A stretch of DNA of 64,000 bases, taken from contig CAXXVZ010000002.1 of NCBI GenBank assembly GCA_963678065.2, positions 96,001-160,000 of the forward strand, written 5' to 3'. The position numbers were made by a program, and so were the translations under genes. Shown here in pieces: positions 1 through 64,000 of this stretch. Source of the stretch: Treponemataceae bacterium. Its GTDB lineage: Bacteria > Spirochaetota > Spirochaetia > Treponematales > Rectinemataceae. The notes beneath the pieces were generated by a model. The model had not been told where the DNA came from. It saw nothing but the letters and a program-made list of their open reading frames with translations, and did no database searches. The stretch's first letter is position 1; every line of letters starts with the position of its first letter.

Positions 1-1
1 C

Positions 2-592
2 GGCCTTGCCGGAGAGCATGCCGCCGATCCGCGCCTGGCTCGCGATCCGCGCTATTTCGTCCACGGTCGGCCTGGAGGAGCGGTGGTCGGAGATGGCCAA
101 CTCGCCGATTCCGATGACGGGCTCGATCATCATGATGTCGCGGTCGGCCTCGCCGGTGATAGTCCGCAGCGGCACGCGGTACGAGCCCGTGTAGCACCAG
201 GCGGAGAGCCCCTCCTCCCTGAGCGCGTAGATCTTCGCGACGAGTGCCTCCATGCTCCGCGCCGTCCCGTCCGTCCCGAGGACACCGACGAGGGTGGTGA
301 CGCCCGCCCGGGCGGTTTCGCCGAAGGAGAGCTCCGGTGTGCGCGTGCGGAAGCCGCCCTCCCCGCCTCCGCCCGTCACGTGGACATGGCCGTCGACGAA
401 GCCGGGGACGAGGCGCATGCCGCCCAGGTCGAGTGTCTCGCAGGGGGCCGGAAGCGTATCGGGATCGATGCCGGCTCCCGCTGTGGCCAAAACCGGCACG
501 AGGGCGACGACGCTGCCGGCGGCGATGAGAACATCGCAGACTCCGAGCGGCGAGGGAGCGTAGACATCGGCATTTTTCAGAAGCAAAAACAT
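2..592 (-). CDS. iadA: Beta-aspartyl (isoaspartyl) dipeptidase, 5' part only; runs off the window start
   Basis: Not in the ORF track. Manual translation from the ATG at 592 gives MFLLLKNADVYAPSPLG...PGFVDGHVHVTGGGGEGGFRTRTPE...GVLGTDG...YTGSY...GELAISDHRSS, which are IadA motifs. Confidence 0.9.
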   Translation of the reverse strand, partial: MFLLLKNADVYAPSPLGVCDVLIAAGSVVALVPVLATAGAGIDPDTLPAPCETLDLGGMRLVPGFVDGHVHVTGGGGEGGFRTRTPELSFGETARAGVTTLVGVLGTDGTARSMEALVAKIYALREEGLSAWCYTGSYRVPLRTITGEADRDIMMIEPVIGIGELAISDHRSSRPTVDEIARIASQARIGGMLSGKA

Positions 593-739
593 GGCAGCGT
601 CCTTTGTGCAAAGATTCTGTCGGCGCCGCGCGCGTGGGCGTCGTGCCGGCGCCGGCAGGGCGCAGACTGTCCGATACACCTCATTTCCCGGGAGCAATCG
701 GCCGATACCTATGGTATCATAGGCCCGGAGGGCAGGGAC

Positions 740-1459
740 ATGACACAGTACATCGACGACGACACGCTCGCGAGGGCCGGCGCGGATGTGGCGGAAAGTT
801 TCCATCTTCCCAAAATCCCCGTAAAGAATCCCGAACTCATCGCTCTCGTCACGACGGTGACGAAGCTCGCCGAAGCCCGCGATCACGAGCCCGGAAAACA
901 CATTGAGCGGATACAGTACTTCTGCAGAATGCTCGCCCTCGAATTGCGCAAGAAGCCCGAATACCGCGACCTGATCGACGATACCTACCTCGAAAACATC
1001 TTCGTCGCGAGCTCCTTCCACGACATCGGCAAGATAGCCATCCCCGACGCCATCCTCTTCAAGCCCGCCAGCCTCGATCCCGAGGAATTCGAGATCATCA
1101 AGACCCACTCCGTCATCGGCATGAACTACCTCAAGATGGCCGCGACGGCCTTCCCCGAGTGCTCCCTTCTGAGCATGGCCGTGGACATCGCGGGATACCA
1201 CCACGAAAAATGGGACGGCACAGGCTACCCCGAAGGCCTCGCGGGCGATGACATCCCCCTCTCGGCGCGCATCATGTCCGTGGCCGACGTCTACGACGCC
1301 CTGCGCTCCAAGCGCATCTACAAGGACGCCTACTCCGACGAGATCAGCACACAGATCATCCGCAACGGCCGCGGCAAGCACTTCGACCCCGACGTCACCC
1401 AGGCCTTTCTCACGATAAAGGGAGAACTCGGCGTCATCACGGATTCGATGTTCGAGTGA
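740..1459 (+). CDS. HD-GYP domain phosphodiesterase
   Basis: FHDIGKIAIPD, HHEKWDGTGYPEGL, ADVYDAL, RIYK. Start moved to MTQYIDD because the upstream part of ORF 83..1459 is antisense to iadA. Confidence 0.9.
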   Translation: MTQYIDDDTLARAGADVAESFHLPKIPVKNPELIALVTTVTKLAEARDHEPGKHIERIQYFCRMLALELRKKPEYRDLIDDTYLENIFVASSFHDIGKIAIPDAILFKPASLDPEEFEIIKTHSVIGMNYLKMAATAFPECSLLSMAVDIAGYHHEKWDGTGYPEGLAGDDIPLSARIMSVADVYDALRSKRIYKDAYSDEISTQIIRNGRGKHFDPDVTQAFLTIKGELGVITDSMFE

Positions 1460-1601
1460 AAGGCAAGCTGGTTTCCGGCCGACGCTCCGCCCGCCCTGCA
1501 TCCGTCCTGACGGGCGAAGGTCATTGCGGATCACGGGTTCGGAAGAGTATATTTTGAGCCAGACCCGGCAGGGGGCGCCACCGGGAGACGAGGACGGCGC
1601 C

Positions 1602-2570
1602 ATGAAGACCGACCTGGCGCGACCAAGGACTGAGGGTGCGCCGGGCGACCCGGACGGCACATTGGTGCAGAACGAAACCACAACTATCATCGAGTCGTTG
1701 CGCAGCCTCTCGGACCGTACGGAAGAACTGTCGCGCATCCGCGTCGCCCTCGAATCCGTCCTGGCCCGCAACTCGGTTTTCGTGATTCTCTTCGACTCTT
1801 CGCTGCGCGTCAAATCCCATACGCTGCCAATCGCGAAAGGAGCCGCCGATCTTCGTGACTTCCGGACCTATGTGGGGGATGGTCTTCTGGCCACGATACG
1901 CGAGTCCATCACAAGAGGAGGGCAGGAGCCGGGCGAACTCATGTTCGAGGGTCTGTGCGAAGGCCGGACCGATCTGGATTTCGCCTTGTACAGAACCCAG
2001 GCCGACCCGCCGCTCTACGCGCTCCAGCTCGGTTCCGCCCCGAACGAAAAATCCACAAGCGCCGAGTTCGAGGAAATCTGGGACAAGACGAGCGACCACC
2101 TCGCCGATATGCAGCGACTCGTATCCGCCCTGGATGGCATACGCCGGCTTGATCCGAAGGTGAACGACGAAGCGCTGCACAGGGAAATCCGCGAGAAGCG
2201 GCTGCCCGAACTCATGCGGCTCAAGCAGAAGGTCGCCGATCCTGTGCTCTCCCTCTGCCTGGGCATCATCGAAAAAAATCTTCTCGATATTCTGTCGCCC
2301 GGCCCCTCGGAGATGCCGCAGGCCGTCTACACCAGACTGACCCCATCGGAGTTGCAGATCGCCGAGTTCATCCGCATGGGAAAATCCACCAAGGATATCG
2401 CGGATGCGCTGGACATCGCGGCCAAAACGGTGGAGAACCACCGCAACAATCTGCGGGAAAAGCTGGGCCTCCGGAATATGGGCGTGAACCTGCGGTCGTA
2501 CCTGATCCAGCTCGAGAAGGGCGGCTCAAGCGTGGCAGGGGACGAACGCCCCGATCCCGACCGCGGTTGA
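1602..2570 (+). CDS. LuxR-family transcriptional regulator (C-terminal HTH, unidentified N-terminal region)
   Basis: LTPSELQIAEFIRMGKSTKDIADALDIAAKTVENHRNNLREKLG; start uncertain. Confidence 0.85.
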   Translation: MKTDLARPRTEGAPGDPDGTLVQNETTTIIESLRSLSDRTEELSRIRVALESVLARNSVFVILFDSSLRVKSHTLPIAKGAADLRDFRTYVGDGLLATIRESITRGGQEPGELMFEGLCEGRTDLDFALYRTQADPPLYALQLGSAPNEKSTSAEFEEIWDKTSDHLADMQRLVSALDGIRRLDPKVNDEALHREIREKRLPELMRLKQKVADPVLSLCLGIIEKNLLDILSPGPSEMPQAVYTRLTPSELQIAEFIRMGKSTKDIADALDIAAKTVENHRNNLREKLGLRNMGVNLRSYLIQLEKGGSSVAGDERPDPDRG

Positions 2571-2573
2571 GCT

Positions 2574-4271
2574 TCAATCCTGGCGGTAGCGTACAGGCGA
2601 GCTGCCGCCGCGCTTCCCCGCGTGGAGGGCTCTCGCGGCGGCGCGGGCCGAGCAGGGTCTGCTCGAGAATGCGCAGAGATAGGCCTTGAGCCCCGAGTAG
2701 GTCCTCGCTTCATAGGGGCTCCGCAAACCCACCACAACGCACTTCTCAGGCGCCGCGGCCACAGTCCTGCGCACCAGGTCCTGCTGCGCCGAAGTTTCGA
2801 AATCCTCTCCCGGCAGCGGATAGTCCTCTGTCACGAGCACGAGCCGGGCAGCCTTCGAGGCAAAGTCCATCGTGGAGGAAAATTCGTCGAATTCCACGAA
2901 TACAGCCTTCGGGCGCAGTGCGGAGAGCTCCTGTCTGAAGGCGTCGAAGGCGGCCTCCGACTGATTCGGACCGATGCCGCGGGGATTCATGACACGCGGA
3001 TACGAGGACCGCGGTGTCGCGTTGACGTAGAGCACGTTCTCGATGTCGGGAACGGGCCACACCCGATCTTCATCGATCAACAGCGCGCAGGCTTCCTCCG
3101 CGACAGTCTTCTCTATGGATTTCGCGTCCCACACACCGTTTCGCTGCACACCGTTTGGCTGCGCACCGTTCGATCGCACACCGTTCGGCCACACACCGTT
3201 CAGCCGGGCGGCGGGGGATGCCGCACGGAGCCTCGCGGACAGGATGCGTTCGAGCTTCTTCATCACTTCGACCGCGGGCAATCGCCCCGATACGATGGCC
3301 GCCTCGACGGCGCGGATCGTCGCCTTCTGCGTCTCGAGGTAGGCGCCGGTATGGTCGTAGTGCTCTTCGGAGAGCATGACTATGTCGACGCCCGCTTCCA
3401 GCGCCAGGATGGCGGCCTCGCCCGGAGAGTAGTTCTTGCGTATCGCCCCCATATTCATGCTGTCGGAGAGGATCAAGCCTTGGAAACCCATGTCCCGCCG
3501 CAACACGTCCTTGAGGATGATGCCCGAGAGGGTGGCCGGATTGACCGGATCGAGAGCGGGGAAAAGTATATGCGAAGTCATCACCACGTCCGCCCCGGCG
3601 TCGATTCCCGCGCGGAACGGAAGGAAATCCCCCGCCTCCAGCTGATCCCGGGATTTGTCCACGACAGGGATGCTCCGATGCGTGTCCACATGGGTCGAGC
3701 CGTGCCCCGGGAAGTGCTTGACCGTGGTCAGGATACCCGATTCCGCCGCTCCGCGCACGGCTGCGGCCACGCGCGCCGCCACCTCCGCGGGTTTTTCCCC
3801 GAAGGACCGCGTGCCGATTATGGGTGAATCGGGATCGGTGTTCACGTCCGCGCAGGGCGCGAGGAGGAGGGTGAATCCGGCCTCCACCATCTCCTGGCCC
3901 ATAACCCGGTACATGTCTCCGGTGCGCCCGGGGGGCAGGGCGCCGAGAGCCAGGTTGCCCGGGCCTGTCGTCGATTCAGGCACCAATACTCCCCAGGCCC
4001 CTTCCTGGTCCACGCCGAGAAGAAGAGGGGCTCCGGGAGTCCGCGCCCGCGCCGCGGCGTTGAGCGCATCGGTGAGCCTGCGCGCGTCCCCGAACGTGGT
4101 GGCATTGTCCTGGCTCAGATAGCAGCCGCAGAGGTTGTACTCTTCGATCATGGGCAGGGCGAGGGCCGGATCTCCGCCCGGGAATGCCAGCAGGAAGAGC
4201 TGGCCTGCCTTTTCCTTCGGCGACCAGTGCGCTACCGCATCGAGGGCAGCGGCGAGTCTGCGTTCCATCAT
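2574..4271 (-). CDS. GH3 glycoside hydrolase, NagZ-like beta-N-acetylhexosaminidase
   Basis: DQEG, RSFG, KHFPGHGSTHVDTH and LSDSMNMGAI motifs. Confidence 0.88.
   Translation of the reverse strand: MMERRLAAALDAVAHWSPKEKAGQLFLLAFPGGDPALALPMIEEYNLCGCYLSQDNATTFGDARRLTDALNAAARARTPGAPLLLGVDQEGAWGVLVPESTTGPGNLALGALPPGRTGDMYRVMGQEMVEAGFTLLLAPCADVNTDPDSPIIGTRSFGEKPAEVAARVAAAVRGAAESGILTTVKHFPGHGSTHVDTHRSIPVVDKSRDQLEAGDFLPFRAGIDAGADVVMTSHILFPALDPVNPATLSGIILKDVLRRDMGFQGLILSDSMNMGAIRKNYSPGEAAILALEAGVDIVMLSEEHYDHTGAYLETQKATIRAVEAAIVSGRLPAVEVMKKLERILSARLRAASPAARLNGVWPNGVRSNGAQPNGVQRNGVWDAKSIEKTVAEEACALLIDEDRVWPVPDIENVLYVNATPRSSYPRVMNPRGIGPNQSEAAFDAFRQELSALRPKAVFVEFDEFSSTMDFASKAARLVLVTEDYPLPGEDFETSAQQDLVRRTVAAAPEKCVVVGLRSPYEARTYSGLKAYLCAFSSRPCSARAAARALHAGKRGGSSPVRYRQD
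3129..3203. repeat. Five imperfect 15-bp tandem repeats inside the GH3 gene
   Basis: ccacacaccgtttcg/ctgcacaccgtttgg/ctgcgcaccgttcga/tcgcacaccgttcgg/ccacacaccgttcag, encoding NGVWP-NGVRS-NGAQP-NGVQR-NGVW. Confidence 0.9.
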
Positions 4272-5221
4272 CTACCCCTTTTCTCCCGCATGGTGAGCGA
4301 CACCGCGGCGATAATGATGATGCCGCGGGAGATGAGCTGCTGGTCCACCGAGAGTCCCATCAGGATCAGGCCATTGTTGAGAATGCCCATTATCAGGGCG
4401 CCTATGACGGATCCGAATACCGATCCTTTTCCGCCGAACATGCTCGTCCCGCCGATGATCACCGCGGCGATGACGATCATCACCTCATTGTCGCCCAGGG
4501 TGTACCTCGCGCCGTGGAGTCTGCCCGTATACAGGATGCCAGCCAGGGCGGCGAGGAAGGAGTTGATCACCATCACGGAGAATTTGATCCTGTCGGTCTT
4601 GATGCCCGAATAGATGGCCGAGATCTTGTTTCCTCCCGTCGCCAGCACTTTCCGGCCGAAGGCGGTCTTCCGCAGCACCACCGCGCCGAATCCGGCGACG
4701 AGGATGGTCCACACGAAGAGGATCGGCACCGGGCCGATGTCCCCGGAGCCGAACAGGAAGGTATACGGATCGTTGTCCACCGGTATCGACTGCAGGCGGC
4801 TCATCCATCGGCCCACGCCGCTGACGATGCCGGTAGTTCCGAGGGTGACGAGGAAGGACGGTATGCCCACCCAGGCCACGAAGACGCCGTTGAAGGCGCC
4901 GACGGCGACGCCTGATCCGAGGCCCGCCAGAACCGACAGGACGATGCTCCCTGTCGCCCGGAGTGTCAGGGCCGACGAGAGCGCGGAGAGAGCCACGACG
5001 GCGCCGAAAGAAAGGTCTATCTCCGCGGCGCAGAGCACGAAGGTCATGCCCACCGACATGATGGCTATCATGGCAGTCTGGCGGGCGATGTTCATGAGGT
5101 TGTTGCCGCTCAGGAAACCCCTGTTGAACAGAATGACGGAAAAAAGGAGGAATATCCCTGCGAAAACGATGTAAACGACGGAATCCTTGAGTCGTTTTGC
5201 CTGAAGTGTCGCGATCGGCAT
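4268..5221 (-). CDS. Sugar ABC transporter permease (RbsC-like)
   Basis: Hydrophobic protein with IDLSFGA, IPSFLVTLG and IAAVIIGGTSMFGGKG. Confidence 0.92.
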   Translation of the reverse strand: MPIATLQAKRLKDSVVYIVFAGIFLLFSVILFNRGFLSGNNLMNIARQTAMIAIMSVGMTFVLCAAEIDLSFGAVVALSALSSALTLRATGSIVLSVLAGLGSGVAVGAFNGVFVAWVGIPSFLVTLGTTGIVSGVGRWMSRLQSIPVDNDPYTFLFGSGDIGPVPILFVWTILVAGFGAVVLRKTAFGRKVLATGGNKISAIYSGIKTDRIKFSVMVINSFLAALAGILYTGRLHGARYTLGDNEVMIVIAAVIIGGTSMFGGKGSVFGSVIGALIMGILNNGLILMGLSVDQQLISRGIIIIAAVSLTMREKRGR

Positions 5222-5231
5222 GAATATTCTC

Positions 5232-6722
5232 CTATTGCACTATCTGCATAAGCCGGTCTTCGGTGAGGGATTCTTTCACCATGTCCGTGATCCGGCCTTT
5301 CTTCATTATATAAACGACATCGCAGAAATCGGCGATTTCGTTGAATTCCGATGACACGAACACGACTCCCCCGCCGGCCGCCGCGAACTCTCTGACAATT
5401 TTCATGATCTCGTGTTTGGCATGCAAGTCGACGCCGAAGGTGGGATCGTCCAGAAGCAGGATCTTCGCATCGCCCGAAAGGCATTTGGCCACGACGACTT
5501 TTTGCTGGTTTCCGCCCGAGAGGTATCGCACATGCTGGTTCCGGTCCGTGGTCTTGACGCCAAGATATTTGATGAAGTGATCAGCCATCCCGACGCTCTT
5601 GGCATTATCCAGCAAAAACCGGCCGCGCACTTTCTTCAGGACAGGAAGGACCATATTGTGTTCGATGGAAAAGTCAAGTATCAGCCCCTGTCGCCGCCTG
5701 TCTTCGGGCACGAGGGCGATGCCCGCGTTTTGCGCGTCCGCCGGGCTTCTGATCGAAACCTTCCTGCCATCTACTTCGATCCTGCCTGAGCGGATGCGGT
5801 CGCAGCCGAAGAGGGCGCGCAAGAGCTCCGTCCTGCCGCTCCCGAGCAAGCCGGCTATACCGACAACTTCGCCCGGATACACGCACAGCGACGCGTCTTC
5901 CACCGCATCGGTCTGCAGACCCTCCACAACGAAAAGGGGTTTCCCGGTTTCATCCCGTTGGGTTCTCTTCCATGCGCTGCCTGAACCGGAATTTCCTCCC
6001 ACCATCGCCGTCACGAGACGATCCAGCGAGGTCTGCGCAGTCGCGGCGGTGAGGACAGCCTTTCCATCCCTGAGCACCGTTACCCGGTCGCAGACGCGGA
6101 AAATATCCCTGAGATAGTGGGTGATGTAGACGATGGATATTCCTCTGTCCTTGAGACGCTTCATGACGGAGAACAGTATGTCGATTTCCGTGTTGGAAAG
6201 GGACGCGGTCGGTTCATCCAGGATCAGAATGCGGGGCTCGGTCGCCAGGGCCTTGGCGATTTCGACCAGTTGCTGCTGCCCGATGGATATGTCCCCGACC
6301 TTGGCGTCGGGGTGAATCGACTTGTCCACGCCGATCGACGCGAGCAGCTCGGCCGCGCGTTCGCGGGCTTTTCCGTCGTCCAGCAGCGGTCCCTTGCGGA
6401 AAGGATTCCGTGCGAGAAAGATGTTTTCCGACACGGAAAGTGTGGCGACGAGGCTCAAGTCCTGGTAGACCATCGCTACCCCGCCCGCGCGGGCTTCCTC
6501 CGGCGTCGCGAATGAGGAGGGTTTGCCGAACACCTTCAGCGTGCCCGAGTCCATGCGGTAGAGGCCATTCAGAATTTTCATCAGTGTCGATTTGCCGGCG
6601 CCGTTGGCGCCGACCAAGGCGTGGATTTCACCCGTTGCGAGCGTAAAATCCACACCGTCGAGAACAGGGACGCCATCGAATCCGATGCGCACATCTCTCG
6701 CCTCAATGGCGAAGTCCTTCAT
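5232..6722 (-). CDS. Sugar ABC transporter ATP-binding protein (RbsA-like, two ATPase domains)
   Basis: GANGAGKST, ILDEPT, LSGGNQQKVV; start taken at MKDFAIEA. Confidence 0.92.
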   Translation of the reverse strand: MKDFAIEARDVRIGFDGVPVLDGVDFTLATGEIHALVGANGAGKSTLMKILNGLYRMDSGTLKVFGKPSSFATPEEARAGGVAMVYQDLSLVATLSVSENIFLARNPFRKGPLLDDGKARERAAELLASIGVDKSIHPDAKVGDISIGQQQLVEIAKALATEPRILILDEPTASLSNTEIDILFSVMKRLKDRGISIVYITHYLRDIFRVCDRVTVLRDGKAVLTAATAQTSLDRLVTAMVGGNSGSGSAWKRTQRDETGKPLFVVEGLQTDAVEDASLCVYPGEVVGIAGLLGSGRTELLRALFGCDRIRSGRIEVDGRKVSIRSPADAQNAGIALVPEDRRRQGLILDFSIEHNMVLPVLKKVRGRFLLDNAKSVGMADHFIKYLGVKTTDRNQHVRYLSGGNQQKVVVAKCLSGDAKILLLDDPTFGVDLHAKHEIMKIVREFAAAGGGVVFVSSEFNEIADFCDVVYIMKKGRITDMVKESLTEDRLMQIVQ

Positions 6723-6900
6723 CCGGTATTCTCCTTGACCGAGACCGCCAGCTACCAACGTGGGCAATCCCCCAGAGGCTTCGACCTGGTGGTGACAGTA
6801 TAAGCTAAATTCGGAACAGGCGAACAGAAAGCGTATCCGCGGCCGGCGGATCAGGAAGTCTTCCCGCCGGCCACAGACGCATGTCGTTTTTCCGCCACGA

Positions 6901-7974
6901 TCACTTCAGCGCGTTCAACACTTCCTTGGGCGCATCCCTGTTGAGCGATTTCTTCCACATTTCCCTGATGTTGGACTTGTCCACTTTGATCGCGGGAACG
7001 ACGACGAAGGGCGGCGTCTTTACCCCGATGGCGCTGAGGGCGCCCATGCGGGCGAGGGTCTCCCCGAGCGAGTACGGAAGATCCGCCACGATGCCGGCGA
7101 TGTTGCCGCCTTTTACCATGTCCATGGCGTTGTTGGCGCCGAGGTCCATGGTGAATACTTTGATGTCCTTGCGCCCGGCCGCGCGCGCCGCGGCGACGAC
7201 GCCTTCGGCGATTGTGTCCCACGGCGCATAGATCGCAGTGACGTTCGGATTCTGGGTGATGATGGCCGAAGCGATGGCCTCGCCGTCGTTCGGGTTCGCG
7301 ATACCTTTCTCGACCGCGATCTTGATGCCGGGATAGCGGGCCTGCAGGACGGTCTTTACGGCGCGGTCGCGCTGATTGGTCACATAGTAGTTCGCGTCAT
7401 GGTAGATGAGGGCAACGTTGCCCTTCCCGCCGAGAGTCGATCCCATCATCTCGGCGACGGCGTTGCCCATGCCGAACAGGTCGTCGGTCACGATTCCCGC
7501 GTAATCCCTGCCGTGGACGAAGTCGTTCGGCAAATTGCTGATGAGCACCACTTTGACGCCTTGATCGATGGCCTTGCGCAGGGCCACCGCGCCGGATACC
7601 GGGTCAATGACCAGGGTGACGATGATGTCCGGCTTCAGGGCCAGGGCCGTCTCGATGTCCGTCCTCTGTCTGTTGGAGTCCATCTCCGCGTCGGTGGTGA
7701 CCACAACCTCGACCCCGTAGGCGGCGAACACGCTCTTCGCGCCCGCCACGAGGGCGTTCGAGAAATCCGACGACTGGTGCATGAGAATGGCAGCCTTCAG
7801 ATGCCGGGCCCCGATCGTGGATTTTTCACTCGCACTGATCGTGATCTTGTCGTAGGACGTCGGTTCTTCTCCCTTGGGGCCGAGGGTCTTCATCAGAGAG
7901 GCCTGGGCGGCCTGGCCGAATGCGGCTGCCACAACCAGGACGAAAAGCATCAACACGGAAATCGCCTTCTTCAT
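6901..7974 (-). CDS. Sugar ABC transporter substrate-binding protein (RbsB-like)
   Basis: Signal peptide MKKAISVLMLFVLVVAAAFG; class I periplasmic binding-protein pattern; GGAGG RBS. Confidence 0.88.
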   Translation of the reverse strand: MKKAISVLMLFVLVVAAAFGQAAQASLMKTLGPKGEEPTSYDKITISASEKSTIGARHLKAAILMHQSSDFSNALVAGAKSVFAAYGVEVVVTTDAEMDSNRQRTDIETALALKPDIIVTLVIDPVSGAVALRKAIDQGVKVVLISNLPNDFVHGRDYAGIVTDDLFGMGNAVAEMMGSTLGGKGNVALIYHDANYYVTNQRDRAVKTVLQARYPGIKIAVEKGIANPNDGEAIASAIITQNPNVTAIYAPWDTIAEGVVAAARAAGRKDIKVFTMDLGANNAMDMVKGGNIAGIVADLPYSLGETLARMGALSAIGVKTPPFVVVPAIKVDKSNIREMWKKSLNRDAPKEVLNALK

Positions 7975-8004
7975 GCAACACCTCCATATGAGTGAAATAT
8001 AGGT

Positions 8005-8033
8005 ACTTTATGACAATTTCTGCGATCTGTCAA
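8005..8033 (-). promoter_or_regulatory. Candidate sigma70 promoter for the sugar ABC-GH3 operon
   Basis: Minus strand reads TTGACA-17 bp-TAAAGT in an AT-rich intergenic region. Confidence 0.55.
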
Positions 8034-8118
8034 CAAAAACATTCATATTATACTCATAACAGCGAGATGCTCCGCGACAATGGACAGAGTGTTTTCTATG
8101 ATTCCGGAGAAATAAGAT

Positions 8119-8147
8119 TTGACAATCTAAATAGTCGACTATATACT
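8119..8147 (+). promoter_or_regulatory. Near-consensus sigma70 promoter with a palindromic operator in the spacer
   Basis: TTGACA (8119-8124), 17 bp, TATACT (8142-8147); perfect palindrome ATAGTCGACTAT at 8131-8142. Confidence 0.75.
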
Positions 8148-8170
8148 AATTTTGAGTTTAGGGAGGATGT

Positions 8171-9100
8171 ATGGCGACGAAGGTCATTGTCGATTGCGAC
8201 AACACTATGGGGAAGCCTTACGCGGAGATCGATGACGGTCTCACGATCCTCTACGTGCTCGGCTGCGATGACCTCGAATTGCTCGGCATCACGAACTGCT
8301 ATGCGAATGCCTCTCTGCGGGATGTGGAATACTGGACCGACCGCTTCCTTCACGACATTGACCGCACCGATATACCGAGGTTTTCAGGGAAGCCGTACTT
8401 TGACCAGAACACGACGGACTGGTTCAAGCGCACGTGGGGGCACCACTTTCTGAACGAAAAGCCTACTACTGAAGGCCCGAGCGATGCCGCCGCTTTTCTG
8501 GTAGAGCAGGTAAACAGATATCCTGGCCAGATACACATTCTCGCGCTCGGCTCAATGACGAACCTGCTTGAAGCGTCGCGGATTGACAGTGGGTTTTTTG
8601 GAAAGGTCAATGAGATTTCGCTTATGGGCGGGATACTTGGGTACCTCTCGCTCAATGGTAGGCAGTGTTCCGAACTGAACCTCGCATGCAATCCGGAAGG
8701 GGCCTATCGGGTCCTGAACAATGGCAAATGCCCTGTCGTTGTCATGAATGCCTATACCTGTCTTCAGGCGCCTTTCAGCGATGGAGACATGGGAAAAATT
8801 TCGTTCTGGCCGGAACGCAGGAAACGAATGGTACGGGAATGGCTCAGGGTTTTTGAAGGAACGTTCTATCTATGGGACCTTCTGCCGGCGGTTTATCTGT
8901 CGCACCCGGACCTGTTCGATCTGAAGAAGGTGCACATTTCCTCCACGCTTCAGGATCTGGAGCGTGGACTTCTGGTGAAGGGTGATGGCGGCGCCGAAGT
9001 GATCATGCCTGACAATATCCTCGACAGAGCGCAGTTCATGGATCTCATCTATTCGGCTTGGCGCAAAGCCTGGGAAAAAGAGAGTAAAGGATTGAGATAG
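8171..9100 (+). CDS. Nucleoside hydrolase family protein (copy 1)
   Basis: N-terminal Asp cluster VIVDCDNTMGKPYAEIDDG, ALGSMTNL, MGG, ELN, YLWD. Confidence 0.88.
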   Translation: MATKVIVDCDNTMGKPYAEIDDGLTILYVLGCDDLELLGITNCYANASLRDVEYWTDRFLHDIDRTDIPRFSGKPYFDQNTTDWFKRTWGHHFLNEKPTTEGPSDAAAFLVEQVNRYPGQIHILALGSMTNLLEASRIDSGFFGKVNEISLMGGILGYLSLNGRQCSELNLACNPEGAYRVLNNGKCPVVVMNAYTCLQAPFSDGDMGKISFWPERRKRMVREWLRVFEGTFYLWDLLPAVYLSHPDLFDLKKVHISSTLQDLERGLLVKGDGGAEVIMPDNILDRAQFMDLIYSAWRKAWEKESKGLR

Positions 9101-9181
9101 TACCGTCCGGTGGTTGTGGCAGGTCGCTCTGCCCGCTGCTTCAGCAGCGGGTGATGTCCCATTGATGGCAAGGAGGCTTTC

Positions 9182-10414
9182 ATGTATCGGAAAATCGGTT
9201 CGGTGTTGCTCGCGCTTCTGTTCCTCGTGCCTTTCGTCGGCGCGCAGGCGCAGTTCGAGCAGAATTACAGGCAGATGACATGGGATCAGATCGCGGCCGA
9301 GGCTAAGGGGCAGACTGTCTATTACTACGCCTGGGGCGGCAGCGACATCATAAACAGTTTCGTCAACGGGTACTTCAAGGACCGCCTTGCCCAAAAATAC
9401 GGAGTGACCCTGAAATTCGTGCCGGTCACCGATGCGACGACCTATGTCAACAAGGTGCTCGGAGAGAAACAGGCTGGCAAGAACAGCGGAGGTTCCGTCG
9501 ACCTCGTGTGGACGAACGGCGAAAATTTCAGAACGATGAAGCAAGGCAAGCTGCTCTTCGGTCCTTACGCCGACAAACTCACAAACACCAAGTATTACAA
9601 CGAATCCAGTACCGCCTACGATTTCGGTTACCCGGTGGAAGGTTTCGAATCTCCTTACGGCGCGGCCCAGGTCGTCATGGAGTACAACTCCCAGTATGTG
9701 TCGAATCCGCCCAAAACCATTCCCGAGCTCGTGGCCTGGGTCAAGAAAAATCCGGGAAAATTCACCTACGCGGCGCCGCCTGATTTCACCGGCAGCGTGA
9801 TAGTCCGCCACTTCTTCTATGCGAACGCGAACAACATCAACGAACTGATGGGTCCCCTCAACATGTCAGTCTACGACAGGGTCGCCGCGAAAACCTGGGC
9901 AATGCTGAACGAAATCAAGCCGTATCTCTGGATGGGCGGCAAGACCTATCCTGAGAGCAGCATCAAGTCCCAGGAGCTCATGAGTAACGGCGACATCTGG
10001 ATCAGCTTTGAATACGGCCCGAAAGGTGCGGAATCGAGAATCGTGAAGGGAACCTATCCCGCTTCCATCAAGACTGCCGTACTCGATACCGGCACGATCG
10101 GCAATACCAATTTCCTGGCCATCTCCTTCAACTCATCGGTAAAAGCCGCGGCAATGGTGGTGTGCAACGAGATGATGGACCCCGAAGTGCAGTACAAGGC
10201 CAGCCTCGATCCCGACCAGGGTGGTATGGCGTGGATGTCGCCCCTCGATCTGACGAAGGTTTCCCGTGATTGGGCGGCAAAATTCGATGCGCTTCCCAGG
10301 CATCCTTCGACACTCTCGGGCGAGGTACTGAATTCGCACAAGGTATCCGAAATGATGTCCGATTGGCTCGTCAGGATCGAGAAGGATTGGCAGTCCAATG
10401 TCCTGAAGAAGTAA
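9182..10414 (+). CDS. ABC substrate-binding protein, YnjB-like
   Basis: Signal peptide; YAWGG, DLVWTNGENF, ESPYG and APPDFTG match the YnjB pattern as I recall it. Confidence 0.82.
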   Translation: MYRKIGSVLLALLFLVPFVGAQAQFEQNYRQMTWDQIAAEAKGQTVYYYAWGGSDIINSFVNGYFKDRLAQKYGVTLKFVPVTDATTYVNKVLGEKQAGKNSGGSVDLVWTNGENFRTMKQGKLLFGPYADKLTNTKYYNESSTAYDFGYPVEGFESPYGAAQVVMEYNSQYVSNPPKTIPELVAWVKKNPGKFTYAAPPDFTGSVIVRHFFYANANNINELMGPLNMSVYDRVAAKTWAMLNEIKPYLWMGGKTYPESSIKSQELMSNGDIWISFEYGPKGAESRIVKGTYPASIKTAVLDTGTIGNTNFLAISFNSSVKAAAMVVCNEMMDPEVQYKASLDPDQGGMAWMSPLDLTKVSRDWAAKFDALPRHPSTLSGEVLNSHKVSEMMSDWLVRIEKDWQSNVLKK

Positions 10415-10459
10415 GGCCTCCGGTTTTGATTCCTCACTCAAGAGGCTGTTGATTGTTTC

Positions 10460-10504
10460 CCGCCCGTGTATCCATAACCAGCAGTACACGGGCGGCATTT
10501 TTTT
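10460..10504 (+). terminator. Intra-operon hairpin with T-tract after the SBP gene
   Basis: ccgcccgtgta ... tacacgggcgg (11-bp stem) followed by cattttttt. Confidence 0.6.
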
Positions 10505-10520
10505 AACCGCAGGAAATCCG

Positions 10521-11381
10521 ATGACAAAGCGCACTACAGTTACTTTGCTTCTCCTGCCGACCGTGGCTGTGCTCCTCTTCCTGTTCTTCGGGGGCCTGGT
10601 GATGGGCTTGATGCAGAGTTTCAGCTTCATGCCGATGATAGGGTTGAACGATTTCAACATCGATGCCTACAGAAGTCTGTTCAGCGATCGGGAATTTCTT
10701 ATGAGTCTTGCGCTCACTCTGTGGATCTCCATCAGCTCGACTCTGTTGACAGTCGTTTTTGCGATCATCACAGCCCTCGCCTTTCGGAGGACATTCCCCG
10801 GCAAACGGCTGATAAACTTCCTCTATCAATTTCCGATCACCATACCGCACATCGTAATAACGATAGGGACCATGCTCGTTTTTTCACAGAGCGGGATTGT
10901 CGCGAGAATTGCGTATCACCTGGGAATGATATCCGATCAAAGCACGTTTCCTGTTCTGATCTCCGACAATTTCGGATTGGGGATAATATACGTCTATTTG
11001 TGGAAGCAGATTCCCTTCGTCGGCGTCATCGTGCTGTCGATATTGCAGTCTCTGGGGAACAACTTTGAAGAGCTGGCCCGCTCTCTCGGAGCCAACAAGT
11101 GGCAGTCGTTCCGCCATGTACTCCTTCCGACAATCATTCCCGGCATCCTCCCCGCGAGCATCATCTGTTTTTCGTTTACGTTTGGATCCTACGAGGTGCC
11201 GTTCCTGCTGGGCAAACCCTATCCGGCGGTCATATCGGTGCTCGCCATGCGGCTGTACCAGGATGTGGACCTGAATGCCCGGCCGCAGGCCATGGCCACG
11301 GCCGTTTTCATGGCGGTTTTCATAAGCGTACTGGTGGTGTTCTACAGAAAACTTCTGAACAAAATGTCGGGGAGAGGATGA
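10521..11381 (+). CDS. ABC transporter permease (PotB/YnjC-like)
   Basis: Multiple TM segments; EAA loop EELARSLGA. Confidence 0.9.
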   Translation: MTKRTTVTLLLLPTVAVLLFLFFGGLVMGLMQSFSFMPMIGLNDFNIDAYRSLFSDREFLMSLALTLWISISSTLLTVVFAIITALAFRRTFPGKRLINFLYQFPITIPHIVITIGTMLVFSQSGIVARIAYHLGMISDQSTFPVLISDNFGLGIIYVYLWKQIPFVGVIVLSILQSLGNNFEELARSLGANKWQSFRHVLLPTIIPGILPASIICFSFTFGSYEVPFLLGKPYPAVISVLAMRLYQDVDLNARPQAMATAVFMAVFISVLVVFYRKLLNKMSGRG

Positions 11382-11384
11382 TGT

Positions 11385-12206
11385 ATGGAATCCGAAGAGA
11401 ATAAGGCCAACCCGATACATTGGATCATCTATGTGGGTGTCCTGGTTTCGATGATCGGCCCGCTGCTTCCACAGTTCGTGTGGCCGTTCGCGAAAAGCTG
11501 GTTTTTTCCTGATCTCATTCCTTCAGCATGGAGTGTGAGAGCATGGCAGTACATCGGCAATCCGAACAACCAGGTACTCGAGGCGGTCTGGAACAGTCTC
11601 GTCATAGCGGTGATAGTGATGTTCATCTCGGTAATTCTGGGCGTACCCGCAGGAAGGGCGCTCGGGATGTACCGTTTCCGCGGTAAGGGGATTGTCGAAC
11701 TGTTCATCCTTGCTCCGTCGATCATTCCGGGTCTGGCGGTAACTATGGGTATTCAGGTGGTCTTCATAAAGATGGGACTCGCGGACACCATGATCGGCGT
11801 TGTGCTCGTCCACCTCATTCCCACCATCCCCTACATGACCATCAGCATGAGCGGTGTTTTCGCAAATTACGATCCGGATTTCGAAGAGCAGGCAAAAAGC
11901 CTGGGAGCATCTCCGGCCAAGACATTCTTCCTCATCACCTTGCCGGCAGTCTTTCCGGGCATCGTCACCGGAGCCATGTTCGCGTTCCTGATCTCCTGGG
12001 GACAGTATCTTCTCACGGTGCTGATCGGGGGCGGGAGGGTGATCACGTTGCCGCTCCTTCTTTTTTCCTTTGCAGGCAGCAGGGATAACGCGCTCACGAG
12101 CGCGTTGAGCATCATCTTCCTGCTCCCCGCCATCGTTATCCTGGTTTTTACGAGCAAATTCCTGTCAGGAAAGTCCAGCGGAATGGGGGGCTTTGGCAAT
12201 ATATGA
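11385..12206 (+). CDS. ABC transporter permease (PotC/YnjC-like)
   Basis: Multiple TM segments; EEQAKSLGA. Confidence 0.9.
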   Translation: MESEENKANPIHWIIYVGVLVSMIGPLLPQFVWPFAKSWFFPDLIPSAWSVRAWQYIGNPNNQVLEAVWNSLVIAVIVMFISVILGVPAGRALGMYRFRGKGIVELFILAPSIIPGLAVTMGIQVVFIKMGLADTMIGVVLVHLIPTIPYMTISMSGVFANYDPDFEEQAKSLGASPAKTFFLITLPAVFPGIVTGAMFAFLISWGQYLLTVLIGGGRVITLPLLLFSFAGSRDNALTSALSIIFLLPAIVILVFTSKFLSGKSSGMGGFGNI

Positions 12207-13246
12207 CCTCGATCACTCTGAAAAACATCGGCAAGACCTATGAGGGTTGCAAGACTCCTTCCGTGGAAAATTTCAACCTCGAGATAAACCCCGGAGAGCT
12301 CGTCGCATTCCTGGGGCCGTCTGGATGCGGGAAAACCACGACTCTGAAAATGATCGCCGGATTGCATTCCGTCACGAAAGGCGATGTGCTGTTCAACAAT
12401 GTCCGTGTAAACGACGTAAAACCCGAGAAGAGGGAAGTGGTGATGGTCTACCAGAACTACCTCCTTTTCCCTTATATGAATGTGGCTGAAAACGTCGGTT
12501 TCGGGCTCCGGATGCGCAAGACGCCCAGGCAGGAAATCGACCGGCGCGTCAGGGAAATCCTGAAACTGGTAAAGCTGGAAGGCTTCGGCGACCGCAGCCC
12601 TTCCCAGTTGTCCGGAGGGCAGAAGCAGCGGGTGGCCCTGGCGCGGGCCTTGGTGATACGGCCGAAAATCCTGCTTCTTGACGAACCTCTGGCGAATCTC
12701 GACGCACATCTGCGCGACGAGATGCGCGATCTCATACTGAGCATCCACAAAGAATTCGAAGTCACCACCGTATTCGTCACCCACGACCAGGAAGAGGCGG
12801 TGCTGCTCGCAGACCGCATCGCGCTCATCTTCGACGGCCAGCTCGTGCAGTACAGCCCTTCGAGGGACTTCTACGAAAAACCCGCGAGCGAACGGATCGC
12901 AAGATTCTTCGGCAACGGGAACATCATCGAAGGGACTAGGGAAGGGACAGTAGTGGCGACGGCCCTGGGCAAATTCGCGGTCAGGCCGGATCTGCCGGTG
13001 CGCGATGGTCCCGTGAGCCTGATTATCAGGCCGGAATCGATCAGGCTTGCCCGGGAAGACGTCAACAGTTTCAGAACGAGGATCAGGAAAAAAATCTATA
13101 TGGGAACCTACACCAGATACAGCCTCGAAATGGCAGGGACCGTCTGGGAGACAACAGGGGAATCGAACGATATCGCCGGATACGAAACAGATGACGAAGC
13201 GTGGTTCACGCTCCCTCCCGAAAAGATATGGTTGATCCAGCGCTGA
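12203..13246 (+). CDS. ABC transporter ATP-binding protein (PotA-like)
   Basis: GPSGCGKTT, LSGGQKQR, LLLDEP, VTHDQEEA; ATGA overlap with the upstream gene. Confidence 0.93.
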   Translation: MTSITLKNIGKTYEGCKTPSVENFNLEINPGELVAFLGPSGCGKTTTLKMIAGLHSVTKGDVLFNNVRVNDVKPEKREVVMVYQNYLLFPYMNVAENVGFGLRMRKTPRQEIDRRVREILKLVKLEGFGDRSPSQLSGGQKQRVALARALVIRPKILLLDEPLANLDAHLRDEMRDLILSIHKEFEVTTVFVTHDQEEAVLLADRIALIFDGQLVQYSPSRDFYEKPASERIARFFGNGNIIEGTREGTVVATALGKFAVRPDLPVRDGPVSLIIRPESIRLAREDVNSFRTRIRKKIYMGTYTRYSLEMAGTVWETTGESNDIAGYETDDEAWFTLPPEKIWLIQR

Positions 13247-13267
13247 GGCAGTTATGGAGAAGACTCG

Positions 13268-14689
13268 ATGATGGCAAAGAATAAGCCACTCAGAATCGGA
13301 CTCGCCGGCCTGCATTTCCCCGTCATGGAAGCGGAAGAACACGGTGTTTTCGAGTCAGCGAAAACTCTTGTCGATCGATATGCAGAAACCGGGCGTTTTG
13401 AAATCACGGCGTGGCCGCGGCTGATCTCCGGAGCGGGGGATGCGGCGAGGGCTGCCCTGTTTTTCGAAGAACAGGGAGTCGATTTTCTGTTGCTTCAAGC
13501 TTCATCGTTGACGATGGGCGACACTATCCTTCCCCTCGTCGAGCATATCGACAGAATCGGCCTGTGGGTCGTCGATGAACCGACATATGACGGCGAATTG
13601 CCCCTGAATTCTCTCACCGGATACAACCTCTGCGTTTCACGTATCAGGGGTCGCTGGGGAGACCGGAAGAAGCTCACGTGGTTTTGGGGGATGGGCGAGG
13701 ATTTTGGCACACGGCTTTGCGCCACAGCCAAAGCGCTTTCAGCGCTGAAGACGCTCGACGGGAGCAGAGTCGCTTCAATAGGTGGAGTTGTCCCCTCGTT
13801 CGAGAACCTCGAGTATCAGAGCGGTTTGTTCGAAAGGTCCCTTGGAATTGAAGTTGTGCCGGTGAGTCTCGAAGAACTGTTCCGTCGCTCCGAAGGGGCC
13901 CCGTCTTCCGAAGTGGAAACGATCCGGGCCTCTCTGATTGGTCAGGCTACCTGCGTCCGTGTCAGTGACGCATTGATGGAGAATACGGCCCGGATCTGCT
14001 ACGGATTGCGGACGGTAAAAGAACGAGAAAATGCCGACGCTTCGGCCCTGCGTTGCTGGCCGGAATTCCAGACCTGGAAAGGCATCGCTCCATGTGCGGC
14101 AGTAGCGTGGTCGAACGACCATTGCATGCCGACAGCCTGCGAAGGCGACGTTCCCGGAGCGGTTGCCATGCTGCTCGGGACTATCCTGTCAGGACGGGCT
14201 GCGTCCATGAACGATCCGGTTGCGCTCGACAGAAAAACCGGAACCGTCCAGATGTGGCACTGCGGTCCAGGTCCGGCAAGTTGGGCGGATGAGCGCGGGC
14301 AATGCCTTGACTACCACCATACGCTCAATCGCCGGCTGGCAGTCGATGCGCCCCGGGCGGGGGTTTCCTCCGACATCCGTTTTGCGAAGGGACCGGTCAC
14401 GATGCTCCGCATCCGGGGAGACGGGAAAAGCCTGTTTGTATTGGAGGGAGATGTAGTCGCAGGTCCCGCAAATCCCTATCCCGGGAGCGGAGGCTGGATC
14501 GGCAATCTGCGAATAGGCCAGGACAAAGTGTCTCTTGAGGACTTGCTGCACATGATGGCGGCATATGGTCTGGAGCATCATTATCCGATCATGCGTGAGC
14601 GGCATTTTGACACTCTGAAGGAAATGGCGGCATGGGCCGGATGGGCAATCCTTCCGCGCATCGATGCTCGGGGAAACCCGGTCATTTGA
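13268..14689 (+). CDS. L-fucose/L-arabinose isomerase-like protein
   Basis: LRCWPEF, ACEGD, WHCG and LEHHY motifs of the FucI-like family. Confidence 0.8.
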   Translation: MMAKNKPLRIGLAGLHFPVMEAEEHGVFESAKTLVDRYAETGRFEITAWPRLISGAGDAARAALFFEEQGVDFLLLQASSLTMGDTILPLVEHIDRIGLWVVDEPTYDGELPLNSLTGYNLCVSRIRGRWGDRKKLTWFWGMGEDFGTRLCATAKALSALKTLDGSRVASIGGVVPSFENLEYQSGLFERSLGIEVVPVSLEELFRRSEGAPSSEVETIRASLIGQATCVRVSDALMENTARICYGLRTVKERENADASALRCWPEFQTWKGIAPCAAVAWSNDHCMPTACEGDVPGAVAMLLGTILSGRAASMNDPVALDRKTGTVQMWHCGPGPASWADERGQCLDYHHTLNRRLAVDAPRAGVSSDIRFAKGPVTMLRIRGDGKSLFVLEGDVVAGPANPYPGSGGWIGNLRIGQDKVSLEDLLHMMAAYGLEHHYPIMRERHFDTLKEMAAWAGWAILPRIDARGNPVI

Positions 14690-14704
14690 ACAGGAGGAAC
14701 GAAA

Positions 14705-16396
14705 ATGGGAAATACCTGCCATAAACTGCACGAGGATATTGTCGGTTGCTTGATCGGGTCGGCTGTCGGCGATGCCTTGGGCGGGCCGGTCGAAGGGCTC
14801 CATTACACCGATATAATCGAGCGGTACGGTGTCGTGAAGCGGATGCTCCCCTACCCTTCTTCACTTCCTCCTTCATTCCACGGCCCCTTCGGTTCCCGTG
14901 CAGGCGAATGCACGGACGATACCCGATTGGCAAAACTGATCTGCGCAGGTCTCATTGCTTCGGGCGGATTGCCACGATCCGGAAACATAAACCATTCCAT
15001 CTGCAAAACGTATTTTGCCACTGAATCGATACTCGAGAGGGGCTTCCTGGAAGAGTACGCGCTCAAGGCTCTTTACGGTCAAGGCAAGGAAGCATTTGGC
15101 GGAAAAACGACGAACGGAGCGATCATGGCGATAGCTCCCGTGGGAGTCCTGTTCCCGGGAGATCCCTACAGGACTTTCGACACGGCTTTCGATATCCTGT
15201 CCATGGCGACCGGCTCCGCGCGGATAAGCGCTGCCGCCGCGGCTGCCTGCATCAGCGCCGCTCTCAGCGGGAAAGGGAAAGCTCTCGATGTGGTCTTGTC
15301 CGGATTGGATGCCGCCGAGGAGCGGCTGCATCGCGTCGAGGGCAATTACTGGCACCACGGAGGCATGTATCCGCGAGTGGGCGGGTGGGTGTTGGGACTT
15401 GCCCGAAAGGCAGCCGACATCGCGTCGGCATACCGCGATCCATTGAACGAAGAATTCCGGAAGCGTCTTCATGAGGAAATCAACCAGCCATTCTTCGCGG
15501 ACGGCGATGAGACTCTTGCGATCGCCCTGGCAATGTTCGTCGCAGCGGAAGGCGACTTCCGGAGTTCGGTCGTCGGTGCGGCGAACTATGGGAAGGACTG
15601 CGACAGCTATGCCGCGGTCTCCGGGGCCATTTCAGGCGCGTTCAATGGCGTTTCCGCGATACCGGCGGAATGGATCGAAGCCGTTGAGTCCTGCGATTCC
15701 CCGCCACACCTGCGATATCTCGCCGATGGGCTCTGCGCAACGGTCACATCGAGGATGAGAAGGGAGCGGAACAGCGCTTCATTGGTCCCTTTCATGGAGA
15801 TATCCGGAGCAGCGAAGCCCGGACTGCTGGATGCCGTGCGCGCGAAAGATGCGCAAGCGGTCAGCCGGCTCCTCGGTGAAGGGGCCGATCTGGGCGAGCG
15901 CGGCGAACACGGGAGGAATTCCCTGCATCTCGCATGCGCGGCGGGCTGCCTCGATATCGTGAAGACCCTGCTGGTCTTCGGTGCGAACATAAATGAGAAG
16001 GACAACAACAAGACTACTGCGCTCCACTTCGCCGCATGGGAAAACCACATCGAAATCGTGGATCTCTTGCTGGATTGGGGCATTTTCCCCGAAGAACCCG
16101 AGGGCAGGGGATGGACCGCGCTTCACGATGCCGTGCGCAAGGAATACGCCGACATCCCCGTGCGCATTCTATCGAAAACCCGGGGGCTGACCGGAGAGCC
16201 CGAGAAAAAGGCAGAGCTCGAGGCTGTGCAGGGAGAGAACCGCTTTCTGAAACTGCTCGGGATACTGGCAGAATTCCACATCGATCTGGGAGCAATCGGC
16301 ATTTGCGGCCATGGTTTGTTGCATGATTCGAAGGAAAGGGGTTATTCCCGCGCAATCGAATTTCTGCTCGGCAAAGGTGTCGCTGATGAAGCCTGA
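14705..16396 (+). CDS. ADP-ribosylglycohydrolase family protein fused to C-terminal ankyrin repeats
   Basis: GDALGGPVE, TDDT, NGAIM, DCDS; then GRNSLHLACAAG, KTTALHFAAWEN and GWTALHDAV. Confidence 0.85.
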   Translation: MGNTCHKLHEDIVGCLIGSAVGDALGGPVEGLHYTDIIERYGVVKRMLPYPSSLPPSFHGPFGSRAGECTDDTRLAKLICAGLIASGGLPRSGNINHSICKTYFATESILERGFLEEYALKALYGQGKEAFGGKTTNGAIMAIAPVGVLFPGDPYRTFDTAFDILSMATGSARISAAAAAACISAALSGKGKALDVVLSGLDAAEERLHRVEGNYWHHGGMYPRVGGWVLGLARKAADIASAYRDPLNEEFRKRLHEEINQPFFADGDETLAIALAMFVAAEGDFRSSVVGAANYGKDCDSYAAVSGAISGAFNGVSAIPAEWIEAVESCDSPPHLRYLADGLCATVTSRMRRERNSASLVPFMEISGAAKPGLLDAVRAKDAQAVSRLLGEGADLGERGEHGRNSLHLACAAGCLDIVKTLLVFGANINEKDNNKTTALHFAAWENHIEIVDLLLDWGIFPEEPEGRGWTALHDAVRKEYADIPVRILSKTRGLTGEPEKKAELEAVQGENRFLKLLGILAEFHIDLGAIGICGHGLLHDSKERGYSRAIEFLLGKGVADEA

Positions 16397-17258
16397 ACAT
16401 CGGATCATCGTAGACTGCGACAACACCTACGGCATCCCCGGGCTGCCGATCGACGATGGTCAAACGATAATGTACCTGGCCGGCCGCCCCGACATTGAAA
16501 TAGTGGGCATTACATGCACGCATGGGAATGGGCGGGTGGACGAAGTATTCGACGCCACACGATGGCTCGCCGGGGCATTGGGGCTGCATGATGTGCCTGT
16601 AATCAAAGGGGCTTCCGGCCCGGGAGACTATGATACCGAAGCCGCATCCTGGCTCGCGGGAAAAGCCAGAGCGGAGCCGGGGAAACTGGAACTGCTTGCG
16701 ATAGGGACAATGTCCAACCTGCTCGGCGCGAAGAAGAAAGATCCAGGTTTTTTCTCGAACATCGGGAATATTGCGGCGATGGGAGGCTACCTTTATCCCC
16801 TGCCGGTCCGCGGATGGAACAAGATCGAAGAGGTAAACCTTTCTCGCGATCCCGCTGCGACCGCCGCACTCCTCAGCGCCGAGTGTCCCGTCACTGTCAT
16901 GAGCGCCCAGATCTGCCTGCAGGCACCCTTCGGAATCGACGAGCTCTCCCCGATCGCCGAGAGCGACAGGGCATCCTACTTTTATATGCTGAGCTATCTG
17001 ATGGGCATGATCCGTCGCCACAACGGCGCCCAGGAGTACCTGTGGGACCTGCTTCCCGCGGTGTACATCTCCCACCCCGAGCTCTTCAACCGGAAGCAAG
17101 CGCGCATCTCGACGGATCTGCCGCATCTTTCAAAAGGCAATCTGGTGCCTGATGAAACAGGACCCGTGATAAACCTGCCCGACTACATCGCAGACGTCGA
17201 TTTGTTCTACGCGATCCTCTATGCGGCCTGGAAACGGGCGCCGCTCGTGTGTGTTTGA
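16386..17258 (+). CDS. Nucleoside hydrolase family protein (copy 2)
   Basis: IIVDCDNTYGIPGLPIDDG, AIGTMSNL, EVNL, YLWDLLPAVY; overlaps the end of the upstream gene. Confidence 0.88.
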   Translation: MKPEHRIIVDCDNTYGIPGLPIDDGQTIMYLAGRPDIEIVGITCTHGNGRVDEVFDATRWLAGALGLHDVPVIKGASGPGDYDTEAASWLAGKARAEPGKLELLAIGTMSNLLGAKKKDPGFFSNIGNIAAMGGYLYPLPVRGWNKIEEVNLSRDPAATAALLSAECPVTVMSAQICLQAPFGIDELSPIAESDRASYFYMLSYLMGMIRRHNGAQEYLWDLLPAVYISHPELFNRKQARISTDLPHLSKGNLVPDETGPVINLPDYIADVDLFYAILYAAWKRAPLVCV

Positions 17259-17270
17259 AGGCAGGCAAGG

Positions 17271-18497
17271 ATGACACACAATCTGCGCTACGGAAACCGG
17301 GAGATCGTGGTCGATCTTCCCGACAATCAGACCGATATGATTTCCGCAGAACCGACTATTCATCGCGACGAATCACTGCTCGTTCTGGACGCCATAAACA
17401 AATCCTCCCCCATGCTCCAGGATTTTCTGGGTCAGAGTACCTCGGTAGTCATCGTGGTATCGGACCACACCCGCAATACGGGCAGCCGTACCTATATCCC
17501 TATTCTTCTGGATCAGATCAGGAAAACGGGACGGAAAATCACGATTCTTATCGCGCTCGGCCTGCACAGGCCCTCTACGGAGAGCGAAATTGCAGAAATT
17601 CTCGGCTGCGAACCCGGAAACGGTGTGGTTATCAGAAACCACGATCCTGATGCATATCTCGCAGAATGCGGCGAAGGGACGTTCTGCAAAACGGCGGTGG
17701 ATGCCGAGAAAATAATCCTCACCGGCTCCGTGGCTTTCCATCCGATGGCGGGTTATTCGGGCGGATGGAAAAGTCTTCTCCCGGGGATCGCTTCCCGCAC
17801 AAGTGTGATCGAAAATCACAGGCTCTACTTTTCCGGCAATACCATGAATTCCGGAGTCGGACCCGCACGTTTGGAGAATAATCCCATTTCATGCGATATA
17901 CGGCGCAGGACCCAAGGGTTCGCGGAGAAAACCTGGTGCCTGAATGTCGTCCAGAACGAAGCGAAATCGATAGTGTTCGCGGCGGCAGGCATCGTTGACG
18001 ACGCATGGAGAGCCTGCGCCGGTTATCTCGAACGGCGCAATTCACCAATGATCACGCGATTGTATCCGGTCGTCGTGGCTTCATCGGGAGGGTTCCCGTC
18101 GGATTTCAGTTTTTATCAGTCAATGAAGACCCTCACGAATGCCTCGCGCGCGTGCATCAAAGGAGGCAGCATCTATCTGCTCATGGAGTGCCGGAACGGC
18201 TGGGAACTGGATGAAAGCATTCTGGCTTTGAGACATCTGAAGCTGGAGGAGATCGCGTCGCAGGTGAGAAAAGAATTCTCCATGAGCGGTCTTGCGATGT
18301 ACATGGCCCTGTCGGTGATCAGGGCGCACAAGGTTTTCTGCCTGTCTTCCCTGCCGGAACGCGAGGTTAGCGGATTCGGCATGAAATATCTCGCATCGGA
18401 AGCCGAGATCAGGACTCTCGTCGACGCGGAGAACGCGGACCGGATTGCGGTCATACCTGCAGCTGCCGCCGTACTCCCCTCGCTCTACATCTGCTGA
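17271..18497 (+). CDS. LarA-family (nickel-pincer) 2-hydroxyacid racemase/epimerase
   Basis: SDHTR, ALGLHR, NHD, FHPMAGYSGGWKSLLPG, ENH, FYQSMK. Confidence 0.82.
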   Translation: MTHNLRYGNREIVVDLPDNQTDMISAEPTIHRDESLLVLDAINKSSPMLQDFLGQSTSVVIVVSDHTRNTGSRTYIPILLDQIRKTGRKITILIALGLHRPSTESEIAEILGCEPGNGVVIRNHDPDAYLAECGEGTFCKTAVDAEKIILTGSVAFHPMAGYSGGWKSLLPGIASRTSVIENHRLYFSGNTMNSGVGPARLENNPISCDIRRRTQGFAEKTWCLNVVQNEAKSIVFAAAGIVDDAWRACAGYLERRNSPMITRLYPVVVASSGGFPSDFSFYQSMKTLTNASRACIKGGSIYLLMECRNGWELDESILALRHLKLEEIASQVRKEFSMSGLAMYMALSVIRAHKVFCLSSLPEREVSGFGMKYLASEAEIRTLVDAENADRIAVIPAAAAVLPSLYIC

Positions 18498-18513
18498 CGG
18501 AAAGGGGACAAAA

Positions 18514-19593
18514 ATGCTCCACGCGGGCGTCGAAACGTATCAACGGGGATTTTCACTATTCGAAATGAAAATCCTTCTCAGAACCAACCGCAGTGAATTG
18601 ATCGCGGACGATGAGTATTTCCTGGGTGAAGGGTCTCATCTCCATTCCCTGCTCTCCAATTTCAACCGACTTGATGAAATCCCTGTTCCCGAAAGACCTG
18701 ATGTAGTCCTATCCATCGCCGATGTTCCCGGTTCCCCCTTCACCTTTGCCCAGACAGGAAATGGAGGGTATTCGATCACGGGAACGATTGTGGACTACGA
18801 GCGTTCCTGCATGGACAAACGGTCCAGCATCTTCGGAAACATGGGCCTCTTTTCGAAGCTGTTGGTACGGGAGCTGGAAGTCAGGGGGATCTACTCCATA
18901 CACTCCACTTCATTCTTCGATCGGATGCGGAACAGACTCTACGTCGTGATGGGAGGGTCAGGATCCGGCAAGAGCACGGTTTTGCTCAAAGCGATCTCCC
19001 TGGGCGGCATCGAGGTGTTCGGAACAGAGCTCACGCATTTTTCGTTCGGGGAAGGCAGGACAAAGATGCTCAAGGGTTCGCTGTGGCAGAACTGCAGGAT
19101 GGGGAATCTCATGATCGATTTCCCCGAACTTCTGGATCGTTTCGGTCTGGACTCCCCAAAGGGCGACCCCTGGCACAGCTACAAATCGGTCCCGCTCTTC
19201 TCCATTCAGGTTCCGGAGAATGTCCTCGATTCCGCTTCGATCGTGTTGGTGATGCCCCGCATCGAGGGAGAACGGAGTACCTCGAGCATACGTCAGGTGC
19301 CTGTGAGCTCGGTGCGGAATGTTCTCTTCCAGAACCTGTCCGATAAAGTCACCCCTCCCAGCCTCCTGTGGGGTAAGCATTTCATCCCGAGCCTCGACAG
19401 CCCGGATCGACAGACGGCGCGGATGGCTGCGGCCGAAAAGTTCATCAGCGAAGCTCCCGTCATCGAGTGCTGGAACGTGCTGTCCTCACCACATGAATGT
19501 CTGAACGGTATATTCCCCGCGCGGACCGGAAACGGCGCAGAAACGGAAAATCGAAACGAGCACATGAACGTGCAGGAGGTACTACATGAGTGA
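18514..19593 (+). CDS. HPr-kinase-like P-loop protein, putative small-molecule kinase
   Basis: IHSTS followed by Walker A GGSGSGKST, an arrangement like the HprK/PEPCK fold; start uncertain. Confidence 0.55.
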   Translation: MLHAGVETYQRGFSLFEMKILLRTNRSELIADDEYFLGEGSHLHSLLSNFNRLDEIPVPERPDVVLSIADVPGSPFTFAQTGNGGYSITGTIVDYERSCMDKRSSIFGNMGLFSKLLVRELEVRGIYSIHSTSFFDRMRNRLYVVMGGSGSGKSTVLLKAISLGGIEVFGTELTHFSFGEGRTKMLKGSLWQNCRMGNLMIDFPELLDRFGLDSPKGDPWHSYKSVPLFSIQVPENVLDSASIVLVMPRIEGERSTSSIRQVPVSSVRNVLFQNLSDKVTPPSLLWGKHFIPSLDSPDRQTARMAAAEKFISEAPVIECWNVLSSPHECLNGIFPARTGNGAETENRNEHMNVQEVLHE

Positions 19594-20407
19594 TTCGATA
19601 AAGAGAGGTATGGACGGTGTATATCCATTCCCGGTTTCGGGAAGAGAGAATCCGCCTCGCAGCACTGGACTTACCATGGTCATCGACATGGGCAGCGGAT
19701 TGATTGCCACGAAAGACTTGTTGGATTTCGCGGGGTATTGCATCGACATTTTCAAGCTTTCATCGGGAACGATGGCGCTCTATCCAGACGCGATCCTGCG
19801 CGAAAAAGTGGACCTCATAAAATCGCGCGGAATCGAAGTGGAGGCCGGCGGCTCTCATTTCGAAGTGGCGAACTGGAAAGGCATGAGCACGAAGTACTTC
19901 AAAAAGCTCGTCGAGATCGGGGTGGATGTCGTGGAAATCGCCGATGGCCATCTTCCGCTGGCTGACAGTGTGCGGATCGACAGGATCAAAGAGGCGAAGG
20001 ATCTGGGACTCAAGGTCGCGACTGAGGTCGGAAAGAAAGAACCATCGAAAAACATCAAGGCGCCGACCATACTGGAGCAGTATCGCGACAACATTGAAGC
20101 CGGAAGCGATTACGTCATCATAGAAGGCAAGGCTTCGGGGATGGATGTCGGCATCTTTGACGAAAAAGGGAACATCAACGAACAGGAGTTGACAGAGATC
20201 ACTGGCGGAATCTCCGACATGGGCAGGGTCATCTGGGAAGCTCCGTTGCGACCTCAGCAGCAGGCACTCATTCTCCGGTTCGGCCCCAATGTCAATCTCG
20301 GGAACATTTTCCCTCAGGAAGTGTATCCTCTCGAGCTGCTGAGAAATGCGCTCATGCTTTCTCCCCTCATCAATGCCTATAACAGGGAACAGGGGGCGGC
20401 AAAATGA
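19586..20407 (+). CDS. comA: Phosphosulfolactate synthase (ComA) family protein
   Basis: PRSTGLTMVID, EVGKK, VIIEG, IWEAP, FGPNVNLGNI, LELLR. Confidence 0.88.
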   Translation: MSDSIKRGMDGVYPFPVSGRENPPRSTGLTMVIDMGSGLIATKDLLDFAGYCIDIFKLSSGTMALYPDAILREKVDLIKSRGIEVEAGGSHFEVANWKGMSTKYFKKLVEIGVDVVEIADGHLPLADSVRIDRIKEAKDLGLKVATEVGKKEPSKNIKAPTILEQYRDNIEAGSDYVIIEGKASGMDVGIFDEKGNINEQELTEITGGISDMGRVIWEAPLRPQQQALILRFGPNVNLGNIFPQEVYPLELLRNALMLSPLINAYNREQGAAK

Positions 20408-21237
20408 GGTTGACGGTGCCTGAACTGGAAAGCAAAGCCCGAGGACTGCGGATCGATACGATAAAGATGATCGCGCAAGCTGGGGGAGGACATCTGGGCG
20501 GGTCTCTGAGCGCGATGGATATCATGACGGCCCTCTATTTCAATGTACTGAGAATCGATCCTGCAGATCCGGAGAAACACGACAGGGACAGGTTCATCCT
20601 CTCGGCGGGCCACAAGGCCGCGGGATACGTCCCCGTGCTTGCGGAGCGCGGGTATTTTCCGAAGAACCTTCTGCCCACGTTCAACAAACTCGAAAGCCGT
20701 TTCGGGATGCACCCCGACAAGAACAAGATCCCCGGCTGCGACGCATCGACAGGGAGCTTGGGACACGGTCTCCCCGTCGGATTGGGAATGGCCCTCGCCC
20801 TGAGACTGGACGGGCTCGATAGCAAGGTGTTTGTCCTGCTCGGCGACGGCGAATTGCATGAGGGAACCAATTGGGAGGCGGCTATGGGAGCAGCCCAGCA
20901 CAAAGCGTCCAATCTCATCGCCATCGTAGACTACAACAAGTGTTCGATGGACGGGCCGATCGACCAGGTTGTCTCTCTCGAGCCTCTGGTGGACAAGTGG
21001 AAATCTTTCGGCTGGGACACGATCCGCATTGACGGGAACGATATGGCACAGGTGTTGGGAGCCTTGCAGGATGCGGCGGGCCGCGGTAAACGCGGGATCG
21101 GAACTCCTGCAGTGATCATCGCCGACACGATAAAGGGAAAGGGAGCGGCGTTCGCCGAGGGCGATTACCGTTGGCATTACGGCTGCCCCAGCGACGAACA
21201 GCTGGCCGAGTCAATCAAGGCACTGGGAGGCATCTGA
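20404..21237 (+). CDS. Transketolase, N-terminal subunit
   Basis: GHLGGSLS, DRFILSAGH, STGSLGHG, ThDP motif GDGELHEG. Confidence 0.93.
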   Translation: MRLTVPELESKARGLRIDTIKMIAQAGGGHLGGSLSAMDIMTALYFNVLRIDPADPEKHDRDRFILSAGHKAAGYVPVLAERGYFPKNLLPTFNKLESRFGMHPDKNKIPGCDASTGSLGHGLPVGLGMALALRLDGLDSKVFVLLGDGELHEGTNWEAAMGAAQHKASNLIAIVDYNKCSMDGPIDQVVSLEPLVDKWKSFGWDTIRIDGNDMAQVLGALQDAAGRGKRGIGTPAVIIADTIKGKGAAFAEGDYRWHYGCPSDEQLAESIKALGGI

Positions 21238-21238
21238 A

Positions 21239-22204
21239 ATGGCTGGATTAAGCATGGCTGATATAGAAAAAATGTCCGCCCGGGATGCGTTCGGTCTCGC
21301 ACTCTCGGAAATCGGAGCGGAGAACGACAAAATCGTCCTACTGGGAGCGGATGCGATCGGAAGTACGCGCGCGGCCGGATTCGCGAAACGCTTCCCCGAT
21401 CGTACCTTCAATTTCGGCATCGCGGAGCAGGAGATGATTTCCGCCGCCGCCGGCTTTGCGGCCTGCGGCAAGATACCCGTAGCGACCGCGTATGGATTTC
21501 TGATTTCCCTCAGGGCCTGCGAGCAGGTGAGGTCGGACATCTGCTACCCCAAGCTGAACGTGAAACTCATGTCGACTCACACGGGTCTGTCGATGTCGGA
21601 GGCAGGGACGACCCATCATTCCACCGAGGACATCGCAATCATGCGCAGCTTCGCGAACATGACGATTGTCGCTCCCTCTGATTCCCTTGAAACAGTGAAG
21701 GCCGTCAAGGCCGTCATCGATTATCCGGGGCCCGTATATCTCCGGATGGGCCGCGGAGAAACTGAATCCGTGTACCAGGAGGATTACGAGTTCGTCATCG
21801 GGAAAGCTGTCTCTCTGCGCGAAGGCCGGGATGTCACGATAATCGCGTGCGGCATTATGGTAGCGGAAGCCCTGAAGGCGGCGGCAACGCTCTCGTCCGA
21901 GGGAATCTCCGTGAGGGTCCTGAACATGCACACGATAAAGCCTCTTGACGTCGAGGCAGTCCTGCTCGCGGCGAAAGAAACGAAAGCCATCGTGACCGCC
22001 GAGGAGCATACGATAATCGGCGGATTGGGCGAGGCCGTCGCCGGGGTAGTCTGCGAAAATACGCCTGTGCCTGTCGTCAAGGTCGGATTGAATGACTGCT
22101 TCGGAATCATCGGACCGGAAGACGGCGTCAAACAGAAACTGGGGCTGAATGCGGAGGCGATATGCCGCTCCGTAAAAAAAGCGATCCTGCTCAAGGCTGT
22201 GTGA
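21239..22204 (+). CDS. Transketolase, C-terminal subunit
   Basis: FGIAEQ, RACEQVR, GTTHH, GPVYLR, TIKPLD, EEH. Confidence 0.93.
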   Translation: MAGLSMADIEKMSARDAFGLALSEIGAENDKIVLLGADAIGSTRAAGFAKRFPDRTFNFGIAEQEMISAAAGFAACGKIPVATAYGFLISLRACEQVRSDICYPKLNVKLMSTHTGLSMSEAGTTHHSTEDIAIMRSFANMTIVAPSDSLETVKAVKAVIDYPGPVYLRMGRGETESVYQEDYEFVIGKAVSLREGRDVTIIACGIMVAEALKAAATLSSEGISVRVLNMHTIKPLDVEAVLLAAKETKAIVTAEEHTIIGGLGEAVAGVVCENTPVPVVKVGLNDCFGIIGPEDGVKQKLGLNAEAICRSVKKAILLKAV

Positions 22205-22219
22205 GCGAAGAGGTGCGGA

Positions 22220-24058
22220 ATGGTCGGCGGATATTGGCTGAAGGCGTTGAGGGTTGATCTTGATCGGGGCGAGGTGCGCGACGAAAACCTGGATGAGAAC
22301 CTGGCAAAAGCCTGCATAGGAGGGGCCGGATTCGCCTCATACTTCCTTCTTCGCGAGGTCGGCAGGGATGTGGATGCCCGGTCTCCGTCCAACCTGCTCG
22401 CATTCGCGACCGGTCCTTTCCAGGCGATGAAAATTCCCGGCGCTGCCAAGTTTTCCATTTGCACACGATCGCCGCTTACAGGAACATTTACAGACTCCGC
22501 CGCGGGGGGAGAATTCGGTTTTGCATTGAAACGAACGGGCTATGATCTCATCCTTGTTTCAGGCAGGAGCCGGGAACCGGTATACCTCCATGTGACCGAT
22601 GGTACGGCGGAAATCCTGCCAGCCGCAGATCTGTGGGGCAAGGATTCTGTCGAGACATCCGAGATCCTGTCGGGCAGACACGGTGGAGCTTCTGTCGCGG
22701 CGATAGGTGCCGCAGGAGAAAACGGCATCGCGATGTCGTGCGTGTATGTCGACAGGTACTCCGCCGCAGGAAGGGGGGGAACCGGATGCGTCATGGGATC
22801 CAAGCAATTGAAGGCAGTAGTGCTTTCCGGAAACCTGGATCCGCCGGTCTCCGATAAAACGAAAGTCGCGGCATACGAAAAGCGGTTCAGGAAATCGATC
22901 GCCGAGACGGCTGCAGGATTCCGTGAAGGGGGGACGGTAGGCGGCCTCGCTCCGGGCGAGGAATCCGGAAATCTGCCCTTGCGCAACTGGAGTCAGGTAG
23001 GATGGAAGGAAGGTGCCGCGAAGATCGGATACCCGGGATATTCCTCGTTGCACAACACCTTGCACCCCTGCAAATATTGCACGCTCTCGTGCCACAGGCG
23101 GTCGGATGTCTCTTTCCCTGACGGGTATTCGTACAAGGGTCCTGCGCCTGAATACGAAACCTTGGCGATGCTTGGCTCGTGCTGCCTTATCGACGATCTT
23201 GAATCGCTCGTGAAGGCGAACGATGCGTGCAATCGTGCGGGCCTTGATACTATGAGCGCTGGTGGCTGCGCGGCCTTCGCGATGGAGGCGCTGGAGAAAG
23301 GGCACACAAATGGGTTCTTCCCGTCCTATGAACTCTCATGGGGTAATGGCGCGGGCTTGCTCGAGTTCATAGGAGAACTGATCGGGCGCAGGGGATTCGG
23401 AGGACTGTTTTCGGATGGAATCGTCGTGGCCGCTTCAAAATTCCTTCCCGAGGCCTCCCGCTACGCGCATCACGTGAAAGGACAGGACATACCGGCGCAC
23501 GATCCCCGCGTCTACTATAACCTCGGCTTGTCCTATGCCACGGGAAACCGCGGCGCCTGTCACATGCGCGCATATTCACAGATTTCCACTATGGGGGCCC
23601 TGTTGCCCGAGGTCGGCATCGATGTCGCGCCGGCGCCCGACACCCTGGAAGGCGCCGCTTTTGTCGTCAAAACCTATCAGGATTTCACGGCATTCTACAA
23701 TTCCTGCGTGCTGTGCCAGTTCATGATATGGGGCGGTCTCAGCTTGGGCGACATGACGGATTGTCTGAACGCGGTTACCGGATGGCAGATGACTCCGCGC
23801 GATGTGATGGAGTGCGGCGAGAGGGTTTTCACCGTACAGAGGGAGCTGAACAATATCTGGGGCTTTTCCAGAAAAGACGACAAATTGCCCGAGCGGTTTT
23901 TCGCGGCTTCTTCATCGGGGCCCCGGGCGGGCAAAGCGCCTGATCGGGATCGCTTTGCCGCCGAGCTGGCAGAGTTGTATCGTCTCCGCGGCTGGGACGA
24001 GGACGGCATCGTCAGAAACGAGACACTTATACGGCTCGGGGTAGACAAATGGATATAG
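22220..24058 (+). CDS. Aldehyde:ferredoxin oxidoreductase (tungstopterin AOR family)
   Basis: RSPLTG, AAGRGGTGCVMGSK, CKYCTLSC, PEYET, HVKG, DPR, RGACH. Confidence 0.9.
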   Translation: MVGGYWLKALRVDLDRGEVRDENLDENLAKACIGGAGFASYFLLREVGRDVDARSPSNLLAFATGPFQAMKIPGAAKFSICTRSPLTGTFTDSAAGGEFGFALKRTGYDLILVSGRSREPVYLHVTDGTAEILPAADLWGKDSVETSEILSGRHGGASVAAIGAAGENGIAMSCVYVDRYSAAGRGGTGCVMGSKQLKAVVLSGNLDPPVSDKTKVAAYEKRFRKSIAETAAGFREGGTVGGLAPGEESGNLPLRNWSQVGWKEGAAKIGYPGYSSLHNTLHPCKYCTLSCHRRSDVSFPDGYSYKGPAPEYETLAMLGSCCLIDDLESLVKANDACNRAGLDTMSAGGCAAFAMEALEKGHTNGFFPSYELSWGNGAGLLEFIGELIGRRGFGGLFSDGIVVAASKFLPEASRYAHHVKGQDIPAHDPRVYYNLGLSYATGNRGACHMRAYSQISTMGALLPEVGIDVAPAPDTLEGAAFVVKTYQDFTAFYNSCVLCQFMIWGGLSLGDMTDCLNAVTGWQMTPRDVMECGERVFTVQRELNNIWGFSRKDDKLPERFFAASSSGPRAGKAPDRDRFAAELAELYRLRGWDEDGIVRNETLIRLGVDKWI

Positions 24059-24888
24059 GAGTTCATGTCTCGCTGTGGACTCCCGAATGGGCCAGCCCTT
24101 TCCTGGATGCGCTCGACGCGGCGGCGGATCTCGGATGCACCTGTGTGGAAATCCCGCTCATGGATCCTTTCAATTTCCCTCTGGAAGATATTGAACGCCG
24201 GCTCTCGAAGAATGACCTGAAAGTCTATTGCGGTACGGGGTTGGGCAAAGATACCGACATCGGAAGCGTTTCCGCTACGGTGAGGGAGCGAGGAGTCCGG
24301 CACCTGAGCGAATGTTTGCGAATCTGCGCCGATCTGGGAAGCGACTCCCTCGGAGGCGTCTTGCATTCTCCGTGGGGAATGAGGGGGCCGGTCGATTCCG
24401 GATATGCTCAGCGTGTGGCAGCATCGCTCGGATACGTGGCAGACAAGGCGGCCGAATCCGGAATCGGCATCGCGCTGGAGTGCATAAACCGATACGAGAA
24501 CTCCTTCGTGAACACTGTCGATCAGGGGCTGTCGCTGCTGCGGATCATCGGCCGAGAGAATGTTGGCCTGCATCTGGACACCTATCACATGAACATCGAG
24601 GAGCACGGGATCGTACCCGCAATAGCCGAGGCGGGAAAGACAATCCTGCGGATGCACTTGAGTGAGAACACCAGGGGGTATCCCGGAAGCGGCTCGCTTC
24701 CCTGGAAAGAAATTCTCGCCGCAGCCCAAAAGGCAGGGTACCGGGGACCATGGATCATAGAAAGCTATGTATGCCCGGATTTCCCGGCGTCCGCCGATGT
24801 GTGCGTGTGGAGACCGATCGAGCCCGATATGTCCGCGAGTCTGCGGAAATCACTGGAGTTTCTCGGAGGGCTTATTGCAGCAGACTGA
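24049..24888 (+). CDS. Ketose 3-epimerase family protein (D-psicose/D-tagatose 3-epimerase-like)
   Basis: LECINRYE, LDTYHMNIEE, HLSENTRGYPGSG, IIES, VWR. Confidence 0.85.
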   Translation: MDIGVHVSLWTPEWASPFLDALDAAADLGCTCVEIPLMDPFNFPLEDIERRLSKNDLKVYCGTGLGKDTDIGSVSATVRERGVRHLSECLRICADLGSDSLGGVLHSPWGMRGPVDSGYAQRVAASLGYVADKAAESGIGIALECINRYENSFVNTVDQGLSLLRIIGRENVGLHLDTYHMNIEEHGIVPAIAEAGKTILRMHLSENTRGYPGSGSLPWKEILAAAQKAGYRGPWIIESYVCPDFPASADVCVWRPIEPDMSASLRKSLEFLGGLIAAD

Positions 24889-24923
24889 GAATCGCGGAAT
24901 AGATGTAGCAGATCAGGGGACCT

Positions 24924-25628
24924 TCAGGTCTGTGGCCGGGGGGTATTCCTGATCTGTTTTTTTTCCCGGAAGACCGACAAGATGTTTTCTTCGCTCAGCA
25001 GAATGTGCGAGCGGAACGCTTTCTCGTATTTTTCCTGTTCTCCTGAAGCGAGAGCTTCTATCAGCTCCCTGTGCATCATGGACATGTATGTGTCGGAGAA
25101 CTCGAAATAATGGATCATGCGGAAAAGAACGTGCATCTGTGACGCGATGTCCTTCCATGCCTTCACGAGACGCTGGTTGTCCGATTTCTGAATGATGAAC
25201 AGATGGAATTCAATGTCCAGATCCGATAATTCGGCGTAGTTGTATGATTTCTCCGACGCGACGATCTTGTCGAGAATCGAGTTGAGAGTGACAAAATCAT
25301 TTTCCGTCAAATTCCCGTGGGCAAGGCGGACTCCAAGCACTTCGAGGCTCGCCCGCAGTGTCACCAGCTCGTTGATATCCTTCTCTGTGAAATCGATGAC
25401 CGATATGCCCCGCCGCGCTTTGAACAGTATGAGTCCTTCCTGGGCCAGTTCCCGTATCGCTTCGCGCACAGGTGTCTTGCTGATGGCCATCTGGGTGGAT
25501 ATCGCCTGTTCGACCAGCTTGGTCCCAGGGGGAAGTTGGCCGTTTAAAATCGCTTCCCGAAGGTTGCTGTACGCGATTTTATACAGAGGCGAGTTCAGCG
25601 ATTCCTTTATCTTGAGTTCGTGATGCAT
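24924..25628 (-). CDS. GntR-family regulator (FCD/FadR type)
   Basis: ISKTPVREAIRELAQEG winged HTH; C-terminal DIEFH and H residues of the FCD domain. Confidence 0.9.
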   Translation of the reverse strand: MHHELKIKESLNSPLYKIAYSNLREAILNGQLPPGTKLVEQAISTQMAISKTPVREAIRELAQEGLILFKARRGISVIDFTEKDINELVTLRASLEVLGVRLAHGNLTENDFVTLNSILDKIVASEKSYNYAELSDLDIEFHLFIIQKSDNQRLVKAWKDIASQMHVLFRMIHYFEFSDTYMSMMHRELIEALASGEQEKYEKAFRSHILLSEENILSVFREKKQIRNTPRPQT

Positions 25629-25745
25629 CGAGTAACTCCAGATAGACTCTTGGACAGCACTTGAATCAGTGTAAGGCGCGTACTACATAATCCATCGGTT
25701 CAGTGCCATATGTCAATTCCTCATAATCGGGTCATAGCCCATTGT

Positions 25746-27000
<1,255 letters not shown>

Positions 27001-27020
<20 letters not shown>

Positions 27021-29592
27021 CGCTTTCCTCCATAAGTTTCCGCGCGCCGGCTTCCGTGCCGGCGACAATCCAGGCCGCCACGAGGCGGGCGTAGACGCTT
27101 TCCGTCGAGAGAGCTCCCATGGGAACCGCCCCCTCTTTCCATAATTCGTGGGCCGTGATGTAGCCCGAGAAGTCGACGATACCTTCCTGCTGACTCGTGC
27201 AGTAGAACATGACGCCCTTTTCGCGGCCTTGCCGCAAGGCCTCTTTCAGCGAGTAGGGCGACGATCCGACGGCGGCCGTCCCGGTGTCGTAGAGCTCGAG
27301 GATGAAGTTGCGGCAGCCCGAGGCCATGAGTGCCGTCACGATCTCGCCGCGCATGCCGGGAAAGATCCTGAGGATCATGGCGCTCTTCGCCGCGGCCTCG
27401 GCCCGGGCCAGGATGGACTGGGCATCGAGCCCCGCGAGGGCCTCCGCGACTACCGAGGCCGGGAAGGGTCCGGGCAGTTTCGCGCCCGAGGCTATGAGTT
27501 CGCCATTCCAGGTGCCGAAGCCAGCCTCCTCCACGCGCAGGAATTTGAGGTTGACGGGGTCGAAGGCCATGCCGTCCACCATGACGGCGACGCTTCCGGG
27601 CTCATTGCCAGCGCCCGCGGCGCCATGTGCGATGGCAGTGCCATTTGCAATGGCGGCGCGCAGGGCGGGCCCGAGCATGGCGGCGGCCTCGCGACTGTCG
27701 GCCGGGGCGCGGGTGGAAGCCGCGAGCACGATACGTTTGCCGAAGTCGCCGAAGAGCCACTGCACGAGGGGAGCCGTGTAGGCGAGTGTGTCCGTGCCGT
27801 GGGCGACGACGAGGCCGTCGGCCGAATCCCCCGCCGTCTTGCGCGCGAGGGCTTCGATGAGCCTGGCCCACTCCACCGGCGAGACTTCCTCGGAGAGGAA
27901 GGAGCCGACGACTTCCGCAGTAACGCCGATATCGGGCAGGGCCTTTTCCGAGACGGAGGCGGCGTCCCGTCCGGCCCTGTCGGCCGCGAGCATGTTCCTG
28001 AGATCTTCCGCCTCGCCGGGCACGACGAGGCCGCCCTCGGTCCTGCCCGTGATCGCTCCGCCGAAGGCGACGAGGTCGACCCGCCTCGAGGCGAATCGCT
28101 TCTCGACCATGGACCTGACGAGCTTCGGGTCGGCACGGCCGCCCGTCGCCGAGAGGGCTTTGCCCACGAGGTAGCCGAGGATCTTCGCGTCTCCCGAGGC
28201 CGCGGAGGCGACGGCGGCCGGATCGGCGGCGAATGCCTCGTCGATGGCCGCGGACACGGTGGCCGGATCGGTTATCTGGCCCCATCCCTTGGACTCGACG
28301 ATCGCGGCGGGATCATCGTCCTTTGCAAAAACGAGCTCGAGGACCTGCTTCGCGATCTTTCCGGAAATCCGCCCCTCTTCGATCATGACGACGAGGGAGG
28401 CCAGGCGCGCGGGAGTCAGGCGCATCGACAGGACCGACTCGGGCGCGATGCCGTCGCGGTTCATGATGCGCTTCACGTCGGAGGACATCCAGGCGACGAG
28501 ACGCTCGGGCGCCACGGACAGGCCCGAAACACGGACCGGGCCGCCGGCGGCAACTCCGGCGCTGGATACGGAGCCTGCGGCTGCCGGAGCCGGGGCCAGG
28601 CACCCGGCTGTCGCCTCGAAATAATCCGCGAGTGCCTTCTCCTCGCAGAGCCAGTTGGCCTGAGCCTCGGAGAGCCCGTACTGGGCGGCCAGCCGCTTCT
28701 CGCGCGGCTGCGGCAGCTCGACGAGGCCCGCGTCGACCGAGGCGAGGAACTTTGCGTCGGGTGTAAAGACGGGAAGGTCGGGCTCGGGGAAGTAGCGGTA
28801 ATCGTTCGCGCTCTCCTTGGAGCGCATCGACTCGGTCTGGTCGCGGTTCTCGTTCCACAGCCGCGTTTCCTGGCGGATCGTCCCGCCCTTGTCGAGAATG
28901 CCACTCTGGCGCTCGATCTCGTAGTTGAGGGCGAGGCGCACAAAGCGCGAGGAGTTGAGGTTCTTGATCTCGACCTTTTTTCCGAGGCCCTGGCCGCGCA
29001 GGTTGATCGAGACGTTGGCGTCGCAGCGCATGGAACCCTCTTCCATGTTGCCGTCGCAGACGCCGAGGTAGCGCACGGTGCGCCTGAGTTGCTGCAGGAA
29101 GAGCTCCGCTTCCTCGCCGATCTCGAGGTCGGGCTCGGTGACAATTTCGAGGAGGGAGACGCCCGCGCGGTTGTAGTCCAGGAGCGAGGTGTCGCCCGCG
29201 TGGATCATCTTGCCCGCATCCTCTTCGAGGTGACATTCCTTGATGCGGATCTTCTTTTTATTGCGCCGGAACTCGAGCTCTATTTCGCCGTTCACGCCCA
29301 GCGGCGAGGCGAACTGGGAGATCTGGTAGTTCTTGGGCATGTCCGGATAGAAGTACTGCTTGCGTTCGAACCATGTGACGGGCGAGAGAGTGCAGCCGAG
29401 GGCCCGCGCGACGAGCGAGCCCATGCGCATCGCCTCGATGTTGAGGGCGGGCAGGACGCCGGGGTAACCCATGCAGACAGGACAGATATTGCTGTTCGGC
29501 TCGTCGCCGAAGGAGGAGCGGCAGCCGCAGAAGACCTTGGATTTCGTGAGAAGGTGTATGTGGATCTCAAGTCCGACGAATGACTGGTACAT
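27001..29592 (-). CDS. gatB: Amidotransferase subunit B fused to a C-terminal asparaginase/GatD-like domain
   Basis: GLEIH, CPVCMGYPG, YFYPDMPKNYQISQ, EGSMRCDANVS and DYRYFPEPDLP in the first ~500 aa; then FGGAIT, HGTDTLAY and YDTGT in the same frame. Confidence 0.92.
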
Positions 29593-29595
29593 GGC

Positions 29596-31101
29596 TTAGC
29601 TCCAGAAGGCGCGGTAACCCGCAGGCCGGGCGATGGGGTGGGCCGCCTCGTATGCGGCCGAGATGCCGAAGAGGAGGTCCTCGCGGAAGGCAGGGGCCAT
29701 GACCTGGACGCCCACGGGCAGCCCGTCCTCCACTGTGCCGGGAAACGACAGCGCCGGAAGTCCCGCGAGATTGGCCGCGCAGGTGAACTTGTCGGCCGCC
29801 TTCTGCTGGTACTGCGTGAGTTCGCCCTCGCCGCGCGCCCAGGACGGGACTGGGAAGACGGGCATGAGGAGGGCATCGCAGCTGCCGAATACGCGGGCGA
29901 AGTCATTCCGGATGGCCGTCCGCACCTTCTGGGCGCGGATGTAGTAGCGGTCCTGGAAGCCCGAGCGGAGCACGAAGGTCCCGAGGAGAATGCGGAGCTT
30001 CACTTCCGGCCCGAAACCAGCCTCGCGGGACATTTCGACGAGACTGTCCGGGTTTTCTGCGCCCGGGGCCCGCACGCCGTAGCGGATACCGTTGTAGCGG
30101 GCGAGATTCGCGCTCGCCTCGGCAGTGGCGATCGTGTAGTAGGCGGGGACGACGTACTCGAGGGTCGGAAGGGTCACGTCGACGAGTTCGTAGCCGAGTG
30201 CAGCGAGGCGCCTCCTGACCGTCGCGTAGCCGCGCCCGACGGCCGGGTCGAGCTCGCCGGGGGCGACTGCGAGGACACCAACCCTGGGTTTGCGACTGAC
30301 GCCTTCCCGCGAGGCGACGGGCGCGGCGGCCGTGCCGGCATCGACAGACATGCCGATGTCGCCGGCGCCTCTGGCGGGCGGATTCCTCGAGGTCTGGTCC
30401 ATGGGATCTTCGCCGCGCATCACCTCGAAGACAGCCTTGACCCGCGCGGTGCTGTCGCCGACGACACCGATCGTCTCAAGACTCGAGGCGTAGGCGACGA
30501 GGCCGAAGCGCGAAACCGCGCCGTAGGTGGGCTTGAGTCCGACGACGCCGCAGAAGGATGCCGGCTGGCGGACCGAGCCGCCGGTATCCGAACCGAGGGC
30601 GAAGGGCACGAGCCCTGCGGCTACGGCGGCGGCCGAGCCGCCCGAAGAGCCGCCGGGCACCCTTCCCGCGGCCCAGGGATTGTCGGTGAGCTGGTAGGCG
30701 GAGTTGTCTGTCGAGGAGCCCATGCCGAACTCGTCGAGGTTTGTCTTTCCGGTCACGAAGGCTCCGGCCGCCTCGATTCTGCCGACCGCGGTCGCGGTGT
30801 AGGGCGAGACGAAGCCCTCGAGAATCTTCGATCCGCAGGTGAGACCGAGGCCCTTCACGGCGATGTTATCCTTCACGGCGAAGGGAAGACCCGCGAGAAC
30901 TCCGCCGCCGCGCGCTTCCCTGACCGCCGCCTCTCCCGGATTGGATGCGCGGGCGGGGGCAAACTCGAGGAAGGACCTGATCCGCTCCTCCCATCCGGCG
31001 AAATACTCGCCAAAACCTCGTGGAAAACCGCTAAAATCCCGAGCATCTGTCGGTCCGGGTCCGGAACCGCGCTCTATATCGGGCTTTGTGCTCATGACCA
31101 T
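29596..31101 (-). CDS. gatA: Amidotransferase subunit A
   Basis: AVKDNI, GKTNLDEFGMGSST, PGGSSGGS, GSDTGGSVRQPA, NLARYNG. Confidence 0.95.
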   Translation of the reverse strand: MVMSTKPDIERGSGPGPTDARDFSGFPRGFGEYFAGWEERIRSFLEFAPARASNPGEAAVREARGGGVLAGLPFAVKDNIAVKGLGLTCGSKILEGFVSPYTATAVGRIEAAGAFVTGKTNLDEFGMGSSTDNSAYQLTDNPWAAGRVPGGSSGGSAAAVAAGLVPFALGSDTGGSVRQPASFCGVVGLKPTYGAVSRFGLVAYASSLETIGVVGDSTARVKAVFEVMRGEDPMDQTSRNPPARGAGDIGMSVDAGTAAAPVASREGVSRKPRVGVLAVAPGELDPAVGRGYATVRRRLAALGYELVDVTLPTLEYVVPAYYTIATAEASANLARYNGIRYGVRAPGAENPDSLVEMSREAGFGPEVKLRILLGTFVLRSGFQDRYYIRAQKVRTAIRNDFARVFGSCDALLMPVFPVPSWARGEGELTQYQQKAADKFTCAANLAGLPALSFPGTVEDGLPVGVQVMAPAFREDLLFGISAAYEAAHPIARPAGYRAFWS

Positions 31102-31240
31102 GCTCCTTTTTTGGACCTGCCGGCGACGGGAAATGCCTTCCGCGCCCCGGCCGGCTTCAACGGGATCGGCCCAGGGATTTCCCCGGGCATCCCTTCCCCG
31201 ACCTGCAATCCGCAGATGGGGCTACGCTGACTGGGTGGGA

Positions 31241-31534
31241 TTACAGGACGTTGGGAATGGCGATGAAGCGCTCTTCGCGCTCCGGGGCCATTCCCAGAAG
31301 ATTATTGGCGAGATTGGAGGGATTATTGGTGTCGGGCCTGACCCGGTTTTCGGAGGCGAGGGCGTGGACGGTGGGTTCGAGATGGTCTACATCGAGGAGA
31401 CTCATGCGGGAGAAGTTTTCCAGCATGGCCTCGAATGAGGGGGCGGCCGCAGCGAGCTCCGATTCGGTGACCGGAAGCCGGGCGAGACGCGCGGTGATGA
31501 CGAGGTCTTCTTGCAGCATGGAAGAGATTTGCAT
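31241..31534 (-). CDS. gatC: Amidotransferase subunit C
   Basis: ARLARL, LEPTVH, NRVRPD, FIAIPNVL; lies upstream of gatA. Confidence 0.88.
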   Translation of the reverse strand: MQISSMLQEDLVITARLARLPVTESELAAAAPSFEAMLENFSRMSLLDVDHLEPTVHALASENRVRPDTNNPSNLANNLLGMAPEREERFIAIPNVL

Positions 31535-31606
31535 ATTCCTTATACAAGTGTCAAGAATATTTATGCGAGGCGGACCGGAAAGCGTCGCCTTCCACCTCTC
31601 CGGACC

Positions 31607-32605
31607 TCATCCCAGCTCAAAGCTCGTGACGCCGAAAATCCGCTCCGCCCGCAGATCGGGCACGGAGCCTGTGTACATTCTCGCAGTCTCGAAGACCTTC
31701 TCGAGCCCGAGATCGCGCGCAATCGCGAGGGCGGCCACATTCGTTTCGGGAACATCCAGAAACCAGAGCGGGTCCCTGATCTCCCCGAGAAGCGAGGTCA
31801 GGATGGCGAGAGCGCATTCCCGGTCATCCGCGAAGAGCGGGCCGACCTTCCAGCCTTCCCTGCAGGGCCTGATCGCTCCGAAGCCCCTGATGGCCGACGA
31901 CTCCTTGCCTGAGGCGTGATCTCTCCCTGAAGGGAGACTCCCCCCTGCCCCGGAAAACCTGTCCGCAGCGGGTGCGGCGACAAGCGCCCGGGCTATCGTC
32001 CCCGGGCGCGAAATCCAGTCGGCGATAAAGTTTTTCCGCGGCGCGGGAAAGCAGAGCCTGTCATAGGCAGCCAGGTCTTCGATGTCGACATCGGCACAAT
32101 TCCTGACTGCACAACCGGCCGGCTGCATAGCAGCATTGCCGGCACCCGCTCCGGCTGTCGGCCACGGTTTCTGGTACGAGGCCGCCTTTCGCGCCGCAGC
32201 CCCGTCGCCACGGAACCGGATATTCCTGCAAGCGAGGCGGAATCCGGACCTGCCGTAGTTTTCCTGCTGTTCGACGACTCCGTCCAGCCCGATATTCCGA
32301 TCCCGGAGGTGCTCCATTGCACGGCGCCACAGCCTGATCCCGTATCCCTTTCCCCGGAATTCCGGCCTCACGATGTAGAATCCGACAAAGCCGAAATCAC
32401 CGCCATAGGCGACGGCCGAAATACAGCCCACGGGCTCTTTGCCAAGGAATCCCATGAAAAATCCATCAGGATCACAGCGCAAAAAACATTCCGTATCGTG
32501 CAGCCCCGGATTCCAGCCTTCCTGCGCCGCCCATCCGACAGCCAGATCGAGTTCTTCCGCGCTCATTGTCCGGATCGCAAATTCCGCAACCTTGTCATCG
32601 ACCAT
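31607..32605 (-). CDS. GNAT acetyltransferase (YitH-like, tandem GNAT)
   Basis: WAAQEGWNPG, FRGKGYG, KVGPLFAD, FETARMY. Confidence 0.85.
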   Translation of the reverse strand: MVDDKVAEFAIRTMSAEELDLAVGWAAQEGWNPGLHDTECFLRCDPDGFFMGFLGKEPVGCISAVAYGGDFGFVGFYIVRPEFRGKGYGIRLWRRAMEHLRDRNIGLDGVVEQQENYGRSGFRLACRNIRFRGDGAAARKAASYQKPWPTAGAGAGNAAMQPAGCAVRNCADVDIEDLAAYDRLCFPAPRKNFIADWISRPGTIARALVAAPAADRFSGAGGSLPSGRDHASGKESSAIRGFGAIRPCREGWKVGPLFADDRECALAILTSLLGEIRDPLWFLDVPETNVAALAIARDLGLEKVFETARMYTGSVPDLRAERIFGVTSFELG

Positions 32606-32651
32606 CGTCGACCTCCGACACCCATCCCTCGTCTCGCCCCTGATGGGGCCT

Positions 32652-33176
32652 TCAGCCCCCCAAATCCTCTGGCATATGCCTCATTTCGCCGTTCACGCCG
32701 AGGCGGGCAATATCGGAGGCGCGGTCCGGATAGAGGCGGACCAGCTCCGACGCGATCCCTGCCTCGAAACAGGAGGCCGTGAAGCCGGGAGCCATCGTGC
32801 AGCCGAAGAGCGAGTAGCGCCCGCCGGGGAGCATGTATCCGGCCTGCCAGACGCGGGCGGGCACCACGAACTGGACATTCTGCCCGGCGAGCGGGTCGCA
32901 TCCCATGAGGATTTCGCCGCTCGTGCCGTCGGGGTACAGAAGGACGAGTACGAAGGGATCGCCGCCGTAGACGTGCCAGACCTCGTCGAATGACAGACGG
33001 TGGAAGCAGGAGACGCTCGCGGGATCGTCGGCGTACAGCCCTATCATCGCGGTTCCCGCGTTTCCTCCGTCAGCCAGCAGAAAAAGAGAGCGGTAGGTGC
33101 TCCGGTACAGAGTACCTTCGACGGGAAGTCGGCTGAATCCGAAATGTTCGATGACCGCTTCGGTATCGGGATGCAT
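32652..33176 (-). CDS. Cupin superfamily protein (DUF985-like)
   Basis: FHRL, DEVWHVYGGDP, VVPARVWQA, CTMAPGF. Confidence 0.85.
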   Translation of the reverse strand: MHPDTEAVIEHFGFSRLPVEGTLYRSTYRSLFLLADGGNAGTAMIGLYADDPASVSCFHRLSFDEVWHVYGGDPFVLVLLYPDGTSGEILMGCDPLAGQNVQFVVPARVWQAGYMLPGGRYSLFGCTMAPGFTASCFEAGIASELVRLYPDRASDIARLGVNGEMRHMPEDLGG

Positions 33177-33314
33177 CGTTCACCTCCCCGTCATCGCGCC
33201 GTCCGCGTGACGATTTCTGCGCCCGCTTCGCCTGGCGCCTGCCCGGCCTGAACGCGCGCGGGCTGCGCAAGATTCGGGTGCGGCTCAACCCAGATCGGAC
33301 CAGCTCAAATCCGC

Positions 33315-33965
33315 TCAATCCAAAAAAGTCTTCCAGTCAGGATCCCCGTGGGCGCGGAAACAGAGCTCGATCTGTCCCCGGACAACCCTGTTTTCCGAGA
33401 GGGGCGGCAGGGCGTCGAGAGAAAAAAAGCCGATCCCGTCGGTCTCGAAGTTCGGGACGAAGCGTTTTTCTACTTCCCCGGCGGTTGATACCGCGGCATC
33501 CGCCACGGAGCAGTCGACGAAGATCTTGAGGCAGCCATAGGACATGGGCGGGGGGTTGTGGCGGTTCCGCTCAAGGACGGCTACAACTTTGCGCGGAATG
33601 ACCTCCAGCCCGGCTTCCTCGCGCGATTCCTTGATGACCATCTCGCGGACGGAGAGATCGACGTCGGCCCAGCCGCCCGGCAGAGACCACTTTCCGTCGG
33701 TCGTCTCGCGCACCATGAGGATTCGCCCGTCGACGATGATGGAGGCGCGCACGTCGACTTTGGGCGTCGGATAGCCGGCCTCCCGGCTGAATACCCCCGC
33801 GATGCGGTCCAGGGGAGCGTCGGTCGCCGCCTCCATGAGCTCGAAGGAGATTCTCATGAGCTCTTCGTAGCGGTCGAGGTCGAATGGGTCCTTGCAGTAC
33901 GTCTTCCCGGTCTGCGCTATCGCCTGGATGCGCTTGGCTTTCGCGAGCAGTTCAAGTGCCGTCAT
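33315..33965 (-). CDS. NUDIX hydrolase with N-terminal domain (YjhB-like)
   Basis: AIAQTG, FDLDRY, GYPTPKVDVR, Nudix box PGGWADVDLSVREMVIKESREEAG; start uncertain. Confidence 0.88.
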   Translation of the reverse strand: MTALELLAKAKRIQAIAQTGKTYCKDPFDLDRYEELMRISFELMEAATDAPLDRIAGVFSREAGYPTPKVDVRASIIVDGRILMVRETTDGKWSLPGGWADVDLSVREMVIKESREEAGLEVIPRKVVAVLERNRHNPPPMSYGCLKIFVDCSVADAAVSTAGEVEKRFVPNFETDGIGFFSLDALPPLSENRVVRGQIELCFRAHGDPDWKTFLD

Positions 33966-34145
33966 GGAACGACTATGCACCCTCGCGGGGTCTGGCATCA
34001 ATGCCCGACCCCGCATCCCGCGCAACCTTGCGCCTGGCTATCCCTCCTTCGAATCATCGCGCCAGCCCGCGGTATCGGAAAAAGTGGCAAAAAACGGCAT
34101 ACTTGTTCACGATCGCCCGCTTCGCTACACTCGTGAGACATATTT

Positions 34146-35654
34146 ATGCGCAAAATAGTGGTAAAATTCGGCGGATCCAACCTGAGGACAGCCGGCGACA
34201 TCGACAAGGTCGCGTCGATCGCCCAGAGCTACGGGCGCCCCCTCGTCATCGTGGTGTCCGCCTTCTACGGAATCACCAACTCCCTCATAGAGTGCGTCCG
34301 CGCCGCCAAAGCCGAAAACTCCGGCGGCCGCGGAGACGTGACTCGGAGCGCCGCGCAGGGCGTAATTCAGAGTGGCGCTCAGGCGGCGGATGGCGGAGTG
34401 CGCACCGCCTTCCCGGGCGACCCGGCCGGCGCTTCATCCCTCTCTTTCACCCGCGGTCTGCGCAAGCTCAAGCGGCAGATCATCGACGCGAGCATCCCCG
34501 ACAGGGCGGCCCGCGAACCCGTCTACGCCGAAGTTTCGGCCAGACTGGACCGGCTCGAGCGCTACCTCCTCGGCATCCACTACATCGGCGACGTGCCGGA
34601 CTTCCTCTCCGACACCATCCTGAGCTACGGCGAGCGGCTCTCCTCCCTCATCCTGGCCGCAGCCCTGCGTTCGCGCGGGGTCGACTGCGAGGAAATCCTG
34701 CCCGAAGACCTCGGCCTCGTCACGGACGGCGAGTTCGGCAACGCGGGCTGCGATTTCGCGGCCTGCGAGGAGCCCGTCGCCGCCCGACTCGCCCCGGACA
34801 GAACCTTCGTCGTGCCGGGCTTCTACGGCATCGGCCCGGACGGAAGGGCGACCCTCTTCGGCCGGGGTGGCTCCGACTACTCCGCGGCGGCCATCGCCCG
34901 CTGCGTCGGCGCCGAATCCCTCGATGTCTGGAAGGACGTCGGCGGATTCCTCAGCGCCGACCCGCGTGAGGTCGCGAATCCCCGGCGCATCGCGGGCTTA
35001 AGCTACCTGGAGGCCGCTGAGCTCTCCTATTTCGGCGCCAAGATACTGCACCCGCGCACCGTGGAGCCCCTCTTCGACAGGAACATTCCCATCCGCATCA
35101 TGAACGTCGACGCATTCGCGCCGGGCGGGGCGATAGAGGCATGCACGACGATAGACGGAACGCGCCACGTCGCCGAGGGCATCGTCAAGGCCGTCAGCTC
35201 GAGCGAAGACGTCGGCATCCTGAAACTGCACGGGCCGGGCGTCGGCTTCAAGCACGGCATCCTCGCCAAGGTCACGGGCAAGCTCGACGACCGCGGCATC
35301 AACATAAAAAGCGTCATCACGGCCCAGACGGCCATCAACATACTCGTCGGACGGGCCGATCTGGAGAAGGCCTTCCACGCCGTGCGGGACCATATGGTCT
35401 CGGGCGTCGTCGACGTGACCATGAACGACGACGCGGCCATCGTCGCCGTGGTCGGAGAGGGAATCCTGGACGAAAGCGGCATCGGACTCGGCATCGCCGC
35501 GAGGTCCATGAAGGCGACATCGTCGGCGGGCATCCACGTTCTCGTCGCCTCGGCAGGAGCCAGCGAGGTGGCGCTCTACCTCCTCGTCGCGCTCAGAGAC
35601 CGCGCGAGGACTGTCGCCCGCATACACGAGGAATTTTTCGGAGGAAAGGCATGA
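34146..35654 (+). CDS. Aspartate kinase
   Basis: VVKFGGS, SYGERLS, FGRGGSDYSA, EAAELSYFGAKILHP, C-terminal ACT domains. Confidence 0.92.
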   Translation: MRKIVVKFGGSNLRTAGDIDKVASIAQSYGRPLVIVVSAFYGITNSLIECVRAAKAENSGGRGDVTRSAAQGVIQSGAQAADGGVRTAFPGDPAGASSLSFTRGLRKLKRQIIDASIPDRAAREPVYAEVSARLDRLERYLLGIHYIGDVPDFLSDTILSYGERLSSLILAAALRSRGVDCEEILPEDLGLVTDGEFGNAGCDFAACEEPVAARLAPDRTFVVPGFYGIGPDGRATLFGRGGSDYSAAAIARCVGAESLDVWKDVGGFLSADPREVANPRRIAGLSYLEAAELSYFGAKILHPRTVEPLFDRNIPIRIMNVDAFAPGGAIEACTTIDGTRHVAEGIVKAVSSSEDVGILKLHGPGVGFKHGILAKVTGKLDDRGINIKSVITAQTAINILVGRADLEKAFHAVRDHMVSGVVDVTMNDDAAIVAVVGEGILDESGIGLGIAARSMKATSSAGIHVLVASAGASEVALYLLVALRDRARTVARIHEEFFGGKA

Positions 35655-36802
35655 GCAAAAGCTACGAGGAAATCAACGAAAAGATCGGCCGGGGCGAGGC
35701 CGTCGTCCTGACGGCGGAAGAGGTCACGCGCATGGCCGCGGAGATGAGCCCCTCCGAAATCGCAAAGAAGGTCGACGTCGTCACCACTGCCACCTTCGGG
35801 GCGATGTGCTCCTCCGGCTGTTTCATCAATTTCGGACACCCGGAGCCCCCGCTCCGCATGGAGTCCCTCAGCCTGAACGGCGTGCCCGTCTTCGGCGGCG
35901 TCGCCGCGGTGGACGGCTACATCGGCGCCACCGAAGTCTCGCCCTCCGATCCTGCGTACGGTGGAGCCCACCTCATCGAGGCCCTCGCGAAAGGAGAAAG
36001 CCTTCTCCTCGAAGCGCGCGGCAAGGGCACGGACTGCTATCCGCGCCGCGAGATCCGCACCTGGATAAACAAAGACACGGTGAACGAGATCACCATGGTC
36101 AACCCGCGCAACGCCTACCAGAACTACCCCGCGGCGACGAACACGGGCGAGCACATGATCTACACCTACATGGGCAACCTTCTTCCGAAGATGGGCAACG
36201 TCACCTACTCGACCTCGGGCGAACTTTCGCCGCTGCTCAACGACCCGGAGCTGCGCACGATCGGCATCGGCACCCGCGTCTTCCTCGCGGGCGCCCAGGG
36301 TTTCGTCAGCTGGCGCGGCACGCAGTTCAACACCGAAAAGGCCCGCAACGAGGCCGGAATTCCGACGAGCAACGCGCGCACCCTCATGCTCACAGGCGAT
36401 GTGAAGGAGATGGACCCGGAATTCCTGCGCGCCGCCTACTTCGAGAAATACGGCGTCTCCCTCTTCATCGGCGTCGGCTTTCCGATCCCGGTCCTCGACG
36501 AGGATATGGCGAGGCGCGTCTGTATCTCCAACCGCGACATCGTCACGACGATCTGCGATTACGGCTCCGACGGGCACCCCGGCATCGGGAAGACGAGCTA
36601 CGCGGAACTCCGCTCGGGCTCGGTCGAACTCGCGGGCAAACAGGTCCGGACAGCGCCCCTCTCCAGCCTCGCAAAGGCGCGCAGAATCGCGGAAATCCTG
36701 AAAAATCTCGTCGCATCGGGCGCCTTTCCCCTCGCGCCGCCCGTCCAGGCTCTGCCCGGAAAATCCACTGTGTCCGGCCTCAAGGTCAGGGAGCGTGCGT
36801 GA
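35651..36802 (+). CDS. Homocysteine biosynthesis protein (DUF39, MA1821-like aspartate-semialdehyde sulfurtransferase)
   Basis: KSYEEINEKI, VDVVTTATFGAMCSSG, GTDCYPR, NPRNAYQNY, SGELSPLLNDP, TIGIGT; no CBS pair seen. Confidence 0.85.
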   Translation: MSKSYEEINEKIGRGEAVVLTAEEVTRMAAEMSPSEIAKKVDVVTTATFGAMCSSGCFINFGHPEPPLRMESLSLNGVPVFGGVAAVDGYIGATEVSPSDPAYGGAHLIEALAKGESLLLEARGKGTDCYPRREIRTWINKDTVNEITMVNPRNAYQNYPAATNTGEHMIYTYMGNLLPKMGNVTYSTSGELSPLLNDPELRTIGIGTRVFLAGAQGFVSWRGTQFNTEKARNEAGIPTSNARTLMLTGDVKEMDPEFLRAAYFEKYGVSLFIGVGFPIPVLDEDMARRVCISNRDIVTTICDYGSDGHPGIGKTSYAELRSGSVELAGKQVRTAPLSSLAKARRIAEILKNLVASGAFPLAPPVQALPGKSTVSGLKVRERA

Positions 36803-37212
36803 TGAAGGAAAAATACATTCTCGAATACTCCAGTTCCATCGTCGACGAGCCCGTCATATACACCCTCGTCAAACGTTTCGACGTCAAGGTCAACATCCTG
36901 CGCGCCGAAATTTCGCCCGGCCACGAGGGCAGCATGCTCGTCGAGCTGGAGAGCGATCCCGAAAATCTGGCGAAAAGCCGCGAGTATCTCGCGCGCTCCG
37001 CGATCAGGATGATTCCGATCGCCCAGTCCCTGATGTTCCGCGAGGCGGAGTGCATCGATTGCGGCGTCTGCACGGGCGTCTGCTTCTCGGGATGCCTCAC
37101 GATGGGGGCGCCCGACTGGAAGCTCGCGGTCGACAGGGACAAGTGCATAGCCTGCGGCCTCTGCGTGAAAGCCTGCCCCATGGGCCTCTTCAGCCTCAAA
37201 TTCGGGGAATGA
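36802..37212 (+). CDS. NIL domain plus 2x[4Fe-4S] ferredoxin (MA1822-like)
   Basis: VNILRA; CIDCGVCTGVC and CIACGLCVKACP. Confidence 0.88.
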   Translation: MKEKYILEYSSSIVDEPVIYTLVKRFDVKVNILRAEISPGHEGSMLVELESDPENLAKSREYLARSAIRMIPIAQSLMFREAECIDCGVCTGVCFSGCLTMGAPDWKLAVDRDKCIACGLCVKACPMGLFSLKFGE

Positions 37213-38054
37213 AGCCGGACTCGGAGGCCGGGCGCTCACCAGTGGCCGGACTGGACGCGGCCGGCGGACATTCCGGCGACACAGCCCATTCCGCGAATTC
37301 TTACCTCCGGCGCGAGTACCGCGGGCGCATGGGCTCACGCTTCCGCTCCTTCGTGGTCGCGCACCGCGAGACCGATCTCTGGATAGGCGTCGACCCGGCC
37401 TCGTGGGAGGAGTCGATGGGGGCCTTCGTCTTCGCCCGGGCTGTGGAATACCGCGCGCAGCTCGCGATCTACGGGGCGTCGCGCCCCGAGTTTCTTGCAA
37501 GCTTCAGCCCGATACCGCGGGACGCCGGGGCCCCGCCTGTGGCCGCCCTCATGATGGAGGCCGCAGCCGCGGCAGATGTCGGCCCCATGGCGGCGGTCGC
37601 GGGCGCCGTCGCGCGCTTCGTCGGCGAGGACTTGCAGCGCGAATTCGGCGCCCGCGAAATCCTCGTCGAGAATGGCGGCGACATCTGGCTCCTCTTCGAA
37701 TCCCCCGTCGACATCGCCGTTTTCGCGGGGAACTCCCCTCTTTCAGAGCGCGTCGGCCTCAGCCTTCCGCCTGGGCTTTCCCCCTGCGGCGTCTGCACTT
37801 CGAGCGGCACCGTCGGCCCCTCGTTCAGCTACGGCGCCGCCGATGCCGCCATGGTCGTCTGCCGCGATGCCGCCCTCGCCGACGCCTGGGCCACGGCCGC
37901 CGGGAACCTCGTCACCACGGAGGCCGACATCGAGCCGGCCATTACCCGCGTCGGCACGAAGCCGGGAATCATCTCCGTCCTCGTCGTCAAGAATGGCAGG
38001 ATGGGCATCAGGGGCGAACTGCCGCTGAAAGTCTTCAATCCCGACAGGGCCTGA
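37209..38054 (+). CDS. UPF0280/ApbE-like protein (MA1715-like)
   Basis: VGPMAAVAGA, VENGGDI, GVCTSSGTVGPSFSYGAADA, LADAWAT. Confidence 0.85.
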   Translation: MKPDSEAGRSPVAGLDAAGGHSGDTAHSANSYLRREYRGRMGSRFRSFVVAHRETDLWIGVDPASWEESMGAFVFARAVEYRAQLAIYGASRPEFLASFSPIPRDAGAPPVAALMMEAAAAADVGPMAAVAGAVARFVGEDLQREFGAREILVENGGDIWLLFESPVDIAVFAGNSPLSERVGLSLPPGLSPCGVCTSSGTVGPSFSYGAADAAMVVCRDAALADAWATAAGNLVTTEADIEPAITRVGTKPGIISVLVVKNGRMGIRGELPLKVFNPDRA

Positions 38055-38083
38055 GCCCGGCGGGAATGATCGGAGGACCGACA

Positions 38084-39523
38084 ATGGATTTCGAAGCTTC
38101 GCCTTCCCGCAGGAACATCATCCTGGCCAACACCTGCATGGCCACCTTCATGGCGACCCTCGACGGGAGCATCGTCAACATCGCCCTGCCCGTCATCTCG
38201 CAATCCTTCGCGGTCAGCATCAACGCGGTTCAGTGGATCGTGTCCGCATACCTCCTCACGGTCTCGGCCACGCTCCTCGTCTGGGGCAGACTCTCCGACC
38301 TCTATGGGAGGAAAAAGCTCTTCGCCTCCGGCATGGCGGTCTTCGCCCTCGGCTCGCTGCTCTGCGGTCTGGCCGGAAGCCTGGTCGCGCTGGTCGCGGC
38401 GCGGGTAGTCCAGGCGATCGGAGCCTCGATCATGATGGCCCTCGTGCAGGGCATCGTGACCTCGATATTCCCGCCCGCCGAACGGGGCAAGGCTTTAGGC
38501 ACAGTCGGAGCAGTCGTCTCGATCGGTTCGCTCGTGGGGCCGGGCCTGGGCGGAATAATGGTCCACGCCGCGGGCTGGCAGTCGATCTTTCTCATCAACA
38601 TCCCGATCGGGATCGCGGGCGTCGTCATCACCATGATCAACATGCCGGGAGCCACGGAGGCCGACAAGGTCCGGGCCCGTCGGGCCGGAAAATTCGACCT
38701 TCCCGGAGCGGGGCTTTTCGGCGCCGCCATCGTCTTCCTCTTCTTCGGTCTCCTCGCCGCGCAGGGGGGAATGATCCAGACCGGACCGATGCTGGCGATG
38801 CTGGTCGCGGCCCTCCTTCTCCTTGCGACTTTCTTCGCGAACGAAAAACGCAGGACAAATCCCCTCGTCGATCTGGGCATGTTCGCCAACCCTGTGTTCA
38901 GCTCGGGTCTGGCCGCATCCTTCCTGTCCTACACCTCGATGTTCGCCTATGTCTTCTTCATGCCCTTTTTTCTGCAGTATGTCGCGAAGATGGACGTGCT
39001 CAGGGCGGGGCTCGTGATGTCGGCCTACCCTCTGACCACGGCCCTCGTCGCTCCTTTGAGCGGCAAACTGTCGGACAGGATAGGCTACCGCCCGCTCACC
39101 ATCGCGGGCGCGACGGTGAGCACGGTCGTTCTCGCCCTCGTATCCGGGCTCGGAGCCTCGAGTCCGGAAGGGCTGATGATAGCGCTCATTGTCCTCTTGG
39201 GGGCGGGCGGGGCTCTCTTCCAGTCTCCGAACACCTCGAGCGTGATGGGGGCGGCGTCCAGGGACAAGCTCGGAATCGCGGGGAGCATCAGCGCCTTCTT
39301 CCGCAACTTCGGGATGGTTTCGGGAACCACCTTCTCCGTGCTGCTTTTCACTGTGATCACCCGCGCGGGGATAGGAGATGTCGGTTCCGCCTCCTTCGAC
39401 GAAACCCTGTTCATGAAGGGATTCCGGGTCGTCATGCTCGCCGCGTCGGCCCTGTCGTTGCTCAATGCGGGGCTGAGCACAATCCGGAACAGCGCAGAAC
39501 TGGCGGCGGGCGGAAAACGGTAA
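38084..39523 (+). CDS. MFS transporter, DHA2 family
   Basis: LDGSIVNIALP, GRLSDLYGRK, INIPIG; about 14 TM segments. Confidence 0.9.
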   Translation: MDFEASPSRRNIILANTCMATFMATLDGSIVNIALPVISQSFAVSINAVQWIVSAYLLTVSATLLVWGRLSDLYGRKKLFASGMAVFALGSLLCGLAGSLVALVAARVVQAIGASIMMALVQGIVTSIFPPAERGKALGTVGAVVSIGSLVGPGLGGIMVHAAGWQSIFLINIPIGIAGVVITMINMPGATEADKVRARRAGKFDLPGAGLFGAAIVFLFFGLLAAQGGMIQTGPMLAMLVAALLLLATFFANEKRRTNPLVDLGMFANPVFSSGLAASFLSYTSMFAYVFFMPFFLQYVAKMDVLRAGLVMSAYPLTTALVAPLSGKLSDRIGYRPLTIAGATVSTVVLALVSGLGASSPEGLMIALIVLLGAGGALFQSPNTSSVMGAASRDKLGIAGSISAFFRNFGMVSGTTFSVLLFTVITRAGIGDVGSASFDETLFMKGFRVVMLAASALSLLNAGLSTIRNSAELAAGGKR

Positions 39524-39578
39524 ACCGGCCGCAATGGGCGGGGTCGCGTGAGGCCCTTTCCCCCGTGAAGTCCGGGTT

Positions 39579-40742
39579 TTACTTGAAATACTTCAGGAAA
39601 TACCCATACCCCTCAGTTTCCATCGACTCCTTCGGAACGAAGCGGAGTGAGGCGGAGTTCATGCAGAACCTACGCCCGGTCGGCGGCGGGCCGTCGTCGA
39701 ACACATGCCCGAGGTGCGAGTCGGCGTAGCGCGAGCGGACCTCTTCCCTGACCATGCCGAGGCTGGAATCGGTTATTATGACGATGTTCGATGGCACGAG
39801 CGCCTGGGTGAAGCTCGGCCAGCCCGTCCCGGAATCGTACTTGTCGCGCGAGCTGAAAAGCGGCTCTCCGGAGACAATGTCGACGTAGATTCCCTCGCTC
39901 TCGGAGTGCCAGTACTCGTTCCCGAAGGCGGGCTCGGTGCCGTCTTTCTGCGTCACGTCGAACTGCTCAGGCGAGAGCCTGGTTTTGAGGATGGAGGCAG
40001 AGGGTTTGACGTAATAGCCGGCGGCGGCGGCCGATGGAGGAAGGCCATGATCCTTCGCGGCCTGGGCACCCCACGCCGCGCGGAAGAAGGCATCGCGTCC
40101 CGAAGCCTCGCGGTAGCTCGCATAATGTCCGGGATTCTTTCTGGCGTAATCCTGGTGGTAGTCCTCGGCGGGGTAGAAGACCGAGGCGAGGCGGATTTCA
40201 GCGACGATCGGCTTTTTGAAGACGCCGGACGCGCCGAGCGCGGCCTTCGACTTTTCGGCGAGAGCCTTTTCGGCCGCGTTCATGTAATAGACGATGGGCC
40301 GGTAGTTGGATCCCCTGTCGTAGAATGATCCTCCGCCATCGGTCGGGTCGACACTCCTCCAGTACAGGTCGAGGAGCCCGGCGTAGCTTGTCCGCGAGGG
40401 ATCGTATATGACCTGTACTGCTTCCACATGGCCATTCTGTCCGTAGTTCTCGTAGCTGGGATTGCTGGTACGCCCACCCGTGTAGCCCGAGATGGCCGAA
40501 ATGACACCATACTGTTTTTCAAACGCGGATTCCATGCTCCAGAAACAGCCGCCGGCGAAGATGGCTTTTTCCAGTTTCACGGGAGCCGGGGGGCTTGCCG
40601 ACCGATTATTCCCCTGTGGGGAAGGTCCGGAGGCACTCGAAAGGATGAGAATCACGATGCCGACCAGGACGAGGGCGGAGAACAGGGCGAGGACGCTGAT
40701 CCAACCGGTCCGCAGCGGACTCCGTGTCCGTGAATCATCCAT
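39579..40742 (-). CDS. msrAB: Membrane-anchored bifunctional methionine sulfoxide reductase A/B
   Basis: N-terminal TM; FAGGCFW and EDYHQDY (MsrA); [14 protein letters not shown] and RFCMNS (MsrB). Confidence 0.92.
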
Positions 40743-40784
40743 ATATCTTTCCTTTGCGCGGGAATCGACGGCCACGCCACCGTG

Positions 40785-42542
40785 CTATCCGAAGGTGAAC
40801 GCGAAGAGCCTGAGTCTGCCCTTCACGCCGAGGCTCAGAACATGTCCGCCAGGCTCGCCGAGCGAGACAAGGTGGTAGAGCCTGCCGGAATCGGGGACGA
40901 GTCTTCCCCCTCTGACATCCTCCGTATCAGGGGCAATCTTTCCGTCGAGGGTGACGCCGACCGACGCGCCCCGTTCGTCGGGCTCTATGACGAGGTAGAC
41001 ATCTTTCGCGTCGAAGCCAAGTTCGAGGAAGGCCTGCCCTGCGCCGGAGCTGACCGAGTACTCCGCGCCGATTGTCCAGGTTCCCCGCAGCGTCCATTCG
41101 CCGTTTCCCGGAACGCGGGCCGGGCGGTATTCGGCGGGGGCGTCGGGAACCGGCTCCACGGCCGAGGCGAAGCCTTTGCTGCGGGCATAACCCAGGTAGG
41201 TCTCGGGCGTTTTCGAGCTACGAACGATGTCATCCGGAGAAACCGTGGTCGCCCCGGCGACATCGAGGGAAGGATCGGCCTCGGCGAGAAGGGTCTTCAC
41301 GACTTTCTCGCTCTCAGCGTAGTTGCCTTCCCCGAAATGCCAGTACCTGACCCGTCCCTTCGCATCGATGAAATACTCGGCGGGCCAATACCGGTTGCCG
41401 AAGGCTCTCCACTGGACATAATCGTTGTCGAGGACGACGGGCCAGGTCACGCCGAGATCGCGCATCGCTCGCTCCACGTTGCTTCCGACCTTTTCGAAGG
41501 CGAACTCGGGCGAGTGCACGCCGACGATGACGAGTCCCTTGTCCCGGTACGCCTTGTACCAGCTTTGCAGGTAGGGAATGCTGCGCACGCAATTGACACA
41601 GCTGTAGGTCCAGAAGTCGACGATGACGACCTTGCCCCGGAGCGACGCGAGATCGAGCGGACTTGTGTTGAGCCAGGTCGCGCCCGCGGGGAAGTCGGGC
41701 GCCGCGCCGTAGTCGCCGACCGCTCCGGCGCTGAGGCTCCCGGTGGCGGCGCCCGAGAAGATGCCATCGGCCGCGTGGGAGCTCCCGGCCCGCGCGGCGA
41801 GCGCCTCTTTCACGGGCGCCACGTTCTCGAGCGCGGTGAGCCCGGCTCCGTATCCGGGGAATGCCCCCAGGATGGCGGTCTGGAGCTTCCTGTCCCACTG
41901 CGCGGCTATGGCCAGGCCGGCGACGATCATGAGAACTCCGAATCCCCTCTGGATGGCGTCCGAGCGCTTCGACAAAAAGGGAAGCCGCACGAGGAGCGCG
42001 CGTCCGCCGAGCATGACAGCCAGCATCGGAATCGCGGTGCCCGCAGAGTAGGCTATCGCGATGAGGACAGCGCCGCCGTCGACATTCTTCGACACGGCGA
42101 GACTGATCACTGAAGCCATGATCGGCCCCACGCAGGGCGTCCACACGAGTCCGAGGCTGAGTCCGACAGGAATCCCCCCGAGAAAACCGGAAAACCTCGA
42201 TCGGCCGCGCATCGCCGGCCGAAGGCTGTTCGATGCCAGGGACATCGTCGTTTCGAACAGGCCACGCAGCTTCGGAACGAGAGAGACGATGCCGAATCCA
42301 ATGATGGTCGCCACAGCGAGCCACCTCAGGGCATCAGCGGGGATACCGAGCAGATCGACGATGGCGGTGAGAGTCAGCGTGAAAAGCGGGAAACCCACGA
42401 CGAAGCCGGCGATGACGCCGAAGGGCCGGGCCTTTCCCCCTCCAGCGCCTCCCGAGAGGACCACCGGAAGCACAGGAAGGACGCAGGGAGAGAGAATGGT
42501 TATGACTCCCGAGAGGAAGGCGAAAGCGGCAAGTACGATCAT
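40785..42542 (-). CDS. dipZ: DipZ-like CcdA/thioredoxin fusion
   Basis: ILSPCVLPVLP, WTPCVGP, WTYSCVNC, HSPEFAFE, TPETYLG, FTFG; start uncertain. Confidence 0.85.
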   Translation of the reverse strand: MIVLAAFAFLSGVITILSPCVLPVLPVVLSGGAGGGKARPFGVIAGFVVGFPLFTLTLTAIVDLLGIPADALRWLAVATIIGFGIVSLVPKLRGLFETTMSLASNSLRPAMRGRSRFSGFLGGIPVGLSLGLVWTPCVGPIMASVISLAVSKNVDGGAVLIAIAYSAGTAIPMLAVMLGGRALLVRLPFLSKRSDAIQRGFGVLMIVAGLAIAAQWDRKLQTAILGAFPGYGAGLTALENVAPVKEALAARAGSSHAADGIFSGAATGSLSAGAVGDYGAAPDFPAGATWLNTSPLDLASLRGKVVIVDFWTYSCVNCVRSIPYLQSWYKAYRDKGLVIVGVHSPEFAFEKVGSNVERAMRDLGVTWPVVLDNDYVQWRAFGNRYWPAEYFIDAKGRVRYWHFGEGNYAESEKVVKTLLAEADPSLDVAGATTVSPDDIVRSSKTPETYLGYARSKGFASAVEPVPDAPAEYRPARVPGNGEWTLRGTWTIGAEYSVSSGAGQAFLELGFDAKDVYLVIEPDERGASVGVTLDGKIAPDTEDVRGGRLVPDSGRLYHLVSLGEPGGHVLSLGVKGRLRLFAFTFG

Positions 42543-42947
42543 GACGGCGGCCCAGGAAAATCCCGCGGCGAAGTCGAGCGGGGCTTCGACACTTCCGCCT
42601 TTCCGGATTCCGCCTCTCTTCCTTCCCTGCCTGTCCGGACGAAGCCCTGCTGCGCCGCGACGCCGACAGTGATCATTCGGTCTCTTTTCATGACGCCTCC
42701 GGGGCAACCATGGTCGGACATTATATATGACTAATAAAGTAATCTTTTAAGGAAACCGAGTCAAACGACCTCGCGGGCGGGACGATACGCGAAAAGGAAA
42801 GGGCGATCAGCCAGGAAAGGGATACCTATCAGTGAATCGCAGACTTGCATTCCGGAAGGGCCTCAGCCTATAGTCGATTCCGGAATGAACACACCGCACG
42901 GCGGCGAGGTATCGTGGATCGCGCGGTACGGATCGAGGGAGGTTTTC

Positions 42948-43556
42948 ATGAGCAGATCGAGCTGTGGAATGTCCTCGCGGGACAATGCCGGCAACCTCGC
43001 ACTGAGGATTGCGCTGTCCGCGGCCGCGATCGCGGTGCTCCTCTTCGCGGGCTGCCAGACAGTGCCGCGACGCGACATGTCCAATGATCTCGTTCCTGCC
43101 GAGGTCGCCGGCTTCTCGACCTCCATCCACGACGAGCGCTATCACACCGCCACAACCAGTTCGGGCCTCGACATCGTCATCCGGGAGGATGTTTCCGGAT
43201 ATGCCAATTTCACGATCTGGGTAACCAACAATTCCGGCCAGCGTGTCGATTTCCCCGCCACCCTCGCTACGCTTTCAGCCCGCTCCCGCGACGGACATGG
43301 CACGACGTACCTCCCCATGGGCATGGAGTTGTATCTCGAGAAAGTCCTCAAATGCTATTACGAAAAAGACGGCTACGAGGAGTTCAAGGATTCGGTCAGG
43401 AAAAACTACCTGAAAGACACGACGATCGAGCCTGGCAAGACGGCCGCGGGCATTCTCCGCTACGAGATCGCGGCGGAGCGGGCGGACAACTACACGCTCA
43501 GGCTGCACTTCGGCGAGAGGGAAGTCAGCTTCAGGTACATGACGCCCCGGCAATAA
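42948..43556 (+). CDS. Hypothetical lipoprotein
   Basis: Lipobox LLFAGC; GGGAGG RBS; coding-like codon usage. Confidence 0.7.
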   Translation: MSRSSCGMSSRDNAGNLALRIALSAAAIAVLLFAGCQTVPRRDMSNDLVPAEVAGFSTSIHDERYHTATTSSGLDIVIREDVSGYANFTIWVTNNSGQRVDFPATLATLSARSRDGHGTTYLPMGMELYLEKVLKCYYEKDGYEEFKDSVRKNYLKDTTIEPGKTAAGILRYEIAAERADNYTLRLHFGEREVSFRYMTPRQ

Positions 43557-43582
43557 ACGACGGATCTTCGTCGCCAACCCGA

Positions 43583-44083
43583 TCAGGCGGCTTTCCCCCT
43601 TTTCCCGACATTCCTGATTTCGTGCAAGAGGACCACCGCGGCGAAGGCCATGAGGTACAAGTCCGCGACATTGAAAATCCCCGTGCGAAGGCTTCCTATG
43701 CCCATATTCATGAAATCCCGGACCGAGCCGTACGCAATCCTGTCAATGATGTTGCCGAGCCCGCCCGAGACTACCAGACTCGCGAGAGTGAGGGAGTAAG
43801 CGGAAAAATCCCCCTTTCTCCACATGAAGACGACGAATGCGGCGATGATGACAATTGGCATCACAATGAAAACCACGGGCCAGATGGCCTCTGAAGTCTT
43901 GTTGCCGAGCGAGAGGAAAGCCCCCCTGTTGCGTGCGTAGAGCAGGATGAAAAAATCTCCGAACACCGGAACTGTGCCCCTGCCGTAGAGCAGGCGGTCG
44001 GCGAGAAATTTGCTGGCCTGGTCGAGGACCGTGAGCCCCGCTGTCGCGCCCGCGAGGGCGGAAAAAAACGCGCTTCTCTTCAT
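43583..44083 (-). CDS. lspA: Lipoprotein signal peptidase II
   Basis: LDQASK, NRGAFLS, GGLGNIIDR, VRDF, FNVAD. Confidence 0.92.
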   Translation of the reverse strand: MKRSAFFSALAGATAGLTVLDQASKFLADRLLYGRGTVPVFGDFFILLYARNRGAFLSLGNKTSEAIWPVVFIVMPIVIIAAFVVFMWRKGDFSAYSLTLASLVVSGGLGNIIDRIAYGSVRDFMNMGIGSLRTGIFNVADLYLMAFAAVVLLHEIRNVGKRGKAA

Positions 44084-44275
44084 GATCCATGAGTTATATC
44101 CGCAATCCGGAGCTTTTTCCACAACCGCGCCTTACAAGGGATTGAACAAGATATTTCCTGTCGGTAGACTCATTCGGGTCAGAGAATCGTCTTTACATGC
44201 AAAACCATATCCAGATACGAATTAAGATGGATTAGTCCATTCCGGGAATCAATTTTCCGAAAAACCACTGGAGCG

Positions 44276-45775
44276 ATGATGAAAAAATACCGGAACAGCA
44301 GGCCGATGAGCACAGCTATCTTCTTTTTCGCGGTCATCTTTTGTGTCGCCGCGCCCTGCGGGGTTTTTGCCCAGAATGCTCCGACACAAGGATCGACAGC
44401 GCCGGCTGCCACCGCGCAGGCCGCGGCGTCCGGCCCCTCCGCCACAGTCGCTGTTGGGCCGGACGCGGGCAGCCCGGCGGCGGTCCAGCCGACTGCGATC
44501 ACGCCCGCCGCGCCGGTCAACCCGGCAAACAGCGTGCTCAAGACGCTCTTCGCCAACTTTCAGGGAATAGCGACGCTCTTCGCCCAATCGCCTTCCATAG
44601 CGTGGGCCCGTATCGCCCTCATCTTTCTCGGATTCGCCCTCGTCTACCTGGGCAAGAAAGGCATCCTCGAACCGCTGCTCATGATCCCCATGGGTCTCGG
44701 CATGGCCACCGTGAACGCGGGCGTCATGTTCTTCGACCCCCTCATGCTGCACAAAGGCATCGGGACCCTCTTCCTCGAAGCGCAGGCCGGCGCCTCGACC
44801 GACATGGTAAAGAACGCCGCCGATCTCATGTACGTCCTCCAGCTCGACTTCCTCCAGCCGATCTACACCTTCATGTTCTCGAACGGCCTCATCGCCTGTC
44901 TCGTTTTCCTGGGAATCGGCAGCCTCCTCGACGTTGGCTTCGTCCTCATGCACCCCTTCATCAGCATGTTCCTCGCCCTGGCCGCCGAGCTCGGCACCAT
45001 CCTCACTCTTCCGATCGCCCAGATCTTCGGCTTCACCGTGAAGCAGGCCGCGGCCATCGCCATGGTCGGCGGAGCCGACGGCCCCATGGTCCTTTTCACG
45101 AGTCTCAAACTCGCCCCCGAACTCTTCGTCCCCATAGCCGTCGTCGCCTACCTCTACCTCGGCCTCACCTACGGCGGCTACCCCTACCTCATCAAACTCA
45201 TGGTCCCCAAAAAGATCCGCGGAACGCCGATGTCCATGCCCGAGGTCGCCTCGACGATCACCTCGGGCCAGAAGCTCGCCTTCGCCGTCTTCATCTGCGC
45301 CTTCCTCTCCCTCCTCTTCCCCGTCGCCGCGCCGCTCTTCTTCTCCCTCTTTCTCGGCATCGCCATCCGCGAATCGGGCCTGAAATCCTTCCAGACCCTC
45401 GTGAGCGAGACCATCCTCTACGGCGCGACCCTCTTCCTCGGCATTCTTCTCGGCATCCTCTGCGAAGCATCGACGATCCTCAGTCCCCAGGTACTTCCCC
45501 TCCTCCTTCTGGGCATGCTCTCTCTCTTGCTCTCCGGTATCGGCGGCATCCTCGGCGGCTACGTCGTGTACTTCGTGACGAAGGGGAAATGGAATCCCGT
45601 CGTTGGCATCGCGGGCGTCTCCTGCGTGCCGAGCACGGCCAAAGTCGCGCAGAAATGCGTGTCGGCCATCAATCCGCAGGCCATGATCATGCCCTACGCG
45701 CTCGGCGCGAACATTTCGGGCGTCATCACGACGGCTATCATCGCGGCCGTCTACGTGACGGCCCTGGGCAAGTGA
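44276..45775 (+). CDS. oadB: Na+-translocating decarboxylase beta subunit with Ala/Pro-rich N-terminal extension
   Basis: EPLLMIPMG, VGGADGP, VAYLYL, GIAGVSCVP, GANISG. Confidence 0.85.
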   Translation: MMKKYRNSRPMSTAIFFFAVIFCVAAPCGVFAQNAPTQGSTAPAATAQAAASGPSATVAVGPDAGSPAAVQPTAITPAAPVNPANSVLKTLFANFQGIATLFAQSPSIAWARIALIFLGFALVYLGKKGILEPLLMIPMGLGMATVNAGVMFFDPLMLHKGIGTLFLEAQAGASTDMVKNAADLMYVLQLDFLQPIYTFMFSNGLIACLVFLGIGSLLDVGFVLMHPFISMFLALAAELGTILTLPIAQIFGFTVKQAAAIAMVGGADGPMVLFTSLKLAPELFVPIAVVAYLYLGLTYGGYPYLIKLMVPKKIRGTPMSMPEVASTITSGQKLAFAVFICAFLSLLFPVAAPLFFSLFLGIAIRESGLKSFQTLVSETILYGATLFLGILLGILCEASTILSPQVLPLLLLGMLSLLLSGIGGILGGYVVYFVTKGKWNPVVGIAGVSCVPSTAKVAQKCVSAINPQAMIMPYALGANISGVITTAIIAAVYVTALGK

Positions 45776-45785
45776 GGAGGATGAC

Positions 45786-46322
45786 ATGATTCTGGAACTC
45801 GTCGGAGCGGTCATTCTCGTGGCGGCTCTCGTCGTCCTCATCCGCATGGAAGCGGACCTGCACCGCACGGCCGAAACACTCGGCGGCATCGTCAAAGCCC
45901 TGGAGAACGAACCGCGGAGGACAGCCCGGGCTGCGGGGCTGCGGCCCATGCCCGAATCGCGGGATGCCCCTGACGCCCAGCCGGCGCCGGCTTCGCCCCG
46001 GCCCGACGCCGAAGTCGCCGCCGCGATAGCAGCGGCCCGGCTCGCGCAGCTGCGCCTCGCCGCCACAACCGGAAGGAACATACTCCTGTCGGGCCCGGCT
46101 CCCGCACAGACGGCCACCCCCTCCACGGTTTCCACGCCGGCTTCGCCGCCTGCTCCCGCGCATGCCGGAAAGGACAGGGCCGAAGACGACGGCGTCAAAG
46201 GAGACAGGGCCGGAGCCCACGCCGCCTACGATGGCATGGGCTCGGGCTTCATCGACGTGATCGGATCCGAACCCGATGTCGGGTATCCTGGCCAAACCCC
46301 CGGACAAGGAGAGTCCAGATGA
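45786..46322 (+). CDS. OadG-like subunit: one TM plus long Ala/Pro-rich tail
   Basis: N-terminal TM; EVAAAIAAA motif; lies between oadB and oadA with an ATGA overlap into oadA. Confidence 0.6.
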   Translation: MILELVGAVILVAALVVLIRMEADLHRTAETLGGIVKALENEPRRTARAAGLRPMPESRDAPDAQPAPASPRPDAEVAAAIAAARLAQLRLAATTGRNILLSGPAPAQTATPSTVSTPASPPAPAHAGKDRAEDDGVKGDRAGAHAAYDGMGSGFIDVIGSEPDVGYPGQTPGQGESR

Positions 46323-48541
46323 AACGGATCGATGTCCTTCTGACCGCTTTCCGCGACGGCATCCAGTCAGCCTACGGCGCCCGCGTGCTCTCCGCCGACT
46401 ACCTCCCCGCCGTCAGGGCCGCCTCCTACGCGGGCATCCGCCGCTTCGAGTTCGGAGGAGGCGCCCTCTACCAGGCCTCTGTCCTGTTCTGCAACGAAAG
46501 CCCTTACGCAAGGATGGATGCTTTCCGCGAGGCGTCGGGTCCGGACGCCGAACTCCAGGTTCTCTCGCGCGGCGTGAGCCTCGTCGGGCTCGAGCCCCAG
46601 GGGCACGACATGGTCGGACTCTACGCGCGGCTCCTGAAACGCCACGGGACCGACACCGTCCGCAATTTCGACGCCCTGAACGACGTGGCGAATATCGCCG
46701 CCTCAGGCCAGGCCATCGTGGCGGCCGGACTCAGTCACGAGCCGGCCATCTGTGTGACAGACCCTCCTCCCGGCTCCGTCCTCGCGGGAATCCATACTCC
46801 CGAGCACTACCGCGACATCCTGAAGGCGATCATGGAGGCCGGCACCTCCTTCGGCTCGATCTGCTTCAAGGACTCCACCGGTTCCATGCGCCCCTCCGGC
46901 GTCTTCGAGACAGTCAGACTCGCGCGCAAGCTCCTCGGCCCCTCGATCCCGATCGCGTGGCACACGCACGACAGCCTCGGGCTCGGCATCGCGGCCTACC
47001 TCGCCGCAGTGGAGGCCGGGGCCGACCGCATCGACCTCTCGCTCTCGCCGCTCTCCGGAGGCGCCTGCCAGCCCGACCTCATCTCATTCTGGCACGCGCT
47101 CAGGGGCTCGGAGTTCAGTCTCGACATCGACGCCGCTAAAATCCTCGCCGTCGAAGAATCGCTCAAAAAATCCCTCTCGCGCTACCGCATGGTCCCTGAA
47201 GCCGAGCGGATAGACCCGCTCGTCCTCTTCTACCCCATGCCGGGCGGCGCAGTGGCGGCCAACGCGAATCTTCTGCGCGACCAGGGAATGGCGGGCAAGT
47301 ACGACGAGATCATCCACGCCCTCGGCGAAGTCTTCACCAAGGGCGGCGGCGGTTCTCCCGTCACCCCCGTGAGCCAGTACTACATCCAGCAGGCTTACCA
47401 GAACGTGTCTTACGGCACATGGAAGCGCATCGCCCCGGGCTATGGGCGCATGGTGCTCGGCTATCTCGGCAAGACTCCGCTCCCGCCGGACCCCGAGGTC
47501 GTCGCCCTCGCCTCGCGGGAACTGCGGCTCCCGCCCGCCGATTCTGACCCCATGACCCTCGCCGACAGGAACCCCACCAACTCGCTTCGGGCAGTGAGCT
47601 CGATCCTCCGCCAGCGCGGCTTGCCGGAGGATGAGGAATCGCTCGCCATCGCGGCTATCTGCGGGGAAAAAGGTCTTCGCTTTCTGGAGGGCAAGGCCAG
47701 CCCTTCGCTCGCTCTCGATCCCGTATCGACGAAGGTACATGAAGCCGGCTCACCGCGTGCAAAGCATGCGGCGGGCGGGCCGACCTCGGGGGCTGTTCCG
47801 GGCTGGGCTCCCGCGCAGACGGGCACGGAAGCCGGCAGTCTCTCTGCCTTGGGCGACTTCACAGTCCTCCTCAACGACCGCGCCTATGGCATAAAGTTCT
47901 CGGGCGAGGGTGTGACGGTGGACGGCGTTTCCTATGCCTACTCGGTCCTCGACGGAATCGACGACGACCTGCTTTCGCGTCAGGCTGCCCTCTCCCGGAC
48001 TGGCTCGGGGGATGTGCGCGCGGAGGCCGGCGAAATCCGCGCCCCGATGCCTGGCATGATCGTCCGGATCAACAAGCGGATCGGCGACAAAGTCGCGGTC
48101 GGAGAGACCGTCCTCGTCCTCGAATCCATGACGGCCGAGATCCCCGTGAACTCGCGTCTCTCGGGCGTCGTCGTCGACCTGCCCGCCGCGTGGGGCGACC
48201 ATGTCGAGGCGGGTCAGCCCCTCGTGCGGCTGACCGTCGTCACGCACGAGAGCATCGACGCCGTATCGCAGGCGGAGGACGGCACCCTCCGTGCGGGGGA
48301 CAGAGGCGACACCGTCATCGTCGAGTCGCCCATCGCAGGACTCGTGCTCCGCATCTACAAGGCTCCGGGCGAGCGCGTGCTCGCAGGCGAATCCATCCTC
48401 GTCGCCGAATCCCTCAAGATGGAGCGCCCCGTGAACTCCCCCGTCGAAGGCGTGATTGAGTCGATCCGCGTCAGGCAGGGAGAAATGATGGGCAAAAACC
48501 AGTCGATCGCGGCCATAGTCCGCAAAGGGGTCAGACCATGA
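46319..48541 (+). CDS. oadA: Oxaloacetate decarboxylase alpha-like carboxyltransferase with two biotinyl-like domains
   Basis: FRDGIQS, FDALND, CFKDSTG, HTHD, MPGG, VTPVSQ; C-terminal APMPG..ESMTAE and SPIAG..ESLKME. Confidence 0.82.
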   Translation: MKRIDVLLTAFRDGIQSAYGARVLSADYLPAVRAASYAGIRRFEFGGGALYQASVLFCNESPYARMDAFREASGPDAELQVLSRGVSLVGLEPQGHDMVGLYARLLKRHGTDTVRNFDALNDVANIAASGQAIVAAGLSHEPAICVTDPPPGSVLAGIHTPEHYRDILKAIMEAGTSFGSICFKDSTGSMRPSGVFETVRLARKLLGPSIPIAWHTHDSLGLGIAAYLAAVEAGADRIDLSLSPLSGGACQPDLISFWHALRGSEFSLDIDAAKILAVEESLKKSLSRYRMVPEAERIDPLVLFYPMPGGAVAANANLLRDQGMAGKYDEIIHALGEVFTKGGGGSPVTPVSQYYIQQAYQNVSYGTWKRIAPGYGRMVLGYLGKTPLPPDPEVVALASRELRLPPADSDPMTLADRNPTNSLRAVSSILRQRGLPEDEESLAIAAICGEKGLRFLEGKASPSLALDPVSTKVHEAGSPRAKHAAGGPTSGAVPGWAPAQTGTEAGSLSALGDFTVLLNDRAYGIKFSGEGVTVDGVSYAYSVLDGIDDDLLSRQAALSRTGSGDVRAEAGEIRAPMPGMIVRINKRIGDKVAVGETVLVLESMTAEIPVNSRLSGVVVDLPAAWGDHVEAGQPLVRLTVVTHESIDAVSQAEDGTLRAGDRGDTVIVESPIAGLVLRIYKAPGERVLAGESILVAESLKMERPVNSPVEGVIESIRVRQGEMMGKNQSIAAIVRKGVRP

Positions 48542-48660
48542 GCGGACTCTCCGTCGCCCTCGAAACCTACGGCCTCTCGGCCGTCATCTCCTTCATCGTC
48601 GCGGGACTCATCGTCGTCATCAGGAAGGCCGTCCAGCTCGGGCCGAAGAAGAAGGGCTAG
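48538..48660 (+). CDS. Small 40-aa membrane protein coupled to oadA
   Basis: Not in the ORF track. ATGA overlap with the oadA stop; MSGLSVALETYGLSAVISFIVAGLIVVIRKAVQLGPKKKG (one TM, basic tail). Confidence 0.65.
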   Translation: MSGLSVALETYGLSAVISFIVAGLIVVIRKAVQLGPKKKG

Positions 48661-48729
48661 AGACAACCGAAAACCGCACGACCGCCGCGCGGTATGAAAC
48701 CCAGCTCCGAATCAGCGAAGATGCCGGCC

Positions 48730-49725
48730 TCAGCCCAGCATCTTCGCGAAGAACGCTATCTTCTCCGAGACATGGCGGCTTCCGCCTCCCTCGTGGCCGT
48801 TCCAGTTGTAGACGCGGATCTCTTTCTCGCCGGCCCAGGCGTTGTAGGCGGCGAAGACGGTCGAAGGCGGACAGATCAGGTCCATGAGGGCCGTGGAGAA
48901 GAGGGAAGGAATCTTCGCGCGGGACGCGAAATTGACGCCGTCGAAGTAGCTCAGGGTCTCGAAGACTTGCTTCTCCATTGTGTAGTTCACGTGGAGGAAT
49001 TCCCTGATTTCAGAGTAGGGCCTCGCGTCCGTCAGTTCGACGGCGCGCCGGAAGTGGCAGAGGAAGGGCACGTCGGGTGCAGCCGCGCGGACCCTGTCAG
49101 AGAGTCCCGCGACCGCGACTGAGAGCCCGCCGCCCTGGCTTCCGCCCGTGATCGCGATCCTGTCGGGATCGACGCCGGGCAGGCTGGCCGCGGCGCCGAC
49201 GGCGGCCACGGCGTCGGCGATAAGCCGCCGATAGTAGTAGGAATCGGGACTCTGGATGCCCCGCGTCATGAAACCGGGGAAGGACGGGCCGTAATCTTTC
49301 CCGCCGTCGTCGGGCGTGTCGCCGTGGAGCCAGGCTCCGCCCTGCCCCCTCGTGTCCATGACGAAGTGCGCATAGCCCGCCGTAGCCCAGAGGAGCCAGT
49401 CCCAGGGATTGCCGCGGCCGCCGCCGTAGCCGAGGTACTCCACGACGCAGGGCAGGGCTCCCGCGACGCCGGCGGGACGGATCAGCCACGCCTTGACGGG
49501 AGTTCCCGCCCAGCCGACGAAACTGAGGTCGAGGACCTCGACGCGGGAGAGACCTGTTTCGATTCTGCGGGCTTCGATGATGGAGCCGGAGCGCCCCACA
49601 TCCCGCCCTTCGGCGGGGAAGCCGGAAACCGCGAGAGTCTCCCTCCAGAATGCGTCGAAGTCGGCGGGTTCGTCGACCTTGGGTTTATAGGATTCGAGCT
49701 GTTCTCTGGGTAGATCGAAAAGCAT
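48730..49725 (-). CDS. Acetylxylan esterase / cephalosporin-C deacetylase (CE7)
   Basis: EPADFDAFW, DTRGQG, GGSQGGG, DLICPPST, GHEGG. Confidence 0.92.
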   Translation of the reverse strand: MLFDLPREQLESYKPKVDEPADFDAFWRETLAVSGFPAEGRDVGRSGSIIEARRIETGLSRVEVLDLSFVGWAGTPVKAWLIRPAGVAGALPCVVEYLGYGGGRGNPWDWLLWATAGYAHFVMDTRGQGGAWLHGDTPDDGGKDYGPSFPGFMTRGIQSPDSYYYRRLIADAVAAVGAAASLPGVDPDRIAITGGSQGGGLSVAVAGLSDRVRAAAPDVPFLCHFRRAVELTDARPYSEIREFLHVNYTMEKQVFETLSYFDGVNFASRAKIPSLFSTALMDLICPPSTVFAAYNAWAGEKEIRVYNWNGHEGGGSRHVSEKIAFFAKMLG

Positions 49726-49864
49726 GGTTGTGTCTCCTGGTTTCCGGAATGCGAGCAGGAATGGCTATTCCGTATTTGTCAGGATTTTCCCGCATCCGCC
49801 GGCAGCGGTCAAGCGAAAAACGGAGTGCCGCCAAGTGCTGTGCAGTCAAGACCTCAGTGGAACG

Positions 49865-50030
49865 TTATTGGCGGGTCTCGGCATGGACGTCGAGCCCTAC
49901 AAACCTGGATGCCTTCTGTTCTATACTGTCCATGATCGCCCCCTTCGTATGTAGCTCTACGCTACGATCTTCCCGATTGCCGCGCAACCTACGGTTTCCG
50001 ATCGGGGCGGCCACTTCATCATGATTAGAT
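49865..50030 (-). mobile_element. IS110-family remnant: non-coding end plus the first ~20 transposase codons
   Basis: RBS, then ATG at 49933 giving MDSIEQKASRFVGLDVHAET (first DEDD motif) and an early stop; structured leader with cgcccc..ggggcg. Outer boundary approximate. Confidence 0.6.
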
Positions 50031-50053
50031 TCCATCTTTTTGGGAGGCAATTC

Positions 50054-50995
50054 ATGAAGCGGCCTGGATGTAGATCACGGAAATGGAAAGGCGGACACAT
50101 AGTATTTCTTATCGTGACAAGTATCGCGATTATGGTATTGGCTGGTTGTGACCTTCCGACGACTACAACTACGACCACGACGTTGCCTCCTGGTACAACG
50201 ACAACGACAGTGCCCCCGGTGACAACTACAACTACTACAACGATTCCTGCCTCCATCGAGATGGTGAGCGTCCCCGGAGGTAGCTTCCAGATGGGCTCCA
50301 CAACAGGTTTCAGCAATGAGCGACCGGTACATCAGGTAACCCTGACGGGATTCCAGATGGGAAAGTACGAGGTGACGCAGGCTCAGTATCTGTCGGTGAC
50401 AGGCGCAAGTCCCTCGTATTTCAGCGGGACGAACCTGCCGGCGGAAGAGGTGACCTGGTATGACGCGGTGGAGTTCTGCAACAAACTGAGCGTGGCTAAT
50501 GGAGTTTCTGCTGTCTACACGATCACAGGGCGAACTCCCGCATCCGGGTATCCGATCACCAGTGCGACGGTGACACCGGACATGACGAAGAACGGGTATC
50601 GGCTGCCGACGGAAGCGGAGTGGGAGTACGCGGCGCGCGGAGGAAATGGAAGCCCTAGCGGGTATACGCATTCGGGATCGAACGATGTCGGGACTGTGGC
50701 GTGGTATTCGGACAATTCGGGAAGCACGACACATACGGTAGGAACAAAAATGGCGAATGGACTTGGTCTCTATGACATGTCGGGGAATGTATGGGAATGG
50801 TGTCAGGATTGGTATGACAGTTACGGATCTGGAGCTCAGACTGACCCCGCGGGCGCGTCCTCGGGTACGTCCCGCGTGGCTCGCGGCGCCAGCTGGATCA
50901 GCAATGCTGACTTCTGCCGGTCGGCCAATCGGGACTACTACCTCCCTGACAGCACGAACACCAACGTAGGGTTCCGTGTCGTCCGCCGCCCATGA
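50054..50995 (+). CDS. Lipoprotein with Thr-rich stalk and FGE-sulfatase (CLec-fold) domain
   Basis: GGGAGG RBS; lipobox VLAGC; poly-Thr; KYEVTQ, YRLPTEAEWEYAARGG, GLYDMSGNVWEWCQD, GFRVVR. Confidence 0.9.
   Translation: MKRPGCRSRKWKGGHIVFLIVTSIAIMVLAGCDLPTTTTTTTTLPPGTTTTTVPPVTTTTTTTIPASIEMVSVPGGSFQMGSTTGFSNERPVHQVTLTGFQMGKYEVTQAQYLSVTGASPSYFSGTNLPAEEVTWYDAVEFCNKLSVANGVSAVYTITGRTPASGYPITSATVTPDMTKNGYRLPTEAEWEYAARGGNGSPSGYTHSGSNDVGTVAWYSDNSGSTTHTVGTKMANGLGLYDMSGNVWEWCQDWYDSYGSGAQTDPAGASSGTSRVARGASWISNADFCRSANRDYYLPDSTNTNVGFRVVRRP
50158..50247 (+). repeat. ACN-rich low-complexity tract encoding three poly-Thr blocks
   Basis: TTTTTTTTLPPGTTTTTVPPVTTTTTTTIP. Confidence 0.8.
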
Positions 50996-51365
50996 GTTCG
51001 GGCCGGGCTTAAGTCTGGAAGAAGCGGGAGAGCGAAGGTGAAGACTCCGCCTGTGCCCGAGGGACGAGGGCACGGGAAGGCGGAGGGAGAGACTGAAGCG
51101 GGATGAAAGAGAATACGGAATGGAAGGTTTCGGTTGAGAAAAGGGGTCCTGAGGTGCTTTGCACCCCAGGCGAAGTGGGAAAAATCGGCCTGTAGAAAAC
51201 ATATGCCCAGTCAATATGCATCGTTCAGGTTGCCGCTTTTCCCGGGATCCGATGAAGAAGTTGCCCTCAACCTGTTTCTTCGGTCTCACATGATCATTCA
51301 CGTGATGTTCGCCTGGCGAATGGCTTCGGATGGCCGGGACGATAAAAATCATGTATACTCATTCC

Positions 51366-52931
51366 ATGGAACGATTCTTCAATACGACGGGACCCTGCGA
51401 CCCCACCCGCCATTACATGCTACCGCCGGAAGATCGTCTCGTCGGCGCCCAACTCTCCCGCTATATCGGAAACTGGTTGTACTGGGTTCTCCACGCACCC
51501 CGGCAGACTGGCAAGACGACCTTCCTGCAGAGCTGGATGCGCGAGCTCAATGCCTCCGGCGAAGTTGTCGCCTGCTATGTAAGCGTGGAGCGATGTCAGG
51601 AGTTTCCGAAAGCCGAAGATGCCATGCCGGCAATCTGCTCGGCTATCATGGAATATGCACGAGCTTTTCTTGATGCATTATATGTGCCCCCTCGTCCTGA
51701 TATCGAGCCGGGGAGCATGCTGTCGGCCATTCTCATCGACTGGGCACGCATTGTCGCTCCCAAACCCCTCGTCGTCCTCTTCGACGAAGTCGATGTCCTT
51801 CAGGATCAGGCCCTCGTCAGTTTCCTCAGGCAGCTTCGTGGAGGCTTCGCGGCGCGTGGACCCGGGCTTTTCCCGACATCCGTGGCCCTCGTCGGCATGC
51901 GGGATCTGCGCGATTACCTTGTCCGGAGCAAGGATGGTATCTCTCTCAATCCGGGTAGCCCTTTCAATATAAAGGAAGATTCCAGCACGCTCGCCAACTT
52001 CTCCCGCGAAGATACGTATGCTCTGACAGGACAACACACTGCCGAGACTAGCCAGACATTTGCTTCCGAGGCTGTGGACAGAATATGGGATCTCACCCGC
52101 GGTCAGCCCTGGCTCACGAACGCACTCTGCAAGAAATGCGTCTGGACCCTCTGTCCGAATGGCGAGCCGGTCGGCGTCGATCAGATCGAAGAGGCGAGAG
52201 AGCTCCTCATCCGCGAGCGGGCTGTCCATCTGGATAGTCTTTCGGAGCGACTGCGCGATCCGAGAGTCAAACGAGTCGTACAGACCATTCTCGTTGGAGA
52301 ATCCCGTCCGGATCTCATGCGTGGCGACGATTTTCGCTTCACGCTCGACATGGGTCTTGTCACGATCGAGAATGGAACGCCTTCGATCGCCAACCCGATC
52401 TATCGCGAGATCATAGCGAGGGTTCTGTCCGAGGAATATCAACTCTCGATCCCGGCTCCCGAATTTCGCTGGAAAACGCCCGATGGCCGGCTCGACCTTG
52501 AAGCCCTCATGCGCGAGTTCCAGCGATTCTGGCGGCGTCACGCGGACATCTGGGAGGAGAAGGCGGACTACACCGAAGCTTTTCCCCACCTCCTTCTCAT
52601 GGCCTTCCTGCAACGCGTCGTGAATGGCGGCGGCAGGATCGAGCGGGAATACGCGGCTGGCAAGGGCCGGGTAGATCTCGCGGTATGGTTTGGCGGAGCC
52701 TGGTCCATCATCGAGATCAAGCTCGTGCATCCCCAGGAAGGGCGCAAGTCCACGATCGAGGAAGGTCTTGAACAGATCGAACGCTACCGCGACCACATCG
52801 ATCCAACAGCTCCGGCCTGCCTCGTCGTCTTTGACCGGACGACTGCCGGTCGCTTGAAGTCTTGGGAAGAGAGACTAAGCCGTGCGGAGTACGGGTCGGA
52901 TCCAGACAAGGTCGTGGTGTTCGGGGGATAA
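51366..52931 (+). CDS. AAA-like ATPase with C-terminal PD-(D/E)XK nuclease-like domain
   Basis: MERFFNTTGPC, Walker A APRQTGKTT, Walker B LFDEVD, SPFNI; C-terminal EREY..GRVDL..IEIK..Q..Y. Confidence 0.8.
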   Translation: MERFFNTTGPCDPTRHYMLPPEDRLVGAQLSRYIGNWLYWVLHAPRQTGKTTFLQSWMRELNASGEVVACYVSVERCQEFPKAEDAMPAICSAIMEYARAFLDALYVPPRPDIEPGSMLSAILIDWARIVAPKPLVVLFDEVDVLQDQALVSFLRQLRGGFAARGPGLFPTSVALVGMRDLRDYLVRSKDGISLNPGSPFNIKEDSSTLANFSREDTYALTGQHTAETSQTFASEAVDRIWDLTRGQPWLTNALCKKCVWTLCPNGEPVGVDQIEEARELLIRERAVHLDSLSERLRDPRVKRVVQTILVGESRPDLMRGDDFRFTLDMGLVTIENGTPSIANPIYREIIARVLSEEYQLSIPAPEFRWKTPDGRLDLEALMREFQRFWRRHADIWEEKADYTEAFPHLLLMAFLQRVVNGGGRIEREYAAGKGRVDLAVWFGGAWSIIEIKLVHPQEGRKSTIEEGLEQIERYRDHIDPTAPACLVVFDRTTAGRLKSWEERLSRAEYGSDPDKVVVFGG

Positions 52932-53095
52932 GGCGTCTATCGTCGGTCCTTTTCGGCGCATTTCGCAGAGAGGGAGGCACAGCGATTCGAAAAACTAGCT
53001 GGAAATTTTGGGTTGAGCCTTCATCTTTGCCACTATCTACCCCTGCGTGTGGCTTGGCGAGTTTCTGATCATCTCTTGTTATCAGAAATTCCAGT

Positions 53096-53293
53096 ACAGC
53101 GACGAACGCGGAAAGGAGACGCAATGAAAAGGGTCGGTGGGTTTAGCAAGATCGACGAGGCGAGGCGGAAACGGATGGCAGCGTTTTCCGAGGTCAAGAC
53201 CGACGAGATCGACCTGTCGGAAAAGGGTATCAGACCTTCATGAACGAGCTGCTTCGGAAAGATATGCAGGAAGCGCAAAAAGGGATGGCATAA
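53096..53293 (+). pseudogene. Degenerate BrnT/BrnA toxin-antitoxin remnant
   Basis: 53096-53146 reads TATNAERRRNEKGRWV* (BrnT-like tail). ATG at 53124 reads to ...DEIDLS. A different frame, 53219-53293, reads GKGYQTFMNELLRKDM (BrnA C-terminal motif). Confidence 0.65.
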
Positions 53294-53456
53294 TTCAAAT
53301 ATCCAGCGAATATGGTTTAGCTATTCGCCCTGATAAGGTCATCCAGAGTTTTCAGGATGGCCCTTCTTTTTGGCTCGGGGAGCCGCTCAAGTTCGCTATT
53401 ACGTTTGCTGCGCCACTCCGACAGGTCATGATCGCGGCTGTCGGAGTAGCATACTT

Positions 53457-55412
53457 TCAGTACAGATCGATCGCAAACACCCGCACCGCCGGGCTGCCCC
53501 AGGTTTCGCAGGCGGTGAAGCGCAGTCGCGCCGTCCGCGTTCCTTCGGGTAGGGCCAGCCGCACGAGGCGCTGGTGGTTGTCTGTCACATACGCGATTTC
53601 TCTCCAGGCTCTAGATTCCTCGCCGCCCGCCACACCTGATATGCCGGTACCGGTGCCACAACACTCCGGGCCTGCTTTCCCGACAAGGGCTTCAACCTTG
53701 AAACATTTCACGATCTGCGGCGGCACGGCGAAATCCTGACTCGCCATGGTGTAGTACGAAACCATGTTGTGCGTCGTGCGATTGAGGTCGGAATCGAAGA
53801 CGAGACGGATCGACGAAAGTTCGACGGAAGAGCCGAAATCGAAGGTCACGCTGTCGCCCGGGAGTGCGTCCCAGCTGTTGCGTTCCCGGCCGATCTGGCG
53901 GTCGAGCCCATTGCGCAGTTGCTCCGGGTCTCCGCGACTGGCCGACAGGGCGGCGCCCGATGTGAGGGCGTTGATGGCGCGGCGGTTGAAGGGCAGGTAG
54001 CAGTCGTCCTCCATGAGGCTCTGCTTGAGTTCGGAGAGGCGCTCGAGGTAGACGCCGCGGGGCGACAACCCCGCGCGGGCCGCGATGGCCGCCGCCGTGC
54101 CCACTGCCTGCCCCAGGGTCGAGCAGGTGGCCATGACCCGCGTCGAGCTGAGGGCGCTGTGTGTCGCCGAGATGTTGCGTCCCGCGAAGAAGAGATTGTC
54201 GACGTTGCGCGAATACAGGCTCCGGTAGGGAATGCCGTAGGGTGAGGGGGCCGGATGGAAGATCGTGCCGGCTTCTTTCTTGTAGAAACCCTCGGGGAAG
54301 TGGTCGTCCATGGTCCAGCCGCCGTAGGCGACGATGTCCTCGAAGTGCCTGCCCGCCGCTTCGACGTCATTCTGGTTGAGGATGTGATCGCCGACGAATC
54401 GCCTCGACTCGCGCTTTCCCGGAAGAAAGCCGACCCAGTCGAGCGCCCAGTTGTCGGCTCCGTGGTCGCCGCGGTTCTTGATGTGATCCCAGACGCCGAA
54501 GGCTATCTTGAGGAGTTCGTCGCGCAGCTCCTCCTTGTCGTGGATCGTGTCCTGCATGCCGCCGACCTCGAGCCACCAGAAGTTCTGCGTGCCGGCGATC
54601 GTGTGCCCCCGCTCGGGCAGCTGGCCGTCGGTATCGTAGCGGTAGGCCCAGGAGGGCGGAATGAACTTCTGGGGCCTGTCCGTCTCGCGCGCCTGGATGA
54701 GGCAGGAGAGCCCCATCGTGCGCTTGTCCGCAGCTTCCGGCGCGATGGATTCCCCGAACTCGGATCTCGCCTCGCGGCCCATGCGGAACTCCGCGCCGGC
54801 GAGTGCCCCGAGGAGGCCGTCGCCCGTGCAGTCCGCGAAGAGCTTCGCCGAGACGACGACGCGGGACTCCGTCGTCATCTGCACGCCCTCGACGGAGAGG
54901 ATACGTCGACCAACTGCTGTGCCCGGGCCACTCGCGCCGGCGCCCGGCCCATGGGGCAGGCCGGGAACACCAGGGACAGGTCCCGTCCCCGCGTCCATCG
55001 CAGCGCCGGCGCCCTCCGCCACCACCTTGTTCACATAGGTGTTCAGGAGGAGGACGAGGTTCTCCTGGAAGCGCGCCTTCTCATAGAGGATCGAGTCCCA
55101 GATGGAGTAGTTCGGCCAGGTGTTTCGCCAGAGATTTTCGAGGAGGATCTCCTCGACGATGCCCGTCTCGTGATTGTTGTCCACACCGTCAGGTGCGCCA
55201 TCCGGGTTGACGCGGCCGGTCTCATGGCTGTTGTCGCTGTGCGCCCCGCAGATCCACATGCGGATCTCGCTCGAGGCGTTGCCGCCCAGCACCGGCCTGT
55301 CCTGAACGAGAGCGACCTTCGTGCCACGCCGCGCGGCTGCAATGGCAGCCGAAAGTCCGGCAAGACCGCCGCCCACCACGCAGAAATCCACCTCATGGAA
55401 AATGTCACGCAT
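53457..55412 (-). CDS. FAD-dependent oxidoreductase with C-terminal beta-sandwich-like domain
   Basis: VVGGGLAG, LGGNASSEIR, DCTGDG, KRESRR, GWTMDDH, IPYRSLYS, STRVMATC. Confidence 0.85.
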   Translation of the reverse strand: MRDIFHEVDFCVVGGGLAGLSAAIAAARRGTKVALVQDRPVLGGNASSEIRMWICGAHSDNSHETGRVNPDGAPDGVDNNHETGIVEEILLENLWRNTWPNYSIWDSILYEKARFQENLVLLLNTYVNKVVAEGAGAAMDAGTGPVPGVPGLPHGPGAGASGPGTAVGRRILSVEGVQMTTESRVVVSAKLFADCTGDGLLGALAGAEFRMGREARSEFGESIAPEAADKRTMGLSCLIQARETDRPQKFIPPSWAYRYDTDGQLPERGHTIAGTQNFWWLEVGGMQDTIHDKEELRDELLKIAFGVWDHIKNRGDHGADNWALDWVGFLPGKRESRRFVGDHILNQNDVEAAGRHFEDIVAYGGWTMDDHFPEGFYKKEAGTIFHPAPSPYGIPYRSLYSRNVDNLFFAGRNISATHSALSSTRVMATCSTLGQAVGTAAAIAARAGLSPRGVYLERLSELKQSLMEDDCYLPFNRRAINALTSGAALSASRGDPEQLRNGLDRQIGRERNSWDALPGDSVTFDFGSSVELSSIRLVFDSDLNRTTHNMVSYYTMASQDFAVPPQIVKCFKVEALVGKAGPECCGTGTGISGVAGGEESRAWREIAYVTDNHQRLVRLALPEGTRTARLRFTACETWGSPAVRVFAIDLY

Positions 55413-56637
55413 GATTGCCTCCGAATCTGTCGCCCTCGTCGAGGAAGGCGAGATAATTGTCGCGCATCCGGTCGTCGAGGACTGGATGGAATGGTCCCGC
55501 GCTGGGCGAGAGAATGAAGCGCCGTCCCTTCGCCTGCGAAAGGACGCGGCGCACCTCGGCGCGCATCGCCAGAGGCTCGAGGGCGCGGAATTCGTCGTAC
55601 TGGATGGTTCCGATCAGGGCGATCCTGTCGTCGACCTTCGCGAGAGCCTCGGAAAGCGGACAGTTGCCGACGGGCGGCTCCTCGATGGTGTGCAGGCCGT
55701 CGGGCGCGAGCCAGAGAAAATCGTCCAGAAGATCGCGGATCTGCCCGTGGAAGTGAGTGATGACGAACTTCCCGTATGAGTGGACGAGGTCGATCAGCTC
55801 CTTCTGGAAGGGCAGGATCCACTCGCGGAAAGTCTCGCGGCTCACCATGGGCGGCGCGGCGAGTTCACTCCCGACCATGAAGTAGATGTCGGCGAGATCC
55901 CGCTCGAGGCACCAGCGGTATTTTTCGATGAAATGCTTCTGGAGGCGCCCGAGAAAGGCCGTGATCTCCTCCCTGCGGGTCAGGGACCATATCGGATATT
56001 CCAGCAGATTGGCGGCGCCGTAGAGGACGCCGATCGGTTCGCCCAGGTCGAGCATCATCGCGCCCGTATCGATCGGGAATGCCACCTTCTCCGCGAGGTA
56101 TCCGGGAAGATATGCCGAGAGCGCCGACTCGATTGCGGCCGGCTCGTCCAGTACGGGCAGGGAAAGGAAAACATCGAGATCCTCCTCCGAATCGAGGAAG
56201 CGCCCGGCAGCCGTCAGGACGGCTGCAGAAGTGGCCGTCAAAGCGCTGGCCGAGGGGCCTGACAAGGCGCCTGCCGGACTGAGGCCCGTACTACCCGACA
56301 GAGCGCCTGCCGGATGGGTACCCGTGTTCGTGGTGTTCGCGGCCTCCGCCGCTCTCGTCGAAACCTCCTGCGTGCTGAGAGCCCGGGGCAGGCTCGACCG
56401 GAAAGTCTTCTCCGGAAAGGCCGCGCGAAAATCCCGGACGAACACCTCGATATCGAAATTGCGCCGGTTCAGTATCGAGGCTTTTTGCGTCATCGCCTCG
56501 ACGACGGGCGCGTAGCTCGGCTCCTTCCGCACGTCGGTGTAATACGTCGTGCGATCCCAGGGAAAGAGGAGCCATATCGGCGCGCGGTCGACCGGCTCTC
56601 CGCGCAGGACAGCCAGAATGCGTTCACGGTTTGTCAT
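55405..56637 (-). CDS. Uroporphyrinogen decarboxylase / MtaA-like superfamily protein
   Basis: MTNRERILAVLRGEPVDRAP, MVSRETFREWILP, HFHG, RFILSPS. Confidence 0.72.
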   Translation of the reverse strand: MTNRERILAVLRGEPVDRAPIWLLFPWDRTTYYTDVRKEPSYAPVVEAMTQKASILNRRNFDIEVFVRDFRAAFPEKTFRSSLPRALSTQEVSTRAAEAANTTNTGTHPAGALSGSTGLSPAGALSGPSASALTATSAAVLTAAGRFLDSEEDLDVFLSLPVLDEPAAIESALSAYLPGYLAEKVAFPIDTGAMMLDLGEPIGVLYGAANLLEYPIWSLTRREEITAFLGRLQKHFIEKYRWCLERDLADIYFMVGSELAAPPMVSRETFREWILPFQKELIDLVHSYGKFVITHFHGQIRDLLDDFLWLAPDGLHTIEEPPVGNCPLSEALAKVDDRIALIGTIQYDEFRALEPLAMRAEVRRVLSQAKGRRFILSPSAGPFHPVLDDRMRDNYLAFLDEGDRFGGNHA

Positions 56638-56751
56638 AGTCGCAATTTTAATCCCCTTTTTCCGATCAGACCTCGACATGCCCGCCCGATTTACTGGACA
56701 AACGTGCAATTATTCCTTGTCAAAGGCCTGTATCCATGCGAACATGGGAAT

Positions 56752-57729
56752 ATGCCCGCGCGCGATGTCCTCATCGACTACCTGGACTGCATCGAAAGGA
56801 TGGGTTACGAAGTCACCATCAATGATTTTTCGGGCCTCATCGTCTCAGATGAGACAGAATCGGCCCGACTCGCCGCCTATTTTATCCACCGAAACCCCTT
56901 CTGCATGTTTGTAAAGTCCAGTGCGTGGCTCTGGAACGAATGTCTCAGGAGGAAATCCGGGCTCTGTGCGGCCGCGGCCAGGCGTCCGGAGGGCTTCAGG
57001 GGTCTGTGCTTCTGCGGCAGGGAAGAGTACATCATGCCCGTCATGCGCGACGGAATCGTCCTCGCGACCATCGGGCTCGGAGGCTTTTCGACCGACAGAG
57101 CTTCAAGTCTCGGCCGCGCCGCACGCCACTGCGAGGAAACAGAGTCAGGGACAAGCTCAAGCGCGGGAGCGCGCATAGGAGCAGAGGCAGGAATGGAAGC
57201 CCGGACGGGAGAGAGCGGGGCCGCTTCAGCCGGAAAATCGCTCGCCAGCCGCTTCGACCTGGCGGCGCGGAGGCCTGCGCCCGATCCAGCCGACGCGCGC
57301 GCCCTTCTCGGCATGGCCGCCTCAGCTGTCGGCTGCCTCTACGAATCTCTCGAAGCCGCGAAGGGCTGCCTCATGGTCCCGGAGGCCGCCCGGCTTTCGC
57401 GCGAGCGCCGCCTCGTCCTCCACGCCGCGGAATACCTGCGCCAGCACGCGACCGAATCGGTCGGAGCGCGACAGGTCGCGCGGGCATGCCACATTTCGGT
57501 ATCGACGCTGAGCCACATCTTCAAATCGACGATGGGACGGAGCCTGCGCGCCTACCTCCTGGGCCTGAGGCTGGATCTGGCCAAAAAAAAACTCAAAGAA
57601 GGCCACTCGGTCACCGATGCGGCCCTCTCCTCGGGCTTCGAGGACCCGAACTATTTCTCCCGCGCCTTCTCCCGCGCCGAAGGCCTGCCACCCGGCAGAT
57701 GGGCAGGAAAGCGCCATGAATCTGCTTGA
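56752..57729 (+). CDS. AraC-family regulator with PocR-like sensor domain
   Basis: HRNPFCMFVKS, CFCGREEY; C-terminal double HTH ending SGFEDPNYFSRAF. Confidence 0.85.
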   Translation: MPARDVLIDYLDCIERMGYEVTINDFSGLIVSDETESARLAAYFIHRNPFCMFVKSSAWLWNECLRRKSGLCAAAARRPEGFRGLCFCGREEYIMPVMRDGIVLATIGLGGFSTDRASSLGRAARHCEETESGTSSSAGARIGAEAGMEARTGESGAASAGKSLASRFDLAARRPAPDPADARALLGMAASAVGCLYESLEAAKGCLMVPEAARLSRERRLVLHAAEYLRQHATESVGARQVARACHISVSTLSHIFKSTMGRSLRAYLLGLRLDLAKKKLKEGHSVTDAALSSGFEDPNYFSRAFSRAEGLPPGRWAGKRHESA

Positions 57730-58633
57730 GCCGGAAACCCTTCCCGAACGCTTCCGCATCCTCGAGCGCGACCGCGATCCCATGATCGGCCGTCTTCGCT
57801 TCTGCCCGACCATGGCGGACCGCCAGAACAATATGCCGGGTCTGTGCTGCGAGGACCGCGTCATCGGCGACTGCGAGCTCATCTACTATATCGGCGGCCT
57901 GGGAGAAGTCATCCTTTCGGGTCGACGATACGCCTGCCGCGCCGGAACCGTTCTCCTCATCCGCCCATGGGAAGTCCACAGTATCAACTCTTCCCTCGGA
58001 TCGCCGCACGACAATTTCTGGACCCACTTCACCGTCGAGCCGGACTGCCTCACGGAAGCGGTGACACGCGCGGCATTCCCCGACAGCGCCCGCATCGCGG
58101 AGATCGGGCCGCAAGAAGACCTGATCGGCCTCTTCGCGAATCTGGATCACGAAATCGCCGCAAAGGCTCCTGCGTATCCGGAAGCCGCGACGGCCCTGTT
58201 CACGGCGATCTTCCTCCGGGTCTGGCGCGCCGCGACCGGCTCCACTTCCCTGCCCGCGCCTGTCCGCGCGCGCGGACAGACCGAAGTACAGGGAGCCGAC
58301 CCGGGCCCGGAGGAAGCGCTTCTGTGCGCGATCGAGTCCTTCGTCAGGAAGCGCCTCGCCGGGCCTCTCGACACCGAAACCCTGTGCCGCGAATTCGCGA
58401 TCGGCAGGACGAGTCTCTTCACCCTCTTCCGCCGCGCGCGAGGCATGGGCCCGGCGTCATTCATTCGCAGGGAGCGGCTCCGCGCCGCCGAACACCTTCT
58501 CAAGACGGGCGATCTCCCTCTCAAGGACATCGCCGGCCGCTCGGGCTTCGCCGACGCCTTCCACCTGAGCCACGCCTTCAAGGAGGCATACGGCGCGAGT
58601 CCCCGCGACTGGCTCGCATCCCTCCGCGCCTGA
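57716..58633 (+). CDS. AraC-family regulator with cupin domain
   Basis: Cupin LLIRPWEVHS; IAGRSGFADAFHLSHAFKEAYGASP. Confidence 0.85.
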   Translation: MNLLEPETLPERFRILERDRDPMIGRLRFCPTMADRQNNMPGLCCEDRVIGDCELIYYIGGLGEVILSGRRYACRAGTVLLIRPWEVHSINSSLGSPHDNFWTHFTVEPDCLTEAVTRAAFPDSARIAEIGPQEDLIGLFANLDHEIAAKAPAYPEAATALFTAIFLRVWRAATGSTSLPAPVRARGQTEVQGADPGPEEALLCAIESFVRKRLAGPLDTETLCREFAIGRTSLFTLFRRARGMGPASFIRRERLRAAEHLLKTGDLPLKDIAGRSGFADAFHLSHAFKEAYGASPRDWLASLRA

Positions 58634-58787
58634 TCCTGAAGCGGGTCTACTACCCGGAAGACCGCAGCCCGCCGCGAGCCTGCGGACTTGTCGATTCGTA
58701 CGCTCCGACATGCCGCGCGGACTTCCCGCCATGGCCCGGCCGGCCGATCCTGAGCGAAAATCATGCGCGGATGCGCAAGGAGGGACC

Positions 58788-59909
58788 ATGGACTACCATC
58801 TCGGACTGAAAGAGGATGCGGGAAAAGTCATCGATCGTTTCGAGGCTTTCTATCAAGGCGAAATCATCGACAGGGCGCTCGTATCCATGACGGTCCGCAG
58901 GCCTGATTCTCCCGGCCCCGGAGCGCGCGCGGCTTTCGGAAAATCCGGCACCTGCACGGAACCGTCATACCGGGATCTGGAGGAGCGATGGCTCGACGTG
59001 GAAGGCCGGGCCGAGAGGGCAGCGCGCGATATCGGACAGCACGAGTTCATCGGAGATACCCTCCCCGTCATCTGGCCGAACATGGGGCCCGAGATATTCA
59101 GCGCCTGTTGCGGATGCGGCTACGTCTTCGGCGAGGAGACTGCCTGGAGCGAGCCCGCCATCATCGACTGGGAGCGCGACGGACCGAAGGCGCGCTTCGA
59201 CCCCGAGCACCCCTATTTCCGAGCGGTACTCCGCTTCACGGAAGCCCTCATCGGACTCTCGGAAGGCCGGTACATCGTCGGCCTCACGGACTTCCATCCT
59301 GGCGGCGACCATCTTGCGGCCCTGCGCGACCCGGCGAATCTCGCGATGGACCTGATCGACGACCCCGGACGGGTCAAAGCCTTGCTCTCCCGTTCGCAGA
59401 CCGAATACTTCGACGCCTACGACAGGCTCTACGCGCCGATAGCGCGGGCCGGCATGCCCGCGACCAGCTGGATCAACGCGCCAGCCTTCGGCAGATTCTA
59501 CATTCCATCCTGCGATTTCGCTGCCCTCATCTCGACCCGGCAATTTGAGGAGTTTTTCCTGCCCGGCCTCATCGACGAGTGCCGCTTCTACGACCGATCC
59601 ATCTACCACATGGATGGCCCTGGCCAGATCCGTCACCTCGACAGCATCCTCTCGATCCCGCGCCTCAACGCCATCCAGTGGGTCCCCGGTGCCGGCCACG
59701 AGGAGCTCGCGCAGTGGATACCGCTCCTGAAACGCATCCGTTCGGGCGGCAAGTCGGTCATGGTCTACTGCAGAATTTCCGAACTCGACCTCGTCTTCGA
59801 CAACTTCCGCCCCGAGGGCATCTGGCTTCTCCCTTCGGATGTCGACGACGGCGAGACCGCCCGGGCAGTGCTGAGACGCGTGGAAAAATGGAAGGCTCCC
59901 GCGCGGTAG
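58788..59909 (+). CDS. UROD/methyltransferase superfamily protein (uncharacterised subtype)
   Basis: PNMGP, ETAWS, DHLAALR, SCDF, YHMDGP, IQWVPG. Confidence 0.65.
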   Translation: MDYHLGLKEDAGKVIDRFEAFYQGEIIDRALVSMTVRRPDSPGPGARAAFGKSGTCTEPSYRDLEERWLDVEGRAERAARDIGQHEFIGDTLPVIWPNMGPEIFSACCGCGYVFGEETAWSEPAIIDWERDGPKARFDPEHPYFRAVLRFTEALIGLSEGRYIVGLTDFHPGGDHLAALRDPANLAMDLIDDPGRVKALLSRSQTEYFDAYDRLYAPIARAGMPATSWINAPAFGRFYIPSCDFAALISTRQFEEFFLPGLIDECRFYDRSIYHMDGPGQIRHLDSILSIPRLNAIQWVPGAGHEELAQWIPLLKRIRSGGKSVMVYCRISELDLVFDNFRPEGIWLLPSDVDDGETARAVLRRVEKWKAPAR

Positions 59910-59981
59910 GCCTTGGGCCGCCAGACGCGAGAAATGAACGAACCCCGCAGCAGAGTTTCAAGGTATGGCCCCGCCTGCAAA

Positions 59982-60848
59982 TCAACCCTTTACTGCACCG
60001 GCCGTGAGCCCCTTGATGAAATACTTCTGCCCCGCGAGGAAGACCATGATCATGGGGAACATCGCCGATACCGATGCGGCCATGATGATGGAATAATCCG
60101 ACAGGTTCTCGTCGATGAAGCCAGCCAGGGCGACGGGTATCGTGTAGAATTTCGAGCGCGTCAGAAAAATGAGGGGCTCGAGAAAGCTGTTCCAGTTCCA
60201 CATGAAGGTGAGGACGGCGAGGGAGGCTATGGCAGGAAGCGCGAGGGGCAGCATCACCCGCCGCCAGATAGCGAATTCCCTGGCCCCGTCGATCTTGGCT
60301 GACTCGCGCAGCGAATCGGGAAGCTGCATGAAATACTGGCGCATGAGGAAGGTCCCCGTCGGAGTGACGAGCGAGGGAAGGATGATCGGCCAGTGCGTCC
60401 CCATCATGCCGAGCTTGTCGAACAGGATGAATTTGGGTATGAGAACCACTTCCTGCGGTATCATCATCGTCGACAGGTAGAGAAGGAAGAGGAAGTCGCG
60501 CCCCTTGAAGCGCAGCTTCGCGAAGGCGTATCCCGCGAGCGAGCTCGTAAACACGGCCCCGATCACGTTGATTCCCGTGACCTTGATCGAGTTGAAATAC
60601 GAGAGGGCGAACTTGTAATTCCGCGGCGCCTCGGGCAGGACGTTCCAGACGATGCCGTAATTCTGCCAGCGGAAGGTCTTGGGTATCCACCGGATCGGGA
60701 ACTCGAATATCTCCCCGGGCAATTTGAACGAGGCCGAAATCATCCAGACGAAGGGCGCTACGGCGGTGAGCGCGATGCCGAACACGAAAAGCGTGGCGAC
60801 GAAACGGATGATGCTGTCTTTTGTTTTCTGCGCGGCGAATCCCTGCAT
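59982..60848 (-). CDS. Carbohydrate ABC permease (MalG-like)
   Basis: AGYAFAKL, ESAKIDGA, WNWNSFL. Confidence 0.92.
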   Translation of the reverse strand: MQGFAAQKTKDSIIRFVATLFVFGIALTAVAPFVWMISASFKLPGEIFEFPIRWIPKTFRWQNYGIVWNVLPEAPRNYKFALSYFNSIKVTGINVIGAVFTSSLAGYAFAKLRFKGRDFLFLLYLSTMMIPQEVVLIPKFILFDKLGMMGTHWPIILPSLVTPTGTFLMRQYFMQLPDSLRESAKIDGAREFAIWRRVMLPLALPAIASLAVLTFMWNWNSFLEPLIFLTRSKFYTIPVALAGFIDENLSDYSIIMAASVSAMFPMIMVFLAGQKYFIKGLTAGAVKG

Positions 60849-61745
60849 TCAGTCCTCCTTCTTCCGCTGGCCCCGCCACTGCAGGACGGTTATGCCGAAA
60901 AGGAAGAGGAAGAGGACGACGGAGATCGTCGACGCGTAGCCCATCCTGAAGAATCTGAACGCGGCCGTATAGATGTAATAGACGAGGACATGCGAGGAAG
61001 AGCCCGGCCCCCCTTGCGTCATCGTGAATATCTGCCCGAACACCTTGAATCCGGCAACGATGAGGGTGATCGTCAGAAAGAATGTCGTGTGGGAGAGCAT
61101 GGGCAAGGTTATGCGAAAGAACTTCTGCACGGCGCCCGCCCCGTCGATTTCAGCCGATTCGTAGAGCTCGGCCGGTATCCCGCCGAGGGCCGCGGAATAA
61201 ATCATGATCGCATAACCGATGCCGAGCCACACCGACATCATGACTATCGCCGTCATGACCCATTTCGGATCCGCGAGCCAGACGGGCATTTTGAGCCCGA
61301 AACCGAGGGCGAATTTGGCGATCGGTCCCGAGGGCGCGAGGAGCACCGTCCAGACTATGGAAACCGCGACGATGTTGGAGATGTAGGGAAGGAACAAAAG
61401 CAGCTTGGCGAGATCCTTGGCCGCGACGGCCCTCTCGATCACGGTCGCGAGAACTACCGCGAGGGCTATGGTCAGCGGCACCGTCCCCGCCACGTAAAAA
61501 ATCGTATTCTTCAGCGAATCCAGAAACCAGGTATCGCGCCAGATCTCGAGATAGTTTTTACCGCCGTTGAAGCGGATCGCCCCGAATCCCTGTGTGTAAT
61601 CCCAGTTTGAAAAGCTGATGACGACGGAGAACACGAAGGGCAGGAGGGTGAATACCATGAAGATCAGAAGGTTCGGCGCGATGAATGCGTAGCCCGCGAG
61701 GGAATCATCGCCAGGCGATTTCGTTCGTTTTTTCGAAGGGCTCAT
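60849..61745 (-). CDS. Carbohydrate ABC permease (MalF-like)
   Basis: YAFIAP, LYESAEIDGA, TQGGPG, MGYAS. Confidence 0.92.
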   Translation of the reverse strand: MSPSKKRTKSPGDDSLAGYAFIAPNLLIFMVFTLLPFVFSVVISFSNWDYTQGFGAIRFNGGKNYLEIWRDTWFLDSLKNTIFYVAGTVPLTIALAVVLATVIERAVAAKDLAKLLLFLPYISNIVAVSIVWTVLLAPSGPIAKFALGFGLKMPVWLADPKWVMTAIVMMSVWLGIGYAIMIYSAALGGIPAELYESAEIDGAGAVQKFFRITLPMLSHTTFFLTITLIVAGFKVFGQIFTMTQGGPGSSSHVLVYYIYTAAFRFFRMGYASTISVVLFLFLFGITVLQWRGQRKKED

Positions 61746-61877
61746 GGCGGTCCTTGTGTGGCTTTGCGCCCGGCAGGGTACACCCCTTCCGGGCGGAGCG
61801 TGCGCGGCGCAAGAAAAAGTGTCCGGCACGCGGCCTGCGTACCGGACATGCTTCTCAGGACAGAATAGGAAGGAAAA

Positions 61878-63173
61878 TCACTTCGCCGCGAGAATGACGT
61901 CCGAACGCTTCTTCGCATCGACGAGGGCCTGCCTGGTCGTTTTCTGGCCGAGCATGGCGAGTTCGAATTCCTCGGTCACGATGGCGACTACCTGGGGATC
62001 GGCGTAGGTTTCGACGAGGAAGGTCTTGGCCGGCGTGAGGAATCCGTTGATCGTGCTCGGGCGGTCGAAGAGCTTCTCCGCGCCTTTCAGGGCCGCAGCT
62101 TCGAGCTTGTCCATATCGGTCTTGACGTAGAGCGGGAAACGGCCAAAGGGAGCCATGGGGATGATCCCGCCTTCGACGTACCACTTCACGAAGGCCCAGG
62201 CTGCGTCGATATTCTTGGATTTGGGGTTGATGCAGATCTGGTCGCCGGGTCCGCCGGCCATGTAGTAGGTCCCCTTCGTGTTGTCGGAAGGAAGCGGAAC
62301 ATAGGCGGCCACGAAGTCGTGGGGGTAGCTCGCCACATTCTTGATGTCCCTGTAGAGCCAGCTTCCGTACACCATGGCGACCTTGCCGCTGCAGAAGAGG
62401 GCGGCGCCCTGGAGTTTCTGGCTGATGGAATCGGCGTGGCTGGGGATGCTGCCTTCGTTCATCATGTCGATGATGGTGCCCAGGGCTTTTTCATAGACCG
62501 GATTGTTGAGGGCAGTGGACTTGCGGTCTTTGGAATACATGGCGTTGCCGCCGAGATTCACGCCGGCGAATTCCAGGGCGAGGGTTTTGTAGGAATTGGT
62601 CTGGAGGAAAGCGCCGTAGACTTTGTTGTCTCCTGATCCCTTCGTGAGTTTTTTGGCGATGGCGCGGAACTCGTCGAGGGTCCAGGACTTGGGAATGGGG
62701 ATTCCCGCCGCGTCGAACATGTTTTTGTTGACCCAGAAGCCGTTGTTGTAGGTCTTGGAAGCGATGCCGTAAGCCTTGTCGTCGACCCTGGAGATCATGG
62801 CTCCCTCGGAACCGATGGCCGCTTCGAGGTCGAAACCTGACTTCTGCATGTAGGGCGTAAGTTCGAGCGCCATGTTGCCCTGGGCGCGCTTTCGCAGGCG
62901 ATCGGTCGTGTAGGTGACGTAGATGTCGATGTCGCCGCCGGCGAGGAGGTTGGTCTCGAGTTTCATGTTGCCCTGATCATCGTTGACGAAGCGCTCGTAC
63001 TCGATGGAATAGCCCTTGGACGCGAATTCCTTGTTGAAGAGATCGCAGACCTGCTGGGGCCCCGACTCGGGCGGCACGCCGCCCCACATGAGCAGCCTTA
63101 TGGGCGCGGCAGCAGCCGGCATGGCGGCGAGGGCGATCATCGCGAGCAGGATGAACCAAGTATTTTTCCGCAT
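61878..63173 (-). CDS. Carbohydrate ABC substrate-binding protein
   Basis: Signal peptide MRKNTWFILLAMIALAAMPAAA; NKNMFDAAG, WTLDEF, AAWAFVKW; GGAGG RBS. Confidence 0.9.
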   Translation of the reverse strand: MRKNTWFILLAMIALAAMPAAAAPIRLLMWGGVPPESGPQQVCDLFNKEFASKGYSIEYERFVNDDQGNMKLETNLLAGGDIDIYVTYTTDRLRKRAQGNMALELTPYMQKSGFDLEAAIGSEGAMISRVDDKAYGIASKTYNNGFWVNKNMFDAAGIPIPKSWTLDEFRAIAKKLTKGSGDNKVYGAFLQTNSYKTLALEFAGVNLGGNAMYSKDRKSTALNNPVYEKALGTIIDMMNEGSIPSHADSISQKLQGAALFCSGKVAMVYGSWLYRDIKNVASYPHDFVAAYVPLPSDNTKGTYYMAGGPGDQICINPKSKNIDAAWAFVKWYVEGGIIPMAPFGRFPLYVKTDMDKLEAAALKGAEKLFDRPSTINGFLTPAKTFLVETYADPQVVAIVTEEFELAMLGQKTTRQALVDAKKRSDVILAAK

Positions 63174-63340
63174 GGGAAGCCTCCGTTGGATTGAGTGGTT
63201 CCAGTATCCGGCCACTTTTCCGATCGTGTAACGATGAGTCCTGCGGAACTCGCTACGGAAACTGCCGGCGAAGGACGGAAATCGACAAGCGATATCGCGA
63301 TCCTGCTTTTTCCAGTCGCGATTCTGCCTCGCGCAGCAAA

Positions 63341-63376
63341 CCCGCGGCGCGATGCTTGAATCCCGCGGCGCGATGC
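63341..63376. repeat. 15-bp direct repeat with 21-bp period upstream of the SBP gene
   Basis: cccgcggcgcgatgc at 63341-63355 and 63362-63376. Confidence 0.75.
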
Positions 63377-63400
63377 GATGCCTGAAACCCGCCTTCCGGA

Positions 63401-64000
63401 TCAGCGCCCGCGCAGCTCGTTCGGAGTGACGCCGAACGCGCGCCTGAACAGAAGACCGAAGTGGTTGGGGCTTTCCACACCCACGGCGTCCGCGATCTGC
63501 CGCACGAGGAGATCGGTAGTCAGAAGAAGTTCCCGCGCGCGCTCCATCCTCGAGCGGTTCACGAAATCGATGAAGGAGACTCCGATTTCTCTCTTGAAAA
63601 TGTGCGCGAAATGGCTCGGACTCATGCCGGCGCGATCGGCGGCCTCCTCGACCGTATACTGCCGCGCGAGATCCGAGAGGACCCAGCGCCTGACTTCCGC
63701 GACTTCGCGTCTGAGTCCCGCGCGCGCGGCCGCCTCCCTGCAAAAGGCCTCCACGAAGGAGGGGAGCTTCCCTTCGATATCTCCGAGCGTGCGGGCGGAG
63801 CGAACCATGTCGTCGGGCGATTCGATTCCCTCTCCGGCGTCCTGCTTTTTTTCAAGCTCGAAGCCGAGCGAGCGAGCCCTCTCCTTGAAAGGCGAGAAGG
63901 CATCGATGGCGAGCGAGGCGAGCCTGTCGGCATCCTTGTCGGCGGCGGAGCGCAGCAATGAGAATACCGCGCCGAGATCCGCAAGCGCGGACCGCGTGTC
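63401..64000 (-). CDS. AraC-family HTH regulator, 3' part only
   Basis: MSPSHFAHIFKREIGVSF..IADAVGVESPNHFGLLFRRAFGVTP; the frame stays open to the window end. Confidence 0.85.
   Translation of the reverse strand, partial: DTRSALADLGAVFSLLRSAADKDADRLASLAIDAFSPFKERARSLGFELEKKQDAGEGIESPDDMVRSARTLGDIEGKLPSFVEAFCREAAARAGLRREVAEVRRWVLSDLARQYTVEEAADRAGMSPSHFAHIFKREIGVSFIDFVNRSRMERARELLLTTDLLVRQIADAVGVESPNHFGLLFRRAFGVTPNELRGR

What the first reader, a model, noticed from the sequence alone, without database searches (positions are those of the whole stretch)
8171..24888. Candidate undescribed sulfo-sugar/nucleoside catabolic operon ending in ComA-mediated desulfonation
Seen: 14 co-oriented, often overlapping genes behind one strong promoter. 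They encode a YnjB-type ABC importer, two nucleoside hydrolases, an ARH-ankyrin hydrolase, a FucI-like isomerase, a ketose 3-epimerase, a split transketolase, an AOR, a LarA-family racemase, an HprK-like P-loop protein and ComA. No comB/comC/comDE is in the window. Known: ComA interconverts PEP + sulfite and (2R)-phospho-3-sulfolactate; sulfoglycolysis gives (S)-sulfolactate; LarA homologues racemise 2-hydroxyacids; transketolase removes C2 from ketoses. Inference: N-glycoside -> 5-deoxy-5-sulfo-pentose -> sulfo-ribulose -> sulfo-xylulose -> sulfolactaldehyde (transketolase) -> sulfolactate (AOR) -> (R)-form (LarA) -> phosphosulfolactate (kinase) -> PEP + sulfite (ComA in reverse). This order gives nearly every enzyme a role and matches no sulfoglycolysis or sulfolactate-lyase route I know. 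The real substrate could carry a different C5 substituent.
Basis: partly seen in the sequence, partly recalled or inferred. Interest (0 to 1): 0.88.

Follow-up and report, generated by a model that had tools for sequence, protein, structure and literature searches.

The report
Candidate arsenosugar breakdown pathway in anaerobes
A 15-gene block kept together in rare, distantly related environmental bacteria likely imports a ribose sugar carrying an uncharged group on carbon 5, most likely an arsenic-containing sugar, would cut it to a three-carbon acid, and is predicted to remove that group with an altered coenzyme-M enzyme, a route not found in the papers searched.

Summary
The gene block is real: 15 genes, not 14. 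It is conserved in 27 loci (about 22 distinct), and the gene set survives reshuffling in a spirochaete and a Firmicute. The P-loop protein has a full-length mini-PEPCK/HprK fold and lies directly before ComA in 27 of 27 loci. Its sulfonate is not well supported. This ComA forms a separate clade (61 vs 58 proteins) that has lost otherwise invariant Lys/Arg residues, its LarA has an apolar pocket, and no sulfite exporter or reductase was found. The YnjB-type importer sits elsewhere beside glycosyltransferases named for arsenosugar synthesis, and it never shared a genome with ArsS (0 of 23). Best reading (0.4): catabolism of 5-dimethylarsinoyl-ribosides to PEP plus dimethylarsinite. Rivals: methylthioribose to PEP plus methanethiol (0.22), sulfonate (0.08). 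Against: no arsenic gene in the block, and the window's genome lacks larB/C/E. No enzyme was assayed.

The parts
8119..8147 (+). sigma-70-like promoter, 11 of 12 match
   Evidence: consensus match only
8171..9100 (+). nucleoside hydrolase 1 (IU-NH fold), a subfamily that travels with YnjB importers
   Evidence: PF01156; its only plasmid hit lies beside a YnjB ABC; Asp-rich motif kept
9182..10414 (+). YnjB-family substrate-binding protein
   Evidence: NF008633 441 bits vs 203; alignment; tree
10521..11381 (+). ABC permease A (ATG start chosen by me; ORF opens at 10449)
   Evidence: PF00528
11385..12206 (+). ABC permease B
   Evidence: PF00528
12203..13246 (+). ABC ATPase with TOBE domain
   Evidence: PF00005, PF08402
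13268..14689 (+). FucI/SftI-like aldose-ketose isomerase (weak assignment)
   Evidence: NF048012 118 bits vs 700; orthologues hit PF02952 weakly
14705..16396 (+). ADP-ribosylglycohydrolase-family hydrolase with ankyrin tail; the tail is absent in G448 and G450
   Evidence: PF03747 plus Ank
16386..17258 (+). nucleoside hydrolase 2 (ATG start chosen by me; ORF opens at 16311)
   Evidence: PF01156
17271..18497 (+). LarA-family 2-hydroxyacid racemase with catalytic residues kept and apolar specificity positions
18514..19593 (+). uncharacterised P-loop protein with mini-PEPCK/HprK fold; predicted 2-hydroxyacid kinase
19586..20407 (+). ComA-fold enzyme of a separate clade with altered conserved positions; predicted C-X lyase
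20404..21237 (+). split transketolase, N-terminal half
   Evidence: PF00456
21239..22204 (+). split transketolase, C-terminal half, lacking the usual hydroxyl-binding Asp
22220..24058 (+). aldehyde:ferredoxin oxidoreductase
   Evidence: PF01314, PF02730; 1aor E 3.7e-103
24049..24888 (+). ketose 3-epimerase (tagatose/psicose/ribulose type)
24924..25628 (-). GntR/FCD regulator, convergent, conserved beside the block
   Evidence: 10 of 27 loci

Best explanation
The block likely imports 5-deoxy-5-(dimethylarsinoyl)-ribosides (arsenosugars or their adenosine precursor), would free and isomerise the pentose, would cut it with transketolase to a three-carbon aldehyde, and is predicted to oxidise, racemise and 2-phosphorylate the acid so that the altered ComA would eliminate dimethylarsinite and leave PEP. 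Shown: gene content, conservation, folds, residue swaps and gene neighbourhoods. Inferred: every substrate and reaction. Step by step: YnjB-type ABC import; NH1, NH2 and ARH remove the base or aglycone; FucI-like isomerase gives the ribulose form; 3-epimerase gives the xylulose form; transketolase passes C1-C2 to the pentose phosphate pathway and frees 3-X-lactaldehyde; AOR gives 3-X-lactate and reduced ferredoxin; LarA inverts C2; the mini-PEPCK kinase phosphorylates O2; the ComA-fold enzyme runs the Michael addition backwards. The skeleton alone, with X left open, I put at about 0.65.
For: (1) One pathway: ComA follows the P-loop gene in 27 of 27 loci found with the P-loop query; all 15 genes recur in a new order in G450 and 14 families in the Firmicute G448. 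(2) X is probably not an anion: ComA swaps fixed in 60-61 of 60-61 clade proteins and present in 0-2 of 58 canonical-type ones, with the Asp/Glu/Lys/Asn core kept; LarA has Pro-Met/Leu in the loop (23 of 23 rows that cover it) and Leu-Ala/Gly/Ser where malate racemase has His-Lys (24 of 24 rows). (3) Importer context: in 19 spirochaete YnjB loci, 6 carry a family whose representative passes TIGR04283 and TIGR04282, both named for arsenosugar biosynthesis; the same glycosyltransferases and two further shared families each lie beside ArsS in 6 of 20 ArsS loci. (4) ArsS (97 of 401 genomes) and YnjB (23 of 401) never share a genome, as expected for make-or-take; ArsS is also absent from G000 and 5 of 5 other block-bearing genomes. 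(5) A CDP-alcohol phosphatidyltransferase flanks YnjB in 7 of 11 plasmid regions, which fits a riboside with a free alcohol; NH1's only plasmid hit is beside a YnjB ABC. (6) The block's binding proteins fall in two places in the YnjB tree and share its invariant residues. (7) ArsS makes 5'-deoxy-5'-dimethylarsinoyladenosine (PMC13598754 passages), and arsenosugars are 5-deoxy-5-substituted beta-ribosides (PMC6656958 passages). (8) Kinase fold.
Against: No arsenic exporter, methylase or regulator lies inside the block (maps). ArsM passes its cut-off in only 1 of 5 genomes; ArsP-family genes are in 5 of 5 but also in 8 of 14 controls. Five of the 6 glycosyltransferase-bearing YnjB loci are one family (f43). 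The ArsS/YnjB exclusion falls from p 0.0014 to 0.09 when family f23 is removed, and kin are not independent. No ArsS was annotated in the 11 plasmid YnjB regions; the radical SAM in L055 is not ArsS and its TIGR04282 score is below cut-off. No NH1/NH2 relative lies in the 20 ArsS loci. The TIGR04282/04283 names are annotations, not tests. G000 has no larB or larC and no larE over cut-off, so the racemase step lacks its known cofactor route here. Transketolase lacks the Asp that normally holds the alpha-hydroxyl (19 of 19 rows; role recalled), which is unexplained for a D-configured product. That the swapped ComA residues line the sulfite site is inferred; the structure paper was not held. Arsenosugars would be a scarce carbon source in peat, groundwater or sludge (general knowledge).
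Confidence: 0.4

Rival explanations
1. Same skeleton, but the substrate is methylthioadenosine or methylthioribose (or its sulfoxide or seleno analogue), and the last step gives PEP plus methanethiol.
For: Apolar LarA and ComA positions with two new histidines that could protonate a thiolate. Methanethiol needs no exporter, and none is in the block. An MTA/SAH nucleosidase passes its cut-off in only 1 of 5 block-bearing genomes. Bacteria can grow on 5'-deoxynucleosides (PMC10986504, search listing only). A methylthiopentose glycosyl donor exists in mycobacteria (PMC12088412 passage); that it uses a DUF2064/GT2 pair like TIGR04282/04283 is recalled. MsrA/B flank YnjB in 1 of 11 plasmid regions.
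Against: It does not explain the ArsS/YnjB exclusion or the shared accessory genes. NH1 and NH2 keep the Glu that contacts the polar 5' group in known hydrolases (role recalled). Two or three hydrolases plus ARH seem too many for one nucleoside.
Confidence: 0.22
2. One reading: a 5-sulfo-pentose is degraded to sulfolactate, and ComA in reverse releases sulfite and PEP.
For: Best NCBIfam hit of the isomerase is SftI, though at 118 vs 700 bits. ComA family membership. Sulfo-TK occurs in anaerobic spirochaetes. Stereochemical logic. One group of related loci adds a beta-hydroxyacid dehydrogenase (L025, L028, L030).
Against: Loss of conserved cations in ComA and none at the LarA specificity positions. 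TIGR03849 score 261 is below its cut-off of 280. No sulfite exporter in the block and no AsrC-type reductase in 5 of 5 genomes. No SqwI-type isomerase in the block. I know of no natural sulfopentose glycoside (recalled). Reverse ComA on a sulfonate is probably uphill (my estimate, no data).
Confidence: 0.08
3. The ComA-fold enzyme is a dehydratase or another lyase on a 2-phospho sugar acid, and the block handles an unusual but heteroatom-free sugar (L-configured, deoxy or branched) released from a glycoside.
For: Transketolase lacks the alpha-hydroxyl Asp. The hydrolases keep 5'-OH-type contacts. A GH42 glycosidase and a second LarA-like gene join the block in L028 and L030. LarA enzymes racemise glycerate and epimerise deoxytetronates (PMC11770544 passages).
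Against: D-glycerate has ordinary kinase and enolase routes, so racemase plus a new kinase plus ComA would be redundant. It leaves the YnjB context unexplained. Only 4 of 11 transketolase paralogues in G000 keep that Asp either, so its loss says little.
Confidence: 0.15
4. The block is biosynthetic or serves two unrelated substrates: ComA adds a nucleophile to PEP and the sugar genes are passengers.
For: ComA's known direction is synthesis; other spirochaete ComAs lie beside sulfate-activation-like or PrpD-like genes (L037, L038, labels by inspection).
Against: Importer, hydrolases, AOR and a GntR regulator are catabolic hallmarks; the partner is a kinase fold, not a phosphatase; all genes stay together through rearrangement.
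Confidence: 0.07

Closest known systems
Sulfo-TK sulfoglycolysis (SqvD, SqwGH, SqwI, SqwF or SqwD/KL)
   Same: FucI-like isomerase and two-subunit transketolase in strict anaerobes, including spirochaetes (PMC12890257 passages).
   Different: No sulfoquinovosidase, SqwI, SqwF or SqwE recognised in the block; it adds a 3-epimerase, AOR, LarA, kinase and ComA fold; the predicted product is C3 and the substituent is removed in the cell.
Sulfolactate mineralisation by SlcC/ComC racemase and SuyAB lyase
   Same: Racemisation of a 3-substituted lactate, then C-heteroatom elimination (PMC12421959 passages).
   Different: LarA replaces two dehydrogenases; kinase plus ComA fold replaces SuyAB; the product would be PEP, not pyruvate; the residues argue against a sulfonate.
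ComA, (2R)-phospho-3-sulfolactate synthase (PF02679; PDB 1qwg, 1u83)
   Same: Same family (E 1.2e-43 to 1qwg); acidic and lysine core kept.
   Different: Separate clade with about a dozen fixed swaps, including three Lys/Arg positions; below the TIGR03849 cut-off; paired with a kinase fold.
PEP carboxykinase and HPr kinase
   Same: Fold: Z 12.3, rmsd 5.3, 285 aligned to 1ii2; HprK Z 9.3-10.2; His130, Lys153 and Glu172 invariant.
   Different: 359 aa against more than 500 for PEPCK; 10-14% identity; no Pfam or NCBIfam family; predicted to act on a 2-hydroxyacid.
Arsenosugar biosynthesis module (ArsM, ArsS, TIGR04169, TIGR04282, TIGR04283)
   Same: Shares accessory genes with YnjB importers; its product is a 5-deoxy-5-substituted riboside.
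   Different: It is biosynthetic; none of its genes is in this block, which would be the degradative counterpart.
DHAP shunt and MTA-isoprenoid shunt for MTA and 5'-deoxyadenosine
   Same: Catabolism of 5-substituted pentoses; one route frees methanethiol (search listing; details recalled).
   Different: Those routes use phosphorylated sugars and an aldolase or RubisCO-like protein; none is in the block.

Membership tests
ComA phosphosulfolactate synthase | PF02679 match | tested here: met
   245 bits vs 25
ComA phosphosulfolactate synthase | TIGR03849 equivalog cut-off | tested here: not met
   261 vs 280 bits
ComA phosphosulfolactate synthase | acidic/lysine catalytic core (D34, D54, K57, E117, E147, K151, E180, E218, N240, R253) | tested here: met
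   same in clade and canonical-type sets; catalytic roles recalled
ComA phosphosulfolactate synthase | conserved Lys after strand 1, Arg-Glu after strand 6, and the C-terminal Arg-Gly-x-Thr motif | tested here: not met
   K35>M, R182>K, E183>A, R257>M, G258>L, T260>P fixed in the clade
ComA phosphosulfolactate synthase | adds sulfite to PEP | not testable with these tools
   needs an assay
ComA phosphosulfolactate synthase | comB/comC/comDE partners | not tested
   none inside the block; window and genome not scanned for them
LarA / NPN racemases | catalytic and NPN-binding residues (H108, H174, R75, K184, H200, K298 equivalents) | tested here: met
LarA / NPN racemases | larB, larC, larE in the genome | tested here: not met
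   none in G000 or G450 with these models; all three in G449; larB in G009
Malate-racemase-like (anion-binding) LarA | His/Gln-Lys at the W358/T359 positions | tested here: not met
   Leu-Ala/Gly/Ser in 24 of 24 rows (PMC11770544 section 6)
Sulfo-TK pathway | SqvD/SftI isomerase above cut-off | tested here: not met
   118 vs 700 bits
Sulfo-TK pathway | SqwI, SqwF or SqwD/KL, SqwE in the cluster | tested here: not met
   all 15 genes have other assignments
PEPCK/HprK superfamily | fold and P-loop with His and acidic metal ligands | tested here: met
PEPCK/HprK superfamily | phosphotransfer activity and substrate | not testable with these tools
   needs an assay
YnjB-type ABC importer | NF008633 above cut-off | tested here: met
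   441 vs 203 bits
YnjB-type ABC importer | ligand identity | tested here: inconclusive
   context only; no close solved relative by sequence; the structure job did not finish
Arsenic-handling clusters | ars efflux, methylase or regulator beside the genes | tested here: not met
   none inside the block; ArsM in 1 of 5 genomes; flanking ORFs only partly scanned
IU-nucleoside hydrolases | Asp-rich Ca site, Glu-x-Asn and late Asp | tested here: met
   NH1 and NH2 keep them; a third copy in L008, L009, L014 and L020 has lost most

The most novel reading that the evidence does not exclude
First genetic pathway for arsenosugar catabolism, ending in an oxygen-independent C-As lyase evolved from ComA. 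It would also identify the orphan YnjBCD importer family, including the E. coli one, as arsenosugar importers that feed arsenolipid synthesis (with the CDP-alcohol phosphatidyltransferase) or this degradation route.
Probability: 0.4. Interest if true: 0.95.

Novelty: new variant of a known kind. Interest (0 to 1): 0.78.

Why it matters
Whatever X is, the kinase-plus-ComA-fold pair would be a new way to strip a heteroatom from a sugar skeleton while keeping the energy as PEP, and it gives an uncharacterised kinase family and a ComA clade testable reactions. If X is dimethylarsenic, the block would be categorically new. It would name enzymes for a step described as not understood (arsenosugar to dimethylarsenic; PMC6656958 passages), supply an anaerobic C-As lyase, mark anoxic microbes that release methylated arsenic, and give the YnjBCD family a ligand. 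If X is methylthio, it is a new source of methanethiol in anoxic habitats. The block is rare (10 loci among 185,579 genomes with this query), which limits its ecological weight.

Tried and rejected
The ComA structure paper was not held, and a text search gave no active-site description, so sulfite-site roles stay inferred. Context of the wider P-loop family (186 representatives) could not be read. Class and phylum searches around G448 found only G448 itself plus five weak partial hits; plasmids had no match; the viral scan could not run on that alignment; a repeat homolog search returned almost only the known clade. The only hints are shared contig lengths: P0196 and P0137 clusters share four, and P0355 and the canonical-type ComA P0195 share one; the ten P-loop clusters gave no further match that I saw. 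A ynjB/C/D literature search showed no ligand in its listing. The GAPDH-like neighbours of YnjB are below the ArsJ-associated cut-off and were not counted. Reads: the block is covered in 30 of 30 bins in a groundwater and a sludge run; an RNA library covers 22 of 30 bins in patches, which does not show transcription. Residue tables for ARH and AOR were not made. No earlier findings were returned. No complex prediction was run. No supplementary files were read; those of the LarA and sulfoglycolysis papers may list related gene clusters.


Full report
1. Observation. Family scans confirm the annotation, with two weak points. The isomerase reaches only 118 bits on the SftI model (cut-off 700), and the P-loop protein matches nothing. 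With my start choices, 5 of 14 junctions overlap and no gap exceeds 106 nt. An 11-of-12 promoter match precedes the first gene. A convergent GntR/FCD gene follows at 24924-25628. GC is 0.53-0.60 across the block against mostly 0.60-0.67 in the flanks, and the ComA query matches 2 of 61 related genomes including this one, so the block is patchy and was probably acquired. The closest named loci are spirochaete MAGs.

2. Conservation. An alignment of 71 P-loop proteins found 10 genome loci (9 spirochaetes, 1 Firmicute) and 17 metagenome loci. Five pairs look like duplicates, leaving about 22 distinct. ComA follows the P-loop gene directly in 27 of 27. Other genes are seen in: LarA 23, TktN 21, TktC 18, isomerase 16, AOR 15, epimerase 14, NH2 13, permease A 11, ARH, ATPase, permease B and GntR 10 each, binding protein 9, NH1 8; most loci are cut by contig ends or the 10-kb flank. 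Extending two of them showed all 15 genes in a new order in G450, and 14 families (one hydrolase, ATPase in two pieces) in the Firmicute G448. Homologues named as Atribacteria and Bacteroidetes exist.

3. The kinase. The model is confident (pLDDT 92, pTM 0.88). It matches PEP carboxykinase over nearly its whole length (Foldseek E 1.8e-9; Z 12.3, rmsd 5.3, 285 residues to 1ii2) and HPr kinase over the P-loop half (Z 9.3-10.2). His130, Lys153 and Glu172 are invariant. PEPCK phosphorylates the C2 oxygen of a metal-bound 2-oxo acid (established knowledge), so a 2-hydroxyacid kinase is a reasonable inference.

4. The ComA is not canonical. Of the 120 best hits among 1773, 61 form a clade, 58 are canonical-type and one is intermediate. 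The core is shared: D34, D54, K57, E117, E147, K150, K151, E180, E218, N240, R253. Fixed differences are K35>M, F60>S, T90>S, F91>H, S119>A, T122>H, R182>K, E183>A, K222>R, R257>M, G258>L and T260>P (canonical residue, window number, clade residue). M. jannaschii ComA has Lys, Thr, Ser, Arg, Glu and Lys at positions 35, 90, 119, 182, 183 and 222. Two positive charges are lost and apolar residues and two histidines are gained. That these positions line the sulfite site is my inference from their place after barrel strands and in the C-terminal motif; the structure paper was not held.

5. The racemase and transketolase. LarA keeps its catalytic residues. At the positions reported to set specificity (PMC11770544 section 6; PMC7583248 passages), malate racemase has Tyr-Lys and His-Lys; this family has Pro-Met/Leu (23 of 23 rows covering the loop) and Leu-Ala/Gly/Ser (24 of 24 rows). 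Sulfolactate is a malate analogue, so this argues against it. Against my own scheme, G000 has no larB, no larC and no larE over cut-off; G449 has all three and G009 has larB. TktC lacks the Asp found in other transketolases in 19 of 19 rows, as do 7 of 11 paralogues in G000; I cannot explain this. The epimerase is closest to tagatose, psicose and ribulose 3-epimerases, which act on free ketoses (established knowledge). AOR is closest to 1aor. A C3 product from one transketolase cut implies a pentose.

6. What the importer carries. In 11 of 78 plasmid records that I chose to view, YnjB is flanked by a CDP-alcohol phosphatidyltransferase in 7. NH1's only plasmid hit lies beside a YnjB importer. 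Among 401 genomes of the phylum, 23 have YnjB; I fetched 19 of the other 22, leaving out three at contig ends. Two families, which I read by inspection as TVP38-like and a flavin disulfide oxidoreductase, each occur in 12 of 19. A glycosyltransferase family occurs in 6 of 19, five of them in one family of genomes; its representative passes TIGR04283 (221 vs 182) and TIGR04282 (180 vs 134), both named for arsenosugar biosynthesis. ArsS is in 97 of the 401. In 20 ArsS loci chosen for spread, each of those three families occurs in 6. No genome has both ArsS and YnjB (0 of 23; p 0.0014, or 0.09 without family f23; kin not independent). The same accessory module thus appears with either a maker or an importer. 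ArsS makes 5'-deoxy-5'-dimethylarsinoyladenosine (PMC13598754 passages), and arsenosugars are 5-deoxy-5-dimethylarsinoyl-beta-ribosides (PMC6656958 passages). The block's binding proteins sit in two places in the YnjB tree (two changes; one origin in 1% of bootstrap trees but not ruled out) and keep the family's invariant residues.

7. Mechanism. Most likely the block imports an arsenoriboside, frees the pentose, isomerises and epimerises it to the xylulose form, cuts it to 3-X-lactaldehyde, oxidises this with ferredoxin, inverts C2, phosphorylates O2 and eliminates X to give PEP. Loss of dimethylarsinite from an arsinoyl group parallels loss of sulfite from a sulfonate, and a neutral dimethyl group fits the swaps seen (inference). 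All reactions are inferred. I give the skeleton 0.65 and the arsenic version 0.4.

8. Evidence against and rivals. No arsenic gene is in the block. ArsM passes cut-off in 1 of 5 genomes; ArsP is common in controls too; no NH1/NH2 relative is in the ArsS loci; no ArsS was annotated in the plasmid regions. Methylthioribose with methanethiol release (0.22) fits the apolar pockets, needs no exporter, and a standard MTA nucleosidase passes cut-off in only 1 of 5 genomes. The sulfonate version (0.08) has the SftI hit and the stereochemical logic (PMC12421959 passages) but fails the residue tests, and no AsrC-type reductase was found in 5 of 5 genomes. A plain-sugar dehydratase route (0.15) and a biosynthetic or mixed cluster (0.07) remain.

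9. Comparison and novelty. It works like sulfo-TK followed by racemase and lyase (PMC12890257: first part of the text and passages; ComA is not mentioned there), but it is a member of neither route. Listings of searches on ComA, sulfo-TK, LarA with sulfolactate, ynjBCD, arsenosugar clusters and degradation and methylthioribose with transketolase showed no such pathway; the library lacks most subscription journals. A review passage on bacterial organoarsenicals covers only C-As bond formation (PMC12159101). Other papers seen in passages only: PMC10675199 and PMC12088412. No supplements were read. I rate it a new variant of a known kind on what is shown, and categorically new if the arsenic reading holds.

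10. Verdict. Observation confirmed; interpretation partly supported; interest 0.78. Two cheap experiments decide the matter: ligand screening of the binding protein, and a kinase-plus-ComA assay on four 3-substituted lactates.

Noticed in passing
window 2574-7974 (- strand): Divergent cluster: sugar ABC importer (binding protein, ATPase, permease) and a GH3 hydrolase, with a 10-of-12 promoter match at 8033-8005. Close relatives of its first two genes flank the block in L019 only, on the other side.
   Followed up: partly
G000 whole genome: At least 10 further TktN-like and 11 TktC-like loci, 4 further LarA-like hits and several AOR and FucI-like paralogues, yet no larB/C/E. LarA homologues without the known cofactor genes may point to cofactor uptake or another cofactor.
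   Followed up: partly
L008:7864-8757, L009:1988-2902, L014:5065-5949, L020:2823-3674: A third nucleoside-hydrolase-like gene that has lost most of the Asp-rich motif; a likely pseudo-enzyme subunit.
   Followed up: partly
L025, L028, L030 upstream of LarA: Extra genes: GH42 glycosidase (L028, L030), a second 473-aa LarA-like protein and a beta-hydroxyacid dehydrogenase.
   Followed up: partly
P0137 and P0196 clusters: An intermediate ComA (Leu and Gln where the clade has Met and His) shares four contig lengths with an intermediate P-loop protein; possibly a third substrate variant.
   Followed up: partly
P0197-P0254; P0355 with P0195: A wider mini-PEPCK family (named members in Chloroflexota, Syntrophales, Peptococcaceae; Atlas clusters rich in Aminicenantota). 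One member shares a contig length with a canonical-motif ComA, so a true sulfolactate kinase plus ComA route may exist elsewhere.
   Followed up: partly
Phylum sample, family f23: ArsS is in 66 of 76 genomes of one family and none has YnjB; a near-universal arsenic adenosylase in one lineage is itself unexplained.
   Followed up: no
L084-L088, L091: YnjB importers with a kinase-like gene and TIGR04282/04283 but no ArsS in the genome: a possible salvage route for an imported 5-substituted ribose.
   Followed up: partly
L037:9543-11779; L038:15547-19622: Other spirochaete ComA genes lie beside a PrpD-like gene or sulfate-activation-like genes (labels by inspection).
   Followed up: no
L008:4821-5417; L029:1429-1923; L031:751-1676; L138:9225-10591: Decayed copies: truncated isomerase, importer genes missing between NH1 and a partial ATPase, split P-loop gene, split ATPase.
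   Followed up: no
L011:173-883: A ThiF-family gene precedes LarA and AOR, possibly for pterin cofactor synthesis.
   Followed up: no
window 25746-29592 (- strand): An aspartyl/asparaginyl-tRNA synthetase-like gene, and an 863-aa GatB-like ORF with a long C-terminal extension that looks asparaginase-like (labels by inspection).
   Followed up: no
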